A model generated the notes under the pieces. That model was not told where the DNA came from and ran no database searches. It saw nothing but the letters and a program-made list of their open reading frames with translations. A stretch of 64,000 bases of DNA from an uncultured Gemmatimonadaceae bacterium (GTDB taxonomy: Bacteria > Gemmatimonadota > Gemmatimonadetes > Gemmatimonadales > Gemmatimonadaceae), in NCBI GenBank assembly GCA_963781585.1, contig CAWAGQ010000008.1, forward strand, positions 32,001 through 96,000, written 5' to 3'. Positions 1 to 64,000 of this stretch are shown here, piece after piece (positions within the stretch are counted from its first letter, which is position 1; each line of letters begins with the position of its first letter). The position numbers and the translations under genes are program-made.

Positions 1-1196
1 CTGGCCCCGCCCATCGCGCCATTACCATCGCGGGTGCGTGCCAGCGTTGCCTCGCCGGAGGTCGAGGGCGGCGTTGCCTCGCCGGAAATGGAAGGCGCCG
101 CTGTGATCAGCTGCGATACATCGACCACCGCCACCGCATTCGCCCCGCCGAGCGTCACGTAGAGCGTCCGGCCGTCGGGGGAGAGCGCGACCGCCGTGGG
201 TGCCAGGCCGATCTTGCGCTCGTGGAAGGGGGCGATCGGGATCGTCGCCACCATCGAGTCCCGCCGCGTGTCGATGACGCTCACGTCGTCCGAGTTCCCG
301 TTCGCCACGAAAATCCGCTCGTCAGGCCGGTCCCACACCAGGCCCGTCGGGTGCAGTCCGACCGGGATGATCCGCTCGACCCTGCCGGAAACCAGATTCA
401 CGCGCATCACGCTCCCGCGCTCGGCGATGCCACGGGCATCGATGCGCACCGGCTCGGCCATCGGGTCGCAGCACTCGGTGGCCGCGCGTTCCCCGGGCGC
501 GGGCTTCGGCCCGCCCAGGTTGGTCACGTACGCCACCGCACCGGCGGGATCGACCACGGCCGCGACCGGAAGGACCCCGAGTGGAATCGCCGCCAGCAGC
601 GACCCGCTGTCGGCATCGAGTACGGCCAGCGCGTCATTCGCCGGGAGCGGGACCACCGCCACCCGGTGGCCCGAGGCGTTGGCGTGCGCCGCGACCGCCG
701 GCGCGCCGGCCAGATAATCGCCTAACGCCGGCGAGGTCGTCGCGACCACGGCGCTGTCCCTGCCCGCCGCATTGCGCGCCGTACGGTCGCCGGCGTAGGC
801 GATGAGCTGCACCACCGATCGCGCGCGCGCCGGTCGCGCACCGGGAACGCGGGCCATCGCCAGATCGGACGCCAGCCGCCCGACCGACGAGATCACCGCC
901 CGGCCGGTTGCCGGATCGATCGCGACTCCGTGCACACCGGGCCGGCCGTCGAATGCGGCGCTCGCCATCACCCGGTTGTCACGCCAGGCCAGCCGGTACG
1001 CGACGCCGGGAACCGTCACCCACAACTCACCGGGCGTTCGGCCGAACCGGACCCCTGCCACCCGCCCGTCGAACACACTCTGGAGCCCCGCGGGCGTGAC
1101 CCGCTGATCGGTGGCGATCACCCCGGGGTCCGGGACAGTGCGCTGCGGAACGGGCGTCGAACCCGCCTGCAGAAGAAACAGCGCGTGGAGAATCAT
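1..1196 (-). CDS. Secreted YVTN/YncE-type beta-propeller protein (runs off window start)
   Basis: Manual translation from ATG 1196: MILHALFLLQAG..., with propeller repeats AYVTNLGG, IPVGLHPTGL, IFVANGNSDDVSVID and LSPDGRTLYVT. Not in the ORF track because it is partial. Confidence 0.75.
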   Translation of the reverse strand, partial: MILHALFLLQAGSTPVPQRTVPDPGVIATDQRVTPAGLQSVFDGRVAGVRFGRTPGELWVTVPGVAYRLAWRDNRVMASAAFDGRPGVHGVAIDPATGRAVISSVGRLASDLAMARVPGARPARARSVVQLIAYAGDRTARNAAGRDSAVVATTSPALGDYLAGAPAVAAHANASGHRVAVVPLPANDALAVLDADSGSLLAAIPLGVLPVAAVVDPAGAVAYVTNLGGPKPAPGERAATECCDPMAEPVRIDARGIAERGSVMRVNLVSGRVERIIPVGLHPTGLVWDRPDERIFVANGNSDDVSVIDTRRDSMVATIPIAPFHERKIGLAPTAVALSPDGRTLYVTLGGANAVAVVDVSQLITAAPSISGEATPPSTSGEATLARTRDGNGAMGGA

Positions 1197-1339
1197 GCGT
1201 GAATCCTGTCTCCTGTTGCGCGCCGCGCCGCAGCGGCCAGTGTCACAATCCCGTCAACGCCAGCCGGCCGACTGACGCGTGCCCGGTCGTCGCGCCCTCC
1301 ACAATCGAGCCGGCCGCGCGGGACACGGCCGGTGTGACG

Positions 1340-3397
1340 TCACGGCACAACACGCTGTCCCGGTCCGTTCCGGTACTTTTCGAACCAGCCCAGGATGTAC
1401 GCGACCTTCGCCATCATGTTGCTCGGCTTGGCGGCAATCTCGTGCGACGCGTCGGGAATGCGTACCATTGCCGTGGGCACCTTGCGGAGCTTCAGCGCCT
1501 CGTAGAACTGCTCGGCCTCCTCGCTGGGCGTGCGATAGTCCACCTCGCCCGTCACCAGCATCGTCGGCGTGGTGACGTTCCCCACGTAGGTAATGGGTGA
1601 GCGCTTCATGTAGTGCTCGAGATTGTCCCACGGATACCCGGGGAACCAGTATCTATAGAAGAAGCCCGGTCCATCGGCCGTCAGCACGAAGCTGTACCAG
1701 TTGATGACCGGCTTGGCGACCACGGCCGCCTTGAAGCGATTGGTGTGACCGACGATCCAGGCGGTGAGGACGCCGCCGCCGCTGCCGCCGGTCACAAACA
1801 GCTGGTTCGGGTCCACGTAGCCCTTGGCGATCACGGCATCGACCCCCGACATCAGGTCGTCGTAGTCGTGGTCGGGATAGTCGTGGTGAATGAGGTTGCC
1901 GAATTCCTCGCCGTAACTCGTGGAGCCGCGGGGGTTCGTGTAGAGCACCACGTAGCCTGCCGCCGCGTAGAGCTGAATCTCCGACGAGTAGCGCACCCCG
2001 TAGTCGGCGAACGGTCCGCCGTGGATTTCGAGCACCATCGGATACTTCCTGGTGGCATCGAACCCCGGCGGCTTGACAATCCATCCCTGGATGCGCCGCT
2101 TGTCGAAGCTCGACTGGTACCAGATCTCCTCCACCGAGCCTAACGTCTTGTGGCCGAACAGGTCGTCGTTGAGCCGCGTCAGACGCTGGGCGTCGCTCCC
2201 CGCCCCGCCCACCGCCACGTCGGACGGATGGTCGGGCGCCGTCTGGGTGAACGCGAACCGGCCGTTGTCGGCGAGCGAATACGTCCCGCCCGAGTACGGC
2301 CGTCCCGGATCGAGCCCCCCGATGCCTGACGCGAGCGTGGTCAACTGGCCGGTCAGCGTCATGACGCCGATCTTCGTGTCGCCCTGGTCGTCGTACTGGA
2401 AAAAGATCCCCTTGCCGTCGCGACCCCAGTTGACGTTCTGCACATCGCGATCGAACGACCCGGAGATCATCCGCGGGTTCGAGCCGTCGCGATTCATCAG
2501 ATACAGGTGGGTGACCTGGTAGCCCTGGTACTTGTCGTCGAATCCGGTGTAGGCGACGAGCTTGCCGTCGGGCGACACGGCCGGTTCCTGGTCGGGGCCC
2601 TTGCGGGTGGTGAGCTGTTTGATCGTGCCCGACGCCACTGCGACGTCGTAGATGTCGCTCTCGCCGGGGTCGTACTCGGGATTCTCGTGCCGGTTGGCGG
2701 CGAACAGGATGGCGCTGCCGTCGGGAGTCCACTGCGGCGCGCCGTCGTCATACGGGCCGCTGGTGAGCTGGCGCGGCGTGCCGCCTTCGACGGGAAGCAC
2801 GAAGATGTGGCGGTAGCCGCTCCGCAGGTAGCCTGCTCCGTTGAACCGGTACTCGAGCTTGTCGATGTACTTGATCGGCGGGCCCCAGTCGGCGCCCTCC
2901 GGCTTGTCGGGGAGCTGCACGAACGGCTTCGGCTCGTCAGGCACGAACATCACGAACGCGATCCACTTGCCGTCGGGCGACCAGGCCAGCGCGCCCGGCG
3001 ACTCCTCCACGTGGGTGAGCTTCGCCTCCTGGCCCGAGTCCATCCAGCGGACGAAGATGTCTGCCTTGCGCTCATCGATGCTGGAGACGAAGAGGAGGCG
3101 GGTGCCGTCGGGCGACCACCGCGGTGACGCCGCCATCCGGGCGGGATCGAGCAGCGGCCGGAGCTCGGAGCCGTCGGCGTTGACCATCCACAGGCTCGAC
3201 CGCTCGCGGTCCTTCATGATGTCGTAGCCCGCGCGCTCGAACGCCACCCGGCGCCCGTCGGGCGAGATCTGCGGATCGGCCGCCCATTCGAGTTCGAAGA
3301 TGTCGCGCAGGGTGAACCGGTCGCTCGGCGCGGTCTGGGCCGAGAGGGCCGGAGCGGTCAGCGCGAGGCAGACGGCGGGAACCAGGAGTGAACGCAT
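1340..3397 (-). CDS. S9 family peptidase (acylaminoacyl/dipeptidyl aminopeptidase) with PD40 propeller
   Basis: Signal peptide, WSPDG repeats, IHGGP, nucleophile motif GGSGGG, D (DYRTP) and H (ASHEI). Confidence 0.92.
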   Translation of the reverse strand: MRSLLVPAVCLALTAPALSAQTAPSDRFTLRDIFELEWAADPQISPDGRRVAFERAGYDIMKDRERSSLWMVNADGSELRPLLDPARMAASPRWSPDGTRLLFVSSIDERKADIFVRWMDSGQEAKLTHVEESPGALAWSPDGKWIAFVMFVPDEPKPFVQLPDKPEGADWGPPIKYIDKLEYRFNGAGYLRSGYRHIFVLPVEGGTPRQLTSGPYDDGAPQWTPDGSAILFAANRHENPEYDPGESDIYDVAVASGTIKQLTTRKGPDQEPAVSPDGKLVAYTGFDDKYQGYQVTHLYLMNRDGSNPRMISGSFDRDVQNVNWGRDGKGIFFQYDDQGDTKIGVMTLTGQLTTLASGIGGLDPGRPYSGGTYSLADNGRFAFTQTAPDHPSDVAVGGAGSDAQRLTRLNDDLFGHKTLGSVEEIWYQSSFDKRRIQGWIVKPPGFDATRKYPMVLEIHGGPFADYGVRYSSEIQLYAAAGYVVLYTNPRGSTSYGEEFGNLIHHDYPDHDYDDLMSGVDAVIAKGYVDPNQLFVTGGSGGGVLTAWIVGHTNRFKAAVVAKPVINWYSFVLTADGPGFFYRYWFPGYPWDNLEHYMKRSPITYVGNVTTPTMLVTGEVDYRTPSEEAEQFYEALKLRKVPTAMVRIPDASHEIAAKPSNMMAKVAYILGWFEKYRNGPGQRVVP

Positions 3398-3499
3398 AAC
3401 GAGCTCCGGATTGCGAGGACCCGACGGCCGGGGATCCTCGAGTCACAAACGTAGGTCGGCTGACCACCCACAGCCAGTGAGGCCCGGGCGGAGCCGGTG

Positions 3500-4483
3500 C
3501 TATCCTTCCGCAATCTGGTACAGCGCGGCCGCGTTTCCCCCGAGAATCATCGACTTCTCGGCCGCCGGGATCGGCAGCACGCCGATGCTCTCCTTCATCT
3601 TCGCCATGCTGCTGATCAGATGGGGATAGTCGCTCCCCGCCAGCAGCTGACTCACGCCCGCGAACTCGATCGCCAGCCGCAGCGCCTTCGGGTCGAAGTT
3701 GACCGTATCGTAGAAGAACTTCTTCAGATACTCGCTGGGCAGCCGCTCGATGTTCACGCGGCATTCCGGATACGATTCGTAGCCGCGATCCAGCCGCTCG
3801 GCAATGTACGGAATCGCGCCGCCGAGGTGACCGAGCACCCAGCGGATATTCGGATACTTCTCCACCACGCCGCTGAAGACAAGCCCCGCCGCCGCGAGCG
3901 TGGTGTCGAACATGAATCCCACCAGCGGCATCAGCCAGTACTGCTCCATCGCTTCCACGCCCGCGGGATAGTTGGGGTGAATGTGGATCACGGCGCCCGC
4001 GTCGTTTACGCGCTCCCACAGCGGCCAGTAGCCCAGGTCGTGCAGCGCCACGCCGGCGACGTTGCCGTACACCATGCATCCCGCAAATCCCATCGAGATC
4101 GCCCGCTCGAACTCCTTCTCCGATGCCGTCGGATCGTTGAGCGGTAGCGTGGCCAGTGCGGTGAAGTGTTTCGCGCGCTCCGCCTTGATCTGCACCAACG
4201 CGTCGTTCACCAGACTCGCGAGGTACGCCGACCGCTGCGGCGTTTCCATGGTCGTCCCGGGCGCGGTGAGGGTGATGACCTGCATGTCCACCCCGGCATC
4301 GGCGATGACCCCCTCACGAAACGCGATGTCCCGGTGGCCACGGACGACGAAGTTGCGGTCGCCGGGTGAATCGAGGACCGGATTCCCGTCGGCGTCGTCG
4401 CTGACGGTGTACGCGCTCGGGCCTTTGCGGACGGCGTCGATGAACGAGGGCGGATAGTAATGATTGTGGACGTCGATGATCAT
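3500..4483 (-). CDS. Amidohydrolase_2 family protein (ACMSD-like)
   Basis: IDVHNH metal motif, HIHP, HLGG and GSDYPH. Confidence 0.88.
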   Translation of the reverse strand: MIIDVHNHYYPPSFIDAVRKGPSAYTVSDDADGNPVLDSPGDRNFVVRGHRDIAFREGVIADAGVDMQVITLTAPGTTMETPQRSAYLASLVNDALVQIKAERAKHFTALATLPLNDPTASEKEFERAISMGFAGCMVYGNVAGVALHDLGYWPLWERVNDAGAVIHIHPNYPAGVEAMEQYWLMPLVGFMFDTTLAAAGLVFSGVVEKYPNIRWVLGHLGGAIPYIAERLDRGYESYPECRVNIERLPSEYLKKFFYDTVNFDPKALRLAIEFAGVSQLLAGSDYPHLISSMAKMKESIGVLPIPAAEKSMILGGNAAALYQIAEG

Positions 4484-4536
4484 GAAAGGGAGGCGGTTGA
4501 CAGGTGTCAGTTCTCAGCGGGCAAGGAATGCGGTCA

Positions 4537-4630
4537 GGGGCCAGCGGCCACCGGTCAGCACTCATCGATCAACGGTCAGCGGTCAGCGGTCAGCTGATAG
4601 CTGAGCTGCAAGCCGATAGCCGATGGCTGC
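4537..4630. repeat. Intergenic heptamer repeats
   Basis: (CGGTCAG)x3 at 4573-4593, followed by GCTGATA/GCCGATA-type units. Confidence 0.6.
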
Positions 4631-4860
4631 CGTGAAGGTAGCGCTCGCGCGCGGCAGAGCGAGGGCTCGCGTGACGAAACCGGGGCACTGCGTCCCACCC
4701 CCAATCTCGACACGTAGGCCTGTGCACAAACGGTCGCCCGTGACGTCTCCCACGTGTCGTTACCGCGCAATCACCCGCTCCCGAAACCCGGTGGTGCAGC
4801 CCGACTGGCCGACGCCGTGCGCGCCGCGCCATGCACCTGGCTCCCCCACCAGGAGGTCGT

Positions 4861-6793
4861 ATGAGGCCACATCTTCCAGGCATCCTGCTGGCCCTGCTCC
4901 TCGCCCCCGCCCCCGCCCCCACTCCTGCGCGGACGCCCGCCCGCGTCGTGCTCACCGGGCGAGTGACCAGCGCGGCCACCAGGCAGCCGCTGGCCGCGGC
5001 CAGTGTGTACGTGCCGGCTCTGTCACGTTCCGTAGCTACGGACTCCGCCGGCACATACCGCATGGTGCTTGGCGCTGATCAGCGCGGGAAGCAGGTGACC
5101 GTGTACGCGCGCGCCGTCGGATACGCGCCGGCAAACCAGACCGTTCGCCTGACGAGCGACAGCGCGGTGGTGAACTTCGCGCTCGCCGCGGACGTGAACC
5201 GCCTCGTGGAGATGCGGGCCACCGGCGCCACGGCGGCGGAGATGCCGCAGGTCGGCGTTCGCGGTGGCCGCACGCAACGCCGCGAAGGCCGATGCCCTGG
5301 CAACCATCCGCCCCGCGCGCGCCGCCGTGGACCGTGGATTCAACACGGAGTCGTACGATCGGATCGTCGACAATGCCTTTCTGGGGGCGCGTGACAATCC
5401 GCTCAGCACCTTCTCCATCGATGTCGACCGCGCGTCATACAGTAACGTCCGCCGATTCGTCGCCTTGGGACAGCGCCCACCCAGGGACGCCGTTCGCATC
5501 GAGGAACTGGTCAACTACTTCCCGTACGACTATCCGGATCCCGACGGAGCCCGTCCGTTCTCGGTGATCACCGATGTCGCCCCCGCCCCGTGGAGCCCCG
5601 CGCACTACCTGGTGCGGGTGGGTCTCCAGGCCCGGCGCATCGCGCCGTCCGCGCTGCCGCCCAGCAATCTCGTCTTCCTCATCGACGTCTCCGGGTCGAT
5701 GATGCCTGACGAGAAGCTCCCGTTGCTCAAGCAAGCCTTCCGGCTGCTGGTCGGACAGCTCCGCGAACAGGACCGGGTGGCAATTGTGGTATACGCCGGC
5801 GCGGCCGGACTGGTGCTCCCCTCGACCCCCGGCAACCGCAAGGATGAGATTCTCGCGGCCCTCGACCGGCTGCAGGCCGGCGGGTCGACCGCGGGGGGTG
5901 CGGGCATCAGGCTCGCGTACGAAGTCGCGCAACGATACCACCTGCCCAAGGGAAACAACCGCGTGATCCTCGCCACCGATGGGGATTTCAACATCGGCGC
6001 ATCGAGCGACGCGGACATGGAACGCCTGATCGAGGAAAAGCGGAAGCAGGGGACGTTTCTTTCGGTACTCGGCTTCGGCATGGGGAACTACAAGGACTCG
6101 AAGATGGAGACGCTCGCCGACAAGGGGAACGGCAACTACGCGTACATCGACGACATCATCGAAGCACGCAAGGTGCTGGTCGACGAGATGGCCGGGACGC
6201 TGCTGACCGTGGCCAAGGACGTGAAGCTCCAGGTGGAATTCAATCCTCAGCGCGTGGCGTCGTACCGGCTGATCGGCTACGAGAACCGGATGCTGGCCAG
6301 GGAAGACTTCGACGACGACCGGAAGGACGCCGGCGAGATGGGCGCCGGCAACGCGGTGACCGCGTTCTACGAGGTGGTGCCGGTGGGGGTGAAAAGCCCC
6401 GCCGTGCCGAATCAGGATCCGTTACGCTATCAGGCCGCGCCGCCCTCTTCGACACGCTCGACGCGCGCGCACTCGAATGAGCTGATGTACGTCAAGCTGC
6501 GCTACAAGCTGCCTGACAAGGACGCGAGCCAGCGGTTCGATCATGTGGTGATGGCGCCGTCCGACCTGCACGCGGTCGCGACCTCGGACGATTTCCGATT
6601 CGCTGCGTCGGTGGCGGCATTCGGGATGGTGCTGCGCGATTCCGAGTACAGGGGATCGGCCACCCTCGACGACGTGCTGGTGATGGCAGGTGGTGCGCTG
6701 GGCGAGGACGTGGCTGGCTATCGGGCCGACTTCGTGCGCCTGGTGGAAGCAGCGCGCGACCGCGGGATCATGGCGGTGAAGAACGAGCGGTGA
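4861..6793 (+). CDS. VWA-domain protein (YfbK-like) with N-terminal carboxypeptidase-regulatory-like domain; one frameshift near 5260
   Basis: Signal peptide and Ig-like N-terminus in ORF 4831..5394. PLSTFSIDVDRASYSNVR, MIDAS motif DVSGSM and ATDGDFN in ORF 5264..6793. Confidence 0.82.
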
Positions 6794-6943
6794 GTGTGCC
6801 ACGAGCACGCTGTAGTCGGCAGCGGTTGCGGGACGGACCGTGCACGCTGGTGCCGGGGTGGCGCTGATCGTGCTCGGTGTTTGCCGGATCCGCGGAATGA
6901 ACGCAGATTGTGGACCCGACCGCCCCCGGCGACAAGGAGTCCG

Positions 6944-8503
6944 ATGCCACATCACCGAGTGCCCTGGGCCGGCGTCCTGGCGACCCTGGTCCTGGCCGCA
7001 TGCCGGCATGGCGACAAACACACTCCGACCGGGCCGACGGGATCGATCGAGCTGTCCCTGTCCGCGTCCAGTGTGATTGTCGCGCGCGGATCGAGCGCCG
7101 CGGTCACGGCCACAGTCCGACGGCTTCTCGGGTACGCAGGGAATGTGGCGCTCACGTTCGAAGGCCTGCCCGTGGGTGTGACCGCCGCCGCCGACCCATC
7201 GCCGCTGGCGTCATCGGCCACGCAGTCTCAGCTCACGCTCGTGGTGGCATCGACCGTCGCCCTGACCGACTACGCCGTGACGATTCGCGCGCACGGCGAC
7301 GGCGTGGAGGATGTCACGCAGGATCTTCATTTGAGCGTGATCGAGCACGAAACAGCCGTCACCTGGCAGCTTTGCAACCTGACGTCCGCCCTGTTCGCCG
7401 CGAGCCGCTCCGATGGCGAGCCCTGGATCGAGCGGCCGGTCTCGAACCACACTCTGTCCTTCTCGATACGCGGTCGCGGTCGACTGGTGCTGGTGCTCCA
7501 TCTCGATCCGGCCACCACGAACACAACAGAGTACTTCGGCACGGCCGATGACTTCGCTTCGCTGGGGACCGACAAGTGCATCGGCCTCGACGCCCTGCGC
7601 ACCCTGACCGGCACGGTCAGCGGCACCATCGCCAGCGACACCACGCACCTGTCCTTCGGCGCCAGTTCCGTCAACGCGAGCGGCGACGGCCCGTTCTCGC
7701 TTCCGTTCGCGGCCTTCGGCACGCGCGATTACATCGGGACGATCTTCAAGCAGGACCCGGTGACCAGCGTCGGCATGCCCATCAGGTACTGGTATGCGCG
7801 CAATATCGATCCCGGTTCGGGCGGCGTGCTTCCGCCGGTCGATTTCAATGCTGCTGGAATCACGCCCGGGAGCCACACGCTCCACATCACGGATCCCGGC
7901 ACGGACTTCGTTGTGCTCAGCTATGGATACCTCTCCGGAACCGAGCCGACGTGGTACTACATCGATCGCGCTCCGCCCGGCGCCGTGAATCCCTGGTGGC
8001 CCATTCCCCGGCAGGCCGCTGGCGATCTGACGCTGGTGCAGATCTACACGACATCTGCGGCCGCGCCGCTTACCTACCGATTCGATACGGAGATGATGGC
8101 GACGCCGTCCGATGCCACGGTGACAATCGGTCCGCCGATCGGCGATGTCGCCGTGACGGCAAACGCGGCGTCGGGCCATGTCCGGCCGCGTGTGCAGTAT
8201 ACGATCGTCCCGGCGTACGACCAGCAATTCTTCCTGTCGGTCAGCCAGACGACCGGCCCCGCACTGCGCTTCGTTACGGTCTCGGTTGCAGCCGACTATC
8301 TGGATGGAGCCACGACGCTCGATGCCGCCTTCGACGACCTGTCGTCAGTTGCGGGATGGACCGATGACTACGCGCTCACGCCCGGCACGGTATCGTGGAC
8401 ATTCCAGGCCTCGGGCGGGACGGCTTTCAGCGGGCTGCGCATGCGGTACGGGCCCGGGCTGACGTATCGGGGCGCCCGCCGGGACGGCATGACCGTCTTC
8501 TGA
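6944..8503 (+). CDS. Hypothetical lipoprotein with Ig-like N-terminal domain
   Basis: AAGGAG RBS before ATG 6944, lipobox LAAC, beta-rich sequence. Confidence 0.7.
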   Translation: MPHHRVPWAGVLATLVLAACRHGDKHTPTGPTGSIELSLSASSVIVARGSSAAVTATVRRLLGYAGNVALTFEGLPVGVTAAADPSPLASSATQSQLTLVVASTVALTDYAVTIRAHGDGVEDVTQDLHLSVIEHETAVTWQLCNLTSALFAASRSDGEPWIERPVSNHTLSFSIRGRGRLVLVLHLDPATTNTTEYFGTADDFASLGTDKCIGLDALRTLTGTVSGTIASDTTHLSFGASSVNASGDGPFSLPFAAFGTRDYIGTIFKQDPVTSVGMPIRYWYARNIDPGSGGVLPPVDFNAAGITPGSHTLHITDPGTDFVVLSYGYLSGTEPTWYYIDRAPPGAVNPWWPIPRQAAGDLTLVQIYTTSAAAPLTYRFDTEMMATPSDATVTIGPPIGDVAVTANAASGHVRPRVQYTIVPAYDQQFFLSVSQTTGPALRFVTVSVAADYLDGATTLDAAFDDLSSVAGWTDDYALTPGTVSWTFQASGGTAFSGLRMRYGPGLTYRGARRDGMTVF

Positions 8504-8511
8504 TCCAGGCT

Positions 8512-9813
8512 TCAGCGCTTTCCCCACGCCCAGTACACCGGTACCCCGATCAACACCACTCCCAACCCCATCGCGCTGTCCTTCGGATTCGACAGCAATG
8601 CGTTCACCACCACCGCGAACGACACGATCACGAAGAGCAGGGGCGTCATGGGATAACCCCAGATGCGGTAGCCGCGCGTGACACCCGCGCGCCGGCGCAG
8701 CACCATCAGCCCGATCGCCATCAACCCGAAGAAGATCCATTCGGTGTAGACCACCCGCGTGAACAACGCCCGGAACGTGCCGGTCGCCACCAGCAGCGAG
8801 GACCAGATCGCCTGCACCACGATCGCCCGGTGCGGCGTGCGGAAGGTGGGATGCACCTGGCCGAACCACCGGAACAGCAGTCCGTCCTGCGCCATGGCGT
8901 AGTAGACGCGCGGCCCGGCCAGGATGATCCCGGTCAGGGCGCCTAACGTGGAGATGAGCACGACCACCGACGCGATCCGGCCGCCGCCCGAGCCCAGCAG
9001 CGTATCGGCGAGGTCGGCGGCCACGCGCGTCGACGCGGCGACCCGGTCGAGGGGCATGACGTAGAGGTAGACGGCGTTCATCGCCATGTACGCGGCCGTT
9101 ACCACCAGCGTCCCGATCATCAGCGCGCGCGGAATGGTCTTTGCCGGCTCCACCGTCTCCTCGGCGCTGTAGGTCACCATGTGCCAGCCGCCGTAGGCGA
9201 ACAATCCGGCCACCATCGCCCGGAGGAATCCGCCGACCGATGCCCCGGTCGCCGCGCTCGCGCCCACGAAGTGCTCCGGCACGCGGCTGCCCAGGGCGAC
9301 GCCCACGATCACGATCAACGCCACGGCCGCGAGCTTGACCGCGGTAAAGGCAGTCTGCACCTGGCTCCCCTGCTTCACGCCCAGGTAGTTGACCGCCGAC
9401 AGCCCAACGATCATGCCGATGCCCACCACCCGACCCCCGACCGTGCCCAGGGGGATGAAATAGCCCACATACCGCGCAAACACCGTCGCGATCGCGGCGA
9501 TGATCCCCGAGTGCATCGTGAGGAACATCGCCCATCCCCAGAGGAACCCGAGCGACGGATGAAGCGACTCCGAGAGATAGACGTACACTCCACCGGTGCG
9601 CGTGAACGTCGACGCCAGCTCCGCACAGACGAGTGACCCGATCAGCGTCAGCGCGCCCGACGCCAGCCAGGCCAGCAGGACCCACGGCACCGAGTGCACC
9701 TGGGTGGTGACTTCGGACGGCTGCACGAAGATCGACGCCCCGATGATCGTCCCCACCACCATCGCGGTGGCATGGGGGAGGCGGATGGCGCGATGGAGTT
9801 CGCTGGCCCTCAC
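8512..9813 (-). CDS. APC family amino acid permease
   Basis: GTIIGASIF, AYGGW and GPRVYYAMA motifs; about 12 TM helices. Confidence 0.9.
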   Translation of the reverse strand: MRASELHRAIRLPHATAMVVGTIIGASIFVQPSEVTTQVHSVPWVLLAWLASGALTLIGSLVCAELASTFTRTGGVYVYLSESLHPSLGFLWGWAMFLTMHSGIIAAIATVFARYVGYFIPLGTVGGRVVGIGMIVGLSAVNYLGVKQGSQVQTAFTAVKLAAVALIVIVGVALGSRVPEHFVGASAATGASVGGFLRAMVAGLFAYGGWHMVTYSAEETVEPAKTIPRALMIGTLVVTAAYMAMNAVYLYVMPLDRVAASTRVAADLADTLLGSGGGRIASVVVLISTLGALTGIILAGPRVYYAMAQDGLLFRWFGQVHPTFRTPHRAIVVQAIWSSLLVATGTFRALFTRVVYTEWIFFGLMAIGLMVLRRRAGVTRGYRIWGYPMTPLLFVIVSFAVVVNALLSNPKDSAMGLGVVLIGVPVYWAWGKR

Positions 9814-12611
9814 TTCGCGCCGCCCAGTCGCCGCCGCACGTCGGCAAACCAGTTCAGCACGATGGCCGGTTCGGGCGCCCGCGCCTCCGGGCGGACGATC
9901 ACGAAGCCGCCGCCCGGGAGTACGTCATAGTTGGTGCCCGGCCGCGCCAGCAGCGAAGACGAGTCCGCAAGCACACCCGCGCGCGACGTCACCATCGCCG
10001 ATGTAGTGCCCGAGAGCTGGGCCACGTACAGCGAATCGCCGCTTCGATAGTAGAGCGTTCGCAGCCCCGAGCCCGCCGGGCCCCAGACGGGTTCCGATCC
10101 GCCGGCGGTGGAGACCTGTACCCGCGGGCCTTCGCCGTGCAGGGGCCGCACGTACACCTCCGAGCGCCCCGACTCGTTGGACCCGTAGGCCACGAACCGC
10201 TCGTCAGGCGACACCCGGCCGCCGAAGATCCGACCCGGTGTCGCGCCCGCCTGACGCGGCGTGCCCGCGCCGTTGGCATTCACCACTACCACGTGCGCCG
10301 AGTCGCTGCCGTTCGGCCGAACTGGCGGACCGCCTCCCGGCGCCGTCGTCTCCTGCGTCGAAGGGGTCACCAGTGCCACCGCGACCTCGCTCCCGCTGCT
10401 CCACCACGGGGACATCCCCGGCACCGGAAACGCGCGCGCGACGCCTACCGAAAGAGGATCGGGAGGTTGGCCGCCGTCGGCGGGCATGATGTAGAGCGCC
10501 GAGCGTCCCTCGCGCTGCGAGGTGAACGCGATCCGCCGGCTGTCCGGCGACCAGGCCGGCGGTCCCTCGTCGCCCTCGCGCGTGAGTTGCGTGAGGGTGT
10601 GCGACGTTCGGTCGACGATCCAGATGTGCGCATCCCGGCGGTTGCGCGGATCTGGAATGAGGACGGCGATTCTGCGGCCGTCGGGCGAGACGCGCGGTGA
10701 AAAGAAGGTTGCGCGGTCGGATACCAGAGGCCGCGCGGTCCCGTCCCGGTCCACCTCCACCAGCACGCTCTCGTCGCTGCGCTCGCCCGGGAGGTACGCG
10801 AGCGTCCCGTTGTTCGACCACGCCAGGTGTGGCGACCCATCGATCGTGAGTCCGATCTTGTCGAGCAGCGGCGCCGCCGGTCCGGTGACCGACAGGGAGC
10901 TCAGACTGAAGGGTGCGCCGAAAACCGCGCCGTCGGCGCGCACGTACATCAGATGGCCGGTGGGCAGATACCAGGCCGCGACCGCGTCGACCCCGAGGTC
11001 CTTCGGCGGTGCCCCCTTCCCGCCGATCACGAACAGGCGGCACTGTTCGGTGCCCTGTCCGGTACATCGCCGGAACAGCACGCCGCTGCCGTCAGGCAGG
11101 GGCGTGGCCAGCGAGGGTCCGCGCGCGGGGCCGGCCGAGTCGCGGGTGGCCAGCGTGTCGGGTGGGCCGCCCGACGCCGGCACTCGTCGCAGTTGCTGGC
11201 CGCTGGCGTAGATGATGTAGCCGTCATCGCTCCAGGCGGCGCCGGGCTGGGCGCCGCTCACCACCTCGATCGGCGCTCCGCCCGAGAGGGGGACGCGCAT
11301 GATGCGCCCGCCGCCGAATCCGCGCCCTCCCACGTGGAAGCCGATCCAGTTCCCGTCCGGCGAGAAGAACGGCGACGACCCGCTATCAGTTCCGGCGATC
11401 GGCGTCGGCAGGGTATCGTCGAGCGCCCGCACGTAGAGCTGGGTGAGGCCGCGGGTGGTGCGCGACGGGCCGACATACACCAGCCGCATCCCGTCCGGCG
11501 ACAGCGCGAGCACGCTGGTCCGCGCACGTTCGAGCCGGAGCTCGGCGTCCGGCGGCGGGACGAACGACAGCCGGATGACCTCGCCGGCGTTGGCAGCGGG
11601 GCGGAGCCAACCCCAGACGGCGGCCGCCGACACCAGGAGCAGCGCCGAGCCTAACGAGGCGATCCAGACGCGCGCCCCGCGGACCGGGACACCGGGGCCC
11701 CGGTAGCCGGGGCGATACGCGGTCGTCTGCGGCGAGTCGAGCGCGGCCGCGAACTCCGCCGCGGTGGCCCACCGGTCGGCCGGCAGCTTCTCCAGCGCCT
11801 TGAGGACGGCGAACTCCACCGGCGGGGGGATCGTGCGCCGCTGCACCGACAGCGAGCGCGGTTCCTCCGACATCAAGCGGGTCACGATCGCCTGCATCGT
11901 GGGTCCGGTGAACGGCGGCTCACCCACCAGCATCTCGTAGGTCACGGCGCCGAGCGCGTAGATGTCGGCCCGCGCATCGATCACCCGCTCGCCGGTGGCC
12001 TGCTCGGGGGCCATGTACTGTGGCGTGCCCAGCGACATCCCGGTCCGCGTGAGGCGGTTGCTGGCCGCCGACCGCACCGCGAGCGCGATCCCGAAGTCGG
12101 CGACCAACGCCTGGCCTTCGTGGAGCAACACGTTCTCCGGCTTGATGTCGCGGTGGATGACACCCTGCCGGTGGGCGTACTCCAGCGCGCCGGCGATCTC
12201 CTTCGCGATCCGGATCGCGTCATCGAGCGGGAGCTGCTGTTCGCGGTTGAGCCGGTGGCGGAGCGATTCTCCGGCGATGTAGGGCATCACGTAGAACGGG
12301 GTCCCGCCGGCCGCCGGAGCCTGGCCTGACCTGGCCGCCTCGGCGCTCGCTTCCTGGCCCAGCAGCCCCGAGTCGAGCAGGGGCAGGATATTCGGGTGCT
12401 GCAGTCGGGCGGTGGTCCGGATCTCGGCCAGGAATCGCTCGGCGCCTAACGAGGCGGCCAGGTCGGCGTGGAGCACCTTGACGGCGACGTCGCGGTCGTG
12501 GCGCAGGTCGCGCGCCAGGTACACCGTGGCCATGCCCCCCGACCCGAGCTCGCGCTCGAGACGATATCGGCCCGCCAGGGGTTCGGAGCGTGGAAGAAGG
12601 GAATCGGGCAA
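9810..12611 (-). CDS. Ser/Thr protein kinase with TM segment and PD40/TolB propeller
   Basis: [24 protein letters not shown] and APE; C-terminal SPDG repeats. Confidence 0.93.
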
Positions 12612-12803
12612 GGACGGCGGTCTTCAGTGATCAATCATCAGCTGTCAGCTCAGCTATCCGCGGGCATCGGTCAGCCGAGGCGCCCCGGCTTCCGGTCGCG
12701 CTCGGTGCCTAGAATACCGCCCGGCCGTGGCAGGGGCTACCGGGGATGGACCGAATCCGGCGGCGCTCACGGTCACCGTGCTGGTGGTCCTCGCGGCGGC
12801 AAG

Positions 12804-12848
12804 CGCTCACCCCGAGAGCCGGCCTATGGCCGGCCCCCGGGGTGAGCG
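12804..12848. terminator. Strong GC hairpin downstream of the beta-barrel gene
   Basis: CGCTCACCCCG/CGGGGTGAGCG outer stem plus GCCGGCC/GGCCGGC inner stem. No U-tract. Confidence 0.4.
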
Positions 12849-12906
12849 AGCTTCAGCGGTCGCGTGTTGTACGCGGCTCTCTAAGAACCGCGGCCCGCTC
12901 GGCGAG

Positions 12907-13389
12907 CTAGGACCCGCCGAGGGTGAAGTTCAGACCGCCGGTAATCTGGAACGAGGTGTTGTTGTTCAGCAGCGCTCGTCCTTCAATGAATGGATGTACC
13001 CACGGCGAGCGCGACTCGATGCCGAGCAGGAAGTCCGCGCCGGTGTCATTGCGACTGACGTCGGCCACGCTGCGGTGCAGCACGCCCAGCCCGCCGCCCA
13101 CGTAGAGACTCGGGCCGGTCGGCTCGGGAAAGCGGACCTTCATGTCGAAGTTGAAGGCGGTACGTGCGCCGCGATCGGGGAAATAGACGTCGATCGAAGG
13201 ATAGAATTCCAGACGTGGCACGAGCGGCAGAGTGGCCTGGAACGCCAACAGCGCGTCCCGGGACCCGGTGTTGTATCCCGCACCCACGCCGATGCGGGCA
13301 CGCTGAGCCGCTGCCGGCACGGTGGAAACTCCGAGCATAACGAGTGCGGCCGCCAACACGCCGGTGGGAATGGATGAGTTGCGACGCAA
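12907..13389 (-). CDS. Small outer-membrane beta-barrel protein
   Basis: Signal peptide, LYVGGGLG, alternating strands and C-terminal GGLNFTL. Confidence 0.75.
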   Translation of the reverse strand: MRRNSSIPTGVLAAALVMLGVSTVPAAAQRARIGVGAGYNTGSRDALLAFQATLPLVPRLEFYPSIDVYFPDRGARTAFNFDMKVRFPEPTGPSLYVGGGLGVLHRSVADVSRNDTGADFLLGIESRSPWVHPFIEGRALLNNNTSFQITGGLNFTLGGS

Positions 13390-13515
13390 GTGGCCTCCGG
13401 GTTAACGGGGACTCGGGCGGTGTGCCCGTTGTCTGCGCGCTACCCGGCCCGGCGGCGGCGGTTCGGTTCAGGCCGCATCGGGCTGGCCGCCTCTGGCGGA
13501 GGTGCGATAGCCGGC

Positions 13516-13752
13516 TCAGCGCTTGACGGCGAGTCCTCGGGTTCGCGTTGCGTTGTTCACGAGGCTCCAGCGAAGCCAGGCGCTCACGAGCGGCTCCGGG
13601 CCCTCCAGCATCACGTAGCCCGTGCGGCATCGCTTCTTTTCGGCCGTTTCCTGTTTGAAGAATTCGGCGTGCAGCTGCGACTCGGCCCTGATGAGCTGCT
13701 CATTGGCGAGCGTGTCGATCCAGCGTGCGTTGACGCGATCGGGTATCTTCAC
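13516..13752 (-). CDS. Hypothetical 78-aa protein downstream of infA
   Basis: GAGGAGGAG RBS before GTG 13752, 10 bp after the infA stop. Confidence 0.65.
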   Translation of the reverse strand: MKIPDRVNARWIDTLANEQLIRAESQLHAEFFKQETAEKKRCRTGYVMLEGPEPLVSAWLRWSLVNNATRTRGLAVKR

Positions 13753-13762
13753 GAACTCCTCC

Positions 13763-13981
13763 TCACACCTTGTGGCGAAACGTGATCCGGCCGCGTCCAA
13801 GATCGTAGGGCGACACGGCGACGGTGACACGGTCACCGGCGAGGATGCGAATGCGGAACTTGCGCATCTTTCCCGCGGCCGTGGCGAGCAACTTGTGCCC
13901 GTTGGCGAGATCCACCCGGAACAGCGCGCTCGGCAGGACCTCGGACACGACGCCGTCGAGTTCGATCGCGTCTTCTTTCAC
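13763..13981 (-). CDS. infA: Translation initiation factor IF-1
   Basis: [16 protein letters not shown]...[41 protein letters not shown]. Confidence 0.95.
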
Positions 13982-14079
13982 GCAGCCCTCCAGGCGATTC
14001 AAGTGACAGACCACCGTGCCCTCCGCGTGGCCCGGTGCTGTGGTCATTCGTGGCGAACAGGCGAGTGTGCGGCGCGACC

Positions 14080-14117
14080 AATAAAAGAGGGGCCTGCTCG
14101 CAAGTCGGCAGGCCCCT
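14080..14117 (-). terminator. Intrinsic terminator-like hairpin upstream of infA
   Basis: AGGGGCCTGC/GCAGGCCCCT 10-bp stem followed by CTTTTATT on the minus strand. Confidence 0.65.
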
Positions 14118-14264
14118 GAGATTTCGGAACTTGTCTACGCGGAGGACGCGTCAAGTCGCTATGAGGAACCTAGCGGGAACCATCGCGCCACGCAACGTGC
14201 GCGCCGCGGTCCGTTCGGGGCGCTCGCGGGTTTACATCGCCAACGCACGGGTGATCTCGTTTCG

Positions 14265-15947
14265 CTACTTCGTCGCTCTCAGCGCGCGCCCCTTCCCCTC
14301 CCCGCGCCGCTCCCCATCCCGCAGCGACACCGCACCGTTCACGACCACCGCCGCGATCCCCACCGGATACTGGAACGGCTCCTCGTACGTCGCGCGATCC
14401 TCCACCTGCGCGGGATCGAATACCACCACATCCGCCGCGAGCCCGGGCGCCAGTCGCCCCCGATCGCGAAGGTGCACACGCGACGCGGAAAACGCCGTCA
14501 TCTTATGAATCGCCTGTTTAAGCGTCAGCGCTTTCCGTTCGCGCACATAGCGGCCGAGCACGCGCGGGAAGGTGCCGAGCCCGCGCGGATGCGGGCTGCC
14601 GCGGCGCGTGGGGCCGTCCACTGCGAACGCCCCGCCGTCGCTGCACACCATCCCCTGCGGATGCGCCAGCACGCGATCGAGATTCTCCTCGCTCATGGCG
14701 AATCCCACCATCCCGATGTTGGCGCGATTACGCGCCAGCATCTCGACGGTGAGGCGGTACGGATCGGCGCCCAACGACTTCGCGTACGCGCCCAGCCGCT
14801 TCCCTTCCGCGGCCCGGTCCTCGGCGGCGCGCACACTGGTGATCATGACGTTGTCCCACCCGCCGATCAGCTCGACCTTGGCGAGCGTCTCGGTCTGGAT
14901 GCGCGGCGCAGTGGCCGCAGCGGTGAGTCGGGCGAGGAAGGCGTCGGTCCCGCCGTCGCGGCTCCAGATCGGGAAGAGATTCGTAAGCCCGGTCTGATAG
15001 GCGACGTACGGGTAGCGATCGAACGCCACGTCGATGCCGGCTTGCCGCGCCGCCGCGACGCGGGCGAAGATCGCGTCCAGCTTTCCCCAGTTGCGCGGTC
15101 CCTCGGCCTTGAGGTGCGAGATCTGGAGCGGGCAGCGCGCTCCGCGCGCCACCGCGATCGACTCATCCACCGACTCCAGTACCCGGTCGTCCTCGTTGCG
15201 CATGTGTGTGGCGTACGGCAGCCCGCGCGCGGCCAGCGGCCGGCAGAGAGCAATCAGCTCGTCGAGCGACGCGAACCCGCCCGGCGTGTACTCGAGCCCC
15301 GACGACACCCCGCATGCGCCCTGAGCCAGTCCTTCCTCCACCATCGCCGTCATCCGGGCGATCTCTCCGGGCGTTGCCGGCCGATCGGCATTGCCGATCA
15401 CGATCCCGCGCAGCGTCCCCGCGCCGATCATCGACGCCACGTTCACCGACGGGTGGAGGGTAGCGATCGATGTGAAGAGCATGTCGAACGAAGCCGGGGC
15501 TCCCGCCCCGCCGCCCTGCGCCGCGCGCCCTCCGCCGCTCTCCATCCCGGACGCGGACGCCGAAGGCGCCCGCGAGGAGCCGTCCTGACCCACCACGATC
15601 GTGGTCACCCCCTGCCTGACGAGCGACTCAACGCGCGGATCCTCCCACATCGAGCCGTCGCCGTGCGAGTGGATGTCGATGAATCCGGGGGCCACCGCCA
15701 GTCCCCGGGCATCGATTTCGTCGGTGCCCGTTTCGGCGACGCGCCGGGCCACGGCCGCGATGCGGTCGCCGGCAATCGCGACATCACTCTCCACGCCGGC
15801 CGCGCCGCTGCCGTCGAACACCGTGCCGTTGCGGATGACGAGGTCGTACGCCGCCCGCCGCCGCGGGAACGGGATCCGCGGCGCCACGCCTAACGCGGCG
15901 AGCGCGACGGTGCCGGAGCCGAGGAACGTGCGACGCGAGACGGTCAC
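14265..15947 (-). CDS. Tat-exported N-acyl-D-amino-acid deacylase (D-aminoacylase)
   Basis: SRRTFL Tat motif, PGFIDIHSH, THMRNE and HPRGLGTFPRVLG. Confidence 0.9.
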   Translation of the reverse strand: MTVSRRTFLGSGTVALAALGVAPRIPFPRRRAAYDLVIRNGTVFDGSGAAGVESDVAIAGDRIAAVARRVAETGTDEIDARGLAVAPGFIDIHSHGDGSMWEDPRVESLVRQGVTTIVVGQDGSSRAPSASASGMESGGGRAAQGGGAGAPASFDMLFTSIATLHPSVNVASMIGAGTLRGIVIGNADRPATPGEIARMTAMVEEGLAQGACGVSSGLEYTPGGFASLDELIALCRPLAARGLPYATHMRNEDDRVLESVDESIAVARGARCPLQISHLKAEGPRNWGKLDAIFARVAAARQAGIDVAFDRYPYVAYQTGLTNLFPIWSRDGGTDAFLARLTAAATAPRIQTETLAKVELIGGWDNVMITSVRAAEDRAAEGKRLGAYAKSLGADPYRLTVEMLARNRANIGMVGFAMSEENLDRVLAHPQGMVCSDGGAFAVDGPTRRGSPHPRGLGTFPRVLGRYVRERKALTLKQAIHKMTAFSASRVHLRDRGRLAPGLAADVVVFDPAQVEDRATYEEPFQYPVGIAAVVVNGAVSLRDGERRGEGKGRALRATK

Positions 15948-16069
15948 GGGTTCTCCCTGTTGCACGGGACGAAGACCACGAACTGTTCGGGTCAGCGAAC
16001 GAGGGGGCGCGATACCCGATCGATCGCCGTCAGGCGGCGTCCGATTCGTCCGGACACCCGTCGTGAAAG

Positions 16070-16483
16070 CTAATGATCCCGTGGGAGCAGCTTCGGGCGG
16101 CCCTTGAGCCGGAGGCTGCCGAAGTCCCGCACGTCGAGCGTGGCGATCGCCGTTGCCTTGAGCCGCTCGGCGGTCGCGGCGACCACTGCGTCGACGAGTC
16201 CCAGCTGGAGCGCGCCGTATTGCTCGCACAACGCGTGCGCGCGCGCCAGATCGTCCGCCTCGCCCCACTCGACGCTGTACCCGCCGTCGGCCAGATCGCC
16301 CAGGAAGGCCCGCTCGGCTGGCGCCCCAACGTGATGGAGCAGTAGATAGTCCACCTCGGGCAGGATCGCCCAGGGGAGGACCCATGCCGCCGGATCGTCA
16401 TCGAAGAGCGCGACCATCTGCTCGTGGTGGGCGTCGTCCGCATCCACGAGGGCGATGATCGCGCCCGTATCGGCGACGATCAC
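16070..16483 (-). CDS. vapC: VapC PIN-domain toxin
   Basis: IVADTGA, E and LVDA...IATLDVRDF; overlaps the antitoxin by 4 bp. Confidence 0.88.
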   Translation of the reverse strand: MIVADTGAIIALVDADDAHHEQMVALFDDDPAAWVLPWAILPEVDYLLLHHVGAPAERAFLGDLADGGYSVEWGEADDLARAHALCEQYGALQLGLVDAVVAATAERLKATAIATLDVRDFGSLRLKGRPKLLPRDH

Positions 16484-16728
16484 CCGGCGCTTCCCTTCCC
16501 CATGCCCGCGAGCAGCTCCTCCGAGCGTTCGGAAAGGTCCGAGCGGCCGCTCCGGCCCGCGCCCAGGCTGGCAGGTCGCGCGGGAACCGAGTGCCGGCGT
16601 GCGTATTCGGCCACCGCCTCGCGAACGAGCGCGGCGGTAGTCCGTCCCTGTGCACGGGCGAGCGCCTTGAGCGTGCGGTAGTCCACGGGGTTCAAATAGA
16701 TGGTGGTCTTGGTCTTGTCGTCTGACAT
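16480..16728 (-). CDS. vapB: RHH/CopG antitoxin
   Basis: KTTIYL...LKALARAQGRTTAALVREAV; C-terminal SGRSDLSERSEELL. Confidence 0.85.
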   Translation of the reverse strand: MSDDKTKTTIYLNPVDYRTLKALARAQGRTTAALVREAVAEYARRHSVPARPASLGAGRSGRSDLSERSEELLAGMGKGSAG

Positions 16729-16763
16729 GTGGTAACCATATCTGGTTGCCATATGTGGGTCAA
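16726..16763 (-). promoter_or_regulatory. TA promoter with overlapping operator inverted repeat
   Basis: TTGACC-N17-TATGGT; imperfect IR CATGTGGTAACCA/TGGTTGCCATATG. Confidence 0.6.
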
Positions 16764-16810
16764 GGGGCGGTACTGGCCGACTGCTACCCCTCATGGATGC
16801 AATGACGGCG

Positions 16811-18157
16811 TCAGCGGCGCGTCACCAGCACCACTACCCGGTCCGGCTCGCCCGCCCCACCCGCCGGCAGCGTGAGCGTCACGCCCGCGTCGGTCTCCGA
16901 CACGCCGACCGGCGCGCCGCCCGCGAGCATGCTCGCCCGCGCGACCCGCGCGCCTAACGCGGGGAGGGCCAGCACCCGGTCCGGCCAGTCGAGCACGTGG
17001 ACGAACACCGTGTCGCCGCGCTGGGTGGTGGCACCCCATTCACGGGGCGGCACCGGCCCCTTGCGCGTGCCGTAGATCGAGCGCCCGTACGTGCCAAGCC
17101 ACTTGCCGATCTCGCGGAGCCGCTCGGCGGCCTCGGGCTGCACCGTCCCATCGGGACGCGGCCCGATGTTGAGCAGCAGGTTGGCGTCGTTCCCCGCCGC
17201 GCGCACCAGATAGCCGATCAGCTCGCGCACCGATTTGAAGCGGCGGTCGGTGATGTTGAATCCCCACGAGTTGTTCATCGTGAGCGACGTCTCGAGCGGG
17301 AGCGCACCGATCTCGCGCGTGTTGAAGCCTGCGGTGTTCGCGCCCGGGAGATCCTGCTCGAACGTCTGCACGTCCTCGCCCGGAAGCGGCGCCTGATGGT
17401 GATTGGGGACGATGAGGGCGGCGGGCTGGAGCCGGTGGATCAGCGCGTACGTCTGCTGGAGCCTCCAGTCGGCGTCGGGCTTGTCCCACATCCCGTCGAA
17501 CCAGATGCCGCCGATGGGCCCATAGTGCGTGAGCAGCTCGGTGAGCTGCGCGTCGAGGAAATCGAGATAGCGATTCCAGTCGCCGCTTTCGGGACGGCCG
17601 GTGTTGTGTCCCGTGCGGCCGCGCGGCCAGTAGTCGGGGTTGTGCCAGTCGAGCTGTGAGTAATAGAAGAAGAGCTTGATCCCCTGCCGCTGGCACTCGT
17701 CGGCCAGCTCCTTCAATGGATCGCGATGAAAGGGCGTCCAGTCGACGATGTTGTACCGCGTCGCCGCGCTCCCGAACATGGAGAAGCCGTCGTGGTGCCG
17801 CGACGTGATGGTGATGTAGCGGACGCCGGCCGCTTTGGCGAGCGCGACCCATTCCTTCGCGTCGAACTTCACCGGATTGAACGTCGACGCGAGCCACTCG
17901 TATGTCGGCACCGCGATCTGCCGGTTCTCCATGACCCACTCGCCCTGGCCGAGCAGGCTGTAGACGCCCCAGTGGATGAACATCCCGAACTTCGCGGCGC
18001 GGTACCACTCTCGCGCGGCCAGGCGCTCGGCGGGGACGCTGTCGGTCGCCTGGGCGCGGGGCTGAACCGCGTCAGGCAGCGCGGTGAGCAGCACCCCGGC
18101 GACAATCAGCCGGCGCATGCGAACGGCGCTAGTGGCCGGTGCGGTGGGTCTCGTCAT
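16811..18157 (-). CDS. Alpha-L-fucosidase (GH29); alternative start at 18118
   Basis: KFGMFIHWG, HHDGF, IWFDG and LLLNIGP. Confidence 0.92.
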   Translation of the reverse strand: MTRPTAPATSAVRMRRLIVAGVLLTALPDAVQPRAQATDSVPAERLAAREWYRAAKFGMFIHWGVYSLLGQGEWVMENRQIAVPTYEWLASTFNPVKFDAKEWVALAKAAGVRYITITSRHHDGFSMFGSAATRYNIVDWTPFHRDPLKELADECQRQGIKLFFYYSQLDWHNPDYWPRGRTGHNTGRPESGDWNRYLDFLDAQLTELLTHYGPIGGIWFDGMWDKPDADWRLQQTYALIHRLQPAALIVPNHHQAPLPGEDVQTFEQDLPGANTAGFNTREIGALPLETSLTMNNSWGFNITDRRFKSVRELIGYLVRAAGNDANLLLNIGPRPDGTVQPEAAERLREIGKWLGTYGRSIYGTRKGPVPPREWGATTQRGDTVFVHVLDWPDRVLALPALGARVARASMLAGGAPVGVSETDAGVTLTLPAGGAGEPDRVVVLVTRR

Positions 18158-20288
18158 CGAGCTTCGGACCTGACGTGGGGTACCGGGCCGCGAGCTTGCG
18201 CAGCCCCGCCGGTTTCCCGATCACGGTGAGCCGGTCGCCGTCCTCGAGCACGATATGTCCCCGTGGCACGATCGCATGTTCTCCCCGACCGATCATCGCC
18301 ACCAGTCCGCCGTTCGGAATGTCGATCGAGTTGACGGTCCGGCCCACCATGGATTCGGTCGCCGTGCCGACGCGCACGAAGAGGGTGAGGAAGCGCTCGT
18401 CACGGAGCAGCACCTCCTTGAGCTCGTGCTCATCGCGCGCGGCGAGCCAGGCATCGAGGAACGTCTCGTCCTCAACCCGGCTGGCGAGCTGCGCGAGAAT
18501 GCGCAGATGCCGACCGGGATTGCCCTCGCCGCTCACGAGGAAAAACACCGCGCGCACCGGGGTCGTGTCGGCCGGCCCGGTGAGCTCGCTCGCCGCGTCG
18601 CGCCGCCGCACGCCTTTGGCGCAACGCGCGATCACGAGGGCCGATCCGTCATGATCGGCCAGTCGGGTATGAAGCAGGGCGGCGCCGTGCGAGATCGCGG
18701 CCTCGCCCATCTCGAGCGCGCGACCCAGCCCCTCTTCCAGATCGCGCGCCGACACCTGCAGCTGGCCGGCCAGCCGGGCCGCGGCCTCGCGCACGACGTC
18801 CGACAGCACCACCGGCGCCGGGTAGTCGAACACGACGCTCGCTGCCACGATCTCGTCGAACGGATCCTGCGCGCGCAGCCCCTTCTCCTTCATCAGGTCG
18901 CGCAGCTCGCGATCGAGTCCCCCGAAGCGCCGCTTGCCGAGTCGCTCGAAGACGTGGAAGATCGCGCCGTCCCGCTCGATCCGATCGCGCGCGAAGTACG
19001 TGTACCAGGCCACCGACGCACCGGTCACCCCGGCGGTGAACAGCACCGGGAGCCATCCCAACTCGGCCACCAGCACCAGCGCGCCGAAGATCCCCACCAG
19101 CTGCAACCACGGATAGAAGGGCGCGCGAAAACCCGGGTCGTACGATTCGATCCGGCTCTCACGCATCACGATGACGGCCACGTTGAGCAGCGCGAACAGC
19201 ATGAGCTGGATGGCGCTGGCCAGTTTCGCCACGCCCTCCACCGGCAGCACGAGGAGGAACACCACCAGCAGGACGCACGTGAACAGCACGGCGGCCACCG
19301 GCGTTCCCCGGCGGCCGGTCTTGGCGAAGCGATCCGGGAACAACCGGTCGCGTGCCATCGCCAGCGGATAGCGCGACGCCGCCAGCACACCCGCGTTTGC
19401 CATCGAGGCGAACGCCACGATGCCCGCGCCGACCATGATCCAGCGCAGGATGTGGCCGGGAATCCAGGTGGTGAACGCGCCGGCGGCATCGGCCACCGGC
19501 GTCAGGCTCCCGCTCAGCCGATCGGCTCCGAGCACCGCCACCATCACGAACACGCCGCTCACGTAGATCGCGGTCACCGTCAGAAGACCCAGCCCCATGC
19601 CCAACGGAATGTTGCGATCCGGGTTCTTCACTTCTTCGGCCAGGCTCGCGACCTGCGTGAGACCGATGAACGACACGAAGACCAGGCCGACGGCCTCGAG
19701 CAGGCCATCCGATCCGTGGGAGAGGAAGGGGGTAAAGCGCGCGTGTCGCTCCGCCGAGGTCTCCGCCGAGAAGGCGTCGATCAGGCCGTGGACGAGGAAG
19801 AACGCCAGGATCACCAGCAGCACCACGACCAGGATCCGGATCAGCCCGCTCGACTCCTTGGCACCCAGCAGGTTGATGAGCGCGATGAACACGGTGAATC
19901 CCACCGCGGTGGCGACGTCAGGCACGTCCACGACCAGGCCGACGTACGCTCCCATGCCGATGAGCGCGAATGCGCTCTTCAGCACCATGGTGAGCCAGGT
20001 GCCGATGCCGCCAATGGTGCCGACCAGCGGTCCGAGCGTGCGGTCGAGGAAGTAGTACGCGCCGCCGGCTCGCGGCATGGCGGTTGCGAGTTCCGCCTGG
20101 CAGAGCATCGCCGGGACGATCAGTACTCCGGCGATGAGGTAGGCCACGACCACGCCAGGTCCCGCGTGCGACGCGGCGATCCCGGGCAGGAGGAAGAAGC
20201 CCGAGCTGATCATCGCGCCCACGCAGATCACGTAGACGTCGGAAAGACCGAGCGCCTTGTTCAAGCGCGTGAAGTCGAGCAGCCGCAT
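18129..20288 (-). CDS. APC permease fused to PTS-EIIA-like and TrkA-C (RCK_C) domains
   Basis: GAMISSGFFLLPG permease N-terminus, HLRILAQLA segment, C-terminal IVPRGHIVLEDGDRLTVIG. Confidence 0.85.
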   Translation of the reverse strand: MRLLDFTRLNKALGLSDVYVICVGAMISSGFFLLPGIAASHAGPGVVVAYLIAGVLIVPAMLCQAELATAMPRAGGAYYFLDRTLGPLVGTIGGIGTWLTMVLKSAFALIGMGAYVGLVVDVPDVATAVGFTVFIALINLLGAKESSGLIRILVVVLLVILAFFLVHGLIDAFSAETSAERHARFTPFLSHGSDGLLEAVGLVFVSFIGLTQVASLAEEVKNPDRNIPLGMGLGLLTVTAIYVSGVFVMVAVLGADRLSGSLTPVADAAGAFTTWIPGHILRWIMVGAGIVAFASMANAGVLAASRYPLAMARDRLFPDRFAKTGRRGTPVAAVLFTCVLLVVFLLVLPVEGVAKLASAIQLMLFALLNVAVIVMRESRIESYDPGFRAPFYPWLQLVGIFGALVLVAELGWLPVLFTAGVTGASVAWYTYFARDRIERDGAIFHVFERLGKRRFGGLDRELRDLMKEKGLRAQDPFDEIVAASVVFDYPAPVVLSDVVREAAARLAGQLQVSARDLEEGLGRALEMGEAAISHGAALLHTRLADHDGSALVIARCAKGVRRRDAASELTGPADTTPVRAVFFLVSGEGNPGRHLRILAQLASRVEDETFLDAWLAARDEHELKEVLLRDERFLTLFVRVGTATESMVGRTVNSIDIPNGGLVAMIGRGEHAIVPRGHIVLEDGDRLTVIGKPAGLRKLAARYPTSGPKLDDETHRTGH

Positions 20289-20399
20289 CCGCTACACGCT
20301 AGCCCTCGGCGTGCAAGTCAGCTAGCCCGGCGGCGATTGCCGGGAAGCCGCTAGATTGTCCGGAGACGCATGGTTCCTTCGACTTCACCCGGCACTCGC

Positions 20400-21878
20400 A
20401 TGAATCGCATCGCGGTCGCGGTCCTGCCGCTCCTGTTCTTCGGGAATTGGGGTCAGACTCGAATTGCCAGCGAAGGCGCGACAGGTGGCACGCGACCGTT
20501 CGATCACTCCCCTGGCGTTCCGGGAAATTGGGGTCAGACTCGCATTTCAACGAACGCGAGAGGTGTACCGCAGCCGGTCGATGACTCCCTTGGCATTTCC
20601 AACATCGCTTGGGCTGCCGGGCCGGCCGCTCGCGCCATCGCCGACTCGCTCGACCGCATCGAGCGCGTGCTGGTCCAGGCGGTGAACGCCCGGAGTGCGG
20701 AGGAACTGGCGCTGCTGGTACGGCTGGTGAACATCAACAGCGGCACGATGAACTTTCGCGGTGTGCGGCAAGTCGGGGATGCGCTGCGCGCCGAGTTCGA
20801 CGCGCTGGGCTTCACCACTCACTGGGTGGAAGGCGCCTCGTTCCAGCGCGCGGGCCATCTGGTGGCCGAGCACAACGGCCCGGGCCCGCGCATCCTGCTG
20901 ATCGGCCATCTCGATACCGTGTTCGAGCCGACCAGCCCGTTCCAGCGATTCGAGCGGCTGAGCGATACGACCGCGCGAGGCCCCGGCGTGATCGACATGA
21001 AGGGCGGCGATGTAATCGCGCTCTACGCGCTCAAGGCGTTGCGGCAGGCGGGCGTGCTGGACCGGATGAACGTGACCGTGGTGTTCACCGGTGACGAGGA
21101 AAAGTCCGGTGCACCACTCGATTCGGCGCGGTTCGCGCTTCGTCAGGCGGCGCGCGGCTCGAAGTACGCGATCGGGTTCGAGGATGGGGACGGCGATCCG
21201 CACACGGCGGTGGTGTCGCGTCGCGGGGCCGGGGGGTGGGTGCTCCGCTCCACCGGGACGCCGGCGCACTCGTCACAGATCTTCCGCGAGGACATCGGTC
21301 CGGGGGCGATTTTCGAGACGGCCCGGGTACTGCAGGCGTTCCGCGAGCGCCTGGCGTCGCAGCAGTATCTCACTTTCAACCCCGGAGTGGCGTTAGGCGG
21401 GACCGACGTCACGCTCGACAGCACGCTCACCGACGGGTCGGCGTCGGGGAAGACCAACGTGGTGGCTCAGTCGATGGCGGTGAGCGGCGACATCCGGACC
21501 ATCTCGCCCGAGCAGCTCGAATCGGTGCGGGCCGCGATGCGCCAGATCGTGTCGCTGCACCTTCCGCACACCGGCTCGGAGATCGCGTTCGAGGACGGCT
21601 ATCCGCCGATGGCGCCCACCGACGGGAATCGGCGGCTGCTGGCGCTCTACGATTCGGTGAGCCGCGACCTCGGTCTGGGCCCGGTGACGGCGGTGGATCC
21701 GATGCGCGCCGGCGCGGCGGACGTGTCGTTCGTGGCGCCGCTGGTGCCGAACATCATCGACGGCGTAGGGTTGGCAGGGTGGGACGATCACACCGAGAAG
21801 GAGACGGCGGATCTCCGGATGCTCGCTCCGCTGACGAGGCGGGCGGCGGTGTTGTTGTACCGGTTGTCGCGGCGCTAG
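20400..21878 (+). CDS. M20 metallopeptidase (glutamate carboxypeptidase-like)
   Basis: GHLDTVF, GVIDMKGG, GDEE and H near the C-terminus. Confidence 0.88.
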   Translation: MNRIAVAVLPLLFFGNWGQTRIASEGATGGTRPFDHSPGVPGNWGQTRISTNARGVPQPVDDSLGISNIAWAAGPAARAIADSLDRIERVLVQAVNARSAEELALLVRLVNINSGTMNFRGVRQVGDALRAEFDALGFTTHWVEGASFQRAGHLVAEHNGPGPRILLIGHLDTVFEPTSPFQRFERLSDTTARGPGVIDMKGGDVIALYALKALRQAGVLDRMNVTVVFTGDEEKSGAPLDSARFALRQAARGSKYAIGFEDGDGDPHTAVVSRRGAGGWVLRSTGTPAHSSQIFREDIGPGAIFETARVLQAFRERLASQQYLTFNPGVALGGTDVTLDSTLTDGSASGKTNVVAQSMAVSGDIRTISPEQLESVRAAMRQIVSLHLPHTGSEIAFEDGYPPMAPTDGNRRLLALYDSVSRDLGLGPVTAVDPMRAGAADVSFVAPLVPNIIDGVGLAGWDDHTEKETADLRMLAPLTRRAAVLLYRLSRR

Positions 21879-21935
21879 CCGGAATCGGAGTCAGACTCGA
21901 ATTCCCGTCGAATGGGCCAGCGTCTGACCCCAATT
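20445..21935. repeat. REP-like palindromic units AATTGGGGTCAGACTCGAATT (4 copies)
   Basis: Copies at 20445-20465, 20526-20542, 21883-21903 and, inverted, 21922-21935. Confidence 0.7.
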
Positions 21936-23006
21936 GTCTGCGCGGTTGCGCTGCTGGGATGCGGGTCGGGACGCGGCGCGCCGCAGGCCGCATCAGACCA
22001 GACGATGCCCCGCCGCGAGTGGCGCGATCACCCGCCGGCGCCGCGCGAGTACGTCGCGCTTCGCCGCGACGGCGCGCTGGCGGTGGACGGACGCCTCGAT
22101 GACCCGGCGTGGGGACCGGCGCCCTGGTCCTCCGACTTCACCGACATCGAGGGCGACGTGCGTCCCGCGCCCCGTTTTCGCACGCGCGTGAAGATGCTCT
22201 TCGACAGCACGTACTGGTACATCGGCGCCGAGCTGGAGGAGCCCGATCTGTGGGCGACGATCCGCCAGCGCGATGCGGTCATTTTTCACGACAACGATTT
22301 CGAGCTGTTCGTGGATCCTGACGGCGACACACACCGGTACGTCGAACTCGAGATCAACGCGCTCGCGACCCCGTGGGATCTGTTTCTGCCGGTGCCCTAT
22401 CGCGACGGCGGGCACGCGGTGGATTCGTTCAACATCACCGGACTTCTGGCGCGGGTCGCACTCGACGGAACGCTCAACGATCCGCGCGATCGTGACCGGG
22501 GATGGACCGTGGAGCTGGCCATTCCGTGGACGTCGCTGGCGGATTCGGGCCGCACTGCCGTGCCTCCGCGCGAAGGCGATGCATGGCGGGTGAACTTCTC
22601 GCGCGTGGAGTGGGATGTGGACACGACCGCCGGTGCGTACGCGAAGCGCACGAATCCGGCAACCGGCAAGCCGCTCCCCGAGCACAACTGGGTCTGGTCG
22701 CCGCAGGGCGCGATCAACATGCACATGCCCGAGATGTGGGGAATCGTGCACTTCGCTCATGCGGCCCCGTCCGACAGCGCCACCCGGGCGACACAGTGGA
22801 CGCTCCGCCGCGTATACTATGCGCAGCGGGACTATCGGCAGCGCCACCGACGGTACGCCGAAGATCCGGTCGCGTTAGGCATGGCGTCCAACGCACGCGA
22901 CCTGGTGATGGTGACCCTGGCCGATGGATGGGAAGCGTCGCTGCCGGCGACCAGCGGTGGCGGACGCTGGCATATCCGGACCGACGGGAGACTCTGGCGG
23001 GAGTAG
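21912..23006 (+). CDS. CBM9-like sugar-binding lipoprotein
   Basis: VDGRLDDPAW, FHDNDFELFVDPDGD, WRVNFSRVEW and NWVWSPQG. Confidence 0.85.
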   Translation: MGQRLTPIVCAVALLGCGSGRGAPQAASDQTMPRREWRDHPPAPREYVALRRDGALAVDGRLDDPAWGPAPWSSDFTDIEGDVRPAPRFRTRVKMLFDSTYWYIGAELEEPDLWATIRQRDAVIFHDNDFELFVDPDGDTHRYVELEINALATPWDLFLPVPYRDGGHAVDSFNITGLLARVALDGTLNDPRDRDRGWTVELAIPWTSLADSGRTAVPPREGDAWRVNFSRVEWDVDTTAGAYAKRTNPATGKPLPEHNWVWSPQGAINMHMPEMWGIVHFAHAAPSDSATRATQWTLRRVYYAQRDYRQRHRRYAEDPVALGMASNARDLVMVTLADGWEASLPATSGGGRWHIRTDGRLWRE

Positions 23007-23072
23007 TCGAAGGCGGTTCGGCGGCGGGGCACGTCCGCGGGCGGGCAGGACCGATCAGGAACAGGGGATTCG

Positions 23073-24206
23073 ATGCGAAGACGGACATTCCTGGAACGGG
23101 TCGGAGGGGCGGCTGCGGGAGCGGCGATCGTCCACTTGGGGCGGGCGCGCGCCGCGATAGCTGCGGGACGCGTCACCGGGACGGCCGCGGCGGAGGGGCC
23201 CACCTCTCCTCCCCCGGACTTCGCCGCGTGGACCTGGGTCCATGGCAATGCGCGCGACGCGGCCGCGGATTGGCGCGCGCGCTTCGCACGCCTCCGGGCC
23301 GCCGGCATCACGGGCGTGCTGGTGGGCGGCGGCGACACGACCACGCTCGCTGACGCCGCGCGCGCCGAGGGACTGCGGTTCCATCGCTGGACCTGGATCA
23401 TGAATCGCAGCAGCGACGACTGGGTCAAGAAGAACCATCCCGAGTGGTTCGACGTGAGCCGGAAGGGCGAGTCGAGCCTGGATCACCCGCCCTACGTCCC
23501 GTACTACCAGTGGCTCTGTCCGACGCGACCGGAGGTCCGGGAGTATCTGCGGGGCGTGGTGGACGAGGTGGCGAAGCACCCCGGCGTGGACGGCGTGCAC
23601 CTGGACTACATCCGTCACCCCGATGTCATCCTGCCCAGGGGCTTGTGGTCGAAGTACCACCTGGTGCAGGACCACGAGATGCCGGAGTACGACTTCTGTT
23701 ACTGCGAGGTCTGCCGCACGGCGTTCCGCGCCCAGTCGGCCACCGATCCCCTGCAGCTGCCCGATCCCTCGGCCGATCAGGCGTGGCGCGAGTTCCGGTG
23801 GAATTCGATCACCGGCGTGGTACGCGAGCTGTCGGGCACGGTGCGCGCGCGGGGGAAGCAGATCACCGCCGCGGTCTTCCCCACGCCGACCATCGCGCGC
23901 AAGCTCGTCAGGCAGGCCTGGGACCAGTGGCCGCTGGACGCGGTCTTCCCGATGCTTTACCACGGGTTCTACGAGGAGGACATTCCGTGGATCGGCACAT
24001 CGGCACGGGAGGGAGTGCAGGCCGTGCCGGCTGGCGAGCCGCTCTACGCGGGCCTGTACCTCCCCGACCTCGATCCTCCCTCGTTAGGTCGGGCGATCCG
24101 CGCGGCGCGCGAGGGTGGCGCGCGCGGCGTGTCGTTCTTCGACTCGAACGGCTTGACCGACGCGCATCTGGCGGTGGTGCGGGAAGAGATAGTCCATAGC
24201 TCGTAG
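23073..24206 (+). CDS. Tat-exported glycosyl hydrolase-like 10 (GHL10) protein
   Basis: RRRTFL, WLCP and VDGVHLDYIR. Confidence 0.8.
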   Translation: MRRRTFLERVGGAAAGAAIVHLGRARAAIAAGRVTGTAAAEGPTSPPPDFAAWTWVHGNARDAAADWRARFARLRAAGITGVLVGGGDTTTLADAARAEGLRFHRWTWIMNRSSDDWVKKNHPEWFDVSRKGESSLDHPPYVPYYQWLCPTRPEVREYLRGVVDEVAKHPGVDGVHLDYIRHPDVILPRGLWSKYHLVQDHEMPEYDFCYCEVCRTAFRAQSATDPLQLPDPSADQAWREFRWNSITGVVRELSGTVRARGKQITAAVFPTPTIARKLVRQAWDQWPLDAVFPMLYHGFYEEDIPWIGTSAREGVQAVPAGEPLYAGLYLPDLDPPSLGRAIRAAREGGARGVSFFDSNGLTDAHLAVVREEIVHSS

Positions 24207-24305
24207 CTCCTGACAAACCCGCCGTTCGCCGATTGCACTCGTTGCCGGCTACTGATACCTGTCCACTGATTCCGTCTACCGATGCCTGACCACTGATGAC
24301 TGTTA

Positions 24306-25646
24306 CTATCGCACGACCCGCTTCATCAATCGCGCCAGTGGCCAGCTCGCGACCATCAGCGCCAGCGTGATGGTCGCGCTCTTCGGGTCCGCGTACACCA
24401 GCGTGCCGAGGATCGCGAGCGCGAACAGCAGTGCCAGCCCCGGCACCCACGGATATCCCCACGCGCGATATGGTCTCGGCGCGTCCGGCTCGCGGCGACG
24501 CAACACGAACAGCGACACGAACACCATCACGTAGCCCACGATGATGAACACCGTGTCGACGCCGAGCGCGGCGTTGAACGAGCCGGTGAACAGAAACGCG
24601 GCAATCGCCACAACGCTCAGCAGCATCGCCACACCGGGCGTTCCACCCGCGTTCACCTGCGCCGCCTGTCTGGGGAAGAGCCGGTCCCGGCTCATCGCGA
24701 GCAGGATACGGGGCGTTGTCATCATCTGGGCGTTCACGGTCCCGATGACCGAGACGATCATGACGGCGCGAATGATCGCATCGCCACGCGCTCCGAACAA
24801 CGCGCGCGCAACTGTCCCGCCCACGAACGCATCTCCCGCCATGCTCGAAATGGGCACGATCGTCACGAACGCGGCGTTCACCAGCAGGTAGATGGCGATG
24901 ATCAGCAGCAGCCCCCGGAAGATCGACTCCGGGATGGCCCGGCCCGCGTCACGGATTTCCTCGCCGCAATAGACCACCGCATAGTAGCTGTCGTAGGTGA
25001 AGACAATGCCCTGCATCGCGAGCGCCAGCGCCGCCACCAGCGCCAATCCACCCGGCATTGCCGCCGGCGCACCGGCGTCGATCGCGGTGTGCGGAAGGAA
25101 GAACGCGGCGGCGATCAGACCCACCAGCGCCAGGGTCTTGAGGACGCTGGTCACCTCCTGCATGCGCCCGCCCCACAGCACGCCCCGCAATTGCAGCAGC
25201 ACGATGCCGGCGAAGACCGCGAACCCGGTGAGCGTCGCATGCCCCGCGAGCGGGACGAACAGCACGCCGAGGTACTCGCCGATCAGAAGGATCAGCGCGG
25301 CCGACGACACCGACCAGTTCATCCAGTCGACGGCACCCACGAAGAAGCCGACGCCGTCGCCCATCGCGCGCTGCGCGAAGGTGTAGATCCCCCCCGATCG
25401 CGGAATCATCGTCCCGAGCTCCGCGTAGGCCGTGGCCCCGAACAACGCGTTCACCGCGCCGAACACCCACACCGCCATGAACAGCGTGACGTCAGGCAGC
25501 TGCCGTGCCACATCGCCCGGCGTGTGGAGGATGCCGCCACCGATCGTCGCGCCGATGGCGATTGCCAGCGCGAACGCCGATCCGAGGACGCGCAGCAGCC
25601 CCCGTGGGTGTGGGCGTACCGATTCGGCGGCTGCAGTCACCACCAT
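24306..25646 (-). CDS. APC family amino acid permease
   Basis: GATIGGGILHTPG and PRPYRAWGYP. Confidence 0.88.
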   Translation of the reverse strand: MVVTAAAESVRPHPRGLLRVLGSAFALAIAIGATIGGGILHTPGDVARQLPDVTLFMAVWVFGAVNALFGATAYAELGTMIPRSGGIYTFAQRAMGDGVGFFVGAVDWMNWSVSSAALILLIGEYLGVLFVPLAGHATLTGFAVFAGIVLLQLRGVLWGGRMQEVTSVLKTLALVGLIAAAFFLPHTAIDAGAPAAMPGGLALVAALALAMQGIVFTYDSYYAVVYCGEEIRDAGRAIPESIFRGLLLIIAIYLLVNAAFVTIVPISSMAGDAFVGGTVARALFGARGDAIIRAVMIVSVIGTVNAQMMTTPRILLAMSRDRLFPRQAAQVNAGGTPGVAMLLSVVAIAAFLFTGSFNAALGVDTVFIIVGYVMVFVSLFVLRRREPDAPRPYRAWGYPWVPGLALLFALAILGTLVYADPKSATITLALMVASWPLARLMKRVVR

Positions 25647-25718
25647 CTTCCCGATGGCCTCGGCAGGCGGCTGGCGCGCCGTCCGACCGTGCAGGTGCTC
25701 CCGACGTTGTCGCGCCGT

Positions 25719-27281
25719 TCAGCGCCCAATCCGCACCACCAGCTCCTTGCCGCGCCATTCGGCCGGGTCGACATCGCGCCCGAGCGCCGTCACCCGTCGG
25801 GTGCCCGACGGGTAGGTGACCTCGACGTCCACGTGCCCGGGGGTCGCGAGCCCGAAGTGCACCGGCATGTCGCTCTGCGCGTCGTACCCCGACCCGCTGT
25901 CCACCAGCCGCGTGCCGAGCAACTGGCGGGTTCCGCTGGCGTAGAGCCGCACCTCGGCGCCGCTCCGCGTGGCATGCCCCGAGTCGTCCAGCACCCGCAC
26001 CGCGAGCGAGCGCGCCGCCGCATCCGGCGCGAGCATGTTGCGCAGGAGATAGTGCATGCCGTCGGGCCGCGATCCGGTGAGCGCCAGATCCTCGTCGCCA
26101 TCACGATCGAAGTCGGCCCACTCCACACCGTGATCCGCCTGCAGCGCGACGACGTTCTGCGGCGTCACGTCCTCGAACCGCGTGCCGGTGTTGCGAAGGA
26201 GGTAATCGCGGTAGCTCACCCCGCCGGTGACCGTGCCATTCACGTAGAGGTCGAGACGGCCATCGTGATCGAAATCGGCGAAGGCGCAGGCGTCGTAGCG
26301 CGAGTCGATCGCGACGCCCCAGGCCGCCGACGCATCCTCGAAGCGCAAGCCGTTCCGCCGGAGGAACAGCCCGTTCCGTCCATAGTTGGCGGCGAACAGG
26401 TCGAGATGCCCGTCGCCGTCCACGTCGGCGGCGCAGGGCCGGACCGTCCCATTGGTTGAATCGTCAGGCAGGCGACCGCCCCAGTTCACGCCCTCGATGG
26501 CCGCCACATCGACGAATCGGCCGCCGTCGTTGCGGAACAGCCCGTTCGCATCGCCGTCCATGTTCGCCACGTACACGTCCAGGTCGCCGTCCTCGTCGTA
26601 GTCGAACCACACCGCGCCCACGCTGCGCCGTGGATCGTCGAGCCCCACCGACCGCCCGATTTCGGTGAAATGGCCGCGGTCGTTCCGGTACAGCGCGTTA
26701 GGCCGGTCGCGGAAGGCGACGAACAGATCGAGATCGCCATCGCCGTCGTAGTCGACCCAGACCGGCTGGCGCACCGTGCCCGAGTCGCGTTGCAGCTGCG
26801 CGTCGACGGTCAGGTCGGTGAAGTGGCCACGGTCGTTCCGATAGAGGCGCAGGACCGACCCGGCGGCGGGAGTGAATCCCACCAGCAGGTCCGGGTCGCC
26901 GTCGTTGTCGAAGTCGCCCCATGCCGCGGCGCGTGTGGGATGCGCGTCGGCCACGCCGGCCGCGGCGCCGACCTCCACGAAGGTCCCGCTGTCGTTGCGG
27001 TACAGCCGGTTGGGTGCGCCGTTGAATCCGACGAACAGATCGAGATCGCCGTCGCCGTCGAAATCGGCGAACGCATTGGTGAGCGCACCGCCGGCCGCGA
27101 ACAGGTCGGGCTGCACGACCTCGAACGTCGGCGGGGCGCTCGGCCGCGGGGCGCCGGTTGCGGCGAGCAGTCCGAATGCCGCCGCCAGATATCCGCGGCG
27201 TCGACTGCTGCCAGGGCGCGAGCGCCAGAGGCTATGCGGGATTCCGGGGGCCTGGCTCGGGGAGATCGCGGGTGTGTTCAT
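25719..27281 (-). CDS. CRTAC1/ASPIC-UnbV FG-GAP repeat protein
   Basis: Repeated DFDGDGDLDLFV; C-terminal GSGYDAQSDMPVHFGL. Confidence 0.88.
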   Translation of the reverse strand: MNTPAISPSQAPGIPHSLWRSRPGSSRRRGYLAAAFGLLAATGAPRPSAPPTFEVVQPDLFAAGGALTNAFADFDGDGDLDLFVGFNGAPNRLYRNDSGTFVEVGAAAGVADAHPTRAAAWGDFDNDGDPDLLVGFTPAAGSVLRLYRNDRGHFTDLTVDAQLQRDSGTVRQPVWVDYDGDGDLDLFVAFRDRPNALYRNDRGHFTEIGRSVGLDDPRRSVGAVWFDYDEDGDLDVYVANMDGDANGLFRNDGGRFVDVAAIEGVNWGGRLPDDSTNGTVRPCAADVDGDGHLDLFAANYGRNGLFLRRNGLRFEDASAAWGVAIDSRYDACAFADFDHDGRLDLYVNGTVTGGVSYRDYLLRNTGTRFEDVTPQNVVALQADHGVEWADFDRDGDEDLALTGSRPDGMHYLLRNMLAPDAAARSLAVRVLDDSGHATRSGAEVRLYASGTRQLLGTRLVDSGSGYDAQSDMPVHFGLATPGHVDVEVTYPSGTRRVTALGRDVDPAEWRGKELVVRIGR

Positions 27282-27441
27282 GGGCAGGGTCCACGTGGGC
27301 ACCCCAACAATACCGCACGCCACCGCGCTCGGTCAGGCCGGACCCGACACCGTGCCCGCCGTTCCCCGATTGCCTCTGTCAGGTGTTGCGCCCACGGTTG
27401 CCGCAGCGGCGGGAGCGCCGCGGCTCCTGCCAGGAGGCATC

Positions 27442-27936
27442 ATGAAGGTCGAGACCCGAACCATCCTCGAGCAAGGTCTGGTTGCCGGCGTCCTGGGACA
27501 TATCGCCGTCGCCGTGGTCTTCGCCGTGGTGAATGTCGCCGCGGGACGCTCGGTGTTCTACACGCCGGCCCTCCTCGGCGCATCGCTGTTCTACGGCCTG
27601 ACCGATCCGGCGCAGCTGCAGATTCAGGCCGGATACATCTTCGCCTACAACGGGACCCACCTCCTGGTGTTCATGACGCTCGGCATCATCGGGGCGTGGA
27701 TGGCTTTCATCGCCGACAAGGGATCACAGCTCTGGTACCTGGCGATCTTCTTCTTCCTGTTCGTGGCGTTTCACATCTTCGGCTTTATCCAGCTGCTGGC
27801 CCAGCCGCTGCGTGAGTCCTTCTCCGACGTCGAGCTGTGGGCCGCGGGGTTCGTTGCCACCAGTGTGATGGTGGCGTATCTGCTCCGAGTGCACCCGCTG
27901 GTTCGGGCGGAGCTCGCGCACTGGCACGAGACGTAG
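27442..27936 (+). CDS. Hypothetical membrane protein
   Basis: AGGAGG RBS and about 4 hydrophobic helices. Confidence 0.75.
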   Translation: MKVETRTILEQGLVAGVLGHIAVAVVFAVVNVAAGRSVFYTPALLGASLFYGLTDPAQLQIQAGYIFAYNGTHLLVFMTLGIIGAWMAFIADKGSQLWYLAIFFFLFVAFHIFGFIQLLAQPLRESFSDVELWAAGFVATSVMVAYLLRVHPLVRAELAHWHET

Positions 27937-28008
27937 CGGGCCTTGGTCGTGCCTGCGGGGTCACCCCGCGGGCTCACGGTCTCCAGTCGCCGGCACCACC
28001 CGGGATGC

Positions 28009-29805
28009 CTAACGCTTCGCGGGCACGATGCCGCTGGAGATGATGAACATCCGCCCGGAGTGATATCCGTTCACACCGCTCCAGGCCGACGTGACGAGCA
28101 GGTCGATCGTGCCGTCGCCGTCCACGTCGCCGATCCCGACCGCGTCGAACCCGAAGGTGTCGCCGGGAATGCGACAGGTGTACGTGCGCAGCAGCCGGCC
28201 GTCCTTCCCCGAGTAGAGATACGCTCGTCCGCCCGACACCGCCTCGCCGGCGTACTGCCACGATCCCACGATCAGATCGGCGTGCCCGTCGCCGTCCACG
28301 TCACCGGCGCCGGCCGGGCCAATCCCGAATCCCTCTCCCGCCGTCTCCCCCGTCAATGTCAGCAGGCGATGGCCGTCGGCGCCCGAGTGCACGTAGATGC
28401 GTCCGGTGGATGGCCCTTTGGCCGCGTTGGTGAAATCCGATGCGTAGACGTCAGGCACGCCGTCGCCGTCCAGATCGCCCGGCACCGACACGAACATGGC
28501 GCCTAACGCCTGGCCGGTGGAGTCCGAGTCGATCTCGAAGCGCGGTGTGGTGGTCAGGCCCGGGTAGACGAACGTGACGCCGGTGTGGTGCGCACCGGCG
28601 CCCGGGGCGCCAGCGATCAGAAACGTGTGGCCCGCGTCGCTGTAACCGCCGACCGTGCTCCCCAGCGCGTCGTTCTCGCGCCCGCCGGTGAGCGTGAGCA
28701 GCACGTGGCCGTCCTTCCCCGAAAAGACGTAGGCCCGGCCCGCCCGCTTGCCGCCGGCGGCGTTTCCGGGCGCCCCCACCATCACGTCGGCGTGCCCGTC
28801 ATGATCCACGTCGCCGACGCCTGCCACGTGCTGCCCGAACTGATCATTCGCCGCCTCGGCCGCGAACGTGAGCAGGACGCGCCCGTCCTTCCCCGAGAAC
28901 ACGAACGCCTTCCCGGCCCCTGGTGCACCGGCCACCACGTCCGCCACTCCGTCACCATCAGTGTCGCCGGCGCGCTCCACACCGGTCCCCAGCCGCGCCC
29001 CGGGCGTGCCGTCGGCCTGCCAGAGCAGGCGACCACCGCGGCTGGAATAGACGTACACGCGGCCGGCGTTCGCGCCGTTCACGTTCTTCGTCGGCGCCGA
29101 GGTCACTACGTCCTCGGCCCCGTCGCCGTCCACGTCGCCCATGCTGCGGGCGATCCACCCGAACTGGTCGTTGATCGCCTCGCCGTCCCACTCGCGGACG
29201 ATCGTGACCGGTTCCACGAATGGATTGGCGAATTCCGCTCTGGCCGGCAGCAGCGCCTCGAGTCGCGGATCGTCGCGCATGACGGCGAACGCCGTGTCGG
29301 CCTGGACCTGCGTCATGTCGAGCTTGTGCGTGGCGCGAGCCCTCGCGAGCCACTCCAGGGCGTGGTCGCGATCCGCCATGCTCGCGTAGATCGCGGCGAC
29401 GTTGTAGAACGCGGGCGGAAAGTCTGGCTCGATGGTGAGCGCGCGCTGGTACGCGCCCAGGGCCGCAGGATAGCGCGCCATCTGCCGGTAGACGTAGCCG
29501 AGCGTGCGCCAGGCACGCGCATTGGTCGGCTCGCGTGTGGTCACCGCCTCGAGGATCCGGGCCGCGGCGGTCGTGTCGCCCGCCTGGAGCCGCGCCATGG
29601 CGTCCGGAATGCCCGGCACCCTGGTCGGCTGCGAGCCGGCGGCCGATGCCAGGACGAGCGTCGCGCCTAACGAGATCCGGCATACAAGCGCCGCGACGCG
29701 TCGTGAACACAGTGGTTCGGCGGTCCGCGGCAGTTCGACGCCAGTCTGCTCGCGCGGACGGCGCACCGGGGCGGCGGGAACGTACCGCGAAGCGAAGACC
29801 GGCAT
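28009..29805 (-). CDS. TPR plus FG-GAP (integrin alpha-like) repeat protein
   Basis: GGAGGA RBS, TPR helices and GDVDGDG..D...GAP repeats. Confidence 0.85.
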   Translation of the reverse strand: MPVFASRYVPAAPVRRPREQTGVELPRTAEPLCSRRVAALVCRISLGATLVLASAAGSQPTRVPGIPDAMARLQAGDTTAAARILEAVTTREPTNARAWRTLGYVYRQMARYPAALGAYQRALTIEPDFPPAFYNVAAIYASMADRDHALEWLARARATHKLDMTQVQADTAFAVMRDDPRLEALLPARAEFANPFVEPVTIVREWDGEAINDQFGWIARSMGDVDGDGAEDVVTSAPTKNVNGANAGRVYVYSSRGGRLLWQADGTPGARLGTGVERAGDTDGDGVADVVAGAPGAGKAFVFSGKDGRVLLTFAAEAANDQFGQHVAGVGDVDHDGHADVMVGAPGNAAGGKRAGRAYVFSGKDGHVLLTLTGGRENDALGSTVGGYSDAGHTFLIAGAPGAGAHHTGVTFVYPGLTTTPRFEIDSDSTGQALGAMFVSVPGDLDGDGVPDVYASDFTNAAKGPSTGRIYVHSGADGHRLLTLTGETAGEGFGIGPAGAGDVDGDGHADLIVGSWQYAGEAVSGGRAYLYSGKDGRLLRTYTCRIPGDTFGFDAVGIGDVDGDGTIDLLVTSAWSGVNGYHSGRMFIISSGIVPAKR

Positions 29806-29971
29806 CAGCGTCCTCCATATGGGGGTCAGGCGCGCAGCCGCGAGCAGCCGTGAACTCCGGTCACCGATCGCTCCGCAACGCGCGAGGAGCAAGTGAGTCT
29901 TGCCGTCGGCCTCCCGAGCCGCCAGCCACATGGGACAGGCCGCGAGGTTGGCGGGGCCGGAAGCGGCGCCG

Positions 29972-30090
29972 CTACCCGATCGGCACGAAGCGCAACGCCG
30001 CCGAATCGATGCAGTCGCGGCGGCCGGTGGGGCGCGAGCCGTCGTCGAACGCCCGGATGCGCGTCGCACCGCTTGCACCGCACTTCGCTC
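29972..30090 (-). pseudogene. msrB: msrB 3' remnant
   Basis: EVRCKRCDAH, then a frameshift, then FDDGSRPTGRRDCIDSAALRFVP; resembles the MsrB C-terminus. Confidence 0.65.
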
Positions 30091-30125
30091 TCGTCAGGCG
30101 TTCGCGGTGCCAGCTGGCCGGTCTC

Positions 30126-31745
30126 TCAGGTGCCGCCCCCGCTCCGTGTTCGCCCCGGCGGACGGCGCAGCACGCGGCCCGGACGTGCATCGGTGAAGAC
30201 GTTCGTGTCCACCACCGGGACGCCGTTCACGATCACGTAGGGGATCCCTTCGGCATAGTGGTGGGGATCGTCGAAGGTTCCGACGTCGCGCACGGTGGCG
30301 GCATCGAAGATGGCGAGGTTCGCCGCGCAGCCCTGGTGGAGACATCCCTGATCGGCGAGCCCGAGTCGCGCCGCCGGCATGCCGGTCATCTTCCGCACCG
30401 CGGTCTCCAGCGTGAGGACGTGCACATCGCGCACGTAGTGGCCGAGTACGCGGGGGAACGTACCGTAGTTCCGGGGATGCGGGACGCCGTCTCCGGGTCT
30501 CGTCAGGCGACCGTCGCTCGCGATCATCGTCATCGGATGCGCCATGATGCGCTTCACATCGCCCTCGTCCATCACGTGGTACACCATCGACCCACCGCCC
30601 TTCAGCACGTCGTCGAGGACGATCGGCGCGGCGTTTTCGGGCGTCGGCTGCAGCCCCTGCCGCACCACCTGGTCGTAGAGTGTCCTGCCGTTGAGCGTGG
30701 CATCCCAGCCCACCCGCGCAAACTGAACCCGTTTGAGATCGCCGCCGCCGCGGTCGTTCAGCAGAAACTCCACCACGCCGCGGGTGATGCTGTCCTTGAG
30801 CACGGGATCGGCGAGCCGCTTGCGCAGTTCGCCGGTGCCGCCGGCAAGCGCCCACGGCGGTACCAGCACATCGAGCCCGGTGGAGCTCGCGGTGTAGGGA
30901 TACTGATCCATCATCACGTCGGTGCCGGCTTTCCTCGCCGAGTCGACCATGTGCAGCGTGACGACGCTCTTCCCCCACATCAGCCGGCCGATGGCCTTGT
31001 GGTGGGTGAGCACGACCGGAATGCGCGCGCGGCGTCCGATCTCAAGCGCCTCGGCGACGCCTTCGAGCAGGCCCACGCCTTCCTCGCGAAGGTGAGACGT
31101 ATAGATGCCGCCCGAGTCGCCGGCCACCTGCGACAGCGCGACCACTTCATCGGTCTTCGAGTAGAAGCCCGGGATGTAGCGGAGGCCGGTGCTCATGCCG
31201 AACGCGCCCTCGCCCATCGACTCGGCGACCATCTGCTTCATGCGCGCGAGCTCGGCGGGGGTTGGGTCGCGGTTCTCGGTGCCCATGACGCGGCGACGGA
31301 TGGTGTTGTGTCCGGCCAGGAAGGCGACGTTCATGCCGAGCGGACGCGCGGCCACCGAATCGAGATACGCGCCGAACGGATACGGCCCGCCGCCATCCGG
31401 ACCGCCTAACGCCAGAGTCACGCCCTGCCGCACCGCGCTCTGGGCGTCGGGCATCACCAGGATCGGGTCGAGGTGAGCGTGGAGGTCGATGAACCCGGGC
31501 GCGACGATCAGGCCGGACGCGTTGATGACCCGTTTGGCCGACGACGACGGGATCGGGGTGCGCGACAGCGCGACCACCCGGTCTCCGGTGATGGCGACGT
31601 CGGCGCGATATCGGGCGGCGCCGGTGCCGTCGATGACGGTACCGCCGGCGATGACGAGATCGTAGCGCGGCGCCTGGGCAGCAGTCGGTGTCGCGATCGA
31701 CGAAGCGATCGACACGATTATTGCGACAGCGAAGTCTCGACGCAT
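30126..31745 (-). CDS. N-acyl-D-amino-acid deacylase (D-aminoacylase)
   Basis: PGFIDLHAH, SHLREE and HPRNYGTFPRVLG. Confidence 0.9.
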   Translation of the reverse strand: MRRDFAVAIIVSIASSIATPTAAQAPRYDLVIAGGTVIDGTGAARYRADVAITGDRVVALSRTPIPSSSAKRVINASGLIVAPGFIDLHAHLDPILVMPDAQSAVRQGVTLALGGPDGGGPYPFGAYLDSVAARPLGMNVAFLAGHNTIRRRVMGTENRDPTPAELARMKQMVAESMGEGAFGMSTGLRYIPGFYSKTDEVVALSQVAGDSGGIYTSHLREEGVGLLEGVAEALEIGRRARIPVVLTHHKAIGRLMWGKSVVTLHMVDSARKAGTDVMMDQYPYTASSTGLDVLVPPWALAGGTGELRKRLADPVLKDSITRGVVEFLLNDRGGGDLKRVQFARVGWDATLNGRTLYDQVVRQGLQPTPENAAPIVLDDVLKGGGSMVYHVMDEGDVKRIMAHPMTMIASDGRLTRPGDGVPHPRNYGTFPRVLGHYVRDVHVLTLETAVRKMTGMPAARLGLADQGCLHQGCAANLAIFDAATVRDVGTFDDPHHYAEGIPYVIVNGVPVVDTNVFTDARPGRVLRRPPGRTRSGGGT

Positions 31746-31777
31746 GGGACGCCTACCGAGTGTCGGGGTTCTTTCTT

Positions 31778-31843
31778 CCTCTGCCCTTTGGCCTTCGAGC
31801 CTGCTGCCTGGCCTCTGCCCTTTGGCCTCCGACCTTTGGCCCT
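31778..31843. repeat. Intergenic short direct repeats
   Basis: CCTCTGCCCTTTGGCCT at 31778 and 31812, plus partial CCTTTGGCC at 31833. Confidence 0.55.
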
Positions 31844-31960
31844 ATCCGGTAGCCAAGTTACCGCCCGCATCCCGGGCTCGCTAACGCCGAGCCGTGCGAA
31901 GCGCTAACATCGGTCGGCCGGCAGCGCAGCCCGGCGTTGATTCCTCTCACGAGGACCCGC

Positions 31961-33454
31961 GTGGCCTTTCCTGAATACTCCGCCTACGACGCCACCGGCC
32001 TCGCCGATCTGGTGCGCGCGGGACGCGTGTCTCCCCGCGAGCTCGTCTCTGCGGCCATCGAGCACATCGACGCGCGCAATCCCGCGCTGAATGCCGTCAT
32101 CCACAAGATGTACGACCGCGCGCTCGCCGACGCCGACGGGGATCTGCCCCACGGGCCGTTCCACGGTGTCCCGATGCTGCTGAAGGACCTCACCTCGCTG
32201 TATGCCGGGGAGCCCCTCACCAGCGGGAGCCGGCTGTTTCGCAACTGGATCGCCCCGCACGACAGCGAAATCGTCAGGCGGTACAAGCGCGCGGGCCTGA
32301 TCGTCGTCGGCAAGACCAACACGCCTGAATTCGGCCTGGTGCCGTTCACCGAACCGGAGCTGTTCGGGCCGACGCGAAATCCGTGGGATACCACGCGGAC
32401 GGCGGGCGGGTCATCCGGCGGATCGGCCGCGGCCGTTGCGAGCGGGATGGTGCCGGTGGCGGGCGGGGGCGACGGCGGCGGATCGATCCGGATCCCCGCG
32501 TCGTGCTGCGCACTGTTCGGCCTCAAGCCGACGCGTGGCCGGAACCCCACCGGGCCGGATCAGGGCGAATTGTGGCGCGGCGCCGCGGTGGAGCACGTCC
32601 TCACCCGCACGGTGCGCGACAGCGCCGCGATGCTCGACGTGCTGGCCGGGCCGGACGCCGGCGCTCCGTACTTCGCGGCGCCCCCCGACCGCCCATTTGC
32701 GCAGGAGGTGGGTGCGCCACCCGGACGTCTTCGCATCGCGTTCACCACGCACCCGTTCCTCGGGCACAGCGTCCACGACGATTGCAAACGCGCTGTCGCC
32801 GACGCGGCGCAGGTGCTGGAGTCGTTAGGCCACGAACTGGTCGAATCGGCGCCGGTGGTGAGCCGCGAGGAGTTCAACCTGGCGTTCCTCACGCTGGTCT
32901 GCGCCGAGGTGCGCGCCGACTTCTCCGACGCACGCGTGGCGCTCGGCCATCCGGTGCATCGGACCGAGGTCGAAGCCCCCACCTGGGCGCTGGCACTCCT
33001 CGGCAAGCAGATCACCAGCGGCGACTACGCGTCAGCACTGCGCTATCTGCAGCGCACCGGCCGCCGCATCGGCGAGTTCTTCGAGCGCGTGCACGTGTTG
33101 CTCACACCGACCGTGGCCACCCCGCCATTCCGGCACGGCGCCCTGCAACCCCCGGCCAGCGAACTCGCGCTCATGCGGACGCTCGGCGCGGTGCACGCCG
33201 GCGTGGTGCTGCGCCTGATGGGGGCGCTCAAGCGCGCGGCCGACACGGTCTTCGACTGGATTCCGTGGCCTCCGCTCGCCAACATCACCGGCCAGCCCGC
33301 CATGTCGCTGCCGCTGTCATGGAATGCCGAGGGACTTCCAATCGGCGTACACTTCATGGGCCGCTACGGCGACGAGGCAACGCTGCTGCGTCTGGCGGCA
33401 CAGCTCGAAGACGCGGTGCCGTGGAGGGACCGCCATCCTCCAGTGTGGTCGTAG
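31961..33454 (+). CDS. Amidase signature family protein
   Basis: [25 protein letters not shown] and GGGSIRIPA. Confidence 0.93.
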
Positions 33455-33487
33455 TGCCGGGAACCCGAATCGAACGAGGTCCCCCCC

Positions 33488-33976
33488 ATGCATCCCTTGA
33501 GTACGTCGATCGGTCTGAGCGACATCGTGCTGCGGCTTGGCGCGGCGATGCTGATTGGTGCGGTGCTCGGCATCAATCGCGAGCTGCACGAGAAGCCGGC
33601 CGGCCTCAAGACGATGACGCTGGTGTCGCTGAGCACGGCCCTGCTCACGATGGTCAGCATCTCGTTCGCCACCATGACCGGCGTGGTCGAGGGGACGGCG
33701 GTGGCGCGCGTTGTACAGGGCGTGTTGACGGGGATCGGGTTTCTCGGCGCCGGCGTGATTCTGCGTGGTGACACGGTACGTGACATCGCCGGGCTGACCA
33801 CGGCGGCGCTGATCTGGCTCGCCGCCGCGCTCGGCATCGCCTGCGGCGCAGGTCAGTGGGAGCTCACCCTCTCGGCGCTCGTGGCCATGCTGATCGTGCT
33901 GCTGGCGGGCGGGCCGCTCGAGCGCGCGATTCACCGTCGCCGGCATGGCGACACGGACGGGATCAATGGCCGATGA
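33488..33976 (+). CDS. MgtC/SapB family membrane protein
   Basis: KPAGLKT, GIGFLGAG and GLTTAA. Confidence 0.9.
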   Translation: MHPLSTSIGLSDIVLRLGAAMLIGAVLGINRELHEKPAGLKTMTLVSLSTALLTMVSISFATMTGVVEGTAVARVVQGVLTGIGFLGAGVILRGDTVRDIAGLTTAALIWLAAALGIACGAGQWELTLSALVAMLIVLLAGGPLERAIHRRRHGDTDGINGR

Positions 33977-33978
33977 TT

Positions 33979-36378
33979 CTACTCCTGACGCAAGGACTGC
34001 ACCGGGTCCACGCGACTGGCCCGCCGAGCGGGCCAGAGGCTGGCGGCGGTGCTCACGACCACCAGGATGGTGATCGCGGCGACCAGCGACTCCGTATCGC
34101 TTGGGGAGACGCCGGCCAGCAGTGGGGTGAGCGTGCCGGCCAGCCAGACCGCCGCCACTCCTCCCGCCACCAGTGCCGCCGCGGTGGTCCGCAGGTTGGT
34201 CCGGAGCACGTCGCCCAGAATCATCGACGGCGTGGCGCCTAACGCCATTCGCACGCCGAACTCGCGGGTGCGCTGGGCGACGGTGTAGCTCTGGAGTCCG
34301 TAGACGCCGATGATCGCCAGCACCAGCGCCAGCCCGGAAAAGATGCCGATCACCGCGGCATTGAACCGCGGCCGGATGAGCTGACGCTGCGCACGGGCGG
34401 CGAGCGTGGCGAACGACGAGACCTGCAGATCCGGATCGAGTGTTCGAAGGAATGCGCCAACCTCGCGCGCAATCGCCGGCGTGCCGCTGGTTCGGATCAC
34501 CAGGTACGTCGCCCACCGCGGTCGTTGCCGGTTGGACCAGTAGATCTGCGGCTCGACGGGGGCATTCGGGTTGGCGGCGGGGACGTCCTTCACCACACCA
34601 ACGATTTCGAACGTCACGCTGTCGTCGGGCAGCCGCAGCCGCCGGCCCACCGGATCGGCGTTGGGCCAGAATCGGGCCGCGAGCCGCTCGTTGATCACCG
34701 CGACCAGCGTGCCACCCGCCAGATCGGTGGCCGCGATGTCCCGGCCGTGCACGACCGGCACGCCGAGAGTGGCGAAGTAGCCGGGTCCCACATCGAACCA
34801 GCGCACCGTGCCGCGCACCTGCTCGGCCGGTTGCCCGCCGTCGGCGATCGCCAGGGCCGTTTCGGTGCCGCCGAAGAGCGGACCGGCGGAGGCTTCTCCG
34901 GCAGCCTCGACTCCGGGCAGCGTGGCGACTCCGTCACGCGCGCGCGCGAACAACTGCGCCACGTCGGCCGGTGTCGGATACTTGCTCTGCGACGCAAGCA
35001 GCCAGGTCGTGGTCACCCGGTCGAGCGGAATGCCCGGCGCCCATCCGCTGAGCGTCGCCAGGGAGCGGACCAGCAGGCCGGCCCCGGTCACCAGCACGAC
35101 CGCGAGCGCGATCTCCAGCGCCACCAGCGATCGGCCGAGGGGGACGCCCCGCATCGACGACGTGCGGACCCCGTCGCCGAGCTGCGACCGCACGTCGGCG
35201 CGCCCGCTGCGGATGGCCGGTACCACGCCGACCAGCAGTCCGGTCAGCAGCGACAGCCCGATCACGAACACGGTCACGCGGGCATCGAGGTGCACGGCGT
35301 CGAGGCGGGGAATGTCGCGGGGCGCGAGCGCCACGAACAGGCGGCTGAGCCACGTGCCGGCCAGCAGTCCGAGGGCGCCGCCGACCACGGCGATCACCAG
35401 GCTCTCGACCAGCACACCACGGGCGAGCACCCACCGCGGAGCGCCGAGGGCAGCCCGGAGCGCGTATTCGCGCGCCCGGGTCGCGTTTCGCGCGAGATAG
35501 AGATTGGCCAGATTCGCGCAGCCGATGAGCAGCACGAAGGTCACGGCGCCGAGGAAGGTCAGCAGCGTGCCCCGGGCGGAACCGATGATCAGGTCCTGCA
35601 CCGGGCGCACTTCGATCCGCCAGTCGGGCTTGTCGGCAAAGTGGGTGGCCCGCAGTCCGCCGCCGAGCCGCGACACGTCGCGACGCGCCTCGTCGATGGT
35701 CGCGGACGCGTTCAGCCGCGCAAACGCCCGGAATCCACGCCAAGTGCGGTTCTCCTCGCTGGCCGGAGCGAACGGAATCGGCAGCCAGACGTCGACGTCC
35801 TCCATGGTCGGAATCCGCACGTCGGGGTCGAGGACGCCGACGATGGTACGCGACTCGTCGTTGAGGATCACCGGTTGCTCGAGCGCGTCGGCACGCCCGC
35901 CGAGCTGTTCCTGCCAGAAGCGGTGGCTCACGAGTGCCACCTTCGCGCCGGCTCCGACCTCGTCCGGCGCGAACGCGCGGCCACGTTCGACCCGCACGCC
36001 GAGCAGCGTGAACAGCGACGGTGTCGCCAGTCCGCCGGTCGCGCTGACCGCCCCGTCGCGCCCGCGCATCACCACCGGCCAGTCGCGGCCAAGCCCGACC
36101 GCAGAGAGGGTCCCAGTCTCCCTTCCGAGGTCAGTCGCGTTAGGCGGTGACGTGACGCAGAACGAATCGCGTTCCCGCTCCGGAAACTCGCAGAGCGCCA
36201 CCAGCTGTGACGGTCTCGGGAAGGGGAGCGGCCGCAGCAGGATGCCGTTGACGACGTTGAACACGCCGGCGTTGGCACCGATGATCAGCGCGACGGTCGC
36301 GACCGCGGCGAGCGAGAAGGCGCGGTGGCGGGCGAGGCCTCGCCAGGCGGCACGAAAGTCGGCACGGATCGAGAACAC
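33979..36378 (-). CDS. Duplicated MacB/FtsX-type ABC permease (ADOP-like)
   Basis: ILLRPLPF, LLIGCANLANL and RTREFGVRMALGA. Confidence 0.9.
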   Translation of the reverse strand: MFSIRADFRAAWRGLARHRAFSLAAVATVALIIGANAGVFNVVNGILLRPLPFPRPSQLVALCEFPERERDSFCVTSPPNATDLGRETGTLSAVGLGRDWPVVMRGRDGAVSATGGLATPSLFTLLGVRVERGRAFAPDEVGAGAKVALVSHRFWQEQLGGRADALEQPVILNDESRTIVGVLDPDVRIPTMEDVDVWLPIPFAPASEENRTWRGFRAFARLNASATIDEARRDVSRLGGGLRATHFADKPDWRIEVRPVQDLIIGSARGTLLTFLGAVTFVLLIGCANLANLYLARNATRAREYALRAALGAPRWVLARGVLVESLVIAVVGGALGLLAGTWLSRLFVALAPRDIPRLDAVHLDARVTVFVIGLSLLTGLLVGVVPAIRSGRADVRSQLGDGVRTSSMRGVPLGRSLVALEIALAVVLVTGAGLLVRSLATLSGWAPGIPLDRVTTTWLLASQSKYPTPADVAQLFARARDGVATLPGVEAAGEASAGPLFGGTETALAIADGGQPAEQVRGTVRWFDVGPGYFATLGVPVVHGRDIAATDLAGGTLVAVINERLAARFWPNADPVGRRLRLPDDSVTFEIVGVVKDVPAANPNAPVEPQIYWSNRQRPRWATYLVIRTSGTPAIAREVGAFLRTLDPDLQVSSFATLAARAQRQLIRPRFNAAVIGIFSGLALVLAIIGVYGLQSYTVAQRTREFGVRMALGATPSMILGDVLRTNLRTTAAALVAGGVAAVWLAGTLTPLLAGVSPSDTESLVAAITILVVVSTAASLWPARRASRVDPVQSLRQE

Positions 36379-36601
36379 GGAAGAACCCCCGCGTTTGGGC
36401 AAGAACGGGCACCTTGTCGAATGCTTCGAGCGCATGCCGCGCCCGGTATCAGGGATTCTCCTGACACGCACTTCCGTGGATACCGATAGGTGGAGGCCGC
36501 CCTGCGTCCTCTGCGGCCTCCGTGGTTCAAATCATTCTCTGCCACAGAGGGCTCATGATGCCTGGCCCGCGGTCGCAGCGTCCTCTGCGGTGCCTGAATG
36601 C

Positions 36602-37798
36602 CTAACGCCTTTGCTTGACGTCGATTACCACGTTGCTGTCGGCGGTGAAGACGTGCAGCGTCCCCTTCGGCATCGCCCCTGCGTCGGTCCACATCACCAC
36701 CCGCCGCCCCTCAACCTCGGCGGCCTGCGAACCGCCGATCGCCGGCCGCGGCACCAAAAGAGCGAGCGATGCCAGTGCGGCCAGCCAGGACGCGTGCACC
36801 GCAGGACTGCGAACCGGAGACCCGGATTGCTCCGGCATCGTCAGTCGCCGCACCCGAACCAGCAGCGATGAACGTGGATGCTCGAGCATCGCCGGCACTG
36901 TCATACCCACTCCCGTCACCGTCCATTCCGCGACTCGCGCCAGGCACCGCGCGAGCGTTACCGGCTGCGAGGTGAGCGCCACCGCCCACTCATCGGCCGC
37001 CAGCTCCGTGGCGTCGAGCATGCGGCGGCGCGCCAGACGATTCAGTGGCTGGAAGAAGAACGCGACCTCCACCAGCCGCGCCAGCATCAGCCAGGCACCG
37101 TCGCGGCGCTCGAGGTGCGCCAGTTCGTGCGCCAGAATGCTCTCAAGCTGCGCGAGATCGAATTCGGTCAGCGCTCTCTGCGGTACGTAGATCTCGCTCG
37201 CCCCCACCGCAACGGGACTGGGGAGGTTCCGCACTACGACCGCGTGCACGGGGCGTTCGATCCCGGCGCGACGGCGGAGATCCCGCAGAGCAGCCGACAG
37301 GATCGTGTGCTCGCCCGGCACCGGGGAGGCCAGGGCGCGCCTGAGACGTCGCCTCGCCAGCGCGAACAGCCCGAGACCAAGCGCCACGCCCCCCATCCAG
37401 CAGAGCGCGACCCACAACGGCCACCCCGGCGCGATCGCGACGCGCGCCACCATGGAGCGCGGCGCCGGAACTCCCGTCGTCGCCTCGGCGTTCACCATCA
37501 GACGAATCGCACGCCCCGCCTCGCGCATCACCGGAACCGAGCCGGAGAGCGGGGCCAGCACGCGCGCGGACTGGAGGGTCGCGGTCGCGATGCCGCCCAC
37601 CAGCGCCACCCGCCACAGGGTCGCCATTCGCGCGACGCCAAGCCGGCTGCCTAACGGCGACCGGGCCACCAGCCACACCCCACCGATCAGCAGCGTGCTC
37701 TGGACCAGATAGGTCGCCAGCCAGCCCGTCACCCACGCCGAGCCGAGAAGCACCGGCGGGGCGAACCGGAGCAGCGTCTCAACGAGTGCCGGGTACAT
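36602..37798 (-). CDS. M56 (BlaR1/MecR1-like) metallopeptidase
   Basis: AHELAH and ELAADEWAV; adjacent to BlaI. Confidence 0.88.
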   Translation of the reverse strand: MYPALVETLLRFAPPVLLGSAWVTGWLATYLVQSTLLIGGVWLVARSPLGSRLGVARMATLWRVALVGGIATATLQSARVLAPLSGSVPVMREAGRAIRLMVNAEATTGVPAPRSMVARVAIAPGWPLWVALCWMGGVALGLGLFALARRRLRRALASPVPGEHTILSAALRDLRRRAGIERPVHAVVVRNLPSPVAVGASEIYVPQRALTEFDLAQLESILAHELAHLERRDGAWLMLARLVEVAFFFQPLNRLARRRMLDATELAADEWAVALTSQPVTLARCLARVAEWTVTGVGMTVPAMLEHPRSSLLVRVRRLTMPEQSGSPVRSPAVHASWLAALASLALLVPRPAIGGSQAAEVEGRRVVMWTDAGAMPKGTLHVFTADSNVVIDVKQRR

Positions 37799-38177
37799 CG
37801 GCGGTGCGCTCGGCCTGCGCGATCAGCTTCTTGACCTCGTCGAGATCCCGCGTGGCGATCTCGCGGTCGGCCAGCAGATGGCTGATGAGGGCCGCCGGGC
37901 TTCCGTCGAACAGCAGCGCGGTGAGTTCCGCGACCATCGAACGCCGCACCTGCGGCTCCGTGACCCTGGCGCGATAGATGAACTGCCGTCCGTCCGGACG
38001 ATGGTTCACCAGCCCGCGCTTCTCCAGGCGGCTCAGAATCGTCGCGACGGTGGTCAGCGCCAGGCGGCGCCCGGGCAGGAGCGAATCCTGCACCTCCAGC
38101 ACCGTGCACTCGCCACGCTCCCAGAGGGTGCGCACCACCGCGAGTTGAAGGTCGGTGAGATGGACTTCAGTGGCCAT
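37779..38177 (-). CDS. BlaI/MecI/CopY family repressor
   Basis: LQLAVVRTLW...TTVATILSRLEKRG; FDGSPAALISHLL. Confidence 0.92.
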   Translation of the reverse strand: MATEVHLTDLQLAVVRTLWERGECTVLEVQDSLLPGRRLALTTVATILSRLEKRGLVNHRPDGRQFIYRARVTEPQVRRSMVAELTALLFDGSPAALISHLLADREIATRDLDEVKKLIAQAERTADVPGTR

Positions 38178-38287
38178 GTGACGCTCTTCAGCCGAGGACG
38201 GGATACATCGACGCGTGTCGTTTCAATGAGACACGGCTCACCCGTCCACGGTTTACGCCCCCACGGGCCGGCTGCCGCGGCCGGGCG

Positions 38288-41065
38288 TCAGCGCATCGCC
38301 CCCGCGAACACCGCGTTGAACAGCAGCTTGAACGTGCCGTGCGGCTGCGCGCGCTGGAGAATCTCGGGCCCGTATAGCACCACCCGTCCCTTCCCGAGCG
38401 GTGCGTCGATCGCCACCACTCCGTTCTCGAGATACTGCTGTCCCCACGACCATCCGCTGTGGAGCGGCGCCGCGGTGTCGAACCATCCCACCCGGTTCAC
38501 GCCTGACGACGACGCGTCGGGCGCGAGGTCGAACACCGGGCTGTTGTCGAAGAACACGTCGGTGTGCTCGGCCATCCCCCAGGTGAGCGGACTCGACGTG
38601 TCGAACCGCGCGGTGAGCACCGACCCGGGCGTGTAGAATTTCGTCTGCGGCAGCGGCCGGCCGTCCTCCACGAGATGATTGCTCACCGGGAGGTGGAGCT
38701 GCGCGGCGAGGTTGGCCGCCGAACTGCCGATGGCGATGATCGTCCCCCCGTTTTCCACGAACGCGCGGAGCTGTGGAATGGTCTTGCCGGCGGTCACGCT
38801 CCCCAGCTGCCCCCGGTACTCCTCCGGGATGTCCGCCGCGTCAGGCGCGCCCCCGCCCCGGCCACCTCGACCGCCGGCCGTCCCCGGGATCGCACCGCCC
38901 ACGAATAGCAGGACGTCGTACCGGTCATTCAGCCTGCCGGCGTCCAGCGTCGGGGCAAACACCCGCTCGAACGGGAACTCGAACTGCTCCAGGATCCACC
39001 GTGCCCACCCCGCGTCGATCGATCCGCCATACTGATCCCACAGTCCGATCCGCGGCGCGCGCAGCTTCGTGATGTCCTTCGCCTGCGGCATGCCGGCGCC
39101 GTCGAAGCTCACCCCCAGCTCGAGCGCGTCGAGCTCCACTTCGCGGCGCGTCGATCCCCGCGACCGCGCGAAAAACGTGCCCGCCGGATACACCGTGCCC
39201 TTCACCGTCACCGGGGAGCGCAGCGCGTACACGTCGTTGCCCGCCTTGAGCAGCCGATTCACCGCGATCACCGCGTTGTTCACCTTGCGACTGACGAAGA
39301 AGCCCGCGGCGCCCTGCGCGTTCGTCACGTGTCCCGACAGCGGCTTGATGTTCCACTCGGTGATCCGCTCGCATGGACAGGTGAATCCCTCAAGGATCCG
39401 GTCGAACTGCACCCCCATCTGGAACGCCAGCGTCCAGCCGGCATTGTCGTAAGGCGGCGTCGGCGGACCGCCCGGGATGGGGAAGACGTCCGGATGCACC
39501 TGCGGTTCGAACATATCCATCACATGCGGACGAAACGCCTGCGCGGTCATCACCACGAACGAACCCGCGGGGTACCGCTTCCCGTTGACCGAGAATTCGC
39601 GCGTGGAGCGCTGCACGGCAATCCCCGTCTCGCGCAGCGCATCGATGAACGTCGTGGCGGTGGGAAAGTCCGGCTGATCGGCGGAGAGGATGTATCCCCT
39701 CGGGTCGCGCAGCTCCGGCTTGTGCAGCTCGGCCCAGAACGCCATGTCGCTTTCGGCGGATCCGCCGCCCCGTCCTCCCCCGCCACCGCCACCACCACCC
39801 CGGCCGCCCCTGGCGGCGGCCATCTCCTCGGCCACCGCGGCGTAGCGGCGCGGATTCGGCGTCCAGGTGTCGGTGCTCCCCCGTTCGATCGAGTGCTTCC
39901 CCATCGTATAGATGTTGAACAGCAGGTTCTCGCGCAGTCGCGACGCGTAGTCGAGGATCGCCCGGTCGGCGGAGATCGAGTAGTCGATCGACTGGCGGAA
40001 GTGCCACTCCTGCGGCGGCACCGGAAACACCTCGTCGGCCGTCGGCAGCTGTCGCTGCATCACCAGCGGGATCCGCATCGGCGTGGGGCTCCCCACCATC
40101 TCGGTGAGGATGGCGATGACGTTGTGGAACGCGGCGGTGTTCCGGATGCCGCCGTTCCACCAGCCGTCGTACGGACCACCCGACCGCATGGTGGCGCCGG
40201 GCTTCCCCTCCACCGCCATCCGCGTGTGCAGCCACGCGCCTAACGTCTGGAAGCCGAGAACCAGGATCGGGTCGAGATTGTAGTTGTTGGGGTCGCGGAA
40301 CGGCGGCGAGTAGAAGATCGTCCCGGCCGGTCCGCTCTGATGATGGTTGTAGAGGATCTGCGGAAACCACTGGTGATACAGCACGCGATTGATGTTCTCG
40401 GTCTCGGCCTGCGTGGACATGAAGAAGTCGCGATTGTTGTCGTGGCCGATGTACTTCTGGTACAGCACCGGCAGCCCCGACATGGTACGCTGCTCGGGGA
40501 CCGGGTTCCGCATGTACCAGTTGGCCACCAGATCGTTTCCGTCGGGGTTGGCGTGGACGAACAGGATGATGCAGTCGTTCAGGAAGCGGAGCGTCTCCTC
40601 GTCGGTCCGGCTCACCATCTGGTAGACCATCTCGGCCAGCTGCTGGGCGCCCAGCACCTCGGTGGCGTGCAAACCGCCGTCGATCCAGACCACCGCCTTC
40701 CCTTCCTTCGCCAGCGCGCGCGCATCGTCGTCGGTGAGACCTTCGGCAAGCGCCAGGCGGCGCGAGATCTCCTGATAGCGCGCGAGCCGCCGCTGATTCT
40801 CCGGCGCCGTGACGATCGCCATGAGTTGCGTCCGCCCCTCGGCCGTACGACCGATGTCCCGCAGCACCAGCCGGTCGGATTCGTCGTCGAGCTTGTGCCA
40901 GTAGGCGGCGATCTGCTGGTAGTTCGCCAGCCAGTAGTCGTCACCGAAGTCGTGGCCGAACTGCTCCTTCGGCGTGGTGATGTGTCCCTGCGCGCGGACG
41001 ACTCCGGTCGGCGCGATGCACAGAAGGGCGAGGACGATCCCGACGGCGCTGCTCCTGGACCTCAT
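38288..41065 (-). CDS. M14 zinc carboxypeptidase-like secreted protein
   Basis: GLHATE, NPDG, GHDNNRD and NHHQ; class I GATase-like C-terminus. Confidence 0.88.
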   Translation of the reverse strand: MRSRSSAVGIVLALLCIAPTGVVRAQGHITTPKEQFGHDFGDDYWLANYQQIAAYWHKLDDESDRLVLRDIGRTAEGRTQLMAIVTAPENQRRLARYQEISRRLALAEGLTDDDARALAKEGKAVVWIDGGLHATEVLGAQQLAEMVYQMVSRTDEETLRFLNDCIILFVHANPDGNDLVANWYMRNPVPEQRTMSGLPVLYQKYIGHDNNRDFFMSTQAETENINRVLYHQWFPQILYNHHQSGPAGTIFYSPPFRDPNNYNLDPILVLGFQTLGAWLHTRMAVEGKPGATMRSGGPYDGWWNGGIRNTAAFHNVIAILTEMVGSPTPMRIPLVMQRQLPTADEVFPVPPQEWHFRQSIDYSISADRAILDYASRLRENLLFNIYTMGKHSIERGSTDTWTPNPRRYAAVAEEMAAARGGRGGGGGGGGGRGGGSAESDMAFWAELHKPELRDPRGYILSADQPDFPTATTFIDALRETGIAVQRSTREFSVNGKRYPAGSFVVMTAQAFRPHVMDMFEPQVHPDVFPIPGGPPTPPYDNAGWTLAFQMGVQFDRILEGFTCPCERITEWNIKPLSGHVTNAQGAAGFFVSRKVNNAVIAVNRLLKAGNDVYALRSPVTVKGTVYPAGTFFARSRGSTRREVELDALELGVSFDGAGMPQAKDITKLRAPRIGLWDQYGGSIDAGWARWILEQFEFPFERVFAPTLDAGRLNDRYDVLLFVGGAIPGTAGGRGGRGGGAPDAADIPEEYRGQLGSVTAGKTIPQLRAFVENGGTIIAIGSSAANLAAQLHLPVSNHLVEDGRPLPQTKFYTPGSVLTARFDTSSPLTWGMAEHTDVFFDNSPVFDLAPDASSSGVNRVGWFDTAAPLHSGWSWGQQYLENGVVAIDAPLGKGRVVLYGPEILQRAQPHGTFKLLFNAVFAGAMR

Positions 41066-41145
41066 GGCGATTCTCCCTGGTGAGCCGCGATGCGGTGAGA
41101 GATACGCCCGCGCGGCACCTGCCGGGAGGGGAGCGCGACTCCGGT

Positions 41146-41307
41146 CTACTCGAAGTAGTCCCTGGCGATCCGCGCCCCGGCGTACATCCCCACGCCGGTG
41201 CCTACCATGCTCACGAAAAACGCAGTCATGACACCGACGAACGCGCCGAGCCACCAGCCGACCCAGCCCAGCACGGTCGCGCCGAGGAACGCGAAGAGCT
41301 TTCTCAT
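41146..41307 (-). CDS. Small 53-aa membrane protein
   Basis: MRKLFAFLGATVLGWVGWWLGAFVGVMTAFFVSMVGTGVGMYAGARIARDYFE; fills the gap between co-oriented genes. Confidence 0.7.
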   Translation of the reverse strand: MRKLFAFLGATVLGWVGWWLGAFVGVMTAFFVSMVGTGVGMYAGARIARDYFE

Positions 41308-41344
41308 CGCGCGCAGTCCGTGGCTTCGTTCCGCATACCTGTCG

Positions 41345-42676
41345 TCATGCCACCAGTCCTCGCTCCGCGAAGTCCTTGTAGAGGGCGTTCACCCTGATTG
41401 CCAGCTCGCGTTGCCGCGTGCGCAGGCTCTGCACCAGTTCCCGTCGTGATCGCAGCAGCATGAATCGCCGCATGTCGTTCCAGGCGGCGTGCCACCGCTC
41501 GCGTATGTACTGGGCCGAGATGCCGACGGATGGGACGAGAATCAGGACCGCGAGTCCGGTCCACACGCCGCCCACGAGCCAGGCCACCGTCACAAGGACG
41601 ATCGTCCAGACCAGATAGAACAGCGCCCCCACCAACAGCTTGAAGGTCGACCGGACGTCTTCGGGGACGCGCGCACGCGCCGCGAGAAACCCGGTCAGCC
41701 GGTACGGCAGCCAGAAGATGGCGACCCCCGCCAGTGCGAGGGCGAGCGCCGCCGGAATCGCCAGGTGGAGCCGGCGGACTGCCCAGAGCAGACCACGGGA
41801 AAGTCCCACATCGGCCCCAAGATCCGACGGCCGGAGTCCCAGGCGCGCGAGGCGGCGCCGGTGGGACTCGATTTCCCCGGCCAGTGCGAGCGCCTTGGCC
41901 TGCTCGCTGCGCCGCACCTCGGCCAGGATCCGCGTGGTCACGTCCAGGCGCGCCAGCCGATCCGCCGGATCGCGACCCGCCTCGAACTCCAGTTCCCAGA
42001 TCCGCTCGGCGAACTCCACCAGCGGGCGATCCTCCCAGCGCTCGAGATTGAGCGTTACCTGGCGGAGCGATTCGGCGATGCGGTCGGTGAGCTCGCGCAC
42101 CGCCTCGGTGTCGTCCACGCCACGAAGCGCCAGATCCTCCCAGGCCACCGGCCGCCCGGTGAAGACGAGCACTTCGGAGCGGAAGACGTCCTTCTGCCTG
42201 AGGACGAGTCCTACCGGGACGATGGGGAACGCCGCACCCGTCAGGGGATACGCGCCTAACGCGATGCGCGCGGCCCCGGTCCGCAGGGGGGCCAGTGACG
42301 GCTCGCTGTGGCTGATGCCTTCGGGGAAGATGCCGACCGCCGCGTCATCGGCGAGCGCCTGATGGACGGCGCGGAAGGTGTCCTCGTTGCGCGCCATCTG
42401 GGTGGGATCATCGACCTTGCGGTACACCGGAATCGCGCCCGCGCCCCGCACCAGCCAGCCCACGCCGCGATCGGAGAAGAGCGGGGCCTTGGCGAGGAAC
42501 CGCACCGGCCGGCGCGCCGCAGCCACCACCAGCATCGGATCGAGCAGCGAGTTCGGGTGGTTCGCGACCAGCAGCACCGCACCCGCGCGCGGAACGGGCT
42601 CGCCGGCGTACCGCACTCTGTAATAGATGGTCGCCGCGATGCGGGCGACCCGCGGGAACAGCGGAAGGAGCCACAT
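41345..42676 (-). CDS. Lysophospholipid acyltransferase (PlsC-like)
   Basis: NHPNSLLD (HxxxxD) and FPEG; C-terminal TM helices. Confidence 0.9.
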   Translation of the reverse strand: MWLLPLFPRVARIAATIYYRVRYAGEPVPRAGAVLLVANHPNSLLDPMLVVAAARRPVRFLAKAPLFSDRGVGWLVRGAGAIPVYRKVDDPTQMARNEDTFRAVHQALADDAAVGIFPEGISHSEPSLAPLRTGAARIALGAYPLTGAAFPIVPVGLVLRQKDVFRSEVLVFTGRPVAWEDLALRGVDDTEAVRELTDRIAESLRQVTLNLERWEDRPLVEFAERIWELEFEAGRDPADRLARLDVTTRILAEVRRSEQAKALALAGEIESHRRRLARLGLRPSDLGADVGLSRGLLWAVRRLHLAIPAALALALAGVAIFWLPYRLTGFLAARARVPEDVRSTFKLLVGALFYLVWTIVLVTVAWLVGGVWTGLAVLILVPSVGISAQYIRERWHAAWNDMRRFMLLRSRRELVQSLRTRQRELAIRVNALYKDFAERGLVA

Positions 42677-42688
42677 CCTGTCCGGGAC

Positions 42689-43252
42689 TCACGGCCTCCG
42701 CATGGTGTGCGTGCAGGCATCGCTTCCCGCCGGATCGGAGGCGCCGTACGAGGCACGGATCAGTCGTGGCGACCTGCTCGCGGGAAGTTCCAGCACGAAG
42801 AGCGAGGAATACTGCTGGTCGCAAAGATCGGCGAACCGCGGACCACCGAGCGCCTCGATGATCGCGGGGATGGTATTGGAGTGACCCACGACGAGCACTG
42901 TCTCGCCTGCAGGCCGTGCGCGCACCGCAGCGGCGACGGCTTCGGCGTGGGCGTGCACGTCAGCGCCCGCTGCCACGACGATGGGCTCGCGGCCGATTGC
43001 GTGCGCCAGCGGTGCGGCTGTCGCGCGGGTCCGGAGAAACTGGGTGGTCACGATCGCGTCCACCCCGGCATCGGCGAGGGCGGCCGCCAGGTCGCGCGCC
43101 CGCTGGCTCCCCGCCGCGCTGAGCGCCGGATCGTCGGCCGGTGCGGCTGCCTTCTCGGCGTGGCGCACGAGGATGACCGTCGCCGGCTGCGGCGACGCGA
43201 CGCTGGTACATATTGCCAGCGCCAGAATGCCTGACGACAGATGACGCATCAC
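42689..43252 (-). CDS. Histidine phosphatase (SixA/PGM-like), secreted
   Basis: LVRHAEK and VVGHSNT. Confidence 0.88.
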   Translation of the reverse strand: MMRHLSSGILALAICTSVASPQPATVILVRHAEKAAAPADDPALSAAGSQRARDLAAALADAGVDAIVTTQFLRTRATAAPLAHAIGREPIVVAAGADVHAHAEAVAAAVRARPAGETVLVVGHSNTIPAIIEALGGPRFADLCDQQYSSLFVLELPASRSPRLIRASYGASDPAGSDACTHTMRRP

Positions 43253-43418
43253 GCCTCCCGCTCCAGATCTGCCTGCCGCCGTTCACATGGGTCGCAATCG
43301 CGAAGCGGCGGATACCTGGCATCCCACCCGCGCAGCCCACCTGCCGAGCGAGCCGGGTGAAACGTACGGCGCGCTCCGTATCCCGGAAGCGCCGCAGGGC
43401 GCTACGCGGCGGGACGCC

Positions 43419-44361
43419 TCAGGGGCAGCGACCCGGCGGTCCCGCGTACTGCATGCCAAAACGCTTGAGATACTCGGCTAGCGGTTCGAGGCCAACCGTC
43501 GCGCGACGCTTGTCGACGCAGGCTTCGTCGAGCACCGGGTCGAGCGTGGGTGGGCCGCCGTGCTCCGGCGATCGCGTCTGCGATCCATAGCGTTGCGGTT
43601 TCCCGTCGGCCACGAGTACGCGGTCCTCGAGCAGCGCGCCGTCTCCGGCGCGCGCTTCACCCGCGCGTACCGCAGCCAGCACCAGCGGCAGGACCTCGCG
43701 CTGGTACTCAGCCGGCGCGTGCTGGGCGATCAGCCAGGCCGCGTGCGCGCCATCGTCGCCCACCACGCTGCGGACGGGCCACCCGTGGGCAATGACGATC
43801 TCCTTGAGTCGCGCGAGCGGCGGCGCGTCGGCGGTGGTCATCGCTTTCATCGCCGAGTCGCCTTCGTGCGAGTCGATCCCGAAGCGGGTGATGACCGCTT
43901 CGATGCCGGCGCGATTCTGCTGATCCTTTTCGGCCAGTGCCAGCAGCTCCGCGCGCAGCGTGGTATCGAGGGCTGCATTACGACGATGGGCGAGCTGACA
44001 GCGATCGCATGAAGCGCGGATCGGCCCGAATGCGGGCGAACGCGCTGTCGCCTTCCAGGTAGTGCAGGAAATCGGCGCGGAGGAATCCCTGCTCGATCGC
44101 GCGCCGGAGGTCGGCCAGAGCGAGACTGTCCTGGCCGGCCTTTGCGGCGCTCATCGCGGCCAATGCGAGACTCGTGGGGTCGAAGCCCGACATAGCGTAG
44201 GCGCGTTCGTACAGACGCGCGGCCTCGGCGAAGTGGCCCGCGGAGTCGGCCGCGTTGGCGCGGATGATCCACTCGTCGAATCCCTGACTTTTCGCACGCG
44301 GCGCGATCAGAAGGCTCGCGCCGAGGGCGAAGGGAGTCAGATGGCGTATGACGGGACGCAT
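43419..44361 (-). CDS. TPR plus DUF6624-like protein, one frameshift near 43990
   Basis: N-terminal ORF 43978..44361; a second frame gives LRAELLALAEKDQ...HGWP...AWLIAQHA...DRVLVADGKPQRYGSQ. Confidence 0.7.
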
Positions 44362-44479
44362 TCCGACAATATGCCGGTGGTCCGGCGCGCGCGGCTATCG
44401 TTCAGCTCGATGCGGCCGCAGGGGCACCAGGGAATGCTTCGGTGTAGCACTCCGGCGACTCACTTCCGTGGATATCCCG

Positions 44480-44734
44480 ATGCGCTCGAACGGCGACGAA
44501 GACGAATTCGATCTCGACCGGGACTTTCCGCTCGGCGACGGCACCGCGGACATGGACGCCACCGTGGAGTGTCCGTCTTGCGGTGCGCCCGTCGAGATCG
44601 CGCTCGATCCGGGGAGCGGCGCGGTGCAGGAGTACGTCGAGGACTGTCAGGTCTGCTGCCAGCCATGGCGGGTCAGCGTGCGGTACGATCGGTCGGGGCA
44701 CGCCGAGGTGCGGGTGAGCGCGCTGAACGAGTAG
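44480..44734 (+). CDS. CPXCG-motif cysteine-rich protein
   Basis: CPSCG...QEYVEDCQVCCQPW. Confidence 0.85.
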   Translation: MRSNGDEDEFDLDRDFPLGDGTADMDATVECPSCGAPVEIALDPGSGAVQEYVEDCQVCCQPWRVSVRYDRSGHAEVRVSALNE

Positions 44735-44795
44735 GACATTAGACACCCCACCACTTCTGGCGTAGTTTTCAGGTGACCGTCACCGGAAGGCAAGC

Positions 44796-45020
44796 ATGAC
44801 CGTCGAGCATCTCCCGATCCACACCGACCCCGAGATCATGGGCGGCACTCCCGTCTTTGTCGGCACGCGCGTGCCCGTTCAGACATTGCTGGATTACCTG
44901 GAGGCTGGCGATCCACTCGACGAGTTCCTTGAGGATTTCCCAAGCGTCACACGGGAACAGGCGATTGCAGTCCTCGAACTAGCGAAGGAGATGCTTCTCA
45001 AGCGGGCCAGCGCCGCCTGA
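44796..45020 (+). CDS. DUF433 antitoxin
   Basis: DPEIMGGTPVFVGTRVPV...FLEDFP. Confidence 0.92.
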   Translation: MTVEHLPIHTDPEIMGGTPVFVGTRVPVQTLLDYLEAGDPLDEFLEDFPSVTREQAIAVLELAKEMLLKRASAA

Positions 45021-45026
45021 CTCAGG

Positions 45027-45341
45027 TTGCGCATTCTCCTCGACGAATGCGTGCCACGCCGGCTCGGGCGTGACCTCGTGGGCCACGACGTATCTCACGT
45101 TACATCCCAAGGGTGGGCTGGGAAGCGAAACGGGGCGCTCCTGGACGTCATGCGAACGCAGATGTTCGAGGTTCTCATCACCGTGGACCGAAATCTCGCG
45201 TTCCAGCAAGACTTGCCCAGGTTCGTGGTCGCGGTGATGGTACTTCGCGCTCGCTCGAATCGCATCACCGATCTCCGACCTCTTGTACCGGCGATCCTCG
45301 CCGCGCTACCCAGTCTCGCGCAGGGCAGATCACTTGGGTAG
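45027..45341 (+). CDS. DUF5615 PIN-like toxin
   Basis: RILLDECVP, GWAGKRNGALL and LITVDRNL. Confidence 0.85.
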   Translation: MRILLDECVPRRLGRDLVGHDVSHVTSQGWAGKRNGALLDVMRTQMFEVLITVDRNLAFQQDLPRFVVAVMVLRARSNRITDLRPLVPAILAALPSLAQGRSLG

Positions 45342-45550
45342 GCGTCTAAGAAAGGTCGGATCCATCCGCGTGGGCTTCTGTCGAACGCATAGTCTCTGCT
45401 CAACCGGCGACAATGATCGCCCTATCGTGCCAATGTCACCGCGCCCTCAGCCGCCCCTATCGGCCGTCCACTCTGCCACGGTGGCGCCACCGGGGACGCC
45501 TGTCGTAGAATCGCGGCATCCTCATTGTCGCCCGTCATCCGGAGTTGCGC

Positions 45551-47948
<2,398 letters not shown>

Positions 47949-48200
47949 ATCCTGCTGGTATCTGCCGATTCCCAACGGAGGGCCAGCAGGACGGCAGACA
48001 GCGGATTCGTCGAACTGGCGCATCACCGTGGAGCCGGCTCGTATCGGCTCCATCGAGCGGGAGCGACGCTGCGGAGGCTTCCCAACGTGGTGGCCTGTGC
48101 CGAGATGAGGAATTGGGGATCGGAGTGAGACACCGTCTGCAGTCCAATTGCGCCAATCCGCCGCACGCGCCAGCGTTCGCGTGCGGTGACGTATCCGACC

Positions 48201-48235
48201 TTTACTAGTCAGTTGTATATGACTATAATGGTCAC
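48201..48235 (+). promoter_or_regulatory. TA promoter and operator
   Basis: TTTACT-N17-TATAAT; IR TAGTCA-N8-TGACTA at 48206-48225. Confidence 0.65.
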
Positions 48236-48526
48236 ATGAAGAAGGCGTCCGTCTCCGAACTCAAGGCGCGGCTCAGCGCGTACCTCGACGTCGTGCGCCG
48301 CGGAGACGAAGTGCTCGTGACCGACCGCGGCCGGCCCATCGCCCGCCTCGCTCCGGTCAGTGGCGTCTCCCACGCCACGGGCCGCCGCGAATTGCTCGTC
48401 CGGAGCGGGCAGCTCAAACCGCCCACCGCTCCCCTGCCACGCGACTTCTGGAAGCGTCCCCGCGCGAAGGACCCGAAGGGCCGATCGTTGGCGCTGCTGC
48501 TCGGTGAACGGGAAGAAGGCTGGTGA
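48236..48526 (+). CDS. Phd/YefM antitoxin
   Basis: SVSELKARLSAYL...VLVTDRGRPIARL. Confidence 0.92.
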   Translation: MKKASVSELKARLSAYLDVVRRGDEVLVTDRGRPIARLAPVSGVSHATGRRELLVRSGQLKPPTAPLPRDFWKRPRAKDPKGRSLALLLGEREEGW

Positions 48527-48939
48527 GGTTCTGGGATTCATCGGCGCTCGTACCGCTCGTGCTCGAACAGCCCCTGTCCGCGCGCGCGCGCGCCTTCCAC
48601 GACGAGGATCCCGAACTGGTCGTCTGGTGGGGCTCAGTCGTCGAGTGTGCCTCGGCCATCAGCCGGCTGCACCGCGATGGCGGGTTGACCGACGGCCAGG
48701 AGGAGGCGGCGCGATCGCTTCTCGCGACGCTCCGAAGCAGCTGGTTCGAGATCCAGGCGGGAGACGCGGTGCGGGAGCAGGCCCTCCGGCTTCTTCGCCT
48801 GCATCCCCTACGCGCGGCGGATTCGTTGCAGCTGGCGGCCGGCGTGGAATGGGCCGGCTCGCCGCCAGTGGGCGACTTCGTGTCGTTCGACAATCGCCTC
48901 CGCGCCGCCGCGCAACGGGAGGGATTCCGCGCGCCGTGA
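48523..48939 (+). CDS. vapC: VapC PIN toxin
   Basis: FWDSSALV, LRAADSLQLA and FVSFD. Confidence 0.9.
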   Translation: MRFWDSSALVPLVLEQPLSARARAFHDEDPELVVWWGSVVECASAISRLHRDGGLTDGQEEAARSLLATLRSSWFEIQAGDAVREQALRLLRLHPLRAADSLQLAAGVEWAGSPPVGDFVSFDNRLRAAAQREGFRAP

Positions 48940-49023
48940 GAACCGGGCCGTGTCCTCGCCGGCGCTCTTTCCCTCACTCGCCCCGCCGCCACTTTCCCGG
49001 CGTCTCCCGCATCGATCCGGCCA

Positions 49024-50655
49024 TTGGGCGAAACGCGCGTTGACCTGTTCCACCTGCTCGAGGATCTCGCCGGTGCGTATCCCGGCGAGCTGGGAGACAC
49101 CATCCTCACGGAGATCGTCGCCAACGCGCTCGACTCGGGCGCGTCGACCATCGCTGTTTCGGCCGACACCGCGAACTCCACGCTCACGGTGGTCGACAAT
49201 GGAGCCGGCATGCGCCGAGCGGAGCTGCGCCGGTTCCACGACATCGCCGCGACCACGAAGGAGCGCGGCCAGGGCATAGGCTTCGCAGGCGTCGGAATCA
49301 AGCTCGGACTGCTCGTAAGCGACGAGGTGGTGACCGAAACCGGGCGCGGCAAGGATCACGCCTGTACCACGTGGGCGTTCGCCAACCGGAAGCGCGCCCT
49401 CTGGCAGTGGGTTCCCCCAAGGGACCTGGTGACCGGCACGGGTACCGCCGTGCAGTTGCGCCTCCAGAATCCGCTTTCTCCCCTGCTCGACGGAGCGCTT
49501 CTCGAGGCACGCCTTGCCCGCCACTTCGAGCCGCTGTTCGATTCGTTCTTCGACGAGGTGCTCCGCGGCCAGTATCCGAAGGGCGTCCGCTTCACGGTCA
49601 ACGGCCGGACGCTCGAACGACGCACCGGGCCGGTCGGCGAGATGGCGCGGGTGGCGGTCCACCTCGCCCGGAAACGCAAGCCGGCGGCCACGGGCTATCT
49701 CGTCAGGCACGCCATGCGCCTTGCCGACGATCAGCGCGGCGTCGCGATCAGCACCTTCGGCAAGGTGATCAAGCGCGGCTGGGACTGGCTCGGCCTCAGT
49801 CCCGCGAATCCGGAATTCGTGAACGGCCTCGTCGAAGCACCGGCGCTTGCGATGAGCCTCACGCTGAACAAGGCGGACTTTCTGCGAACGGGTCCGCGCG
49901 GCGCCGTCTATCTCGCGTATCGCAAGGCCATGCAGGAGGCGCTCGCGCAGCAGCTCGCGGCGTGGGGCAACGCGCACAACGCGCACGAACGCACGCGGCG
50001 CCGCGCGGCCCGCCCGGTGGAGCGCGACGTCGAAACCGTCCTGCTCGATCTGGCCGACGCGTTTCCCATGATCGCGATGCTCGTGGAACGCCGGAGCGGA
50101 GGACAGCGAAAGCTGCTGATGGGCCGCGGCGATGGCACCGGCGCGCCGCAACCCATGCTGCTGCCGCCGGAGACAGCGGAAGGCGCGCCGATCGTCGCGC
50201 CCCCGGAAGAAGCGCCCGAAGCCGAGTCGCCCGCCGCCGGCGAGGCGGCGCCTGACGAGCGGGACGCGGAGCCGGAGCTGCCGAGCACACGGGCGGAGCC
50301 TCCGGGCAGCCCCGACCTGCCCGGCACCGCGCCGCTCCAGCTGCCGCAGCGGAAAGGCCGGCGCCGGCCGACACGACTCGGCCTAACGATTCAGTTCGAG
50401 TCCCGCCCTGACGATCCGGAGATCGGGCGCCTTGTGGAGACGACCGTGTGGGTGAATGACGCGCACCCCGCCTACGTGCGCGCCGCCGCATCGCGCGCGG
50501 AGTCGTATCACCTGGCGCTTTCGGTGGCCATGGCGCTGGCGCGGGTGGCGGTCGAGCCCGCGCAGGAACATGAATTCGTCTCCGCATTTCTCGGACGGTG
50601 GGGCGAAGCCGCCGTGGGTGCGCGCACGGCGAGGCGGCGGACACGGAAGGGATGA
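49024..50655 (+). CDS. GHKL (Hsp90/MutL/MORC-like) ATPase of unknown function
   Basis: EIVANALD, DNGAGM, GFAGVG and GTAV motifs; Pro/Glu-rich linker before the C-terminal domain. Confidence 0.8.
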   Translation: MGETRVDLFHLLEDLAGAYPGELGDTILTEIVANALDSGASTIAVSADTANSTLTVVDNGAGMRRAELRRFHDIAATTKERGQGIGFAGVGIKLGLLVSDEVVTETGRGKDHACTTWAFANRKRALWQWVPPRDLVTGTGTAVQLRLQNPLSPLLDGALLEARLARHFEPLFDSFFDEVLRGQYPKGVRFTVNGRTLERRTGPVGEMARVAVHLARKRKPAATGYLVRHAMRLADDQRGVAISTFGKVIKRGWDWLGLSPANPEFVNGLVEAPALAMSLTLNKADFLRTGPRGAVYLAYRKAMQEALAQQLAAWGNAHNAHERTRRRAARPVERDVETVLLDLADAFPMIAMLVERRSGGQRKLLMGRGDGTGAPQPMLLPPETAEGAPIVAPPEEAPEAESPAAGEAAPDERDAEPELPSTRAEPPGSPDLPGTAPLQLPQRKGRRRPTRLGLTIQFESRPDDPEIGRLVETTVWVNDAHPAYVRAAASRAESYHLALSVAMALARVAVEPAQEHEFVSAFLGRWGEAAVGARTARRRTRKG

Positions 50656-50825
50656 CTCCGGACGGAGGTTGTACCGTTGACGCCCTGGCGTGCTTCCCTG
50701 GACGTCATGGCTTGAGTCCGACCGATGCCCACCCTCGACACCGACTGGCGGCTTCGCCTCGCAATGCGGAGCATCCGAACCGCGAGTTCCTCGCCGAGCG
50801 CTTCGAGCGGTTCCGGGCCGCGTAG
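50652..50825 (+). pseudogene. Possible 3' remnant of an HNH restriction-endonuclease-like gene
   Basis: TPD...HGL...PRNAEHPNREFLAERFERFRAA* resembles the C-termini of such proteins; recognised from memory only. Confidence 0.35.
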
Positions 50826-52116
50826 AGTCCGGTCCGTACGTCGCTTGGGCAGGGAATCCGGCCGCACGGTGCTTGTGCGGGCAGGACTTCTTAGTTAAAC
50901 TTAGGCCGTATTCTTTAATAGTGCCGCACGCTATTCAAACCGACTTGAATAAGCGCCAAGCCACCGCATGAAGCGGGCTCAGTCGGGGCGATACGAGATC
51001 ACCTCGGCCGGCGGTGAGCGCGTGCGCGCGTTCGTGCCGGATCCCCTTCCTCCACGGCCGCCGCTCGCTCTCACTGGCCGGTTGCAGCAATCGCTCGAGG
51101 CCGCAGTCCTGGCCACTGGCCGTCTCGATGGGGTCTCCACGTTGCTGCCCGATAGGTCACTCTTCCTTTACACCTACGTGCGAAAGGAGGCAGTGCTCTC
51201 ATCACAGATTGAAGGGACGCAGTCGTCTCTGTCCGACCTGCTGCTCTTCGAGCTTGACGAAGCTCCTGGTGTGCCCGTGGACGATGTCGCGGAAGTATCC
51301 AACTACGTGGCGGCGCTGGATCACGGGCTCGCCCGCATGCGTGGTGGATTCCCGCTGACCAATCGGCTGATCCGTGAAATCCACGGCGTGCTGTTGTCCC
51401 GTGGGCGCGGGGCCGGCAGGGCTCCCGGTGCATTTCGACGGTCGCAGAACTGGATCGGAGGCACGCGCCCCGGCAACGCCGCATTCGTGCCCCCGCCGGC
51501 GCACGCCGTGCAGGATTGCATGTCCGCGCTCGAGCGTTTTCTCCATGCCACCGACGACGGCCTGCCGCTGCTCGTACGAGCCGGACTTGCGCACGTTCAG
51601 TTCGAGACGATTCATCCGTTTCTTGACGGCAACGGACGGGTAGGCCGCTTGCTTGTCACACTGCTTCTGGTGCATGCCGGCATGCTTCACGAGCCACTGC
51701 TCTATCCCAGCCTGTACCTCAAGCAACACCGGAATGCGTATTACGATTTGCTCACGCGGGTCAGAGAGAAGGGAGACTGGGAAGCCTGGCTGTCCTTCTT
51801 TCTCGTCGGGGTCACGGAGACGGCGGAAAGCGCGGCCATGACCGCGAACCGTTTGACGCAGCTGTTCAGTGAAGACCGCGCAAGGATCGAGACGTTGCGT
51901 ATTTCGCCACATCTCGTTCACCGATTTCGCTCCAAGCCGTTCACCCATTTCGGTCCAAGCCGTTCAGTCGTTTCGCTCCAAGCCGTTCGCTCATTTCGGC
52001 CCATGCCGGTCACCCGTGCCGGTCCAAGGCGATCGGGCGTGATGCGATGAGTTGAGGGCCGCGGGATCCCGTCCACTGCCAGCGATCCTTCCGGGAACTC
52101 TTTCCGGAGCGACGCC

Positions 52117-53778
52117 GTGGCAGCTGTGAGGGTATCCATGCGGAAGGTCCTTGACGTCGTGCGGCTCCGCTTCGAGGCGGGCCGCAGCCAGCATGAGATC
52201 GGGCTCGCCCTGGGGCTGGCGCAGAGCACCGTCGGCGAGTACCTGCGCCGCTTTCAGGCGAGCGGGCTCGCGTGGCCGCTCGCCGCGGACCTCGACGAGG
52301 CGGTGCTCGAGGCGCGGCTCTTTGCTCGTCCCGCTGCGCCGGCGGCCGAGGCGAGACCGCTCCCCGACTGGCCGACTGTTCACCGCGAGCTCCGGCGCAA
52401 GGGGGTGACGCTCCAGCTCCTGTGGCACGAGTACAAACAGGGCGAAGCGGACGGCGCGGCGTGCTATCAGTACACTCAGTTCTGCCGCCACTACCACGCG
52501 TGGGCCGCCCAGCTCGATCCGGTGCTCCGGCAGCAGCACACAGCGGGCGAGCGCACCTTCGTGGACTATGCGGGCCAGACCATCGACGTCGTCGACACGA
52601 CGACGGGCGAGGTCCGCGCGGCGCAGCTCTTCCTCGGCGTGCTCGGCGCAAGCAACTACTTCTTCGCGGAGGCAACGTGGACGCAGACGCTGCCGGACTG
52701 GATCGCGTCGCATGTGCGCATGGTCGAGTATTTCGGGGGCGTCAGCGCCTTGATCGTGCCCGACAATTTGCGGAGCGGCGTGACGCACGCCTCGTTCTAC
52801 GAGCCGACCGTCAACGCGACCTATCAAGACTTCGCCACCCATTACGGCACGGCGATTCTACCCACGCGGGCCGCGCGGCCCCGCGACAAGGCGAAAGCGG
52901 AGTCGGGCGTGCTGGTCGCCGAGCGCTGGCTCCTGGCCCCCCTGCGCCATCACACCTTTACGTCGCTCGCGGAGCTCAATGGCGCGATTGCGCAGTTGCG
53001 GGAGGTTGCGAACGACCGGCCGTTCCAGAAGCTCGCCGGCTCGCGCCGCTCGCTCTTCGAGACGCTCGACCAACCGGCGCTCCGCCCGCTGCCCGCCACG
53101 CGCTACGAGCTGGCGGAATGGCGCACGGCGAAGGTGAACATCGATTATCACATCGCGGTCGACGGCCACTTCTATAGTGTGCCGTATGCCCTGGTGCGCG
53201 CGGCGGTCCGTGTCCGCCTCACCGCGTCGATGATCGAGGTGCTGCATGAGGGCAAGCGGGTGGCGACCCATGCGCGGAGCGCGCAGCGCGGGTGCTTCAC
53301 GACCGAGCCCGCGCATCGGCCCAAGTCGCATCAGGCGCACCTCGAGTGGACGCCCTCCCGTCTGGTCCACTGGGGCGCCAGCATTGGCCCGTCGACCGGG
53401 GCGCTCGTGACGAGGATCCTCGAGCGCTGGCCGCATCCCGAGCAGGGGTACCGCGCGTGTCTCGGCCTCTTGTCCCTGCGCAAACGCTACCCCGACGCGC
53501 GGCTGGAAGCCGCGTGTGTCCGCGCGCTCACCACCGGCGCGACGAGTTACAAGTCGGTGAAGTCGATCCTCGCCGCCGGGCTCGATCAGGTCGCCCCGGA
53601 GGAGCCACCACCCCTGCGGCTGCCGGCGACGCACGCCCACATCCGCGGCGCCGACTACTACGCCGACTCCCCGGCTCCGGAGTCCGCGCTGGAACTCCCC
53701 CGGTCGTCTTCGGCCTCCTTGTCCTCCTCCTCCTCCTCCTCCTCCTCCTCCTCTACGTCTGGAGACCGCTCATGCTGA
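52117..53778 (+). CDS. istA: IS21 transposase IstA
   Basis: FVDYAG, VPDNLRSGV and PRDKAKAE (DDE). Confidence 0.95.
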   Translation: MAAVRVSMRKVLDVVRLRFEAGRSQHEIGLALGLAQSTVGEYLRRFQASGLAWPLAADLDEAVLEARLFARPAAPAAEARPLPDWPTVHRELRRKGVTLQLLWHEYKQGEADGAACYQYTQFCRHYHAWAAQLDPVLRQQHTAGERTFVDYAGQTIDVVDTTTGEVRAAQLFLGVLGASNYFFAEATWTQTLPDWIASHVRMVEYFGGVSALIVPDNLRSGVTHASFYEPTVNATYQDFATHYGTAILPTRAARPRDKAKAESGVLVAERWLLAPLRHHTFTSLAELNGAIAQLREVANDRPFQKLAGSRRSLFETLDQPALRPLPATRYELAEWRTAKVNIDYHIAVDGHFYSVPYALVRAAVRVRLTASMIEVLHEGKRVATHARSAQRGCFTTEPAHRPKSHQAHLEWTPSRLVHWGASIGPSTGALVTRILERWPHPEQGYRACLGLLSLRKRYPDARLEAACVRALTTGATSYKSVKSILAAGLDQVAPEEPPPLRLPATHAHIRGADYYADSPAPESALELPRSSSASLSSSSSSSSSSSTSGDRSC

Positions 53779-54590
53779 TGCAACAAACGCTCGACCTCCT
53801 GCACACGCTGCGGCTCCCCGGAATGGCCCAAGCGCTCGAAGAACAGCAGGGTGTGCCGGATCTCGCGAGTCTCGCTTTTGAAGACCGCCTCGCGCTCCTC
53901 CTTGAACGGGAGCGCCTCGGCCGCGACGATCGGCGACTCACGCGGCTGCTCCAGATCGCACGCTTTCGCGAGGCGGCCTGTCTGGAGGACGTGAACTTCC
54001 GCGTGAAGCGCGGCCTCGACCGGAACATCTTCCTCCGGCTCGGTACCGGCGACTGGATCCGGCACCATGACGTGATTCTCATGGTCGGTCCCACTGGAAC
54101 GGGGAAGACCTGGCTGGCCTGTGCGCTCGGCCACAGTGCGTGCCGCCAAGGGCACGTGGTCCGCTACGTCCGTCTGCCGCGACTCCTCAGCGAGCTGGCG
54201 ATTGCGCGCGGTGATGGATCGTACGGACGGCTCCTGCAACAACTCGCCAAGACCGACCTGCTCATCCTGGATGACTGGGGGCTCGCCCCGCTCGGCGATC
54301 GCGAACGCCGCGATCTCCTCGAAGTGATCGAAGATCGATCCGGTCGGCGCTCGACTCTCGTAACCAGCCAAGTGCCCGTGGACCACTGGCACGAACTCGT
54401 CGGCGACGCCACGTTTGGCGACGCCATCCTCGATCGCCTCGTCCATCACGCGCACCGCATCACGCTGACCGGAGGCTCGCTCCGGAAACTCAAACGGCCC
54501 AGGCCGTGTCCCCTACCACCGAATAACCGTGACTCCACCGATCCCGTGTCTCTCCGCTCGTCGCTGAACGCGATCGTCCGAACCCCGTGA
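53772..54590 (+). CDS. istB: IS21 helper ATPase IstB
   Basis: GPTGTGKT, LLILDDWG and AILDRLVH. Confidence 0.95.
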   Translation: MLMQQTLDLLHTLRLPGMAQALEEQQGVPDLASLAFEDRLALLLERERLGRDDRRLTRLLQIARFREAACLEDVNFRVKRGLDRNIFLRLGTGDWIRHHDVILMVGPTGTGKTWLACALGHSACRQGHVVRYVRLPRLLSELAIARGDGSYGRLLQQLAKTDLLILDDWGLAPLGDRERRDLLEVIEDRSGRRSTLVTSQVPVDHWHELVGDATFGDAILDRLVHHAHRITLTGGSLRKLKRPRPCPLPPNNRDSTDPVSLRSSLNAIVRTP

Positions 54591-55130
54591 ACGCTTTGGA
54601 GCGAAACGGCTGACCGGCTTCACGCGAAACGCGTGACCGACTTGAGCGAAATACGAGACGTCAGGACGTCGTGCCGGTTCGGCGCTCAGGGTTCACGATG
54701 CGCTCAAGGCCCGCCCCATACTCTCGATGCCGGAAATCGCCAGACGGACCAGGCTGGGCTTCCCGACCGCCTCTTCGGCAATGGAGCGCCTTGTCTCGTC
54801 AGGCATAGCCCGCGAGCTCACCGGCAGGAGACGAAACCGGTTGTTTGTCTACACGCGCTACCTGGCCGTACTGAATGAAGGAACGGAGCCCATTCTTCCT
54901 TCCGGGACAAGGCGCACATGACGTCAGACGCCGCCCTTTCCACCGGGTTGGCTTCGACGGCCCAACAGGCACATTCATCGGCTGGTAAGCGCGGGAGCGC
55001 GGCTTTCCACACGGCCTCCGCACAGAGCGTCCGCCTAACCATCCGGCGCATGACGTGGCCACGACCGGGTCCCGCCGCCGCACGGCTCCGCTCTGGACGT
55101 GAGGAAAAGCTCGAATCGCCGTGACCCCGA

Positions 55131-55453
55131 CGGTGAGCTACGCGGGGTGTCTCGACAACTGGATGGACACGATGTGGTGGAACGAGCAGTGGATGGGGTG
55201 GCCCACTGGGCCGAAGTCCTCGGTGTGGTCGAACCTTGGCCAAAGCGGACCCGGCCGCCAAGGGATGGTGCTGCCGGTAGTGGGGAGCTCGACACCAACG
55301 TCGATCCGTCGTCAACCATGCAAGCGGTGAACGCGCTGATCAAGGCGAACAAGACGTTCGATCTCCTGGTGGTGCCGGGAGAGGGCTCATGGGGCCGGGC
55401 GGCGCGGGATCACGGCGGCGTACGGGGAGCACGAGCGGTGAGACTATTTTGTG
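55131..55453 (+). pseudogene. Degenerate duplicate of the 3' part of the DPP IV gene (47548-47867)
   Basis: Long near-identical blocks such as TGGTGGAACGAGCAGTGGATGGGGTGGCCCA, with substitutions and indels. Confidence 0.88.
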
Positions 55454-55469
55454 TGGGCCATGGCCACGG

Positions 55470-55522
55470 TTGACCGCGCCCAGTCGACGTGCTAGGTTCC
55501 ATTCTGCTTCCATTATGGAACC
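55470..55522 (+). promoter_or_regulatory. TA promoter and operator
   Basis: TTGACC-N17-TAGGTT; IR GGTTCCAT/ATGGAACC. Confidence 0.6.
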
Positions 55523-55531
55523 CGCCGACCC

Positions 55532-55774
55532 ATGGCTACCCTTACCATCAAGAGCATCCCGGACCCGCTCTATCGCCAGCTCAAGGAACGGGCCGCGGAG
55601 CATCGACGCAGTCTCAACAGCGAGGTCATCGTTTGCCTGGAGCAGGCCGTCGCCGGCAACGTTCCTGATCCTGTCACCACGCTGGCAAAGGCCGACGCCC
55701 TTCGGGCCAAGCTTCGCGTGCCGCGGTTGACCGAGGCTCGGCTCCGGACCGCCAAGTCCGCCGGACGACCGTGA
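55532..55774 (+). CDS. Arc/FitA-like RHH antitoxin
   Basis: MATLTIKSIPDPLYRQLKERAAEHRRSLNSEV. Confidence 0.9.
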   Translation: MATLTIKSIPDPLYRQLKERAAEHRRSLNSEVIVCLEQAVAGNVPDPVTTLAKADALRAKLRVPRLTEARLRTAKSAGRP

Positions 55775-56187
55775 TCGTCGTTGACACCAACGTCATCGCG
55801 TACCTGCTCCTCCCCGGTGATCAGACGGAGGCTGCGCGGGGCGCCCTCGCGCGGGACGCGGCGTGGGCCGCGCCGATCCTCTGGCGCAGTGAGCTCCGCA
55901 ATGTGCTTCGCGGCTACATGCGGCAGCGTCACCTCACCTTGGCGCGGGCGCGCGAGGTGCAGGGCACGGCGGAGGAGCTGATGGTCGGCCGCGAGTTTCA
56001 GGTGGAGAGCCCCGCGGTTCTGGACCTCGCTGCAGCGAGTGGTCTGAGCGCGTACGACTGCGAGTTCGTCGCGCTGGCGCGCGCGCTTGAAGTGCCGCTG
56101 GTTACGTCCGATCGGGATGTCCTGGCGAGCTTTCCCAGGGACACGGTCTCGCTGACGCTCTTCGGGTCCGGTGCGCCGGGCGCCTAA
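55771..56187 (+). CDS. vapC: VapC PIN toxin
   Basis: IVVDTNV, SAYDCEFVALA and LVTSD. Confidence 0.92.
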   Translation: MIVVDTNVIAYLLLPGDQTEAARGALARDAAWAAPILWRSELRNVLRGYMRQRHLTLARAREVQGTAEELMVGREFQVESPAVLDLAAASGLSAYDCEFVALARALEVPLVTSDRDVLASFPRDTVSLTLFGSGAPGA

Positions 56188-56497
56188 CGTTGCTTACTCG
56201 GGGCGGTTTTCGGTCGCGCGGCGTGAGGCGTAGCTCCCATTTGAGCCAGCCCTGGCGGAAGTGCGTGCGTCAATACGCAATGGGCACCGATAAGTTGGCT
56301 GAACGAGCGAAGTGAGGCGGCCGGGCTGTTGGCAACATCGACCATGCGCCTTGGTGATATGCACGGTTGACCAACTGAACGCATGCATCGGACCCTCAAG
56401 CGCGCGATCGCCCCGCCGCCGCCCGGACACGGCACAGTCAGCAGCAGCCGTACCCCGTTGTGCAGCCTACCTTAGGAGTGATGCCGCGCCAGACAAA

Positions 56498-57367
56498 ATG
56501 CTGACACCATTAGAGACTCTCCGACCGACAGCCCGACCTCGACTCATGGATCTCGTTCGCGACGCAGGGATCGACGTCTCGGACTGAGCGCAGTATGAGG
56601 GTGGGATCGCCCGCGCGGCTGCCAACCCGAAGTACTGCTATCAATGGGAGTTTGAGAATCCGGCAAAGATCGTAGTGCTGAGCATCTGGCACGCCCAACT
56701 TCGCCATGCCCATGGTGAGGTCACAATTGAAGACAACCTTCGTGACACGAGTAACTTCTACAAGAACGTGCCGGGGAAATCCCTTTGGAGGAAGCGTGCA
56801 GAGTCGTTTGATCGGGCCGTCGCGACAGCTGCGCAATCGGGCCTTGCGGTGCGCGCAATCATCTGCGACGGCGAAATGCGAGCTAAGTTCGACCTGAAGG
56901 CGCGAGCGTCACACGTCCATGCCAGGATGCTCGACAAGGCACCGTGGGCAGTGGTTAGGTACGAGCGGCAAAACGGTCGCTTCATCCTTCGGCGTGGGGC
57001 ATCGCCGAACCGGCTAAAGGACCAGTTCTCGGTCGATCAGTTTCCGAGCGCGCCGACGGAAACTCGATCTGTTTCAGGTGAAGTATTCGTCCGCTCAGCG
57101 GCTGTCCGAAGCCAAGCGCTGAAACGAGCCAATGGGCGGTGTGAATGGTGCGGGGAATTGGGTTTCGTCACGGACGACGGATCAATCTTCCTGGAGACGC
57201 ACCACGTAGTACCGCTCAGCGAACGAGGATCCGACACGCTCCTTAACGTGGTTGCCCTATGCGCAAATCATCATCGTGAGGCGCACTTGGGCTCGTCGCG
57301 GGTCAGCATCCGCAACCGCCTGCTGCAGTTTCTAAGGCCGCGGGTGCCCAAGCGGGGCACAGTTTGA
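56498..57367 (+). pseudogene. HNH endonuclease with in-frame TGA at 56585-56587
   Basis: MLTPL...GIDVSD*AQYEGG...NPKYCYQW is one frame; C-terminal CEWCG...LETHHVVPL...NVVALCANHHREAH. Confidence 0.8.
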
Positions 57368-57453
57368 GAGCCGTTGCAGCTGCCACACTGGGCGAGTGGC
57401 CGCGGAGGCCGGCGGTCTAACTTAGGACCACACAACCTTCCTCTGGAACTCCG

Positions 57454-58233
57454 ATGCCGGACATGCCATGGCGTGACGCAATCGTTGAGGTGCTGCGCCG
57501 AGAGGGCGCAGCAATGCACTACACTGCGATCGCCGAGCATGTGGTCGCTGATGGACTCAGGAAGGCAGTCGGGGCAACCCCCGCATCAACGGTGAACGCG
57601 GTCATCACCACGTCTTTGAACGCCGAGGGGTCAAAGTCTCCATTTCAGCGAGTTGCCCGTGGCGAGTACGTCCTCGCATCTGCAACCAACATCGCGCCTC
57701 ATTCTGAGGTGGAGGCCGCGGCGCGCGCCGATGCCGAAGATGAGGTAGAAGGACCAGTTCACGCCTTTGGAATGTTCTGGGACAGAGACCGCGTCCGTTG
57801 GACAAATACTCCGTCACTCCTCGGAAGACAGCAGATAGGCGCCGACGCCGTGGAGATGACTGATCAGAGGGGCATCTACTTGCTGTACGACGGGCGTGAG
57901 GTCGTGTACGTAGGAAGAAGCACGGATCGCTCCCTTGGCACTCGGCTCTACGAGCACACCTATGACCGGCTGCGCACTCGTTGGAACCGGTTTTCATGGT
58001 TTGGGCTCTGCCCGGTGGAGGAAGATGGCAGTCTGGCAAGACCTGCAGGGGGCCAGAGCGCCGAGCAGTTTATTGCGGCAATGGAGGCCTTGCTCATCGA
58101 AGCCCTTGAGCCCGCGCAGAATCGCCGCCGAGGCGATGGGTTCACCGCGGTCGAATTCATTCAGGCCGATGACCCAGAACTTCACAAAGCCCAACTCAAG
58201 GCGGCAATTGCCCAACTTCAGTCCAAGCTATAG
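57454..58233 (+). CDS. HARE-HTH plus GIY-YIG nuclease-like protein
   Basis: WRDAIVEVL...MHYTAIAE...GATPASTV winged HTH; GIYLLY...YVGRS...RLYEH and a conserved E. Confidence 0.78.
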   Translation: MPDMPWRDAIVEVLRREGAAMHYTAIAEHVVADGLRKAVGATPASTVNAVITTSLNAEGSKSPFQRVARGEYVLASATNIAPHSEVEAAARADAEDEVEGPVHAFGMFWDRDRVRWTNTPSLLGRQQIGADAVEMTDQRGIYLLYDGREVVYVGRSTDRSLGTRLYEHTYDRLRTRWNRFSWFGLCPVEEDGSLARPAGGQSAEQFIAAMEALLIEALEPAQNRRRGDGFTAVEFIQADDPELHKAQLKAAIAQLQSKL

Positions 58234-58520
58234 CTCTTCCTCTCAAACGAGCAATAACTGCCGACGGCACCTCTTTCGGAAGCGGTCGGCCCGAACTTCT
58301 CCCGCGAAATCCCGAGTCGCCGACTCAGCTCGGCCGTCTTGGCTCCGGCCGCACGCTCCTGCAGGAAAGGATCCCGATGATTTGTTCTTCTGTGAAGCGG
58401 CCCGTGCGCATCGATCCTCCGTCGTGAGGATCGGCAAGAATGACCGGATCAGATTCCCGAGGGTAACGTCAGTACTGGATCCCGTTGCGGCGGATCACTA
58501 GCCCACGTACGATATCTGTT

Positions 58521-58667
58521 GGAGGTGGGTCAACACACCAATTGTCTCTCGTTGCGTTCTCGCAACGTGTGCTCATGACGCCATGCCTTACGCCACGCTC
58601 CATGTTTGCCTGAGTAGTCGACTGGGAGCGCTCGGAAAAGCGAGAATTACCGGTTGACTCCACCTCC
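58521..58667 (+). ncRNA. Retron msr/msd non-coding RNA (predicted)
   Basis: Terminal IRs GGAGGTGGGTCAAC / GTTGACTCCACCTCC; internal hairpins CGTTGCG-TTCT-CGCAACG and CGCTCC...GGAGCG; abuts the RT start. Confidence 0.75.
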
Positions 58668-60285
58668 TCTGCCCACGCGTGCGATTGGCGCCTGCCTTCG
58701 CGCACCCCCAGAGACGTTTCGCGACAACTTCCTTCGGTTGGGTAGTCGACGAGCACTCGCACGTCTGCTCGAGGTTCCGGGTTCCTACCTTATATGGCAC
58801 CTCTACCGCTTCCCGGCTCATCGAAGGTATCGCACGTTCCAGCTTCTCAAGCGAAATGGCAAGCAGCGCACCATTTTCGCGCCCGCTTCCAAGATCCGCA
58901 TTCTCCAGCAGAAGCTGTCGCAGGTTCTGTACGAGGTGTATGTCCCGAATCTCGTGGCGCACGGTTTTGTCCGCGAGCGCAATATTCGAACAAACGCCGA
59001 GTTTCACCGTAATCGCGAATGGGTTCTCCGACTCGATCTTGAGGACTTCTTTCCTGCGATAAACTTCGGAAGAGTACGGGGAATGTTCATGCGCCGGCCG
59101 TACAACCTGCCTGCGCCCGTCGCGACAGTCTTGGCGCAGCTGTGCTGCTTCGAGGGCTCGCTCCCGCAGGGGGCGCCGACATCGCCGATCATTTCCAATA
59201 TGATCTGCTCAAGACTAGATAATGAACTTCGGCGACTTGCAGCAGATCATCGATGTACGGTAACGCGATACGCGGAACACCTCACTAGCTCGACGAACAG
59301 AGCATTTCCGAAGTCTATCGCCTCTCGCGACCTCACACCGAACGGCTTCATAACGTCGAACGGCCCGGGCCTGGTTCACGTAATCGATTCGAATGGGTTC
59401 AGAGTTCACCCGACTAAGTCTCGTCTCCTCTGGAGGCACCAGCGGCAGGATGTTACGGGCGTGGTCATCAACGAGAAAGCTAATGTGCCAAGACGGTTTC
59501 GAGACCAGATCAGGAGCATGCTTCATGCCTGGGAGGACTTTGGGCTGGATGCCGCAGCCGCACAGCACGATCGATATGACAAGAAGCGTCGAACTGGTAC
59601 ACAGAGGCCATCGTATCGACGAGTGCTGGCGGGAAAGCTTGCGCACTTGAGGATGATCAAGGGTCCCGAAGATCCGACCTACCGTCGACTATGGCAGAGA
59701 TACGAGCGTCTGGCTGGCCATCCAACGGTGGACGACGCGATATGGATTCTACGAAGGACCAGAAGCTTCTGGGACAGCGTTCATGCTGAAAGGGACCGGT
59801 CTCGTCACTTGTTTCCATGTGGTTGCAGCCAAGGGCGTGGATGCGTTCCGCCCTCTGGCACCATCTGCGAGATTCCAGGTCGTCGTTAAGCACGCATTGA
59901 ACGAAATCGATCTTGCGTTTGCGATCTCACCCGCGCCGAAGTGTCATTCCCTCCACCGCGACCTACAAACCCTTTGTCAGTCGGTGCGAAGGTGAGAATA
60001 CTCGGGTATCCGGATTGGAATCGCGGCAATAGCATTTTTGACGCGACCGGCGAAATCGTCCTGGTCAGACGGCACTTCGGCGCGCCCTATGCCCTCGTAA
60101 GCGTGTCTACGCGCGCTGGCAACAGTGGCGGACCCGTGCTAGATGAATCGGGCAGAGTCATCGGCGTCGTCAGGACTGGAGAGCGCTGGCATGGTGACGA
60201 GGAAGGGAAAGAGCACGGCATACTGGGGATTACGGCACTGGAGATCGTTAGCGGCGCCGGAGCTGACGGGTCACGCATGCTCTGA
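58654..60285 (+). pseudogene. Retron reverse transcriptase fused to trypsin-like serine protease (type XI-like); YADD altered, two frameshifts
   Basis: NAEFH (region X), LDLEDFFP, LPQGAPTSP, RYAEH and VTG (region Y). Protease motifs GTAF, TCFHVV, IDLA and GNSGGPVL lie in successive frames. Confidence 0.85.
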
Positions 60286-60406
60286 CGTGCTCTCGGGTAA
60301 GTCCAATAACTGCCGTCGGCTAACGGGTGCGTCTTCCATCTGAAGGCATCTGGCGCGTCGGACTCCGCGGTAGATACGTATTCTCTGAGTGACCGGCGCG
60401 CCGGAT

Positions 60407-61540
60407 TCACGGTCGCTCGTCGCCGCGGGCCCGCCCCTCCATCCGCCCAGTCAACATCTCCGGCCAGACCGCCAGCGAATCCCCATTCACCCAGTTCCGC
60501 GCACGAGCCGCCGCGTTGTAGGCCCGCAGGAACGCCGCCGCGTCGCACTCCGTCGCGATGAGACGCGGCCGGCCGTACGCGCGCTCAACGGTCACGGCCA
60601 TCTTCCACCCCACCGTGTACCACGGGCCCTGCACACCGAAGAAGCTCATCCCCGCGGCAGTCACTGAATCGTCAGGCACCGTGGGATCGAGCGCGCGACA
60701 GCAGAACTTCGTCAGCTCCGACACATCGGCGTTGAAGTGGCTCACGTCCCGGTCCCAGCGCGCCCGCGTGGCGCTGTCGCTCTGTGCATGCGGATGCACG
60801 TCGGGCCCGCCGGCGGCAGCAAGCATCGCGAGCCCCTCGCCCAACGCGCTCGCCCAGTTCCGGGCGCGCGCCACCGGCGCCGGCACGCCACTGGCGCCCG
60901 CCGCACCGCATGCCGCCGAGAGCCCGATGTGGTGCAGCTCGTGCGCGACGGTGTTGTCCGGTTCCGCCCGCGACTTCGCCGGATCCACGTACAGCATGAT
61001 CACGCGCCGACCCGCGAAGTCGAAGACGAAGCTGTTCGTCTGCGGCTTGATCGCCAGAAACACCGTTGTCTGGAGCGGCGTGCCCGCCGGCAGATACGCC
61101 AGCGCCCGCCGCGCCGCGGCCGAGACGTCAAGCGCGCGCCAGGCGGCGAGGGTCCGGTCGAGCGCCGCCCACCGCGCAACAAGGGTGTCCGAGAGCAGAA
61201 ACGCACGGAACGATGAGTCGGCGAACGCCCGGCCCATCACTGCCTGACGTTGCTGGAGCGCGCGAAAGCCGAGGCTCCCGAACAAGCGCGCCCAGTCGCC
61301 CGTGGTAGGGTCGCGCCCGTCATGACGCGCCCGCACGATCGCGAGCGCCGCGTCCGCCTCGTCGGTCACGAACACGAGGCCGCCCGCCTGCCCGGCGCGG
61401 ACGACCGGGATGCCGGGCGCCCGCACGCTCACAGTGGCCGGACCGGGCACGCGCGAAGATCGGACCGCGCGCCACGGCGGTGACACGGCCCCTGACACGA
61501 GGACGCCAGACGACAGCAGAACAGGCAACACGACCCGCAT
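60407..61540 (-). CDS. Putative secreted Zn-dependent protease (DUF5700-like); start uncertain
   Basis: AHELHH, EGLA and GPWYTVGW. Confidence 0.7.
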   Translation of the reverse strand: MRVVLPVLLSSGVLVSGAVSPPWRAVRSSRVPGPATVSVRAPGIPVVRAGQAGGLVFVTDEADAALAIVRARHDGRDPTTGDWARLFGSLGFRALQQRQAVMGRAFADSSFRAFLLSDTLVARWAALDRTLAAWRALDVSAAARRALAYLPAGTPLQTTVFLAIKPQTNSFVFDFAGRRVIMLYVDPAKSRAEPDNTVAHELHHIGLSAACGAAGASGVPAPVARARNWASALGEGLAMLAAAGGPDVHPHAQSDSATRARWDRDVSHFNADVSELTKFCCRALDPTVPDDSVTAAGMSFFGVQGPWYTVGWKMAVTVERAYGRPRLIATECDAAAFLRAYNAAARARNWVNGDSLAVWPEMLTGRMEGRARGDERP

Positions 61541-61862
61541 CCCGACGGACACTGCGCGCTCACTCCGTAACGGCATGCCACGCGTTCGACACGCGCGCCC
61601 CACGCCGCGGTTGCGCGAGAATGCGCCCACTCCCCACTTGTCGGTTCGCCGAGGAGGCCGTCGCTCCACACGACCATCTTCCCGCGGCCCCCGCGCCCAG
61701 TGCAAATAGATGGGCCTTTCCCTCGCAAGCCCCGAATCCGGCCGGTCAGCCCCCGACGGGGGTCGCCATGTCGTGCAAGAGTGTCGCGCGGTTGCCCGCG
61801 CATTCCTCCGGCCGCATACTCTCCCCATCCGGTCGTCCCTCCACCTCGCCGCGAGCCCTCCC

Positions 61863-64000
61863 ATGTCCGCCCACTCGGTCCGCCCGGCCGTCCCCTCCGC
61901 CCTCCGCGCCCTCGCCTGGTCGGCATTCGCTCTCGTCGCGTTCAGCACGCGCGTCCCTGCGCAGCAGACGAACGGCCGCGCCTACACCATCGACGACAAC
62001 CTCAACCTGCGATCGGTGCGCATCGAGGACGTCAGCAGCGACGGCCGGTGGGTGGCCATCACGGTGCGCGTGCGACGCGACGCGCTCGGCGTGGACAACG
62101 CCCGCTTCGGCGACCCGACCTACGTCACGCCGTCGATCGCCGAGTTCCAGTTGATCGACGCGACCACCGGGCAGGCGCGCGCGATCCTCCCCGGCAAGGT
62201 GCAGGTGCGCGGCGCGACATTCACGAAGGACGGGAGCAAGCTCGCCTTCTACCTCATGAAGGGCGACGACTGGGTGCTCGAGGTGACCGACGTCGCGGCC
62301 AACCGCACCCGGGCGATCGCCGTCCGTACCACGAAGCAGATCGCATCCAGCGCGCCGCTCGAGTGGGCACCCGACGGCAACTCGATGCTGATTACGCTCC
62401 GCCCCGACGGCTGGGCAGCCGAGGCGCGCGCGGCATTCCTGCACCTGACCGAAGGACCGATCGTCGTGCAGGACGCGAAGGAACCGTTCCTCTCCTGGGA
62501 CGCGGTGCGCAACCTCGGCGACCGGCAGATTCCGGCCATCGTCACCCTGGGCGACGGCGCCGTGCGCGAGATCCTGCCCGAGACGCCGATCCGCGGCGCG
62601 CAATTCTCCACGGACGGCTCGTACCTCGCCTACTCCACCGCCGAACCGAAGAAGACGTCGTACGACAACAACTCGGGAACGGCCTACGGCGTCTTCAAGC
62701 TCGCGCTCGCCGCCGGCGCACGGCCCGACACGCTGGTGAAGCCCGCCCAGCACCGGCTGATGCCGCGATGGAACGACAGCGCGACCGCGTTCGCCTGGGC
62801 CGACAAGGGCAACGTATTCGTCCGCTGGCTGGGCGCCGACAGCGCCCGAAACCTCACGGCGAAGTACCGGAAGGCGGAGCCGAAGACCGACACCGCGGGG
62901 ACCGACGCCGCGAAGACCGACAGCGCGAAGACCGACACCACCAGGACACCGTACTCGCTGGTCAGCTGGCGGCCCGACGGTGGCGCACTGCTCGTGAGCG
63001 CGAAGGACGGCTACCACCTCCTCGACGCGCGCACGGATTCGATGACGCTCGTCTATCCGTTCGAGGCCGACACGGCCACCCGGCCCACACGCGGTTTCGC
63101 CGGATGGAGCCGCGACGGGCGCTACCTGTTCGTCTCCCGTTCGGCGAAGGACCGCTGGGCGCGCGGACTCGAGCGCTACGACCTCACTACTCGGCAGGCG
63201 ACCGACCTCGCGATCGACACCAATCTCTACTCCAGCTGGCACGTGTCCGACGACGGATCGCGCTTCGTGTTCGAGCGGTCCGACGGCGACCGTCCGAACG
63301 AGGTGTACACAGCCGGCCGTGACCTCGCCGACGCGCACGCGATCACGAGGCTTAACCCGCAGCTCGACGGCGTGGCGCTCACGCACTCGCAGCTGGTGAG
63401 CTATCGCGACGCGGACGGGAAGAAGCTCTACGGCGTGCTGTACTATCCGTACGGCTACCAGCCCGGAACGAAGTACCCGCTCGTCGCGGAGATCTACGAG
63501 ACATTCTTCGACAACGGATTCAACGAGAACATGAACCTGCTCGCCGCGCGCGGGTGGTTCGTGTTCCACCCGTCGGTGGACCTGCAGATTGGCTACCCCG
63601 GCGAGGCGTGGGTAAAGGGCGTGACCGACGCGATCAACACGCTCGAGGACCGTGGCCTGGTGGACGGCACCAGGCTTGGCGTCGAGGGGACGAGCTACGG
63701 CGGGTACGCCACCAACCTGCTCATCACGCAGACCGACCGGTTCGCCGCCGCGGTGAACATCTCCGGTAAGGTGAACATCATCTCCTTCCTCGGCGACAGC
63801 CCGAAGATCGGGACGCGCAACTACAGCGCCGCGGAGAACGGGCAGGACCGCATCGGCGCGACGCTGTGGGAGGCGCCGCTCAAGTACATCCAGCACTCGG
63901 CCGTCATGTTCGCCGACCGCATCCACACGCCGCTGCTCATGCTCACCGGCAAGCAGGACTGGAACGTGCCGGACACCAACGAGCGCGAGATGTACTACGC
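61863..64000 (+). CDS. S9 family peptidase (runs off window end)
   Basis: Manual translation from ATG 61863: signal peptide, propeller, KYPLV, GTSYGG and DWNVP; KTDxA pentapeptide repeats at ~62880-62945. Confidence 0.88.
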   Translation, partial: MSAHSVRPAVPSALRALAWSAFALVAFSTRVPAQQTNGRAYTIDDNLNLRSVRIEDVSSDGRWVAITVRVRRDALGVDNARFGDPTYVTPSIAEFQLIDATTGQARAILPGKVQVRGATFTKDGSKLAFYLMKGDDWVLEVTDVAANRTRAIAVRTTKQIASSAPLEWAPDGNSMLITLRPDGWAAEARAAFLHLTEGPIVVQDAKEPFLSWDAVRNLGDRQIPAIVTLGDGAVREILPETPIRGAQFSTDGSYLAYSTAEPKKTSYDNNSGTAYGVFKLALAAGARPDTLVKPAQHRLMPRWNDSATAFAWADKGNVFVRWLGADSARNLTAKYRKAEPKTDTAGTDAAKTDSAKTDTTRTPYSLVSWRPDGGALLVSAKDGYHLLDARTDSMTLVYPFEADTATRPTRGFAGWSRDGRYLFVSRSAKDRWARGLERYDLTTRQATDLAIDTNLYSSWHVSDDGSRFVFERSDGDRPNEVYTAGRDLADAHAITRLNPQLDGVALTHSQLVSYRDADGKKLYGVLYYPYGYQPGTKYPLVAEIYETFFDNGFNENMNLLAARGWFVFHPSVDLQIGYPGEAWVKGVTDAINTLEDRGLVDGTRLGVEGTSYGGYATNLLITQTDRFAAAVNISGKVNIISFLGDSPKIGTRNYSAAENGQDRIGATLWEAPLKYIQHSAVMFADRIHTPLLMLTGKQDWNVPDTNEREMYY

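Follow-up and report, generated by a model that had tools for sequence, protein, structure and literature searches.

In this study, we describe a DNA word, the octamer CGTTAGGC, that is hyper-abundant, non-palindromic and specific to the Gemmatirosa-like branch of the Gemmatimonadaceae. In the window, by which we mean the whole 64-kb stretch analysed, from a soil bacterium of this family, a search of both strands found 24 exact copies, roughly 40 times the number expected by chance. The most likely explanation, which we advance tentatively, is that CGTTAGGC works like the uptake sequences USS of Pasteurellaceae and DUS of Neisseriaceae. We found no prior report of this word in the literature.

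Results

Abundance of the word in the window

Dinucleotide, Markov and codon-preserving models put the expected number of copies at about 0.5-1.2. The richest of 100 dinucleotide shuffles held 6 copies (mean 1.17) and none reached 24, while Markov models of orders 1-3 predicted 0.6-1.1 and at each order ranked CGTTAGGC as the top-scoring 8-mer of the window. An earlier, sequence-only reading of this DNA had listed 23 copies; exact search found all its coordinates correct and added an overlooked 24th (26696, +), and the over-representation is real and stronger than it had noted. The copies are as follows.

720..727, -, sense in gene 3-1196(-), GCG TTA GGC (A-L-G)
2138..2145, -, sense in S9 peptidase gene 1340-3397(-), ACG TTA GGC (T-L-G)
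8941..8948, -, sense in amino-acid permease gene 8512-9813(-), T-L-G
11649..11656, -, sense in Ser/Thr kinase gene 9810-12611(-), S-L-G
12444..12451, -, sense in Ser/Thr kinase gene 9810-12611(-), S-L-G
15888..15895, -, sense in amidohydrolase gene 14265-16385(-), A-L-G
16952..16959, -, sense in alpha-L-fucosidase gene 16811-18157(-), A-L-G
21391..21398, +, sense in M20 peptidase gene 20370-21878(+), A-L-G
22873..22880, +, sense in gene 21912-23006(+), A-L-G
26696..26703, +, antisense in FG-GAP gene 25719-27323(-), G CCT AAC G (P-N)
28007..28014, -, TAG stop (CGT TAG) of gene 28009-30078(-)
28501..28508, -, sense in gene 28009-30078(-), A-L-G
29665..29672, -, sense in gene 28009-30078(-), S-L-G
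31404..31411, -, sense in amidohydrolase gene 30126-31745(-), GCG TTA GGC (A-L-G)
32823..32830, +, sense in amidase gene 31937-33454(+), S-L-G
34237..34244, -, sense in MacB/FtsX-type permease gene 33979-36471(-), A-L-G
36138..36145, +, antisense in MacB/FtsX-type permease gene 33979-36471(-), P-N
36600..36607, -, TAG stop of M56 peptidase gene 36602-37798(-)
37649..37656, -, sense in M56 peptidase gene 36602-37798(-), P-L-G
40238..40245, -, sense in M14 peptidase gene 38288-41254(-), T-L-G
42254..42261, -, sense in acyltransferase gene 41345-42676(-), A-L-G
47506..47513, +, sense in DPP-IV/S9 peptidase gene 45753-47948(+), S-L-G
50381..50388, -, antisense in HATPase_c_3 gene 49024-50655(+), GGC CTA ACG (G-L-T)
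56182..56189, -, opposite strand, TAA stop (GCC TAA) of PIN gene 55771-56187(+)

The 36 coding sequences of the window (52,920 nt) hold 21 copies, against a mean of 0.53 (maximum 4 in 1000) when synonymous codons were permuted within each gene and 0.47 (maximum 3) when codons were permuted. Both are far below 21, so the count is not a product of codon usage, amino-acid sequence or dicodon content; a codon-preserving shuffle, on the genome-wide scale, was among the checks that the sequence-only reading had proposed. Its statement that most copies place a rare TTA codon in x-Leu-Gly also holds, since 18 of the 24 read xCG|TTA|GGC, that is [A/S/T/P]-Leu-Gly, filling 18 of 60 compatible sites. TTA accounts for just 22 of 1,670 leucine codons and is not equally frequent elsewhere: 18 of the 22 fall within CGTTAGGC, and 3 of the other 4 within variants with one or two mismatches. 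The stop-forming copies it had described (28007 and 36600, the TAG of their own gene; 56182, a TAA on the opposite strand) were confirmed, as were its antisense copies at 36138 (Pro-Asn) and 50381 (Leu-Thr), which 26696 (Pro-Asn) joins. The more exact form of the word is CGTTAGGCR, with a purine after CGTTAGGC.

Clade distribution and dialects

CGTTAGGC is also the top word in L002, a related MAG locus (6 copies vs 0.18 expected), and in both megaplasmids of the cultured relative Gemmatirosa kalamazoonensis KBS708, with 33 and 30 copies per 50 kb against about 0.5 expected; its density is similar on the chromosome-like DNA of the window and on the two megaplasmids. Nine other Gemmatimonadota loci (144 kb in total) contain no copy, and the earlier suggestion of a lineage-specific signal is borne out. 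Between the window and L002 orthologues, one of six positions is shared exactly (31404, amidohydrolase, identical codons GCG TTA GGC) and one more as a decayed copy (32823, amidase, TCG TTA GGA, one mismatch). At 15888 the amidohydrolase of L002 has GCG CTG ACT, and at 21391 its M20 peptidase has I-V-G where the window has A-L-G; gains of the motif come with amino-acid changes. This sharing is about what independent saturation would give, with no evidence of positional conservation in these pairs.

A related second motif, CGTCAGGC (extended, TCGTCAGGCR), had been overlooked in the sequence-only reading. It occurs 29 times in the window, spanning 320..61249, against about 5-5.8 expected, and 26 times in coding sequences against 5.3 in the synonymous shuffle (maximum 13). 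Its start positions are:

plus strand (20): 320, 2935, 10202, 11090, 16028, 18070, 19500, 19916, 21141, 23906, 25490, 26462, 28449, 30092, 30501, 32272, 38839, 49701, 54797, 60670
minus strand (9): 2324, 5147, 5704, 10249, 15614, 38501, 43229, 50250, 61242

Almost half of these copies (14/29) read antisense as G CCT GAC G, Pro-Asp with the rare CCT codon; T precedes the motif in 18/29 and a purine follows in 27/29. The window and L002 are rich in TCGTCAGGCR, a second dialect of the word in the window's lineage, and Gemmatirosa is rich in TGTTAGGC. Enriched one-off variants in Gemmatirosa plasmid 2 are transitions only (TGTTAGGC 85, CGTCAGGC 157, CGTTGGGC 150, CGCTAGGC 13), the CGTCAGGC copies there mostly occupying a common-codon frame. 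Counted together, the word and the lineage's own variant reach about 0.8-1.2 per kb in the window, L002 and Gemmatirosa alike.

Frames, saturation and proteome

The whole of plasmid 2 (1,040,503 bp) carries 701 copies of CGTTAGGC, or 0.67 per kb. With gene calls from our own codon-model caller rather than from annotation, each of the four frames free of stops holds 21 to 210 times as many copies as the synonymous shuffle:

xLG, 302 observed vs 8.7
PN antisense, 160 observed vs 7.6
LT antisense, 32 observed vs 1.4
VR, 21 observed vs 0.1

Intergenic DNA, 10.6% of the sequence, has 132 copies (19%), a twofold density, and CGTTAGGC supplies 46 of 145 TAG and 17 of 41 TAA stops. Among [SPTA]-L-G sites 24% carry the word, as do 51% of x-P-N-[VADEG] sites, and 357 of 384 TTA codons lie within YG-TTA-GGC. 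A purine follows in about 85% of copies of each class, intergenic included; outside -1/+1 the flanks show no conservation. The word has also raised the frequency of its encoded peptides in the proteome, with observed/expected ratios of 2.31 for PN[VADEG] and 1.59 for ALG, compared with 1.04 and 0.98 in motif-less Gemmatimonadota. The pressure acts on DNA, not protein, as the sequence-only reading had supposed, and is strand-symmetric: every feasible frame, both orientations, intergenic DNA and stop codons are used.

Strand use, spacing and a motif-poor island

Strand use follows gene orientation and frame, with no replichore polarity. Plasmid 2 has 335 copies on the plus and 366 on the minus strand, with sense:antisense ratios of 153:93 in plus and 170:99 in minus genes. 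In the halves flanking the GC-skew turn, 56% and 54% lie on the majority strand, whose coding share is 58.5% and 56%; the proposed test of strand skew relative to replichores thus revealed no polarity beyond that share. By contrast, GCTGGTGG stands at 3:23 in the window and flips from 27:46 to 23:12 across the plasmid halves. The two motifs of the window together have 26 copies on the plus and 27 on the minus strand (CGTCAGGC alone, 20+ to 9-).

The word is spaced more evenly than random. In plasmid 2 the coefficient of variation is 0.91 against 0.997 +/- 0.037 simulated (0.55% of simulations as low), 71 gaps are shorter than 250 bp (108 +/- 9 simulated), and variance/mean in 10-kb bins is 0.72. 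Close inverted pairs are not enriched there (18 of 46 pairs <120 bp, vs roughly 27 expected).

Within the window, the word is scarce in a defence/IS island of foreign DNA:

50656..60406, motif-poor stretch; G+C 0.57-0.61 at its low-GC end (56-60 kb), 0.63 overall
50968-52050, SoFic-type Fic
52117-54590, IS21 istA/istB
55771-56187, +, PIN
56675-57367, HNH nuclease
57454-58233, HARE-HTH protein
58654-59889, retron-type reverse transcriptase

The sequence-only reading had seen no copy in the IS21 or in 56.2-60.4 kb. That absence is true, but CGTTAGGC by itself is not significantly depleted (1 copy in 50,656-60,406 vs 3.7 expected, p=0.10); significance comes only with CGTCAGGC included (2 vs 8.1, p=0.009), and on this joint count the depletion in foreign islands, for which it had proposed a test, is seen.

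Discussion

Under the explanation that we favour, some DNA-binding part of the apparatus for DNA import or recombination would preferentially take fragments bearing the word, and a mutation creating it would return by import and recombination more frequently than the competing allele. Such a molecular drive would carry the word to a density of about one per 1-2.7 kb, where coding tolerates it, and the spread word would mark resident DNA as 'self'. We infer that the recognising machinery is one of DNA uptake or transformation; the sequence features would be equally expected if a different drive recognised the sequence, or if a DNA-binding site were under selection. The available text of one review-type genomics paper makes no mention of competence (PMC9426454).

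A rather unlikely alternative is that the word has no function of its own and has built up as a by-product of a paired modification enzyme (5mC or another SMRT-silent type, for instance) and mismatch- or nick-directed repair activity, which would recognise this sequence and bias repair toward it. Transitions, the only enriched variants in plasmid 2, are what mismatch-repair bias would act on. However, a non-palindromic site of 8-9 bp is unusual for a 5mC methyltransferase, and Vsr-type repair, which turns T:G into C:G, would raise CGTCAGGC at the expense of CGTTAGGC, whereas Gemmatirosa has the reverse (701 CGTTAGGC vs 157). The KBS708 methylome was obtained by SMRT sequencing, which is insensitive to 5mC, and is therefore still compatible with that modification. 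It comprises only RGATCY, ATGCAC and CCAGN7TCA, three m6A motifs unrelated to the word (PMC3974934), and the lack of any matching m6A or m4C motif disfavours such a site. Elhai's HIP1 proposal offers a published mechanism for HIP sites at a similar density, about one per 1000 nt, but the available text ties these palindromes to identified methyltransferases (PMC4390886). It is unlikely, too, that the word is the site at which a chromosome-architecture protein or another DNA-binding protein attaches, selected at regular intervals. The under-dispersed spacing and the similar density on chromosome-like and megaplasmid DNA are consistent with such a site, and Xu, Lawrence and Durand, in the available text, argue for selection and a nucleoid role of HIP1 (PMC5861425); yet if one site per 1.5 kb were all that is required, the 24-51% saturation and the reshaped proteome would go unexplained, and only one of six positions is exact in L002 orthologues, with one more decayed.

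The sequence-only reading had named self, uptake, recombination and methylation signals; the evidence favours the self or uptake tag, while m6A/m4C methylation is disfavoured by the methylome and Chi-like recombination by strand use. A Chi- or KOPS-like polar signal, for a recombination helicase-nuclease or FtsK, would be an asymmetric over-represented octamer, and 18 of the 24 window copies do lie on the G-rich strand, but we consider it very improbable because strand use simply follows gene orientation: CGTCAGGC leans the opposite way, plasmid 2 as a whole stands at 335:366 and its halves match the coding share, sense:antisense ratios are alike in genes of both strands, and it is GCTGGTGG that flips. 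Scarcely plausible is a translational or mRNA signal on the rare TTA (bldA-like control, pausing or an RNA-binding site). In-frame sense TTA codons make up 75% of window copies, but in Gemmatirosa the antisense Pro-Asn frame is fuller (51%) than sense Leu-Gly (24%), every frame is enriched and 132 copies are intergenic. There is next to no chance that the copies are what is left of integron attC sites or of a mobile repeat of small size (REP/MITE). GTTAGGC fits the integron core-site consensus GTTRRRY, a likeness that had been pointed out earlier and is coincidental: none of 25 GTTAGGC cores has an inverse core (RYYYAAC) 40-140 nt upstream, and in a Pfam scan of 51 candidate proteins the sole match of this kind was the integrase-core domain of the IS21 transposase, with no integron integrase. 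Flanks past -1/+1 are unconserved, and an Rfam search of the window gave no match.

HIP1, DUS and Chi had all been said to behave like this word; DNA uptake sequences (USS/DUS) match best, HIP1 less well, and Chi is disfavoured for want of polarity. Chi sites are likewise asymmetric, over-represented octamers, but they are modestly enriched and co-oriented with replication, whereas the word is about 40- to 70-fold enriched, with polarity only from gene orientation. USS and DUS occur at about one per kb, like word plus variant, and Karlin et al. reportedly found in 1996 that USS are evenly spaced in Haemophilus. HIP1 (GCGATCGC, cyanobacteria) and alternate HIPs are, in the available texts, hyper-abundant octamers too, with 15- to 300-fold over-representation within and between genes, about one site per kb and non-random spacing (PMC5861425, PMC4390886), and HIP1 is now argued, in the accessible part of one paper, to aid transformation (PMC13756078). 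HIPs differ in being palindromes that contain an identified methyltransferase's site (PMC4390886, in part), whereas the word lacks palindromic symmetry and has no matching motif in the one methylome available (PMC3974934).

The available text of Findlay and Redfield (PMC2817400) describes USS that, like the word, are short and asymmetric, lie on both strands and mostly within genes, use coding-tolerated frames, make their encoded peptides more frequent so that uptake sequences leave a proteome footprint, and are missing from genes that have no homologues in relatives. USS frames there correlate with preferred codons. The frames of the word do not: with a core of A+T in a genome of 63-73% G+C, it imposes stop codons and the rarest sense codons (TTA, CCT). 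Preferential uptake is demonstrated for USS and, for the word, is proposed here. About half of DUS/USS lie in terminators, often as inverted pairs, according to the part available of a preprint (bioRxiv 10.1101/2025.10.24.684340), whereas plasmid 2 has only 19% of its copies between genes and shows no excess of inverted pairs. DUS have the pilin ComP as their receptor (PMC3868556, available text). DUS are, in the portion available, clade-specific with lineage 'dialects' (PMC3630211), and so is the word, with CGTTAGGC common to its three lineages.

Abundance and placement of the octamer in the window

An exact search of both strands found the octamer CGTTAGGC and its reverse complement GCCTAACG (together M1) in 24 copies in the 64-kb window, 6 on the plus and 18 on the minus strand. 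The 23 coordinates listed by the sequence-only reading were all correct, while the list itself was one short, having overlooked the plus-strand copy at 26696. One hundred dinucleotide-preserving shuffles yielded a mean of 1.17 copies (largest 6), and Markov models of orders 1-3 predicted 0.6-1.1, with M1 the top-scoring 8-mer at each order; the maximal-order expectation was dropped as uninformative because the sub-words of M1 are themselves enriched, and the lower orders were used. G+C content across 2-kb bins of the window was 57-72%. Gene models selected by third-position G+C and checked with Pfam (n = 36; 52,920 nt) contained 21 of the copies. Shuffling synonymous codons gene by gene, which preserves the proteins and per-gene codon usage, TTA codons included, left a mean of 0.53 copies (maximum 4 in 1000 permutations), and permuting whole codons left 0.47. 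Set against the 21 copies observed, these values mean that codon usage does not account for the excess, and the over-representation proposed in the earlier reading therefore stands.

Most copies (18/24) read xCG-TTA-GGC and encode [Ala/Ser/Thr/Pro]-Leu-Gly. The other placements are:
28007 and 36600, M1 supplying the TAG stop of its own gene
56182, M1 supplying a TAA stop on the opposite strand
26696 and 36138, M1 antisense to Pro-Asn
50381, M1 antisense to Leu-Thr

Among the 1,670 leucine codons of the window, TTA (22) is the second-rarest after CTA (17); M1 holds 18 of these 22, and three of the other four lie in near-copies with one or two mismatches. Conversely, 18 of the 60 [SPTA]-L-G tripeptides are spelled with M1. 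Scans of the 64-kb window for tRNAs and Rfam families gave no match.

The octamer on a Gemmatirosa megaplasmid

A protein search of a plasmid collection led to the two megaplasmids of Gemmatirosa kalamazoonensis KBS708, where two 50-kb samples contained 33 and 30 copies of M1 when about 0.5 would be expected; M1 ranks first among the 8-mers of each sample. The whole of plasmid 2 (NZ_CP007130.1; 1,040,503 bp, 72.8% G+C) carries 701 copies, 335 on the plus and 366 on the minus strand, or one per 1.48 kb. Their placement was assessed against 734 genes from our own codon-model caller, not the annotation; on the window, this caller recovered the stops of 29 of the 36 manual models and made 11 further calls.

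Table. M1 copies on plasmid 2 by class, with M1 occupancy of protein-compatible sites
Class; copies; protein-compatible site; occupancy
Sense x-Leu-Gly; 302; [SPTA]-L-G; 24%
Antisense Pro-Asn; 160; x-P-N-[VADEG]; 51%
Intergenic (19% of copies in 10.6% of DNA); 132; -; -
Sense, TAG stop overlap; 41; -; -
Antisense Leu-Thr; 32; [SRCG]-L-T; 7%
Sense Val-Arg; 21; x-V-R-[LPHQR]; 3%
TAA stop from the other strand; 12; -; -
Gene start; 1; -; -

All four open frames were enriched 21- to 210-fold over the synonymous shuffle. M1 contains 302 of the 384 TTA codons of plasmid 2, with 55 more in TG-TTA-GGC, as well as 160 of 456 CCT codons, 46 of 145 TAG stops and 17 of 41 TAA stops. In each class, intergenic copies included, the base 3′ of M1 is a purine in about 85% and almost never T, and the recognised unit is therefore CGTTAGGCR. 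Copies are spaced more evenly than at random: the CV is 0.91 against 0.997 ± 0.037, a value this low arising in 0.55% of 2,000 simulations, there are 71 gaps shorter than 250 bp where 108 ± 9 would be expected, and the variance/mean ratio in 10-kb bins is 0.72. Of the 46 pairs closer than 120 bp, 18 are inverted, a number not above random expectation.

Several local structures were also seen on plasmid 2. Short tandem arrays with 12- or 15-nt units carry the octamer in each unit (108118-108173 and 697547-697599), and a few perfect hairpins are formed by two inverted octamers (e.g. 220550, 445821). A separate, recurrent intergenic module has two inverted blocks of two to three 11-nt repeats GGACTGAAGRA, each adjoining CTCCACGTACG, which at several sites abuts apparent divergent start codons; the module appears to be a shared promoter or operator acting in both directions. 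The 12-mer GGACTGAAGAAG occurs 46 times. Examples of the module on plasmid 2 are:
44152-44247
63214-63288
81323-81395
93861-93953
481559-481650
490041-490124

Relatives of the window and a second word

The proteins of the window are typical of Gemmatimonadota, including PD40-bearing S9 peptidases and kinases and duplicated FtsX permeases. An amidase was used to find relatives:
31937-33454, amidase gene; its named matches are Gemmatimonadales or Gemmatimonadaceae, the best 93% identical

Searching genome contigs by amidase alignment, we found 13 copies of M1 among the 80 loci listed (1.31 Mb; top identity among those 66%). Six of these fall in L002, a 12.7-kb locus from a Gemmatimonadaceae MAG with 63% G+C, and none in nine other Gemmatimonadota loci (144,079 bp) among the matches listed. 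The amidase tree pairs the window with L002 (support 99/96), and their sister group (L001, L003, L004) is without M1; this taxonomic picture is based on 10 short Gemmatimonadota loci plus Gemmatirosa. When orthologues of the window and L002 are paired, they share one M1 position, share a second in decayed form and differ at four lineage-specific ones, some of the differences involving amino-acid changes (e.g. PFLGH/PTLGL, VIVGG/VALGG). Such positional sharing (1-2 of 6) cannot separate selection from drive, because at about 25-30% occupancy independent gain would give near 1-2 of 6.

Of the 24 single-base variants of M1, only CGTCAGGC (M2) is enriched in the window, with 29 copies between 320 and 61249 against about 5.8 expected; in coding sequence it counts 26 against 5.3 under the synonymous shuffle (maximum 13). 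A T precedes it in 18 of the 29 copies and a purine follows in 27. It lies mostly antisense as G-CCT-GAC-G, encoding Pro-Asp with the rare CCT codon (14/29), and four of its five frames show a 4- to 16-fold excess. Together, M1 and M2 are balanced between strands in the window (26 plus, 27 minus), at a joint density of 0.83 per kb. In L002, CGTCAGGC is present nine times against 1.4 expected. The extended form TCGTCAGGCR, one base different from M1, gives a strong signal in both the window and L002 and a weak one in Gemmatirosa, and so looks like a lineage dialect. An origin of CGTTAGGC from CGTCAGGC by deamination was rejected, as CGTCAGGC is the rarer of the two in Gemmatirosa and has its own flanks in the window.

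A further high-scoring word in L002, GGGTAAAC, was rejected as a genome-wide motif, being a single local tandem array. At L002 6050-6135, an intergenic gap holds a tandem array of the 8-nt unit GGTAAACG with a GGTAGACG variant, adjoined by an octamer copy at 6029; this array is local and was not found in the window or Gemmatirosa.

The proteome carries the imprint of M1. Observed/expected ratios on plasmid 2 of Gemmatirosa, compared with those in the nine motif-less loci, are 2.31 against 1.04 for P-N-[VADEG], 1.41 against 0.90 for [SPTA]-L-G and 1.59 against 0.98 for A-L-G. In the window, A-L-G reaches 1.44, and P-D 1.49 against 1.28 in controls.

Strand symmetry and foreign DNA

On plasmid 2, the ratio of sense to antisense M1 copies is 153:93 in plus-strand genes and 170:99 in minus-strand genes. 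The majority strand carries 56% and 54% of copies in the two plasmid halves, and 58.5% and 56% of coding DNA; M1 is without polarity, its strand share matching the coding-strand share. A different word, GCTGGTGG, the Chi octamer of E. coli, is split 3:23 in the window (26 copies, the larger share on the G-rich strand) and flips on plasmid 2 from 27:46 to 23:12, along with the turn in GC skew near 640 kb. By its distribution, GCTGGTGG is a candidate polar (Chi/KOPS-like) word; alternatively, its bias may reflect CTG-GTG codon usage combined with gene orientation.

A defence/mobile stretch of the window and the gene that precedes it comprise:
49024-50655, gene for a protein of 543 aa that carries an N-terminal HATPase_c_3 (GHKL) domain, between an unassigned ORF and the Fic gene
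50,656-60,406, island with a SoFic-type Fic gene, IS21 istA/istB, a PIN gene, an HNH nuclease, a HARE-HTH protein and a retron-type reverse transcriptase; G+C 0.57-0.61 in its final 4 kb (56-60 kb)

The island holds two copies of M1 and M2 combined against 8.1 expected (p = 0.009); for M1 alone the deficit is non-significant (1 against 3.7, p = 0.10). On plasmid 2, M1 density rises weakly with local G+C (rho 0.22, p = 0.024). As to the genes themselves, the Fic protein matches the PADLOC SoFic model (E 6e-102) and the HNH nuclease has weak similarity to Type IV restriction enzymes. The reverse transcriptase (411 aa) is matched by RT-TIR, RT-protease and Ec67-type models in its RT part only; since the match stops near residue 358, no fused effector domain is evident. 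The 543-aa GHKL protein is without the middle or C-terminal domains of MutL and has no PADLOC match.

Discussion

In this analysis, M1 joins the class of hyper-abundant lineage-specific oligomers, which to our knowledge are established in few groups only: the uptake words of Pasteurellaceae (USS) and Neisseriaceae (DUS) and the cyanobacterial octamer HIP1. Such words are the main handle on how bacteria discriminate self from foreign DNA in gene exchange, and because M1 occurs in the cultured, fully sequenced KBS708, the question can be put to direct test in a major soil phylum. M1 accounts for an odd codon usage, in that almost every TTA codon and one in three TAG/TAA stops belong to it, and it can serve as a marker when genomes of this group are binned or searched for foreign islands. 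Among the full-text matches listed for the octamer, we found only unrelated primer or construct sequences; the literature searched held no relevant paper on such a word in Gemmatimonadetes or Gemmatirosa, and M1 is likewise absent from the genome note on KBS708 (PMC3974934).

These observations point to a sequence-specific, strand-symmetric force on double-stranded DNA itself, powerful enough to drive the rarest codons to fixation and to alter amino acids. Coding constraints limit it, and it saturates at about one site per kb and is restricted to a single clade. Of the processes that behave in this way, the best understood is the molecular drive of uptake sequences, in which, as outlined by Bakkali (PMC1939737), biased import of word-bearing fragments followed by recombination spreads the word; Findlay and Redfield (PMC2817400) add that uptake sequences inflate the encoded peptides and leave newly acquired genes bare. 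Given this match, a USS/DUS-like self tag is the most likely reading of M1, although we hold it tentatively and at something short of even chances. M1 would then be recognised by a DNA-import machinery, and fragments bearing it would be imported preferentially and recombined, spreading it genome-wide.

Several other explanations were weighed. A polar Chi/KOPS-type motif fails on the equality of strand share and coding-strand share and on the same sense to antisense proportion in plus and minus genes, and translational control through TTA fails on the enrichment of antisense, intergenic and stop-codon copies alike. Nor is M1 an integron attC core, as none of 25 GTTAGGC cores, which fit the GTTRRRY consensus, has an inverse core RYYYAAC 40-140 nt upstream, whereas in attC sites the two lie 50-140 bp apart; no integron integrase was seen among the 51 window proteins scanned. 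The main rival, unlikely in our view, is a repair ratchet tied to modification, such as Elhai (PMC4390886) proposes for HIP. Against it, M1 is non-palindromic (CGTTAGGC against GCCTAACG), Vsr-type repair would be expected to favour the C-variant, and the SMRT methylome of KBS708, whose scope excludes 5mC, lists only RGATCY, ATGCAC and CCAGN7TCA (PMC3974934). A selected architectural binding site, a role argued for HIP1 by Xu et al. (PMC5861425), fits the even spacing of M1 but leaves the saturation of compatible sites unexplained, and we regard it as rather improbable.

Returning to the uptake reading, its strongest form holds that CGTTAGGCR is a true DNA uptake or self-recognition sequence, the first outside Neisseriaceae and Pasteurellaceae and belonging to the rarely cultivated soil phylum Gemmatimonadota, with the dialects TCGTCAGGCR and TGTTAGGC; this is possible, though on balance it is slightly more doubtful than the self tag as such. 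No report of competence in Gemmatimonadota was found in the literature searched. If true, Gemmatirosa-like bacteria would be naturally transformable, prefer DNA of their own clade and possess an import receptor of a so-far unknown kind. The drive would fix the rarest codon, set a third of TAG/TAA stops and roughly double Pro-Asn in the proteome, a strength implied because the A+T core of M1 stands in a genome of 63-73% G+C. Should M1 enhance uptake, it could also improve genetic tools for Gemmatimonadaceae.

Compared with known systems, M1 resembles HIP1 as an octamer at about one per kb, but it lacks palindromic symmetry and no known methyltransferase is linked to it; HIP1 itself is now proposed to aid transformation (PMC13756078). 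From DUS it differs in not being concentrated in terminators or inverted pairs (18 of 46 close pairs inverted; 19% intergenic), a placement frequent for uptake words and for DUS especially, according to the DUES survey (bioRxiv 10.1101/2025.10.24.684340). Unlike in USS and DUS, the A+T core of M1 forces rare codons, and whereas those words are marked by uptake bias, M1 is known here from its sequence. It shares with them an abundance far above chance on both strands equally (701 in 1.04 Mb, 335 plus and 366 minus), the use of particular frames with inflated peptides (observed/expected 1.4-2.3 against 0.9-1.04 in motif-less relatives) and lineage dialects; scarcity in acquired DNA may be a further parallel, suggested in the window island by M1 and M2 jointly (2 against 8.1, p = 0.009) but not significant for M1 alone (1 against 3.7, p = 0.10).

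Follow-up and report, generated by a model that had tools for sequence, protein, structure and literature searches.

The retron locus and its closest relatives

Positions 58518-60285 of the forward strand of the window, by which we mean the whole 64-kb stretch of DNA that was analysed, hold a type XI retron made of a clade-8 retron reverse transcriptase (RT) and an HtrA-like protease of the trypsin fold, with an msr/msd-type RNA 5' of the gene; the "clade 8" assignment rests on PADLOC class names. The locus is an inactivated copy of an RT-protease retron, a known but little-studied type of anti-phage element, and is probably what decay has left of a type XI retron cassette of ~2 kb that was once complete in itself. 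The source genome (5.7 Mb) is a 17-contig assembly with a contamination of 7.19%. The parts of the gene, as they are read at present, are the following:

58654..59889, forward strand: RT open reading frame of 411 aa, with a TTG start at 58654, an out-of-frame tail from 59752 and a TAA at 59887-59889
59753..59955, forward strand: N-terminal half of the protease, in the +1 frame, with the His of TCFH at 59816-18 and the Asp of IDLA at 59909-11
59966..60285, forward strand: C-terminal half of the protease, for which the reading returns to the RT frame; Ser of GNSGGP at 60124-26 and the stop at 60283-85

The first-pass annotation had described an RT-serine protease fusion retron of a type XI-like kind, and this identity is borne out by the PADLOC model RT-Protease_XI, which matches all three reading-frame pieces (2.8e-117, 2.4e-05, and 1.3e-15) on consecutive parts of its profile. 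Pfam recognizes RVT_1 (1.3e-12) and Trypsin_2 (3.8e-10). The RT part alone scores 396.6 bits with the type XII model versus 390.8 bits with type XI, and the C-terminal pieces match, among PADLOC models, only those of type XI. The motifs named in that annotation are all found, both the retron-specific ones of the RT (NAxxH as NAEFH at 58993-59007 and VTG at 59452-59460, each invariant in 31 of 31 RT-protease homologues) and the catalytic triad of the protease (TCFH at 59807-59818, IDLA at 59906-59917, GNSGGP at 60118-60135). The protease part matches HtrA/DegP/MarP at about 1e-15 in a profile search, in agreement with the fold search, and no Pfam PDZ domain was detected in the pieces from the window or in the 22 Trypsin_2-positive relatives scanned. 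The fusion is today not contained in one open reading frame, as the triad is distributed between two frames and a stop intervenes at 59887-59889. Before its lesions the gene was a fusion, as in a near-identical contig from 59751 onward.

The nearest full-length relatives share 53-67% identity and each consist of one RT-protease protein of 479-553 aa. In close homologues, the fused protease and the upstream RNA are both found. The intact relative P0002 matches RT-Protease_XI with 502 bits over positions 2-497 of 506, versus 401 bits for the type XII model. Its predicted structural model, a confident one (pLDDT 89.8, pTM 0.72), finds its best solved match in the retron Eco2/Ec67 (Foldseek E=2.8e-28), which is the best solved match by profile as well (E=1.9e-92). 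A tree built from 121 RTs places the window RT in a clade of seven supported at 99%, together with five protease fusions and the truncated open reading frame of the near-identical contig. A PADLOC run returns the clade-8 fusion classes XII, XI, and I-C as best models. The genome holds no second retron copy, protease-only matches being weak (E=1e-5 to 7e-4), and the DNA of this retron is present in two of the 41 genomes searched, plus one match of 53 nt.

Were the RT in fact of group II intron, DGR, or UG/Abi type, with an unrelated structure upstream, the generic RVT_1 match would be all that speaks for it, and nothing further does. For the RT open reading frame, each of the 25 PADLOC matches shown is to a retron RT class, and P0002 scores far higher with the NCBIfam models Retron_TIR (339 bits) and retron_Ec67 (306 bits) than with those of group II maturase (54 bits, for a cut-off of 300), Drt2 (26 bits), or Drt3a (23 bits). 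In the same line, ranks 1-17 of its fold search are entirely occupied by retron RTs, and Rfam yields neither an intron nor any other family. To this are added the NAxxH and VTG motifs and the conservation of the a1/a2 RNA. Retron profiles, fold, motifs, and RNA being all contrary to it, such an identity was rejected and can be considered as next to impossible.

Lesions of the gene and the sister contig

The lesions of the gene are given relative to a separately assembled contig, hereafter the sister contig, which is 98.6% identical and displays the intact state at each lesion of the window. More precisely, the YADD motif is present in the sister contig and its protease domain lies in one frame. 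The lesions of the window are:

59266..59304, forward strand: destroyed RT active site, reading RYAEH (59266-80) in place of RYADD
59751, forward strand: first frameshift, an extra A absent from the sister contig, just 5' of the protease domain
59916..59965, forward strand: second lesion cluster, with -T at 59916, -GG at 59927, +C at 59956, T>A at 59961, and +A at 59965

At the active site, YAEH (59269-59280) replaces YADD and both catalytic Asp residues (D209/D210), invariant in 31/31 RT-protease homologues, are gone. The patch of 28 nt concerned (59277-59304) carries five substitutions relative to the sister contig, all of them transversions, as well as a 1-nt and a 2-nt deletion. This loss of the catalytic YADD had been passed over in the first-pass annotation. 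Further downstream, A59751 parts the ...AIWIL of the RT frame from the EGPEASG... of the next frame, and the lesions of the second cluster bring about a net return to the RT frame, in a region where the sister contig keeps a single frame collinear with the homologues. The "two frameshifts" reported earlier are thereby correct as a net effect but not as a count, since five separate indels are seen against the 98.6%-identical contig. As read from its sequence, the copy is dead: its RT lacks the catalytic Asp pair, and its protease is separated from the RT by a +1 frameshift located 5' of the His, and bears four further indels. Programmed frameshifting and a functional split gene were considered and rejected, since 31/31 homologues are single-frame and the destruction extends to the active site of the RT. 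Neither the RNA nor the flanking repeats are affected by the lesions.

The sister contig is not free of defects of its own. Over 11.6 kb, its indel differences amount to 24 extra and 18 missing bases, and because three deletions of its own fall within the retron gene, a fully intact copy is found in neither assembly. Ten other stretches of the genome to which it is assigned show 85.5-93.3% identity with the present genome, well below 98.6%, and the sister contig may have been mis-binned or recently transferred.

The lesions are seen in a single assembly, a search for public sequencing runs containing 58450-60350 having listed none. The question arises whether the organism could in reality possess an intact gene, with local assembly or polishing faults, or a mosaic of co-existing strain variants, as the source of the YADD patch and of the indels. 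The tight clustering of the differences, their richness in indels and transversions, the good state of the near-identical contig at every lesion, and an assembly of 17 contigs whose 7.19% contamination makes mixed strains possible would all fit such a fault. Against this, the scan of 43 other open reading frames of the 64-kb window shows them to be long and without breaks, and Pfam matches, available for 33, in many cases cover nearly the whole profile; in the two low-GC genes directly upstream, all indel differences break the other contig and not the window; and at least seven indel events confined to one 1.6-kb gene, active site included, are unlike random error. An intact gene masked by assembly faults is in our estimation improbable, and we consider it likely that the decay is real. 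As for the way the lesions arose, their clustering against a background divergence of ~0.4% resembles a consensus fault or one complex event more than gradual decay, and the search for a donor of the two scrambled patches elsewhere in the genome, as expected for gene conversion, returned only chance matches of 13-18 nt.

The decay would be recent, because the near-identical contig is intact at every lesion site. In retrons, the loss of the msDNA normally unleashes the effector. Since an RT deprived of its active site would thereby free an active protease, the latter would have been knocked out first or jointly with the RT.

The upstream RNA and its distribution across related loci

The structured RNA that the first-pass annotation had placed directly 5' of the RT is confirmed by its fold and by a single match to a covariance model, R1, built from 17 other loci. 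This match is the only one in the 64-kb window (21.5 bits, E=0.0016, covering model positions 1-168 of 168), and the predicted fold has an energy of -59.7 kcal/mol (z=-3.12), with 1 of 200 shuffles folding equally well. A permissive Rfam scan of 57800-60600 gave only a chance lncRNA match (E=7.9). The RNA is identical in the sister contig, with no difference between 58326 and 58969. Its elements are arranged as follows:

58518..58669, forward strand: retron ncRNA of msr/msd type, apparently intact, located by model R1 and by its fold
58521..58534, forward strand: a1 arm, GGAGGTGG followed by GTCAAC, pairing with 58653-58667 (8 + 6 bp, T58659 bulged)
58541-58544, forward strand: conserved AUUG motif, just 5' of the msr hairpin
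58550..58567, forward strand: conserved msr hairpin, with a 7-bp stem (58550-58556/58561-58567) and the loop UUCU
58585..58592, forward strand: conserved GCCUUACG motif, 5' of the variable hairpin, located from the alignments
58597..58630, forward strand: variable hairpin of the MFE structure, presumed to be the msd stem
58636..58647, forward strand: conserved AAAAGCGAGAAU motif, just 5' of a2 (consensus AAGC.AGAAU)
58653..58667, forward strand: a2 arm, overlapping the TTG start codon of the RT (58654)

From its sequence and position, the AAAAGCGAGAAU motif may double as the ribosome-binding site of the RT. No sigma-70-like promoter was detected 5' of the RNA; the two such sites found lie within the gene and do not exceed the shuffle level in number. 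The a1/a2 stem of the window itself, when measured as the longest contiguous stem, reaches 9 bp for a shuffle maximum of 10 and is thus no better than chance by this measure.

R1, whose training set comes from RT-protease loci, recovers an RNA directly 5' of the RT in 69 out of 100 related loci, these 69 including the 17 training loci. Among 69 relatives, compensatory changes affect six of the seven pairs of the msr hairpin, with 4 to 27 sequences per pair, and the fold is better than z < -2 in 68 of the 70 family members, while the variable hairpin region differs in sequence and length from one relative to another. This 7-bp hairpin is also the sole element recovered in a MAFFT/RNAalifold consensus. 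Because the arm sequences are too divergent to be aligned in register, a1/a2 pairing was tested locus by locus. The longest stem reaches at least 12 bp at 14 of 21 RT-protease loci, compared to none of 21 in the coding control and 13 of 420 shuffles. Besides, a1 pairs with its own a2 over a median of 13.5 bp, versus 8 bp with the a2 of another locus, and stems of at least 10 bp are formed by 59/70 own pairs versus 774/4830 swapped pairs. Relative to the estimated start of the RT, a2 ends somewhere from -6 to +37 nt in 19 of 20 relatives, and at -27 in the remaining one.

With regard to the range of the family, R1 is also found 5' of an RT-Toprim_I-C gene (locus L007) and of an RT-TIR gene (locus L017). 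With filters off, the loci from cultured isolates yielded weak and non-significant hits just 5' of two distant type XI genes (E=0.052 and 0.34), and no match at the Proteus Ec67-family locus or at the E. coli RT-TIR locus. At this sensitivity, the family is therefore not clade-8-wide. The published statements on type XI RNAs differ: the available portion of Mestre et al. describes this type as having no recognisable ncRNA, unlike the conserved a1/a2 RNA of the window, whereas the accessible text of Khan et al. (10.1101/2024.01.25.577267) presents ncRNAs from type XI as validated. A paper on the related WYL/DnaB_C retron lineages contains, in the part available, no covariance model for canonical type XI. 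As far as could be found in this literature, the R1 family of canonical type XI is unmodelled.

The cassette itself is framed by a short direct repeat:

58252..58268, forward strand: left copy of a 17-nt direct repeat, CAATAACTGCCGACGGC, starting 19 nt past the stop of the upstream HARE-HTH gene
60304..60320, forward strand: right copy of the repeat, with one mismatch, starting 19 nt past the stop of the retron

These two copies (94% identity) are the sole occurrences of the repeat at up to two mismatches in the 5.7-Mb genome. Another cassette, at locus L094, is bounded by 48-nt repeats of the 3' half of a tRNA-Arg. A search of 61 genomes did not reveal an empty site, namely the HNH and HARE-HTH genes without the retron, in relatives; among these 61, DNA of the HNH/HARE-HTH genes occurs in the present genome and the sister contig alone, apart from two other matches of 39-48 nt. 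The HARE-HTH neighbour has no PADLOC, NCBIfam, or PDB sequence match, and the C-terminal half of its protein has, to the eye, a GIY-YIG-like appearance. Downstream of the retron, the next gene is a high-GC DUF5700 on the opposite strand. The earlier notion of a "defence-like island" receives weak support, the HNH gene being the one match to a PADLOC model outside the retron.

We tentatively consider, with the odds somewhat against it, that one R1 msr/msd family outside Rfam could be common to an entire radiation of proteins in which an RT is fused to its effector. This chassis would swap effectors and move as a direct-repeat-bounded cassette of ~2 kb, and the copy in the window would have been caught just after the knockout of both enzymatic domains, its RNA untouched. 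The effectors met within this proposed radiation comprise the protease, Toprim, TIR, a pPIWI-associated nuclease, and C-terminal domains unrecognised by Pfam.

Proposed mode of action and place among retrons

The intact architecture would consist of a promoter-proximal msr/msd RNA and an RT joined through a helical linker to a PDZ-less HtrA/DegP-like protease. The RNA would be co-transcribed with the RT message, since a2 overlaps the start codon. The RT would then bind the msr hairpin, prime from a 2'-OH of the RNA, and copy the msd part into msDNA. The resulting msDNA/RNA scaffold would keep the RT-protease inactive, probably as an oligomer, until some phage activity, by cutting, modifying, or binding the msDNA, frees the protease, which would then cleave cell or phage proteins and halt the infection. 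The parts needed for transcription and msDNA synthesis are present, as far as sequence can tell, and the accessible text of Khan et al. (10.1101/2024.01.25.577267) reports RT-DNA production by type XI retrons. Caging, release, and cleavage are proposed by analogy with Eco2, the closest solved relative, and the same analogy underlies the earlier proposals that msDNA restrains a protease effector and that the system would act by abortive infection. In the available text of the literature found, no caging or abortive mechanism and no anti-phage experiment is described for type XI, and Eco2 is given as the only RT-effector fusion of known mechanism (PMC12916289). The model of P0002, with its Eco2-like RT and its HtrA-like protease, suggests an msDNA-caged protease.

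A protease in such a position does not have to be the killer: it could activate an unlinked pro-effector, as in trypsin-MBL and nuclease-protease systems, or process its own protein. Trypsin-like proteases of many defence systems indeed cleave an adjacent pro-effector, as described in the accessible parts of PMC12799240, 10.1101/2025.11.14.688446, and 10.1101/2025.09.03.673762. According to those same parts, though, the retron concerned is St85-like (type II) and not type XI. In addition, the flanking open reading frames scanned at 14 RT-protease loci are unrelated and mostly housekeeping, and no MBL, nuclease, or recurring gene family appears among the 55 scanned (hand-picked from the 94 listed, nested and short overlapping ones being omitted). 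The window holds no pro-effector either, the downstream neighbour being the DUF5700 gene on the other strand, and PADLOC labels the RT-Protease_XI class "single gene". This lack of a recurring partner sustains the single-protein character that had been assigned to the system at first, and a role as activator or self-processor appears unlikely beside that of a protease acting as the effector itself.

Compared to the known systems, the locus shares with the type XI retrons an RT with NAxxH and VTG, a C-terminal trypsin-fold domain with His, Asp, and Ser, and the lack of an accessory gene, but differs from them in that it has lost YADD and carries its protease out of frame. Eco2/Ec67 (type I-C, RT-Toprim; PDB 9i2f, 9lm3, 9s1f) provides the closest solved RT (33% identity over ~339 columns) and likewise joins effector and RT in one protein, the RT being from the same clade, yet the effector it carries is not a protease but a tRNA-cutting Toprim RNase; the msDNA-caged trimer and the DenB trigger are, in the available text of PMC12916289, features of Eco2 alone. 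The RT of type XII (RT-TIR; NCBIfam NF042941, "TIR domain-containing anti-phage reverse transcriptase") is about equally similar, with a C-terminal TIR in place of the protease. As described in the accessible part of their report, the WYL/DnaB_C retron lineages of Bacteroidota and Bacillota have a related RT clade and candidate a1/a2 RNAs 5' of the RT, but separate WYL or DnaB_C genes and no protease. Finally, HtrA, DegP, DegS, and MarP (S1C) have the same fold and catalytic triad as the protease of the window, which in contrast is devoid of PDZ, signal peptide, and membrane anchor. In such a PDZ-less protease, the regulatory role would be taken over by the RT and its nucleic acid.

Taken alone, the copy in the window is of little consequence, since the retron type to which it belongs is already catalogued and the copy itself is inactivated. 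The R1 family offers a concrete RNA to pair with an intact type XI homologue, and the locus, which appears broken in the present assembly but for the most part intact in that of the sister contig, provides a natural example of the loss of a self-toxic defence gene.

Reading frames, relatives and class of the retron gene

The retron gene is spread over three open reading frames, in which the NAxxH, VTG and protease triad motifs named by the first-pass annotation were all found:

58654..59889, forward strand, RT ORF, 411 aa; Pfam RVT_1, 1.3e-12
58993-59007, forward strand, NAEFH, RT motif
59452-60, forward strand, VTG, RT motif
59783..59995, forward strand, second ORF, in the frame next to the RT frame
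59807-18, forward strand, TCFH, protease His
59906-17, forward strand, IDLA, protease Asp
59941..60285, forward strand, third ORF, in the RT frame; Pfam Trypsin_2, C-terminal half, 3.8e-10
60118-35, forward strand, GNSGGP, protease Ser

In PADLOC, the RT ORF is closest to the three clade-8 fusion classes, whose scores are near-equal on the RT part (RT-TIR_XII 396.6, RT-Protease_XI 390.8 and RT-Toprim_I-C 345.8 bits). The downstream pieces match RT-Protease_XI alone, over profile positions 354-400 and then 419-502 of about 506-510, so that this model is matched by the RT ORF and both pieces. Judged from its sequence, the locus is a decayed member of the known type XI retron class.

A protein search in which 8000 candidates were scored returned 2870 relatives at E<=0.001. 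The closest, P0001, is a truncated ORF with 97% identity, followed by RT-protease proteins of 479-553 aa with 53-67% identity (P0002-P0005, of which P0003 and P0004 begin within the RT when set against the intact P0002). Across 31 aligned RT-protease homologues, NAxxH, the Asp of LDL.DFF, QGAP.SP and VTG are invariant, as are the ADD of YADD and the protease His, Asp and Ser. P0002 covers the whole RT-Protease_XI profile at 502 bits (XII, 401). NCBIfam holds no dedicated model for the RT-protease class, and its RT-TIR retron model scores P0002 at 339 bits, the Ec67 model at 306, group II maturase at 54 and Drt2 at 26. In a quick maximum-likelihood tree (121 RT domains, 328 columns, LG+G4, SH-aLRT support only), the window RT and P0001 pair (support 100) within a 99-supported clade whose other five members are all protease fusions. 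The best solved sequence for the 31-homologue profile is retron Ec67/Eco2 (E=1.9e-92), and the AlphaFold model of P0002 (mean pLDDT 89.8, pTM 0.72) finds as top Foldseek matches the Eco2 cryo-EM chains (E=2.8e-28, 33% identity), with other retron RTs next. From the tree, the profile, the NCBIfam scores and the fold matches, it therefore follows that the RT is of the retron type, as had been proposed: it does not cluster with group II, DGR or UG RTs, and its near homologues keep both the protease and the RNA.

As for the C-terminal domain, the profile matches HtrA/DegP-type proteases at about 1e-15, and the protease part of the P0002 model matches MarP, DegQ, DegP and DegS in Foldseek. Solved HtrA-family proteases are regulated oligomers; the type XI protease domain differs from that family in carrying no PDZ regulator, according to Pfam, in the window pieces and the 22 Trypsin_2-positive relatives scanned. 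Full-length RT-protease genes with 33-37% identity to P0002 also occur on plasmids of cultured Pseudoalteromonas, Pseudomonas luteola and Haematobacter isolates (NZ_CP013139.1, NZ_CP044087.1 and NZ_CP035512.1), annotated merely as "reverse transcriptase domain-containing protein".

Lesions of the window copy and the sister contig

A separately assembled contig, binned in a same-genus genome (G001:C33, 11,615 nt) and containing P0001, aligns to window 49272-60880 at 98.6%. Compared with this sister contig, the window gene carries the following lesions:

59277-59304, forward strand, active-site patch: five substitutions, all transversions, with 1-nt and 2-nt deletions
59751, forward strand, extra A, exactly between ...AIWIL and EGPEASG...
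59916, forward strand, lost T
59927, forward strand, lost GG
59956, forward strand, extra C
59961, forward strand, T>A
59965, forward strand, extra A

The patch changes RYADDITISS... to RYAEHLTSS..., and the net frame shifts of the gene are +1, -3 and +2, which explains why the first-pass annotation saw two frameshifts with a return to the RT frame. That description holds as a net effect but not as a count, given the several indels and the YADD patch. At every lesion site the sister contig agrees with the homologues, it is in a single frame from 59751 to the stop, and it shows zero differences from the window in the RNA region. Besides, the 43 other scanned ORFs of the window are long and unbroken (33 with Pfam matches, several covering almost the whole profile), so that only the retron gene is damaged. 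The lesions are clustered, and no gene-conversion donor for them was found in the genome. The retron copy has probably undergone genuine decay; its sole long product is a 411-aa RT whose catalytic aspartates are gone and whose tail is out of frame, and with these losses the retron mechanism is predicted to be inoperable in this genome.

The sister contig is noisy too. Over its 11.6 kb, 24 bases are extra and 18 missing relative to the window. These indels affect all of its genes and break the HNH, HARE-HTH, DUF5700 and ATPase genes, all four intact in the window. Its retron gene carries three deletion events (59641, 59715-16 and 59741), the first of which ends P0001 at 332 aa. Its indel:substitution ratio is 39:116, against 44:1729 for another stretch of the same genome, and identity to the window genome is only 85.5-93.3% in ten further 20-kb stretches from there. 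In view of these noisy indels and of 98.6% against 85.5-93.3% identity, the sister contig probably stems, at low coverage, from a strain near the window organism, and was either mis-binned or recently transferred. Its divergence from the window is a mosaic: between 49 and 54 kb each kb has 0-3 substitutions, the RHH/PIN pair and spacer at 55-57 kb have 30-55 per kb, and 57-59 kb has 1-7. Either mis-binning or a recent exchange of the region may account for this.

The upstream RNA and its family

For 58515-58675 the predicted fold has an energy of -59.7 kcal/mol (z=-3.12). It is closed, with one bulged base, by two arms, the second of which contains the TTG start of the RT:

58521-58534, forward strand, a1 arm
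58653-58667, forward strand, a2 arm

No Rfam family was found for this RNA region. Scans of genomes and metagenomes supplied 21 RT-protease loci, 20 of them with upstream sequence. In most of these 20 the longest inverted repeat has one geometry, in which a1 lies at roughly -120 to -170, a2 ends near the RT start and the span is 143-182 nt; the arm sequences vary locus by locus. When position and span are held constant, the longest a1/a2 stem reaches at least 12 bp in 14/21 loci, window counted, compared with 0/21 controls taken 700 nt inside the coding region and 13/420 segment-swap shuffles; the window's own longest stem, 9 contiguous pairs, is unremarkable alone.

From 17 of the RT-protease loci, with the window excluded, a covariance model named R1 was made. 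With both strands of the 64-kb window searched, it gave a single match, at 58518-58669 (21.5 bits, E=0.0016), which spans the full length of the model. R1 also matches 69/100 related loci (17 of the 69 being the training set), on the RT strand in every case and directly upstream of the RT wherever coordinates were compared. A conserved 7-bp hairpin shows compensatory double changes in 6/7 pairs, in up to 27/69 sequences. Across the family, pairing between a1 and the a2 of the same locus has a median of 13.5 bp, against 8 bp with another locus's a2 (at least 10 bp in 59/70 own and 774/4830 swapped combinations), and 68/70 members fold at z < -2. The fold, the covariance match and the family-wide arm pairing bear out the proposed structured ncRNA directly upstream of the RT. 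Among the unpaired conserved motifs, AUUG, GCYUUA and AAGC.AGAAU, the last lies immediately 5' of a2 and may double as a ribosome-binding site.

R1 extends beyond protease fusions: it also matches at genes of the RT-Toprim_I-C (L007) and RT-TIR (L017) classes and at L094, where the RT is joined to a pPIWI-associated nuclease domain, and many matched RTs carry a C-terminal domain unrecognised by Pfam. Matches at two gammaproteobacterial type XI genes are correctly placed but weak, and none was obtained at an Ec67-family locus of Proteus or at an RT-TIR locus of E. coli. The R1 RNA may prove to be the type I-C family, for which a model already exists. On the related RT chassis, Pfam detects Trypsin_2 in 22/96 scanned ORFs, TIR in 3, caspase Peptidase_C14 (L059), EAD1 (L089) and pP_pnuc_1 (L094, L106); protein-search relatives also carry guanylate-cyclase-type, Mrr_cat, DUF4435 and DUF4062 domains, and in the RT tree a cyclase clade is nested within a protease clade.

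Surroundings, possible mobility and proposed mechanism

GC drops from 0.65-0.73 to 0.56-0.60 over about 56500-60400, an islet that holds an HNH gene, a HARE-HTH gene and the retron. The surrounding features, with those upstream of the islet first, are:

48209-50652, Phd/YefM-like antitoxin with 143-aa partner, and GHKL (HATPase_c_3) protein, 571 aa
about 51900-54660, IS-like element with Mu-transposase C-terminal and rve domains; ORF 52051..53778
55496-56187, FitA-like RHH and PIN pair (VapBC-type)
56675..57367, HNH gene, low-GC islet; PADLOC mREase_IV (type IV methyl-directed restriction), 1.9e-16
57454..58233, HARE-HTH gene, low-GC islet, 259 aa
58252-58268 and 60304-60320, 17-nt direct repeat with one mismatch, bracketing the retron cassette

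The "defence-like island" of the first-pass annotation is weakly supported by the HNH restriction-type match beside the retron; the RHH/PIN pair, the IS-like element, the GHKL-type ATPase and the Phd-like antitoxin match no PADLOC model, so that the term is a loose description. The C-terminal half of the HARE-HTH protein appears GIY-YIG-like by eye and has no library or PDB sequence match. The DNA of 56675-58233 is confined, among 61 relatives searched, to the sister contig and the window genome. As for the IS-like element, its copy in the sister contig equals contig C6 of the window genome (100% over 2763 nt), which points to a second copy there.

The repeat copies begin 19 nt past the HARE-HTH stop and 19 nt past the retron stop. 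Since this repeat brackets the cassette and is absent elsewhere in the 5.7-Mb genome (<=2 mismatches allowed), the 2.05-kb cassette may have arrived by insertion in one piece. Flanking direct repeats of at least 12 nt occur at 5/53 related loci, against 24/2756 swapped controls. The repeat at L094 comprises 48 nt from the 3' half of the adjoining tRNA-Arg gene; these flanks look att-type, and the cassette of some 2.1 kb that they enclose has no room for an integrase-sized ORF beside the RT gene. The RT-nuclease fusion and its R1-type RNA lie there between the tRNA-Arg gene and the 48-nt copy (L094:190-2410). Further flanking repeats were seen at L058 (20 nt) and L054 (18 nt).

The anatomy of RNA, RT and protease, and the conservation of each, are established by sequence comparison. 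Type XI is listed by Khan et al. (10.1101/2024.01.25.577267) among the retron RTs whose ncRNAs were validated via RT-DNA production. The closest solved relative of the window RT-protease is Eco2, whose effector is a Toprim domain instead of a protease. The Eco2 paper describes a trimer on branched msDNA with caged Toprim domains, which are freed when a phage nuclease degrades the msDNA; it states that no mechanism is documented for other RT-effector fusions and deems a like mechanism plausible for type XI (PMC12916289). By analogy, the HtrA-like protease of an intact type XI retron would be held inactive by msDNA, a phage function that disturbs the msDNA would release it, and the freed protease would cleave proteins and thereby abort infection.

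Alternatively, as trypsin-MBL modules do, the protease might work by activating a pro-effector encoded by another gene. This is unlikely: at 14 RT-protease loci, where 55 of the 94 listed flanking ORFs were picked by hand, no partner gene and no recurring neighbour family was found among the scanned ORFs, mostly unrelated housekeeping genes. The same scan agrees with the single-protein system originally proposed, in which msDNA would restrain the fused protease itself, and the lack of a recurring neighbour fits the type XI retron being a small self-contained cassette. Beyond what is already known, the additions made here are the RNA model and the flanking repeats alone.
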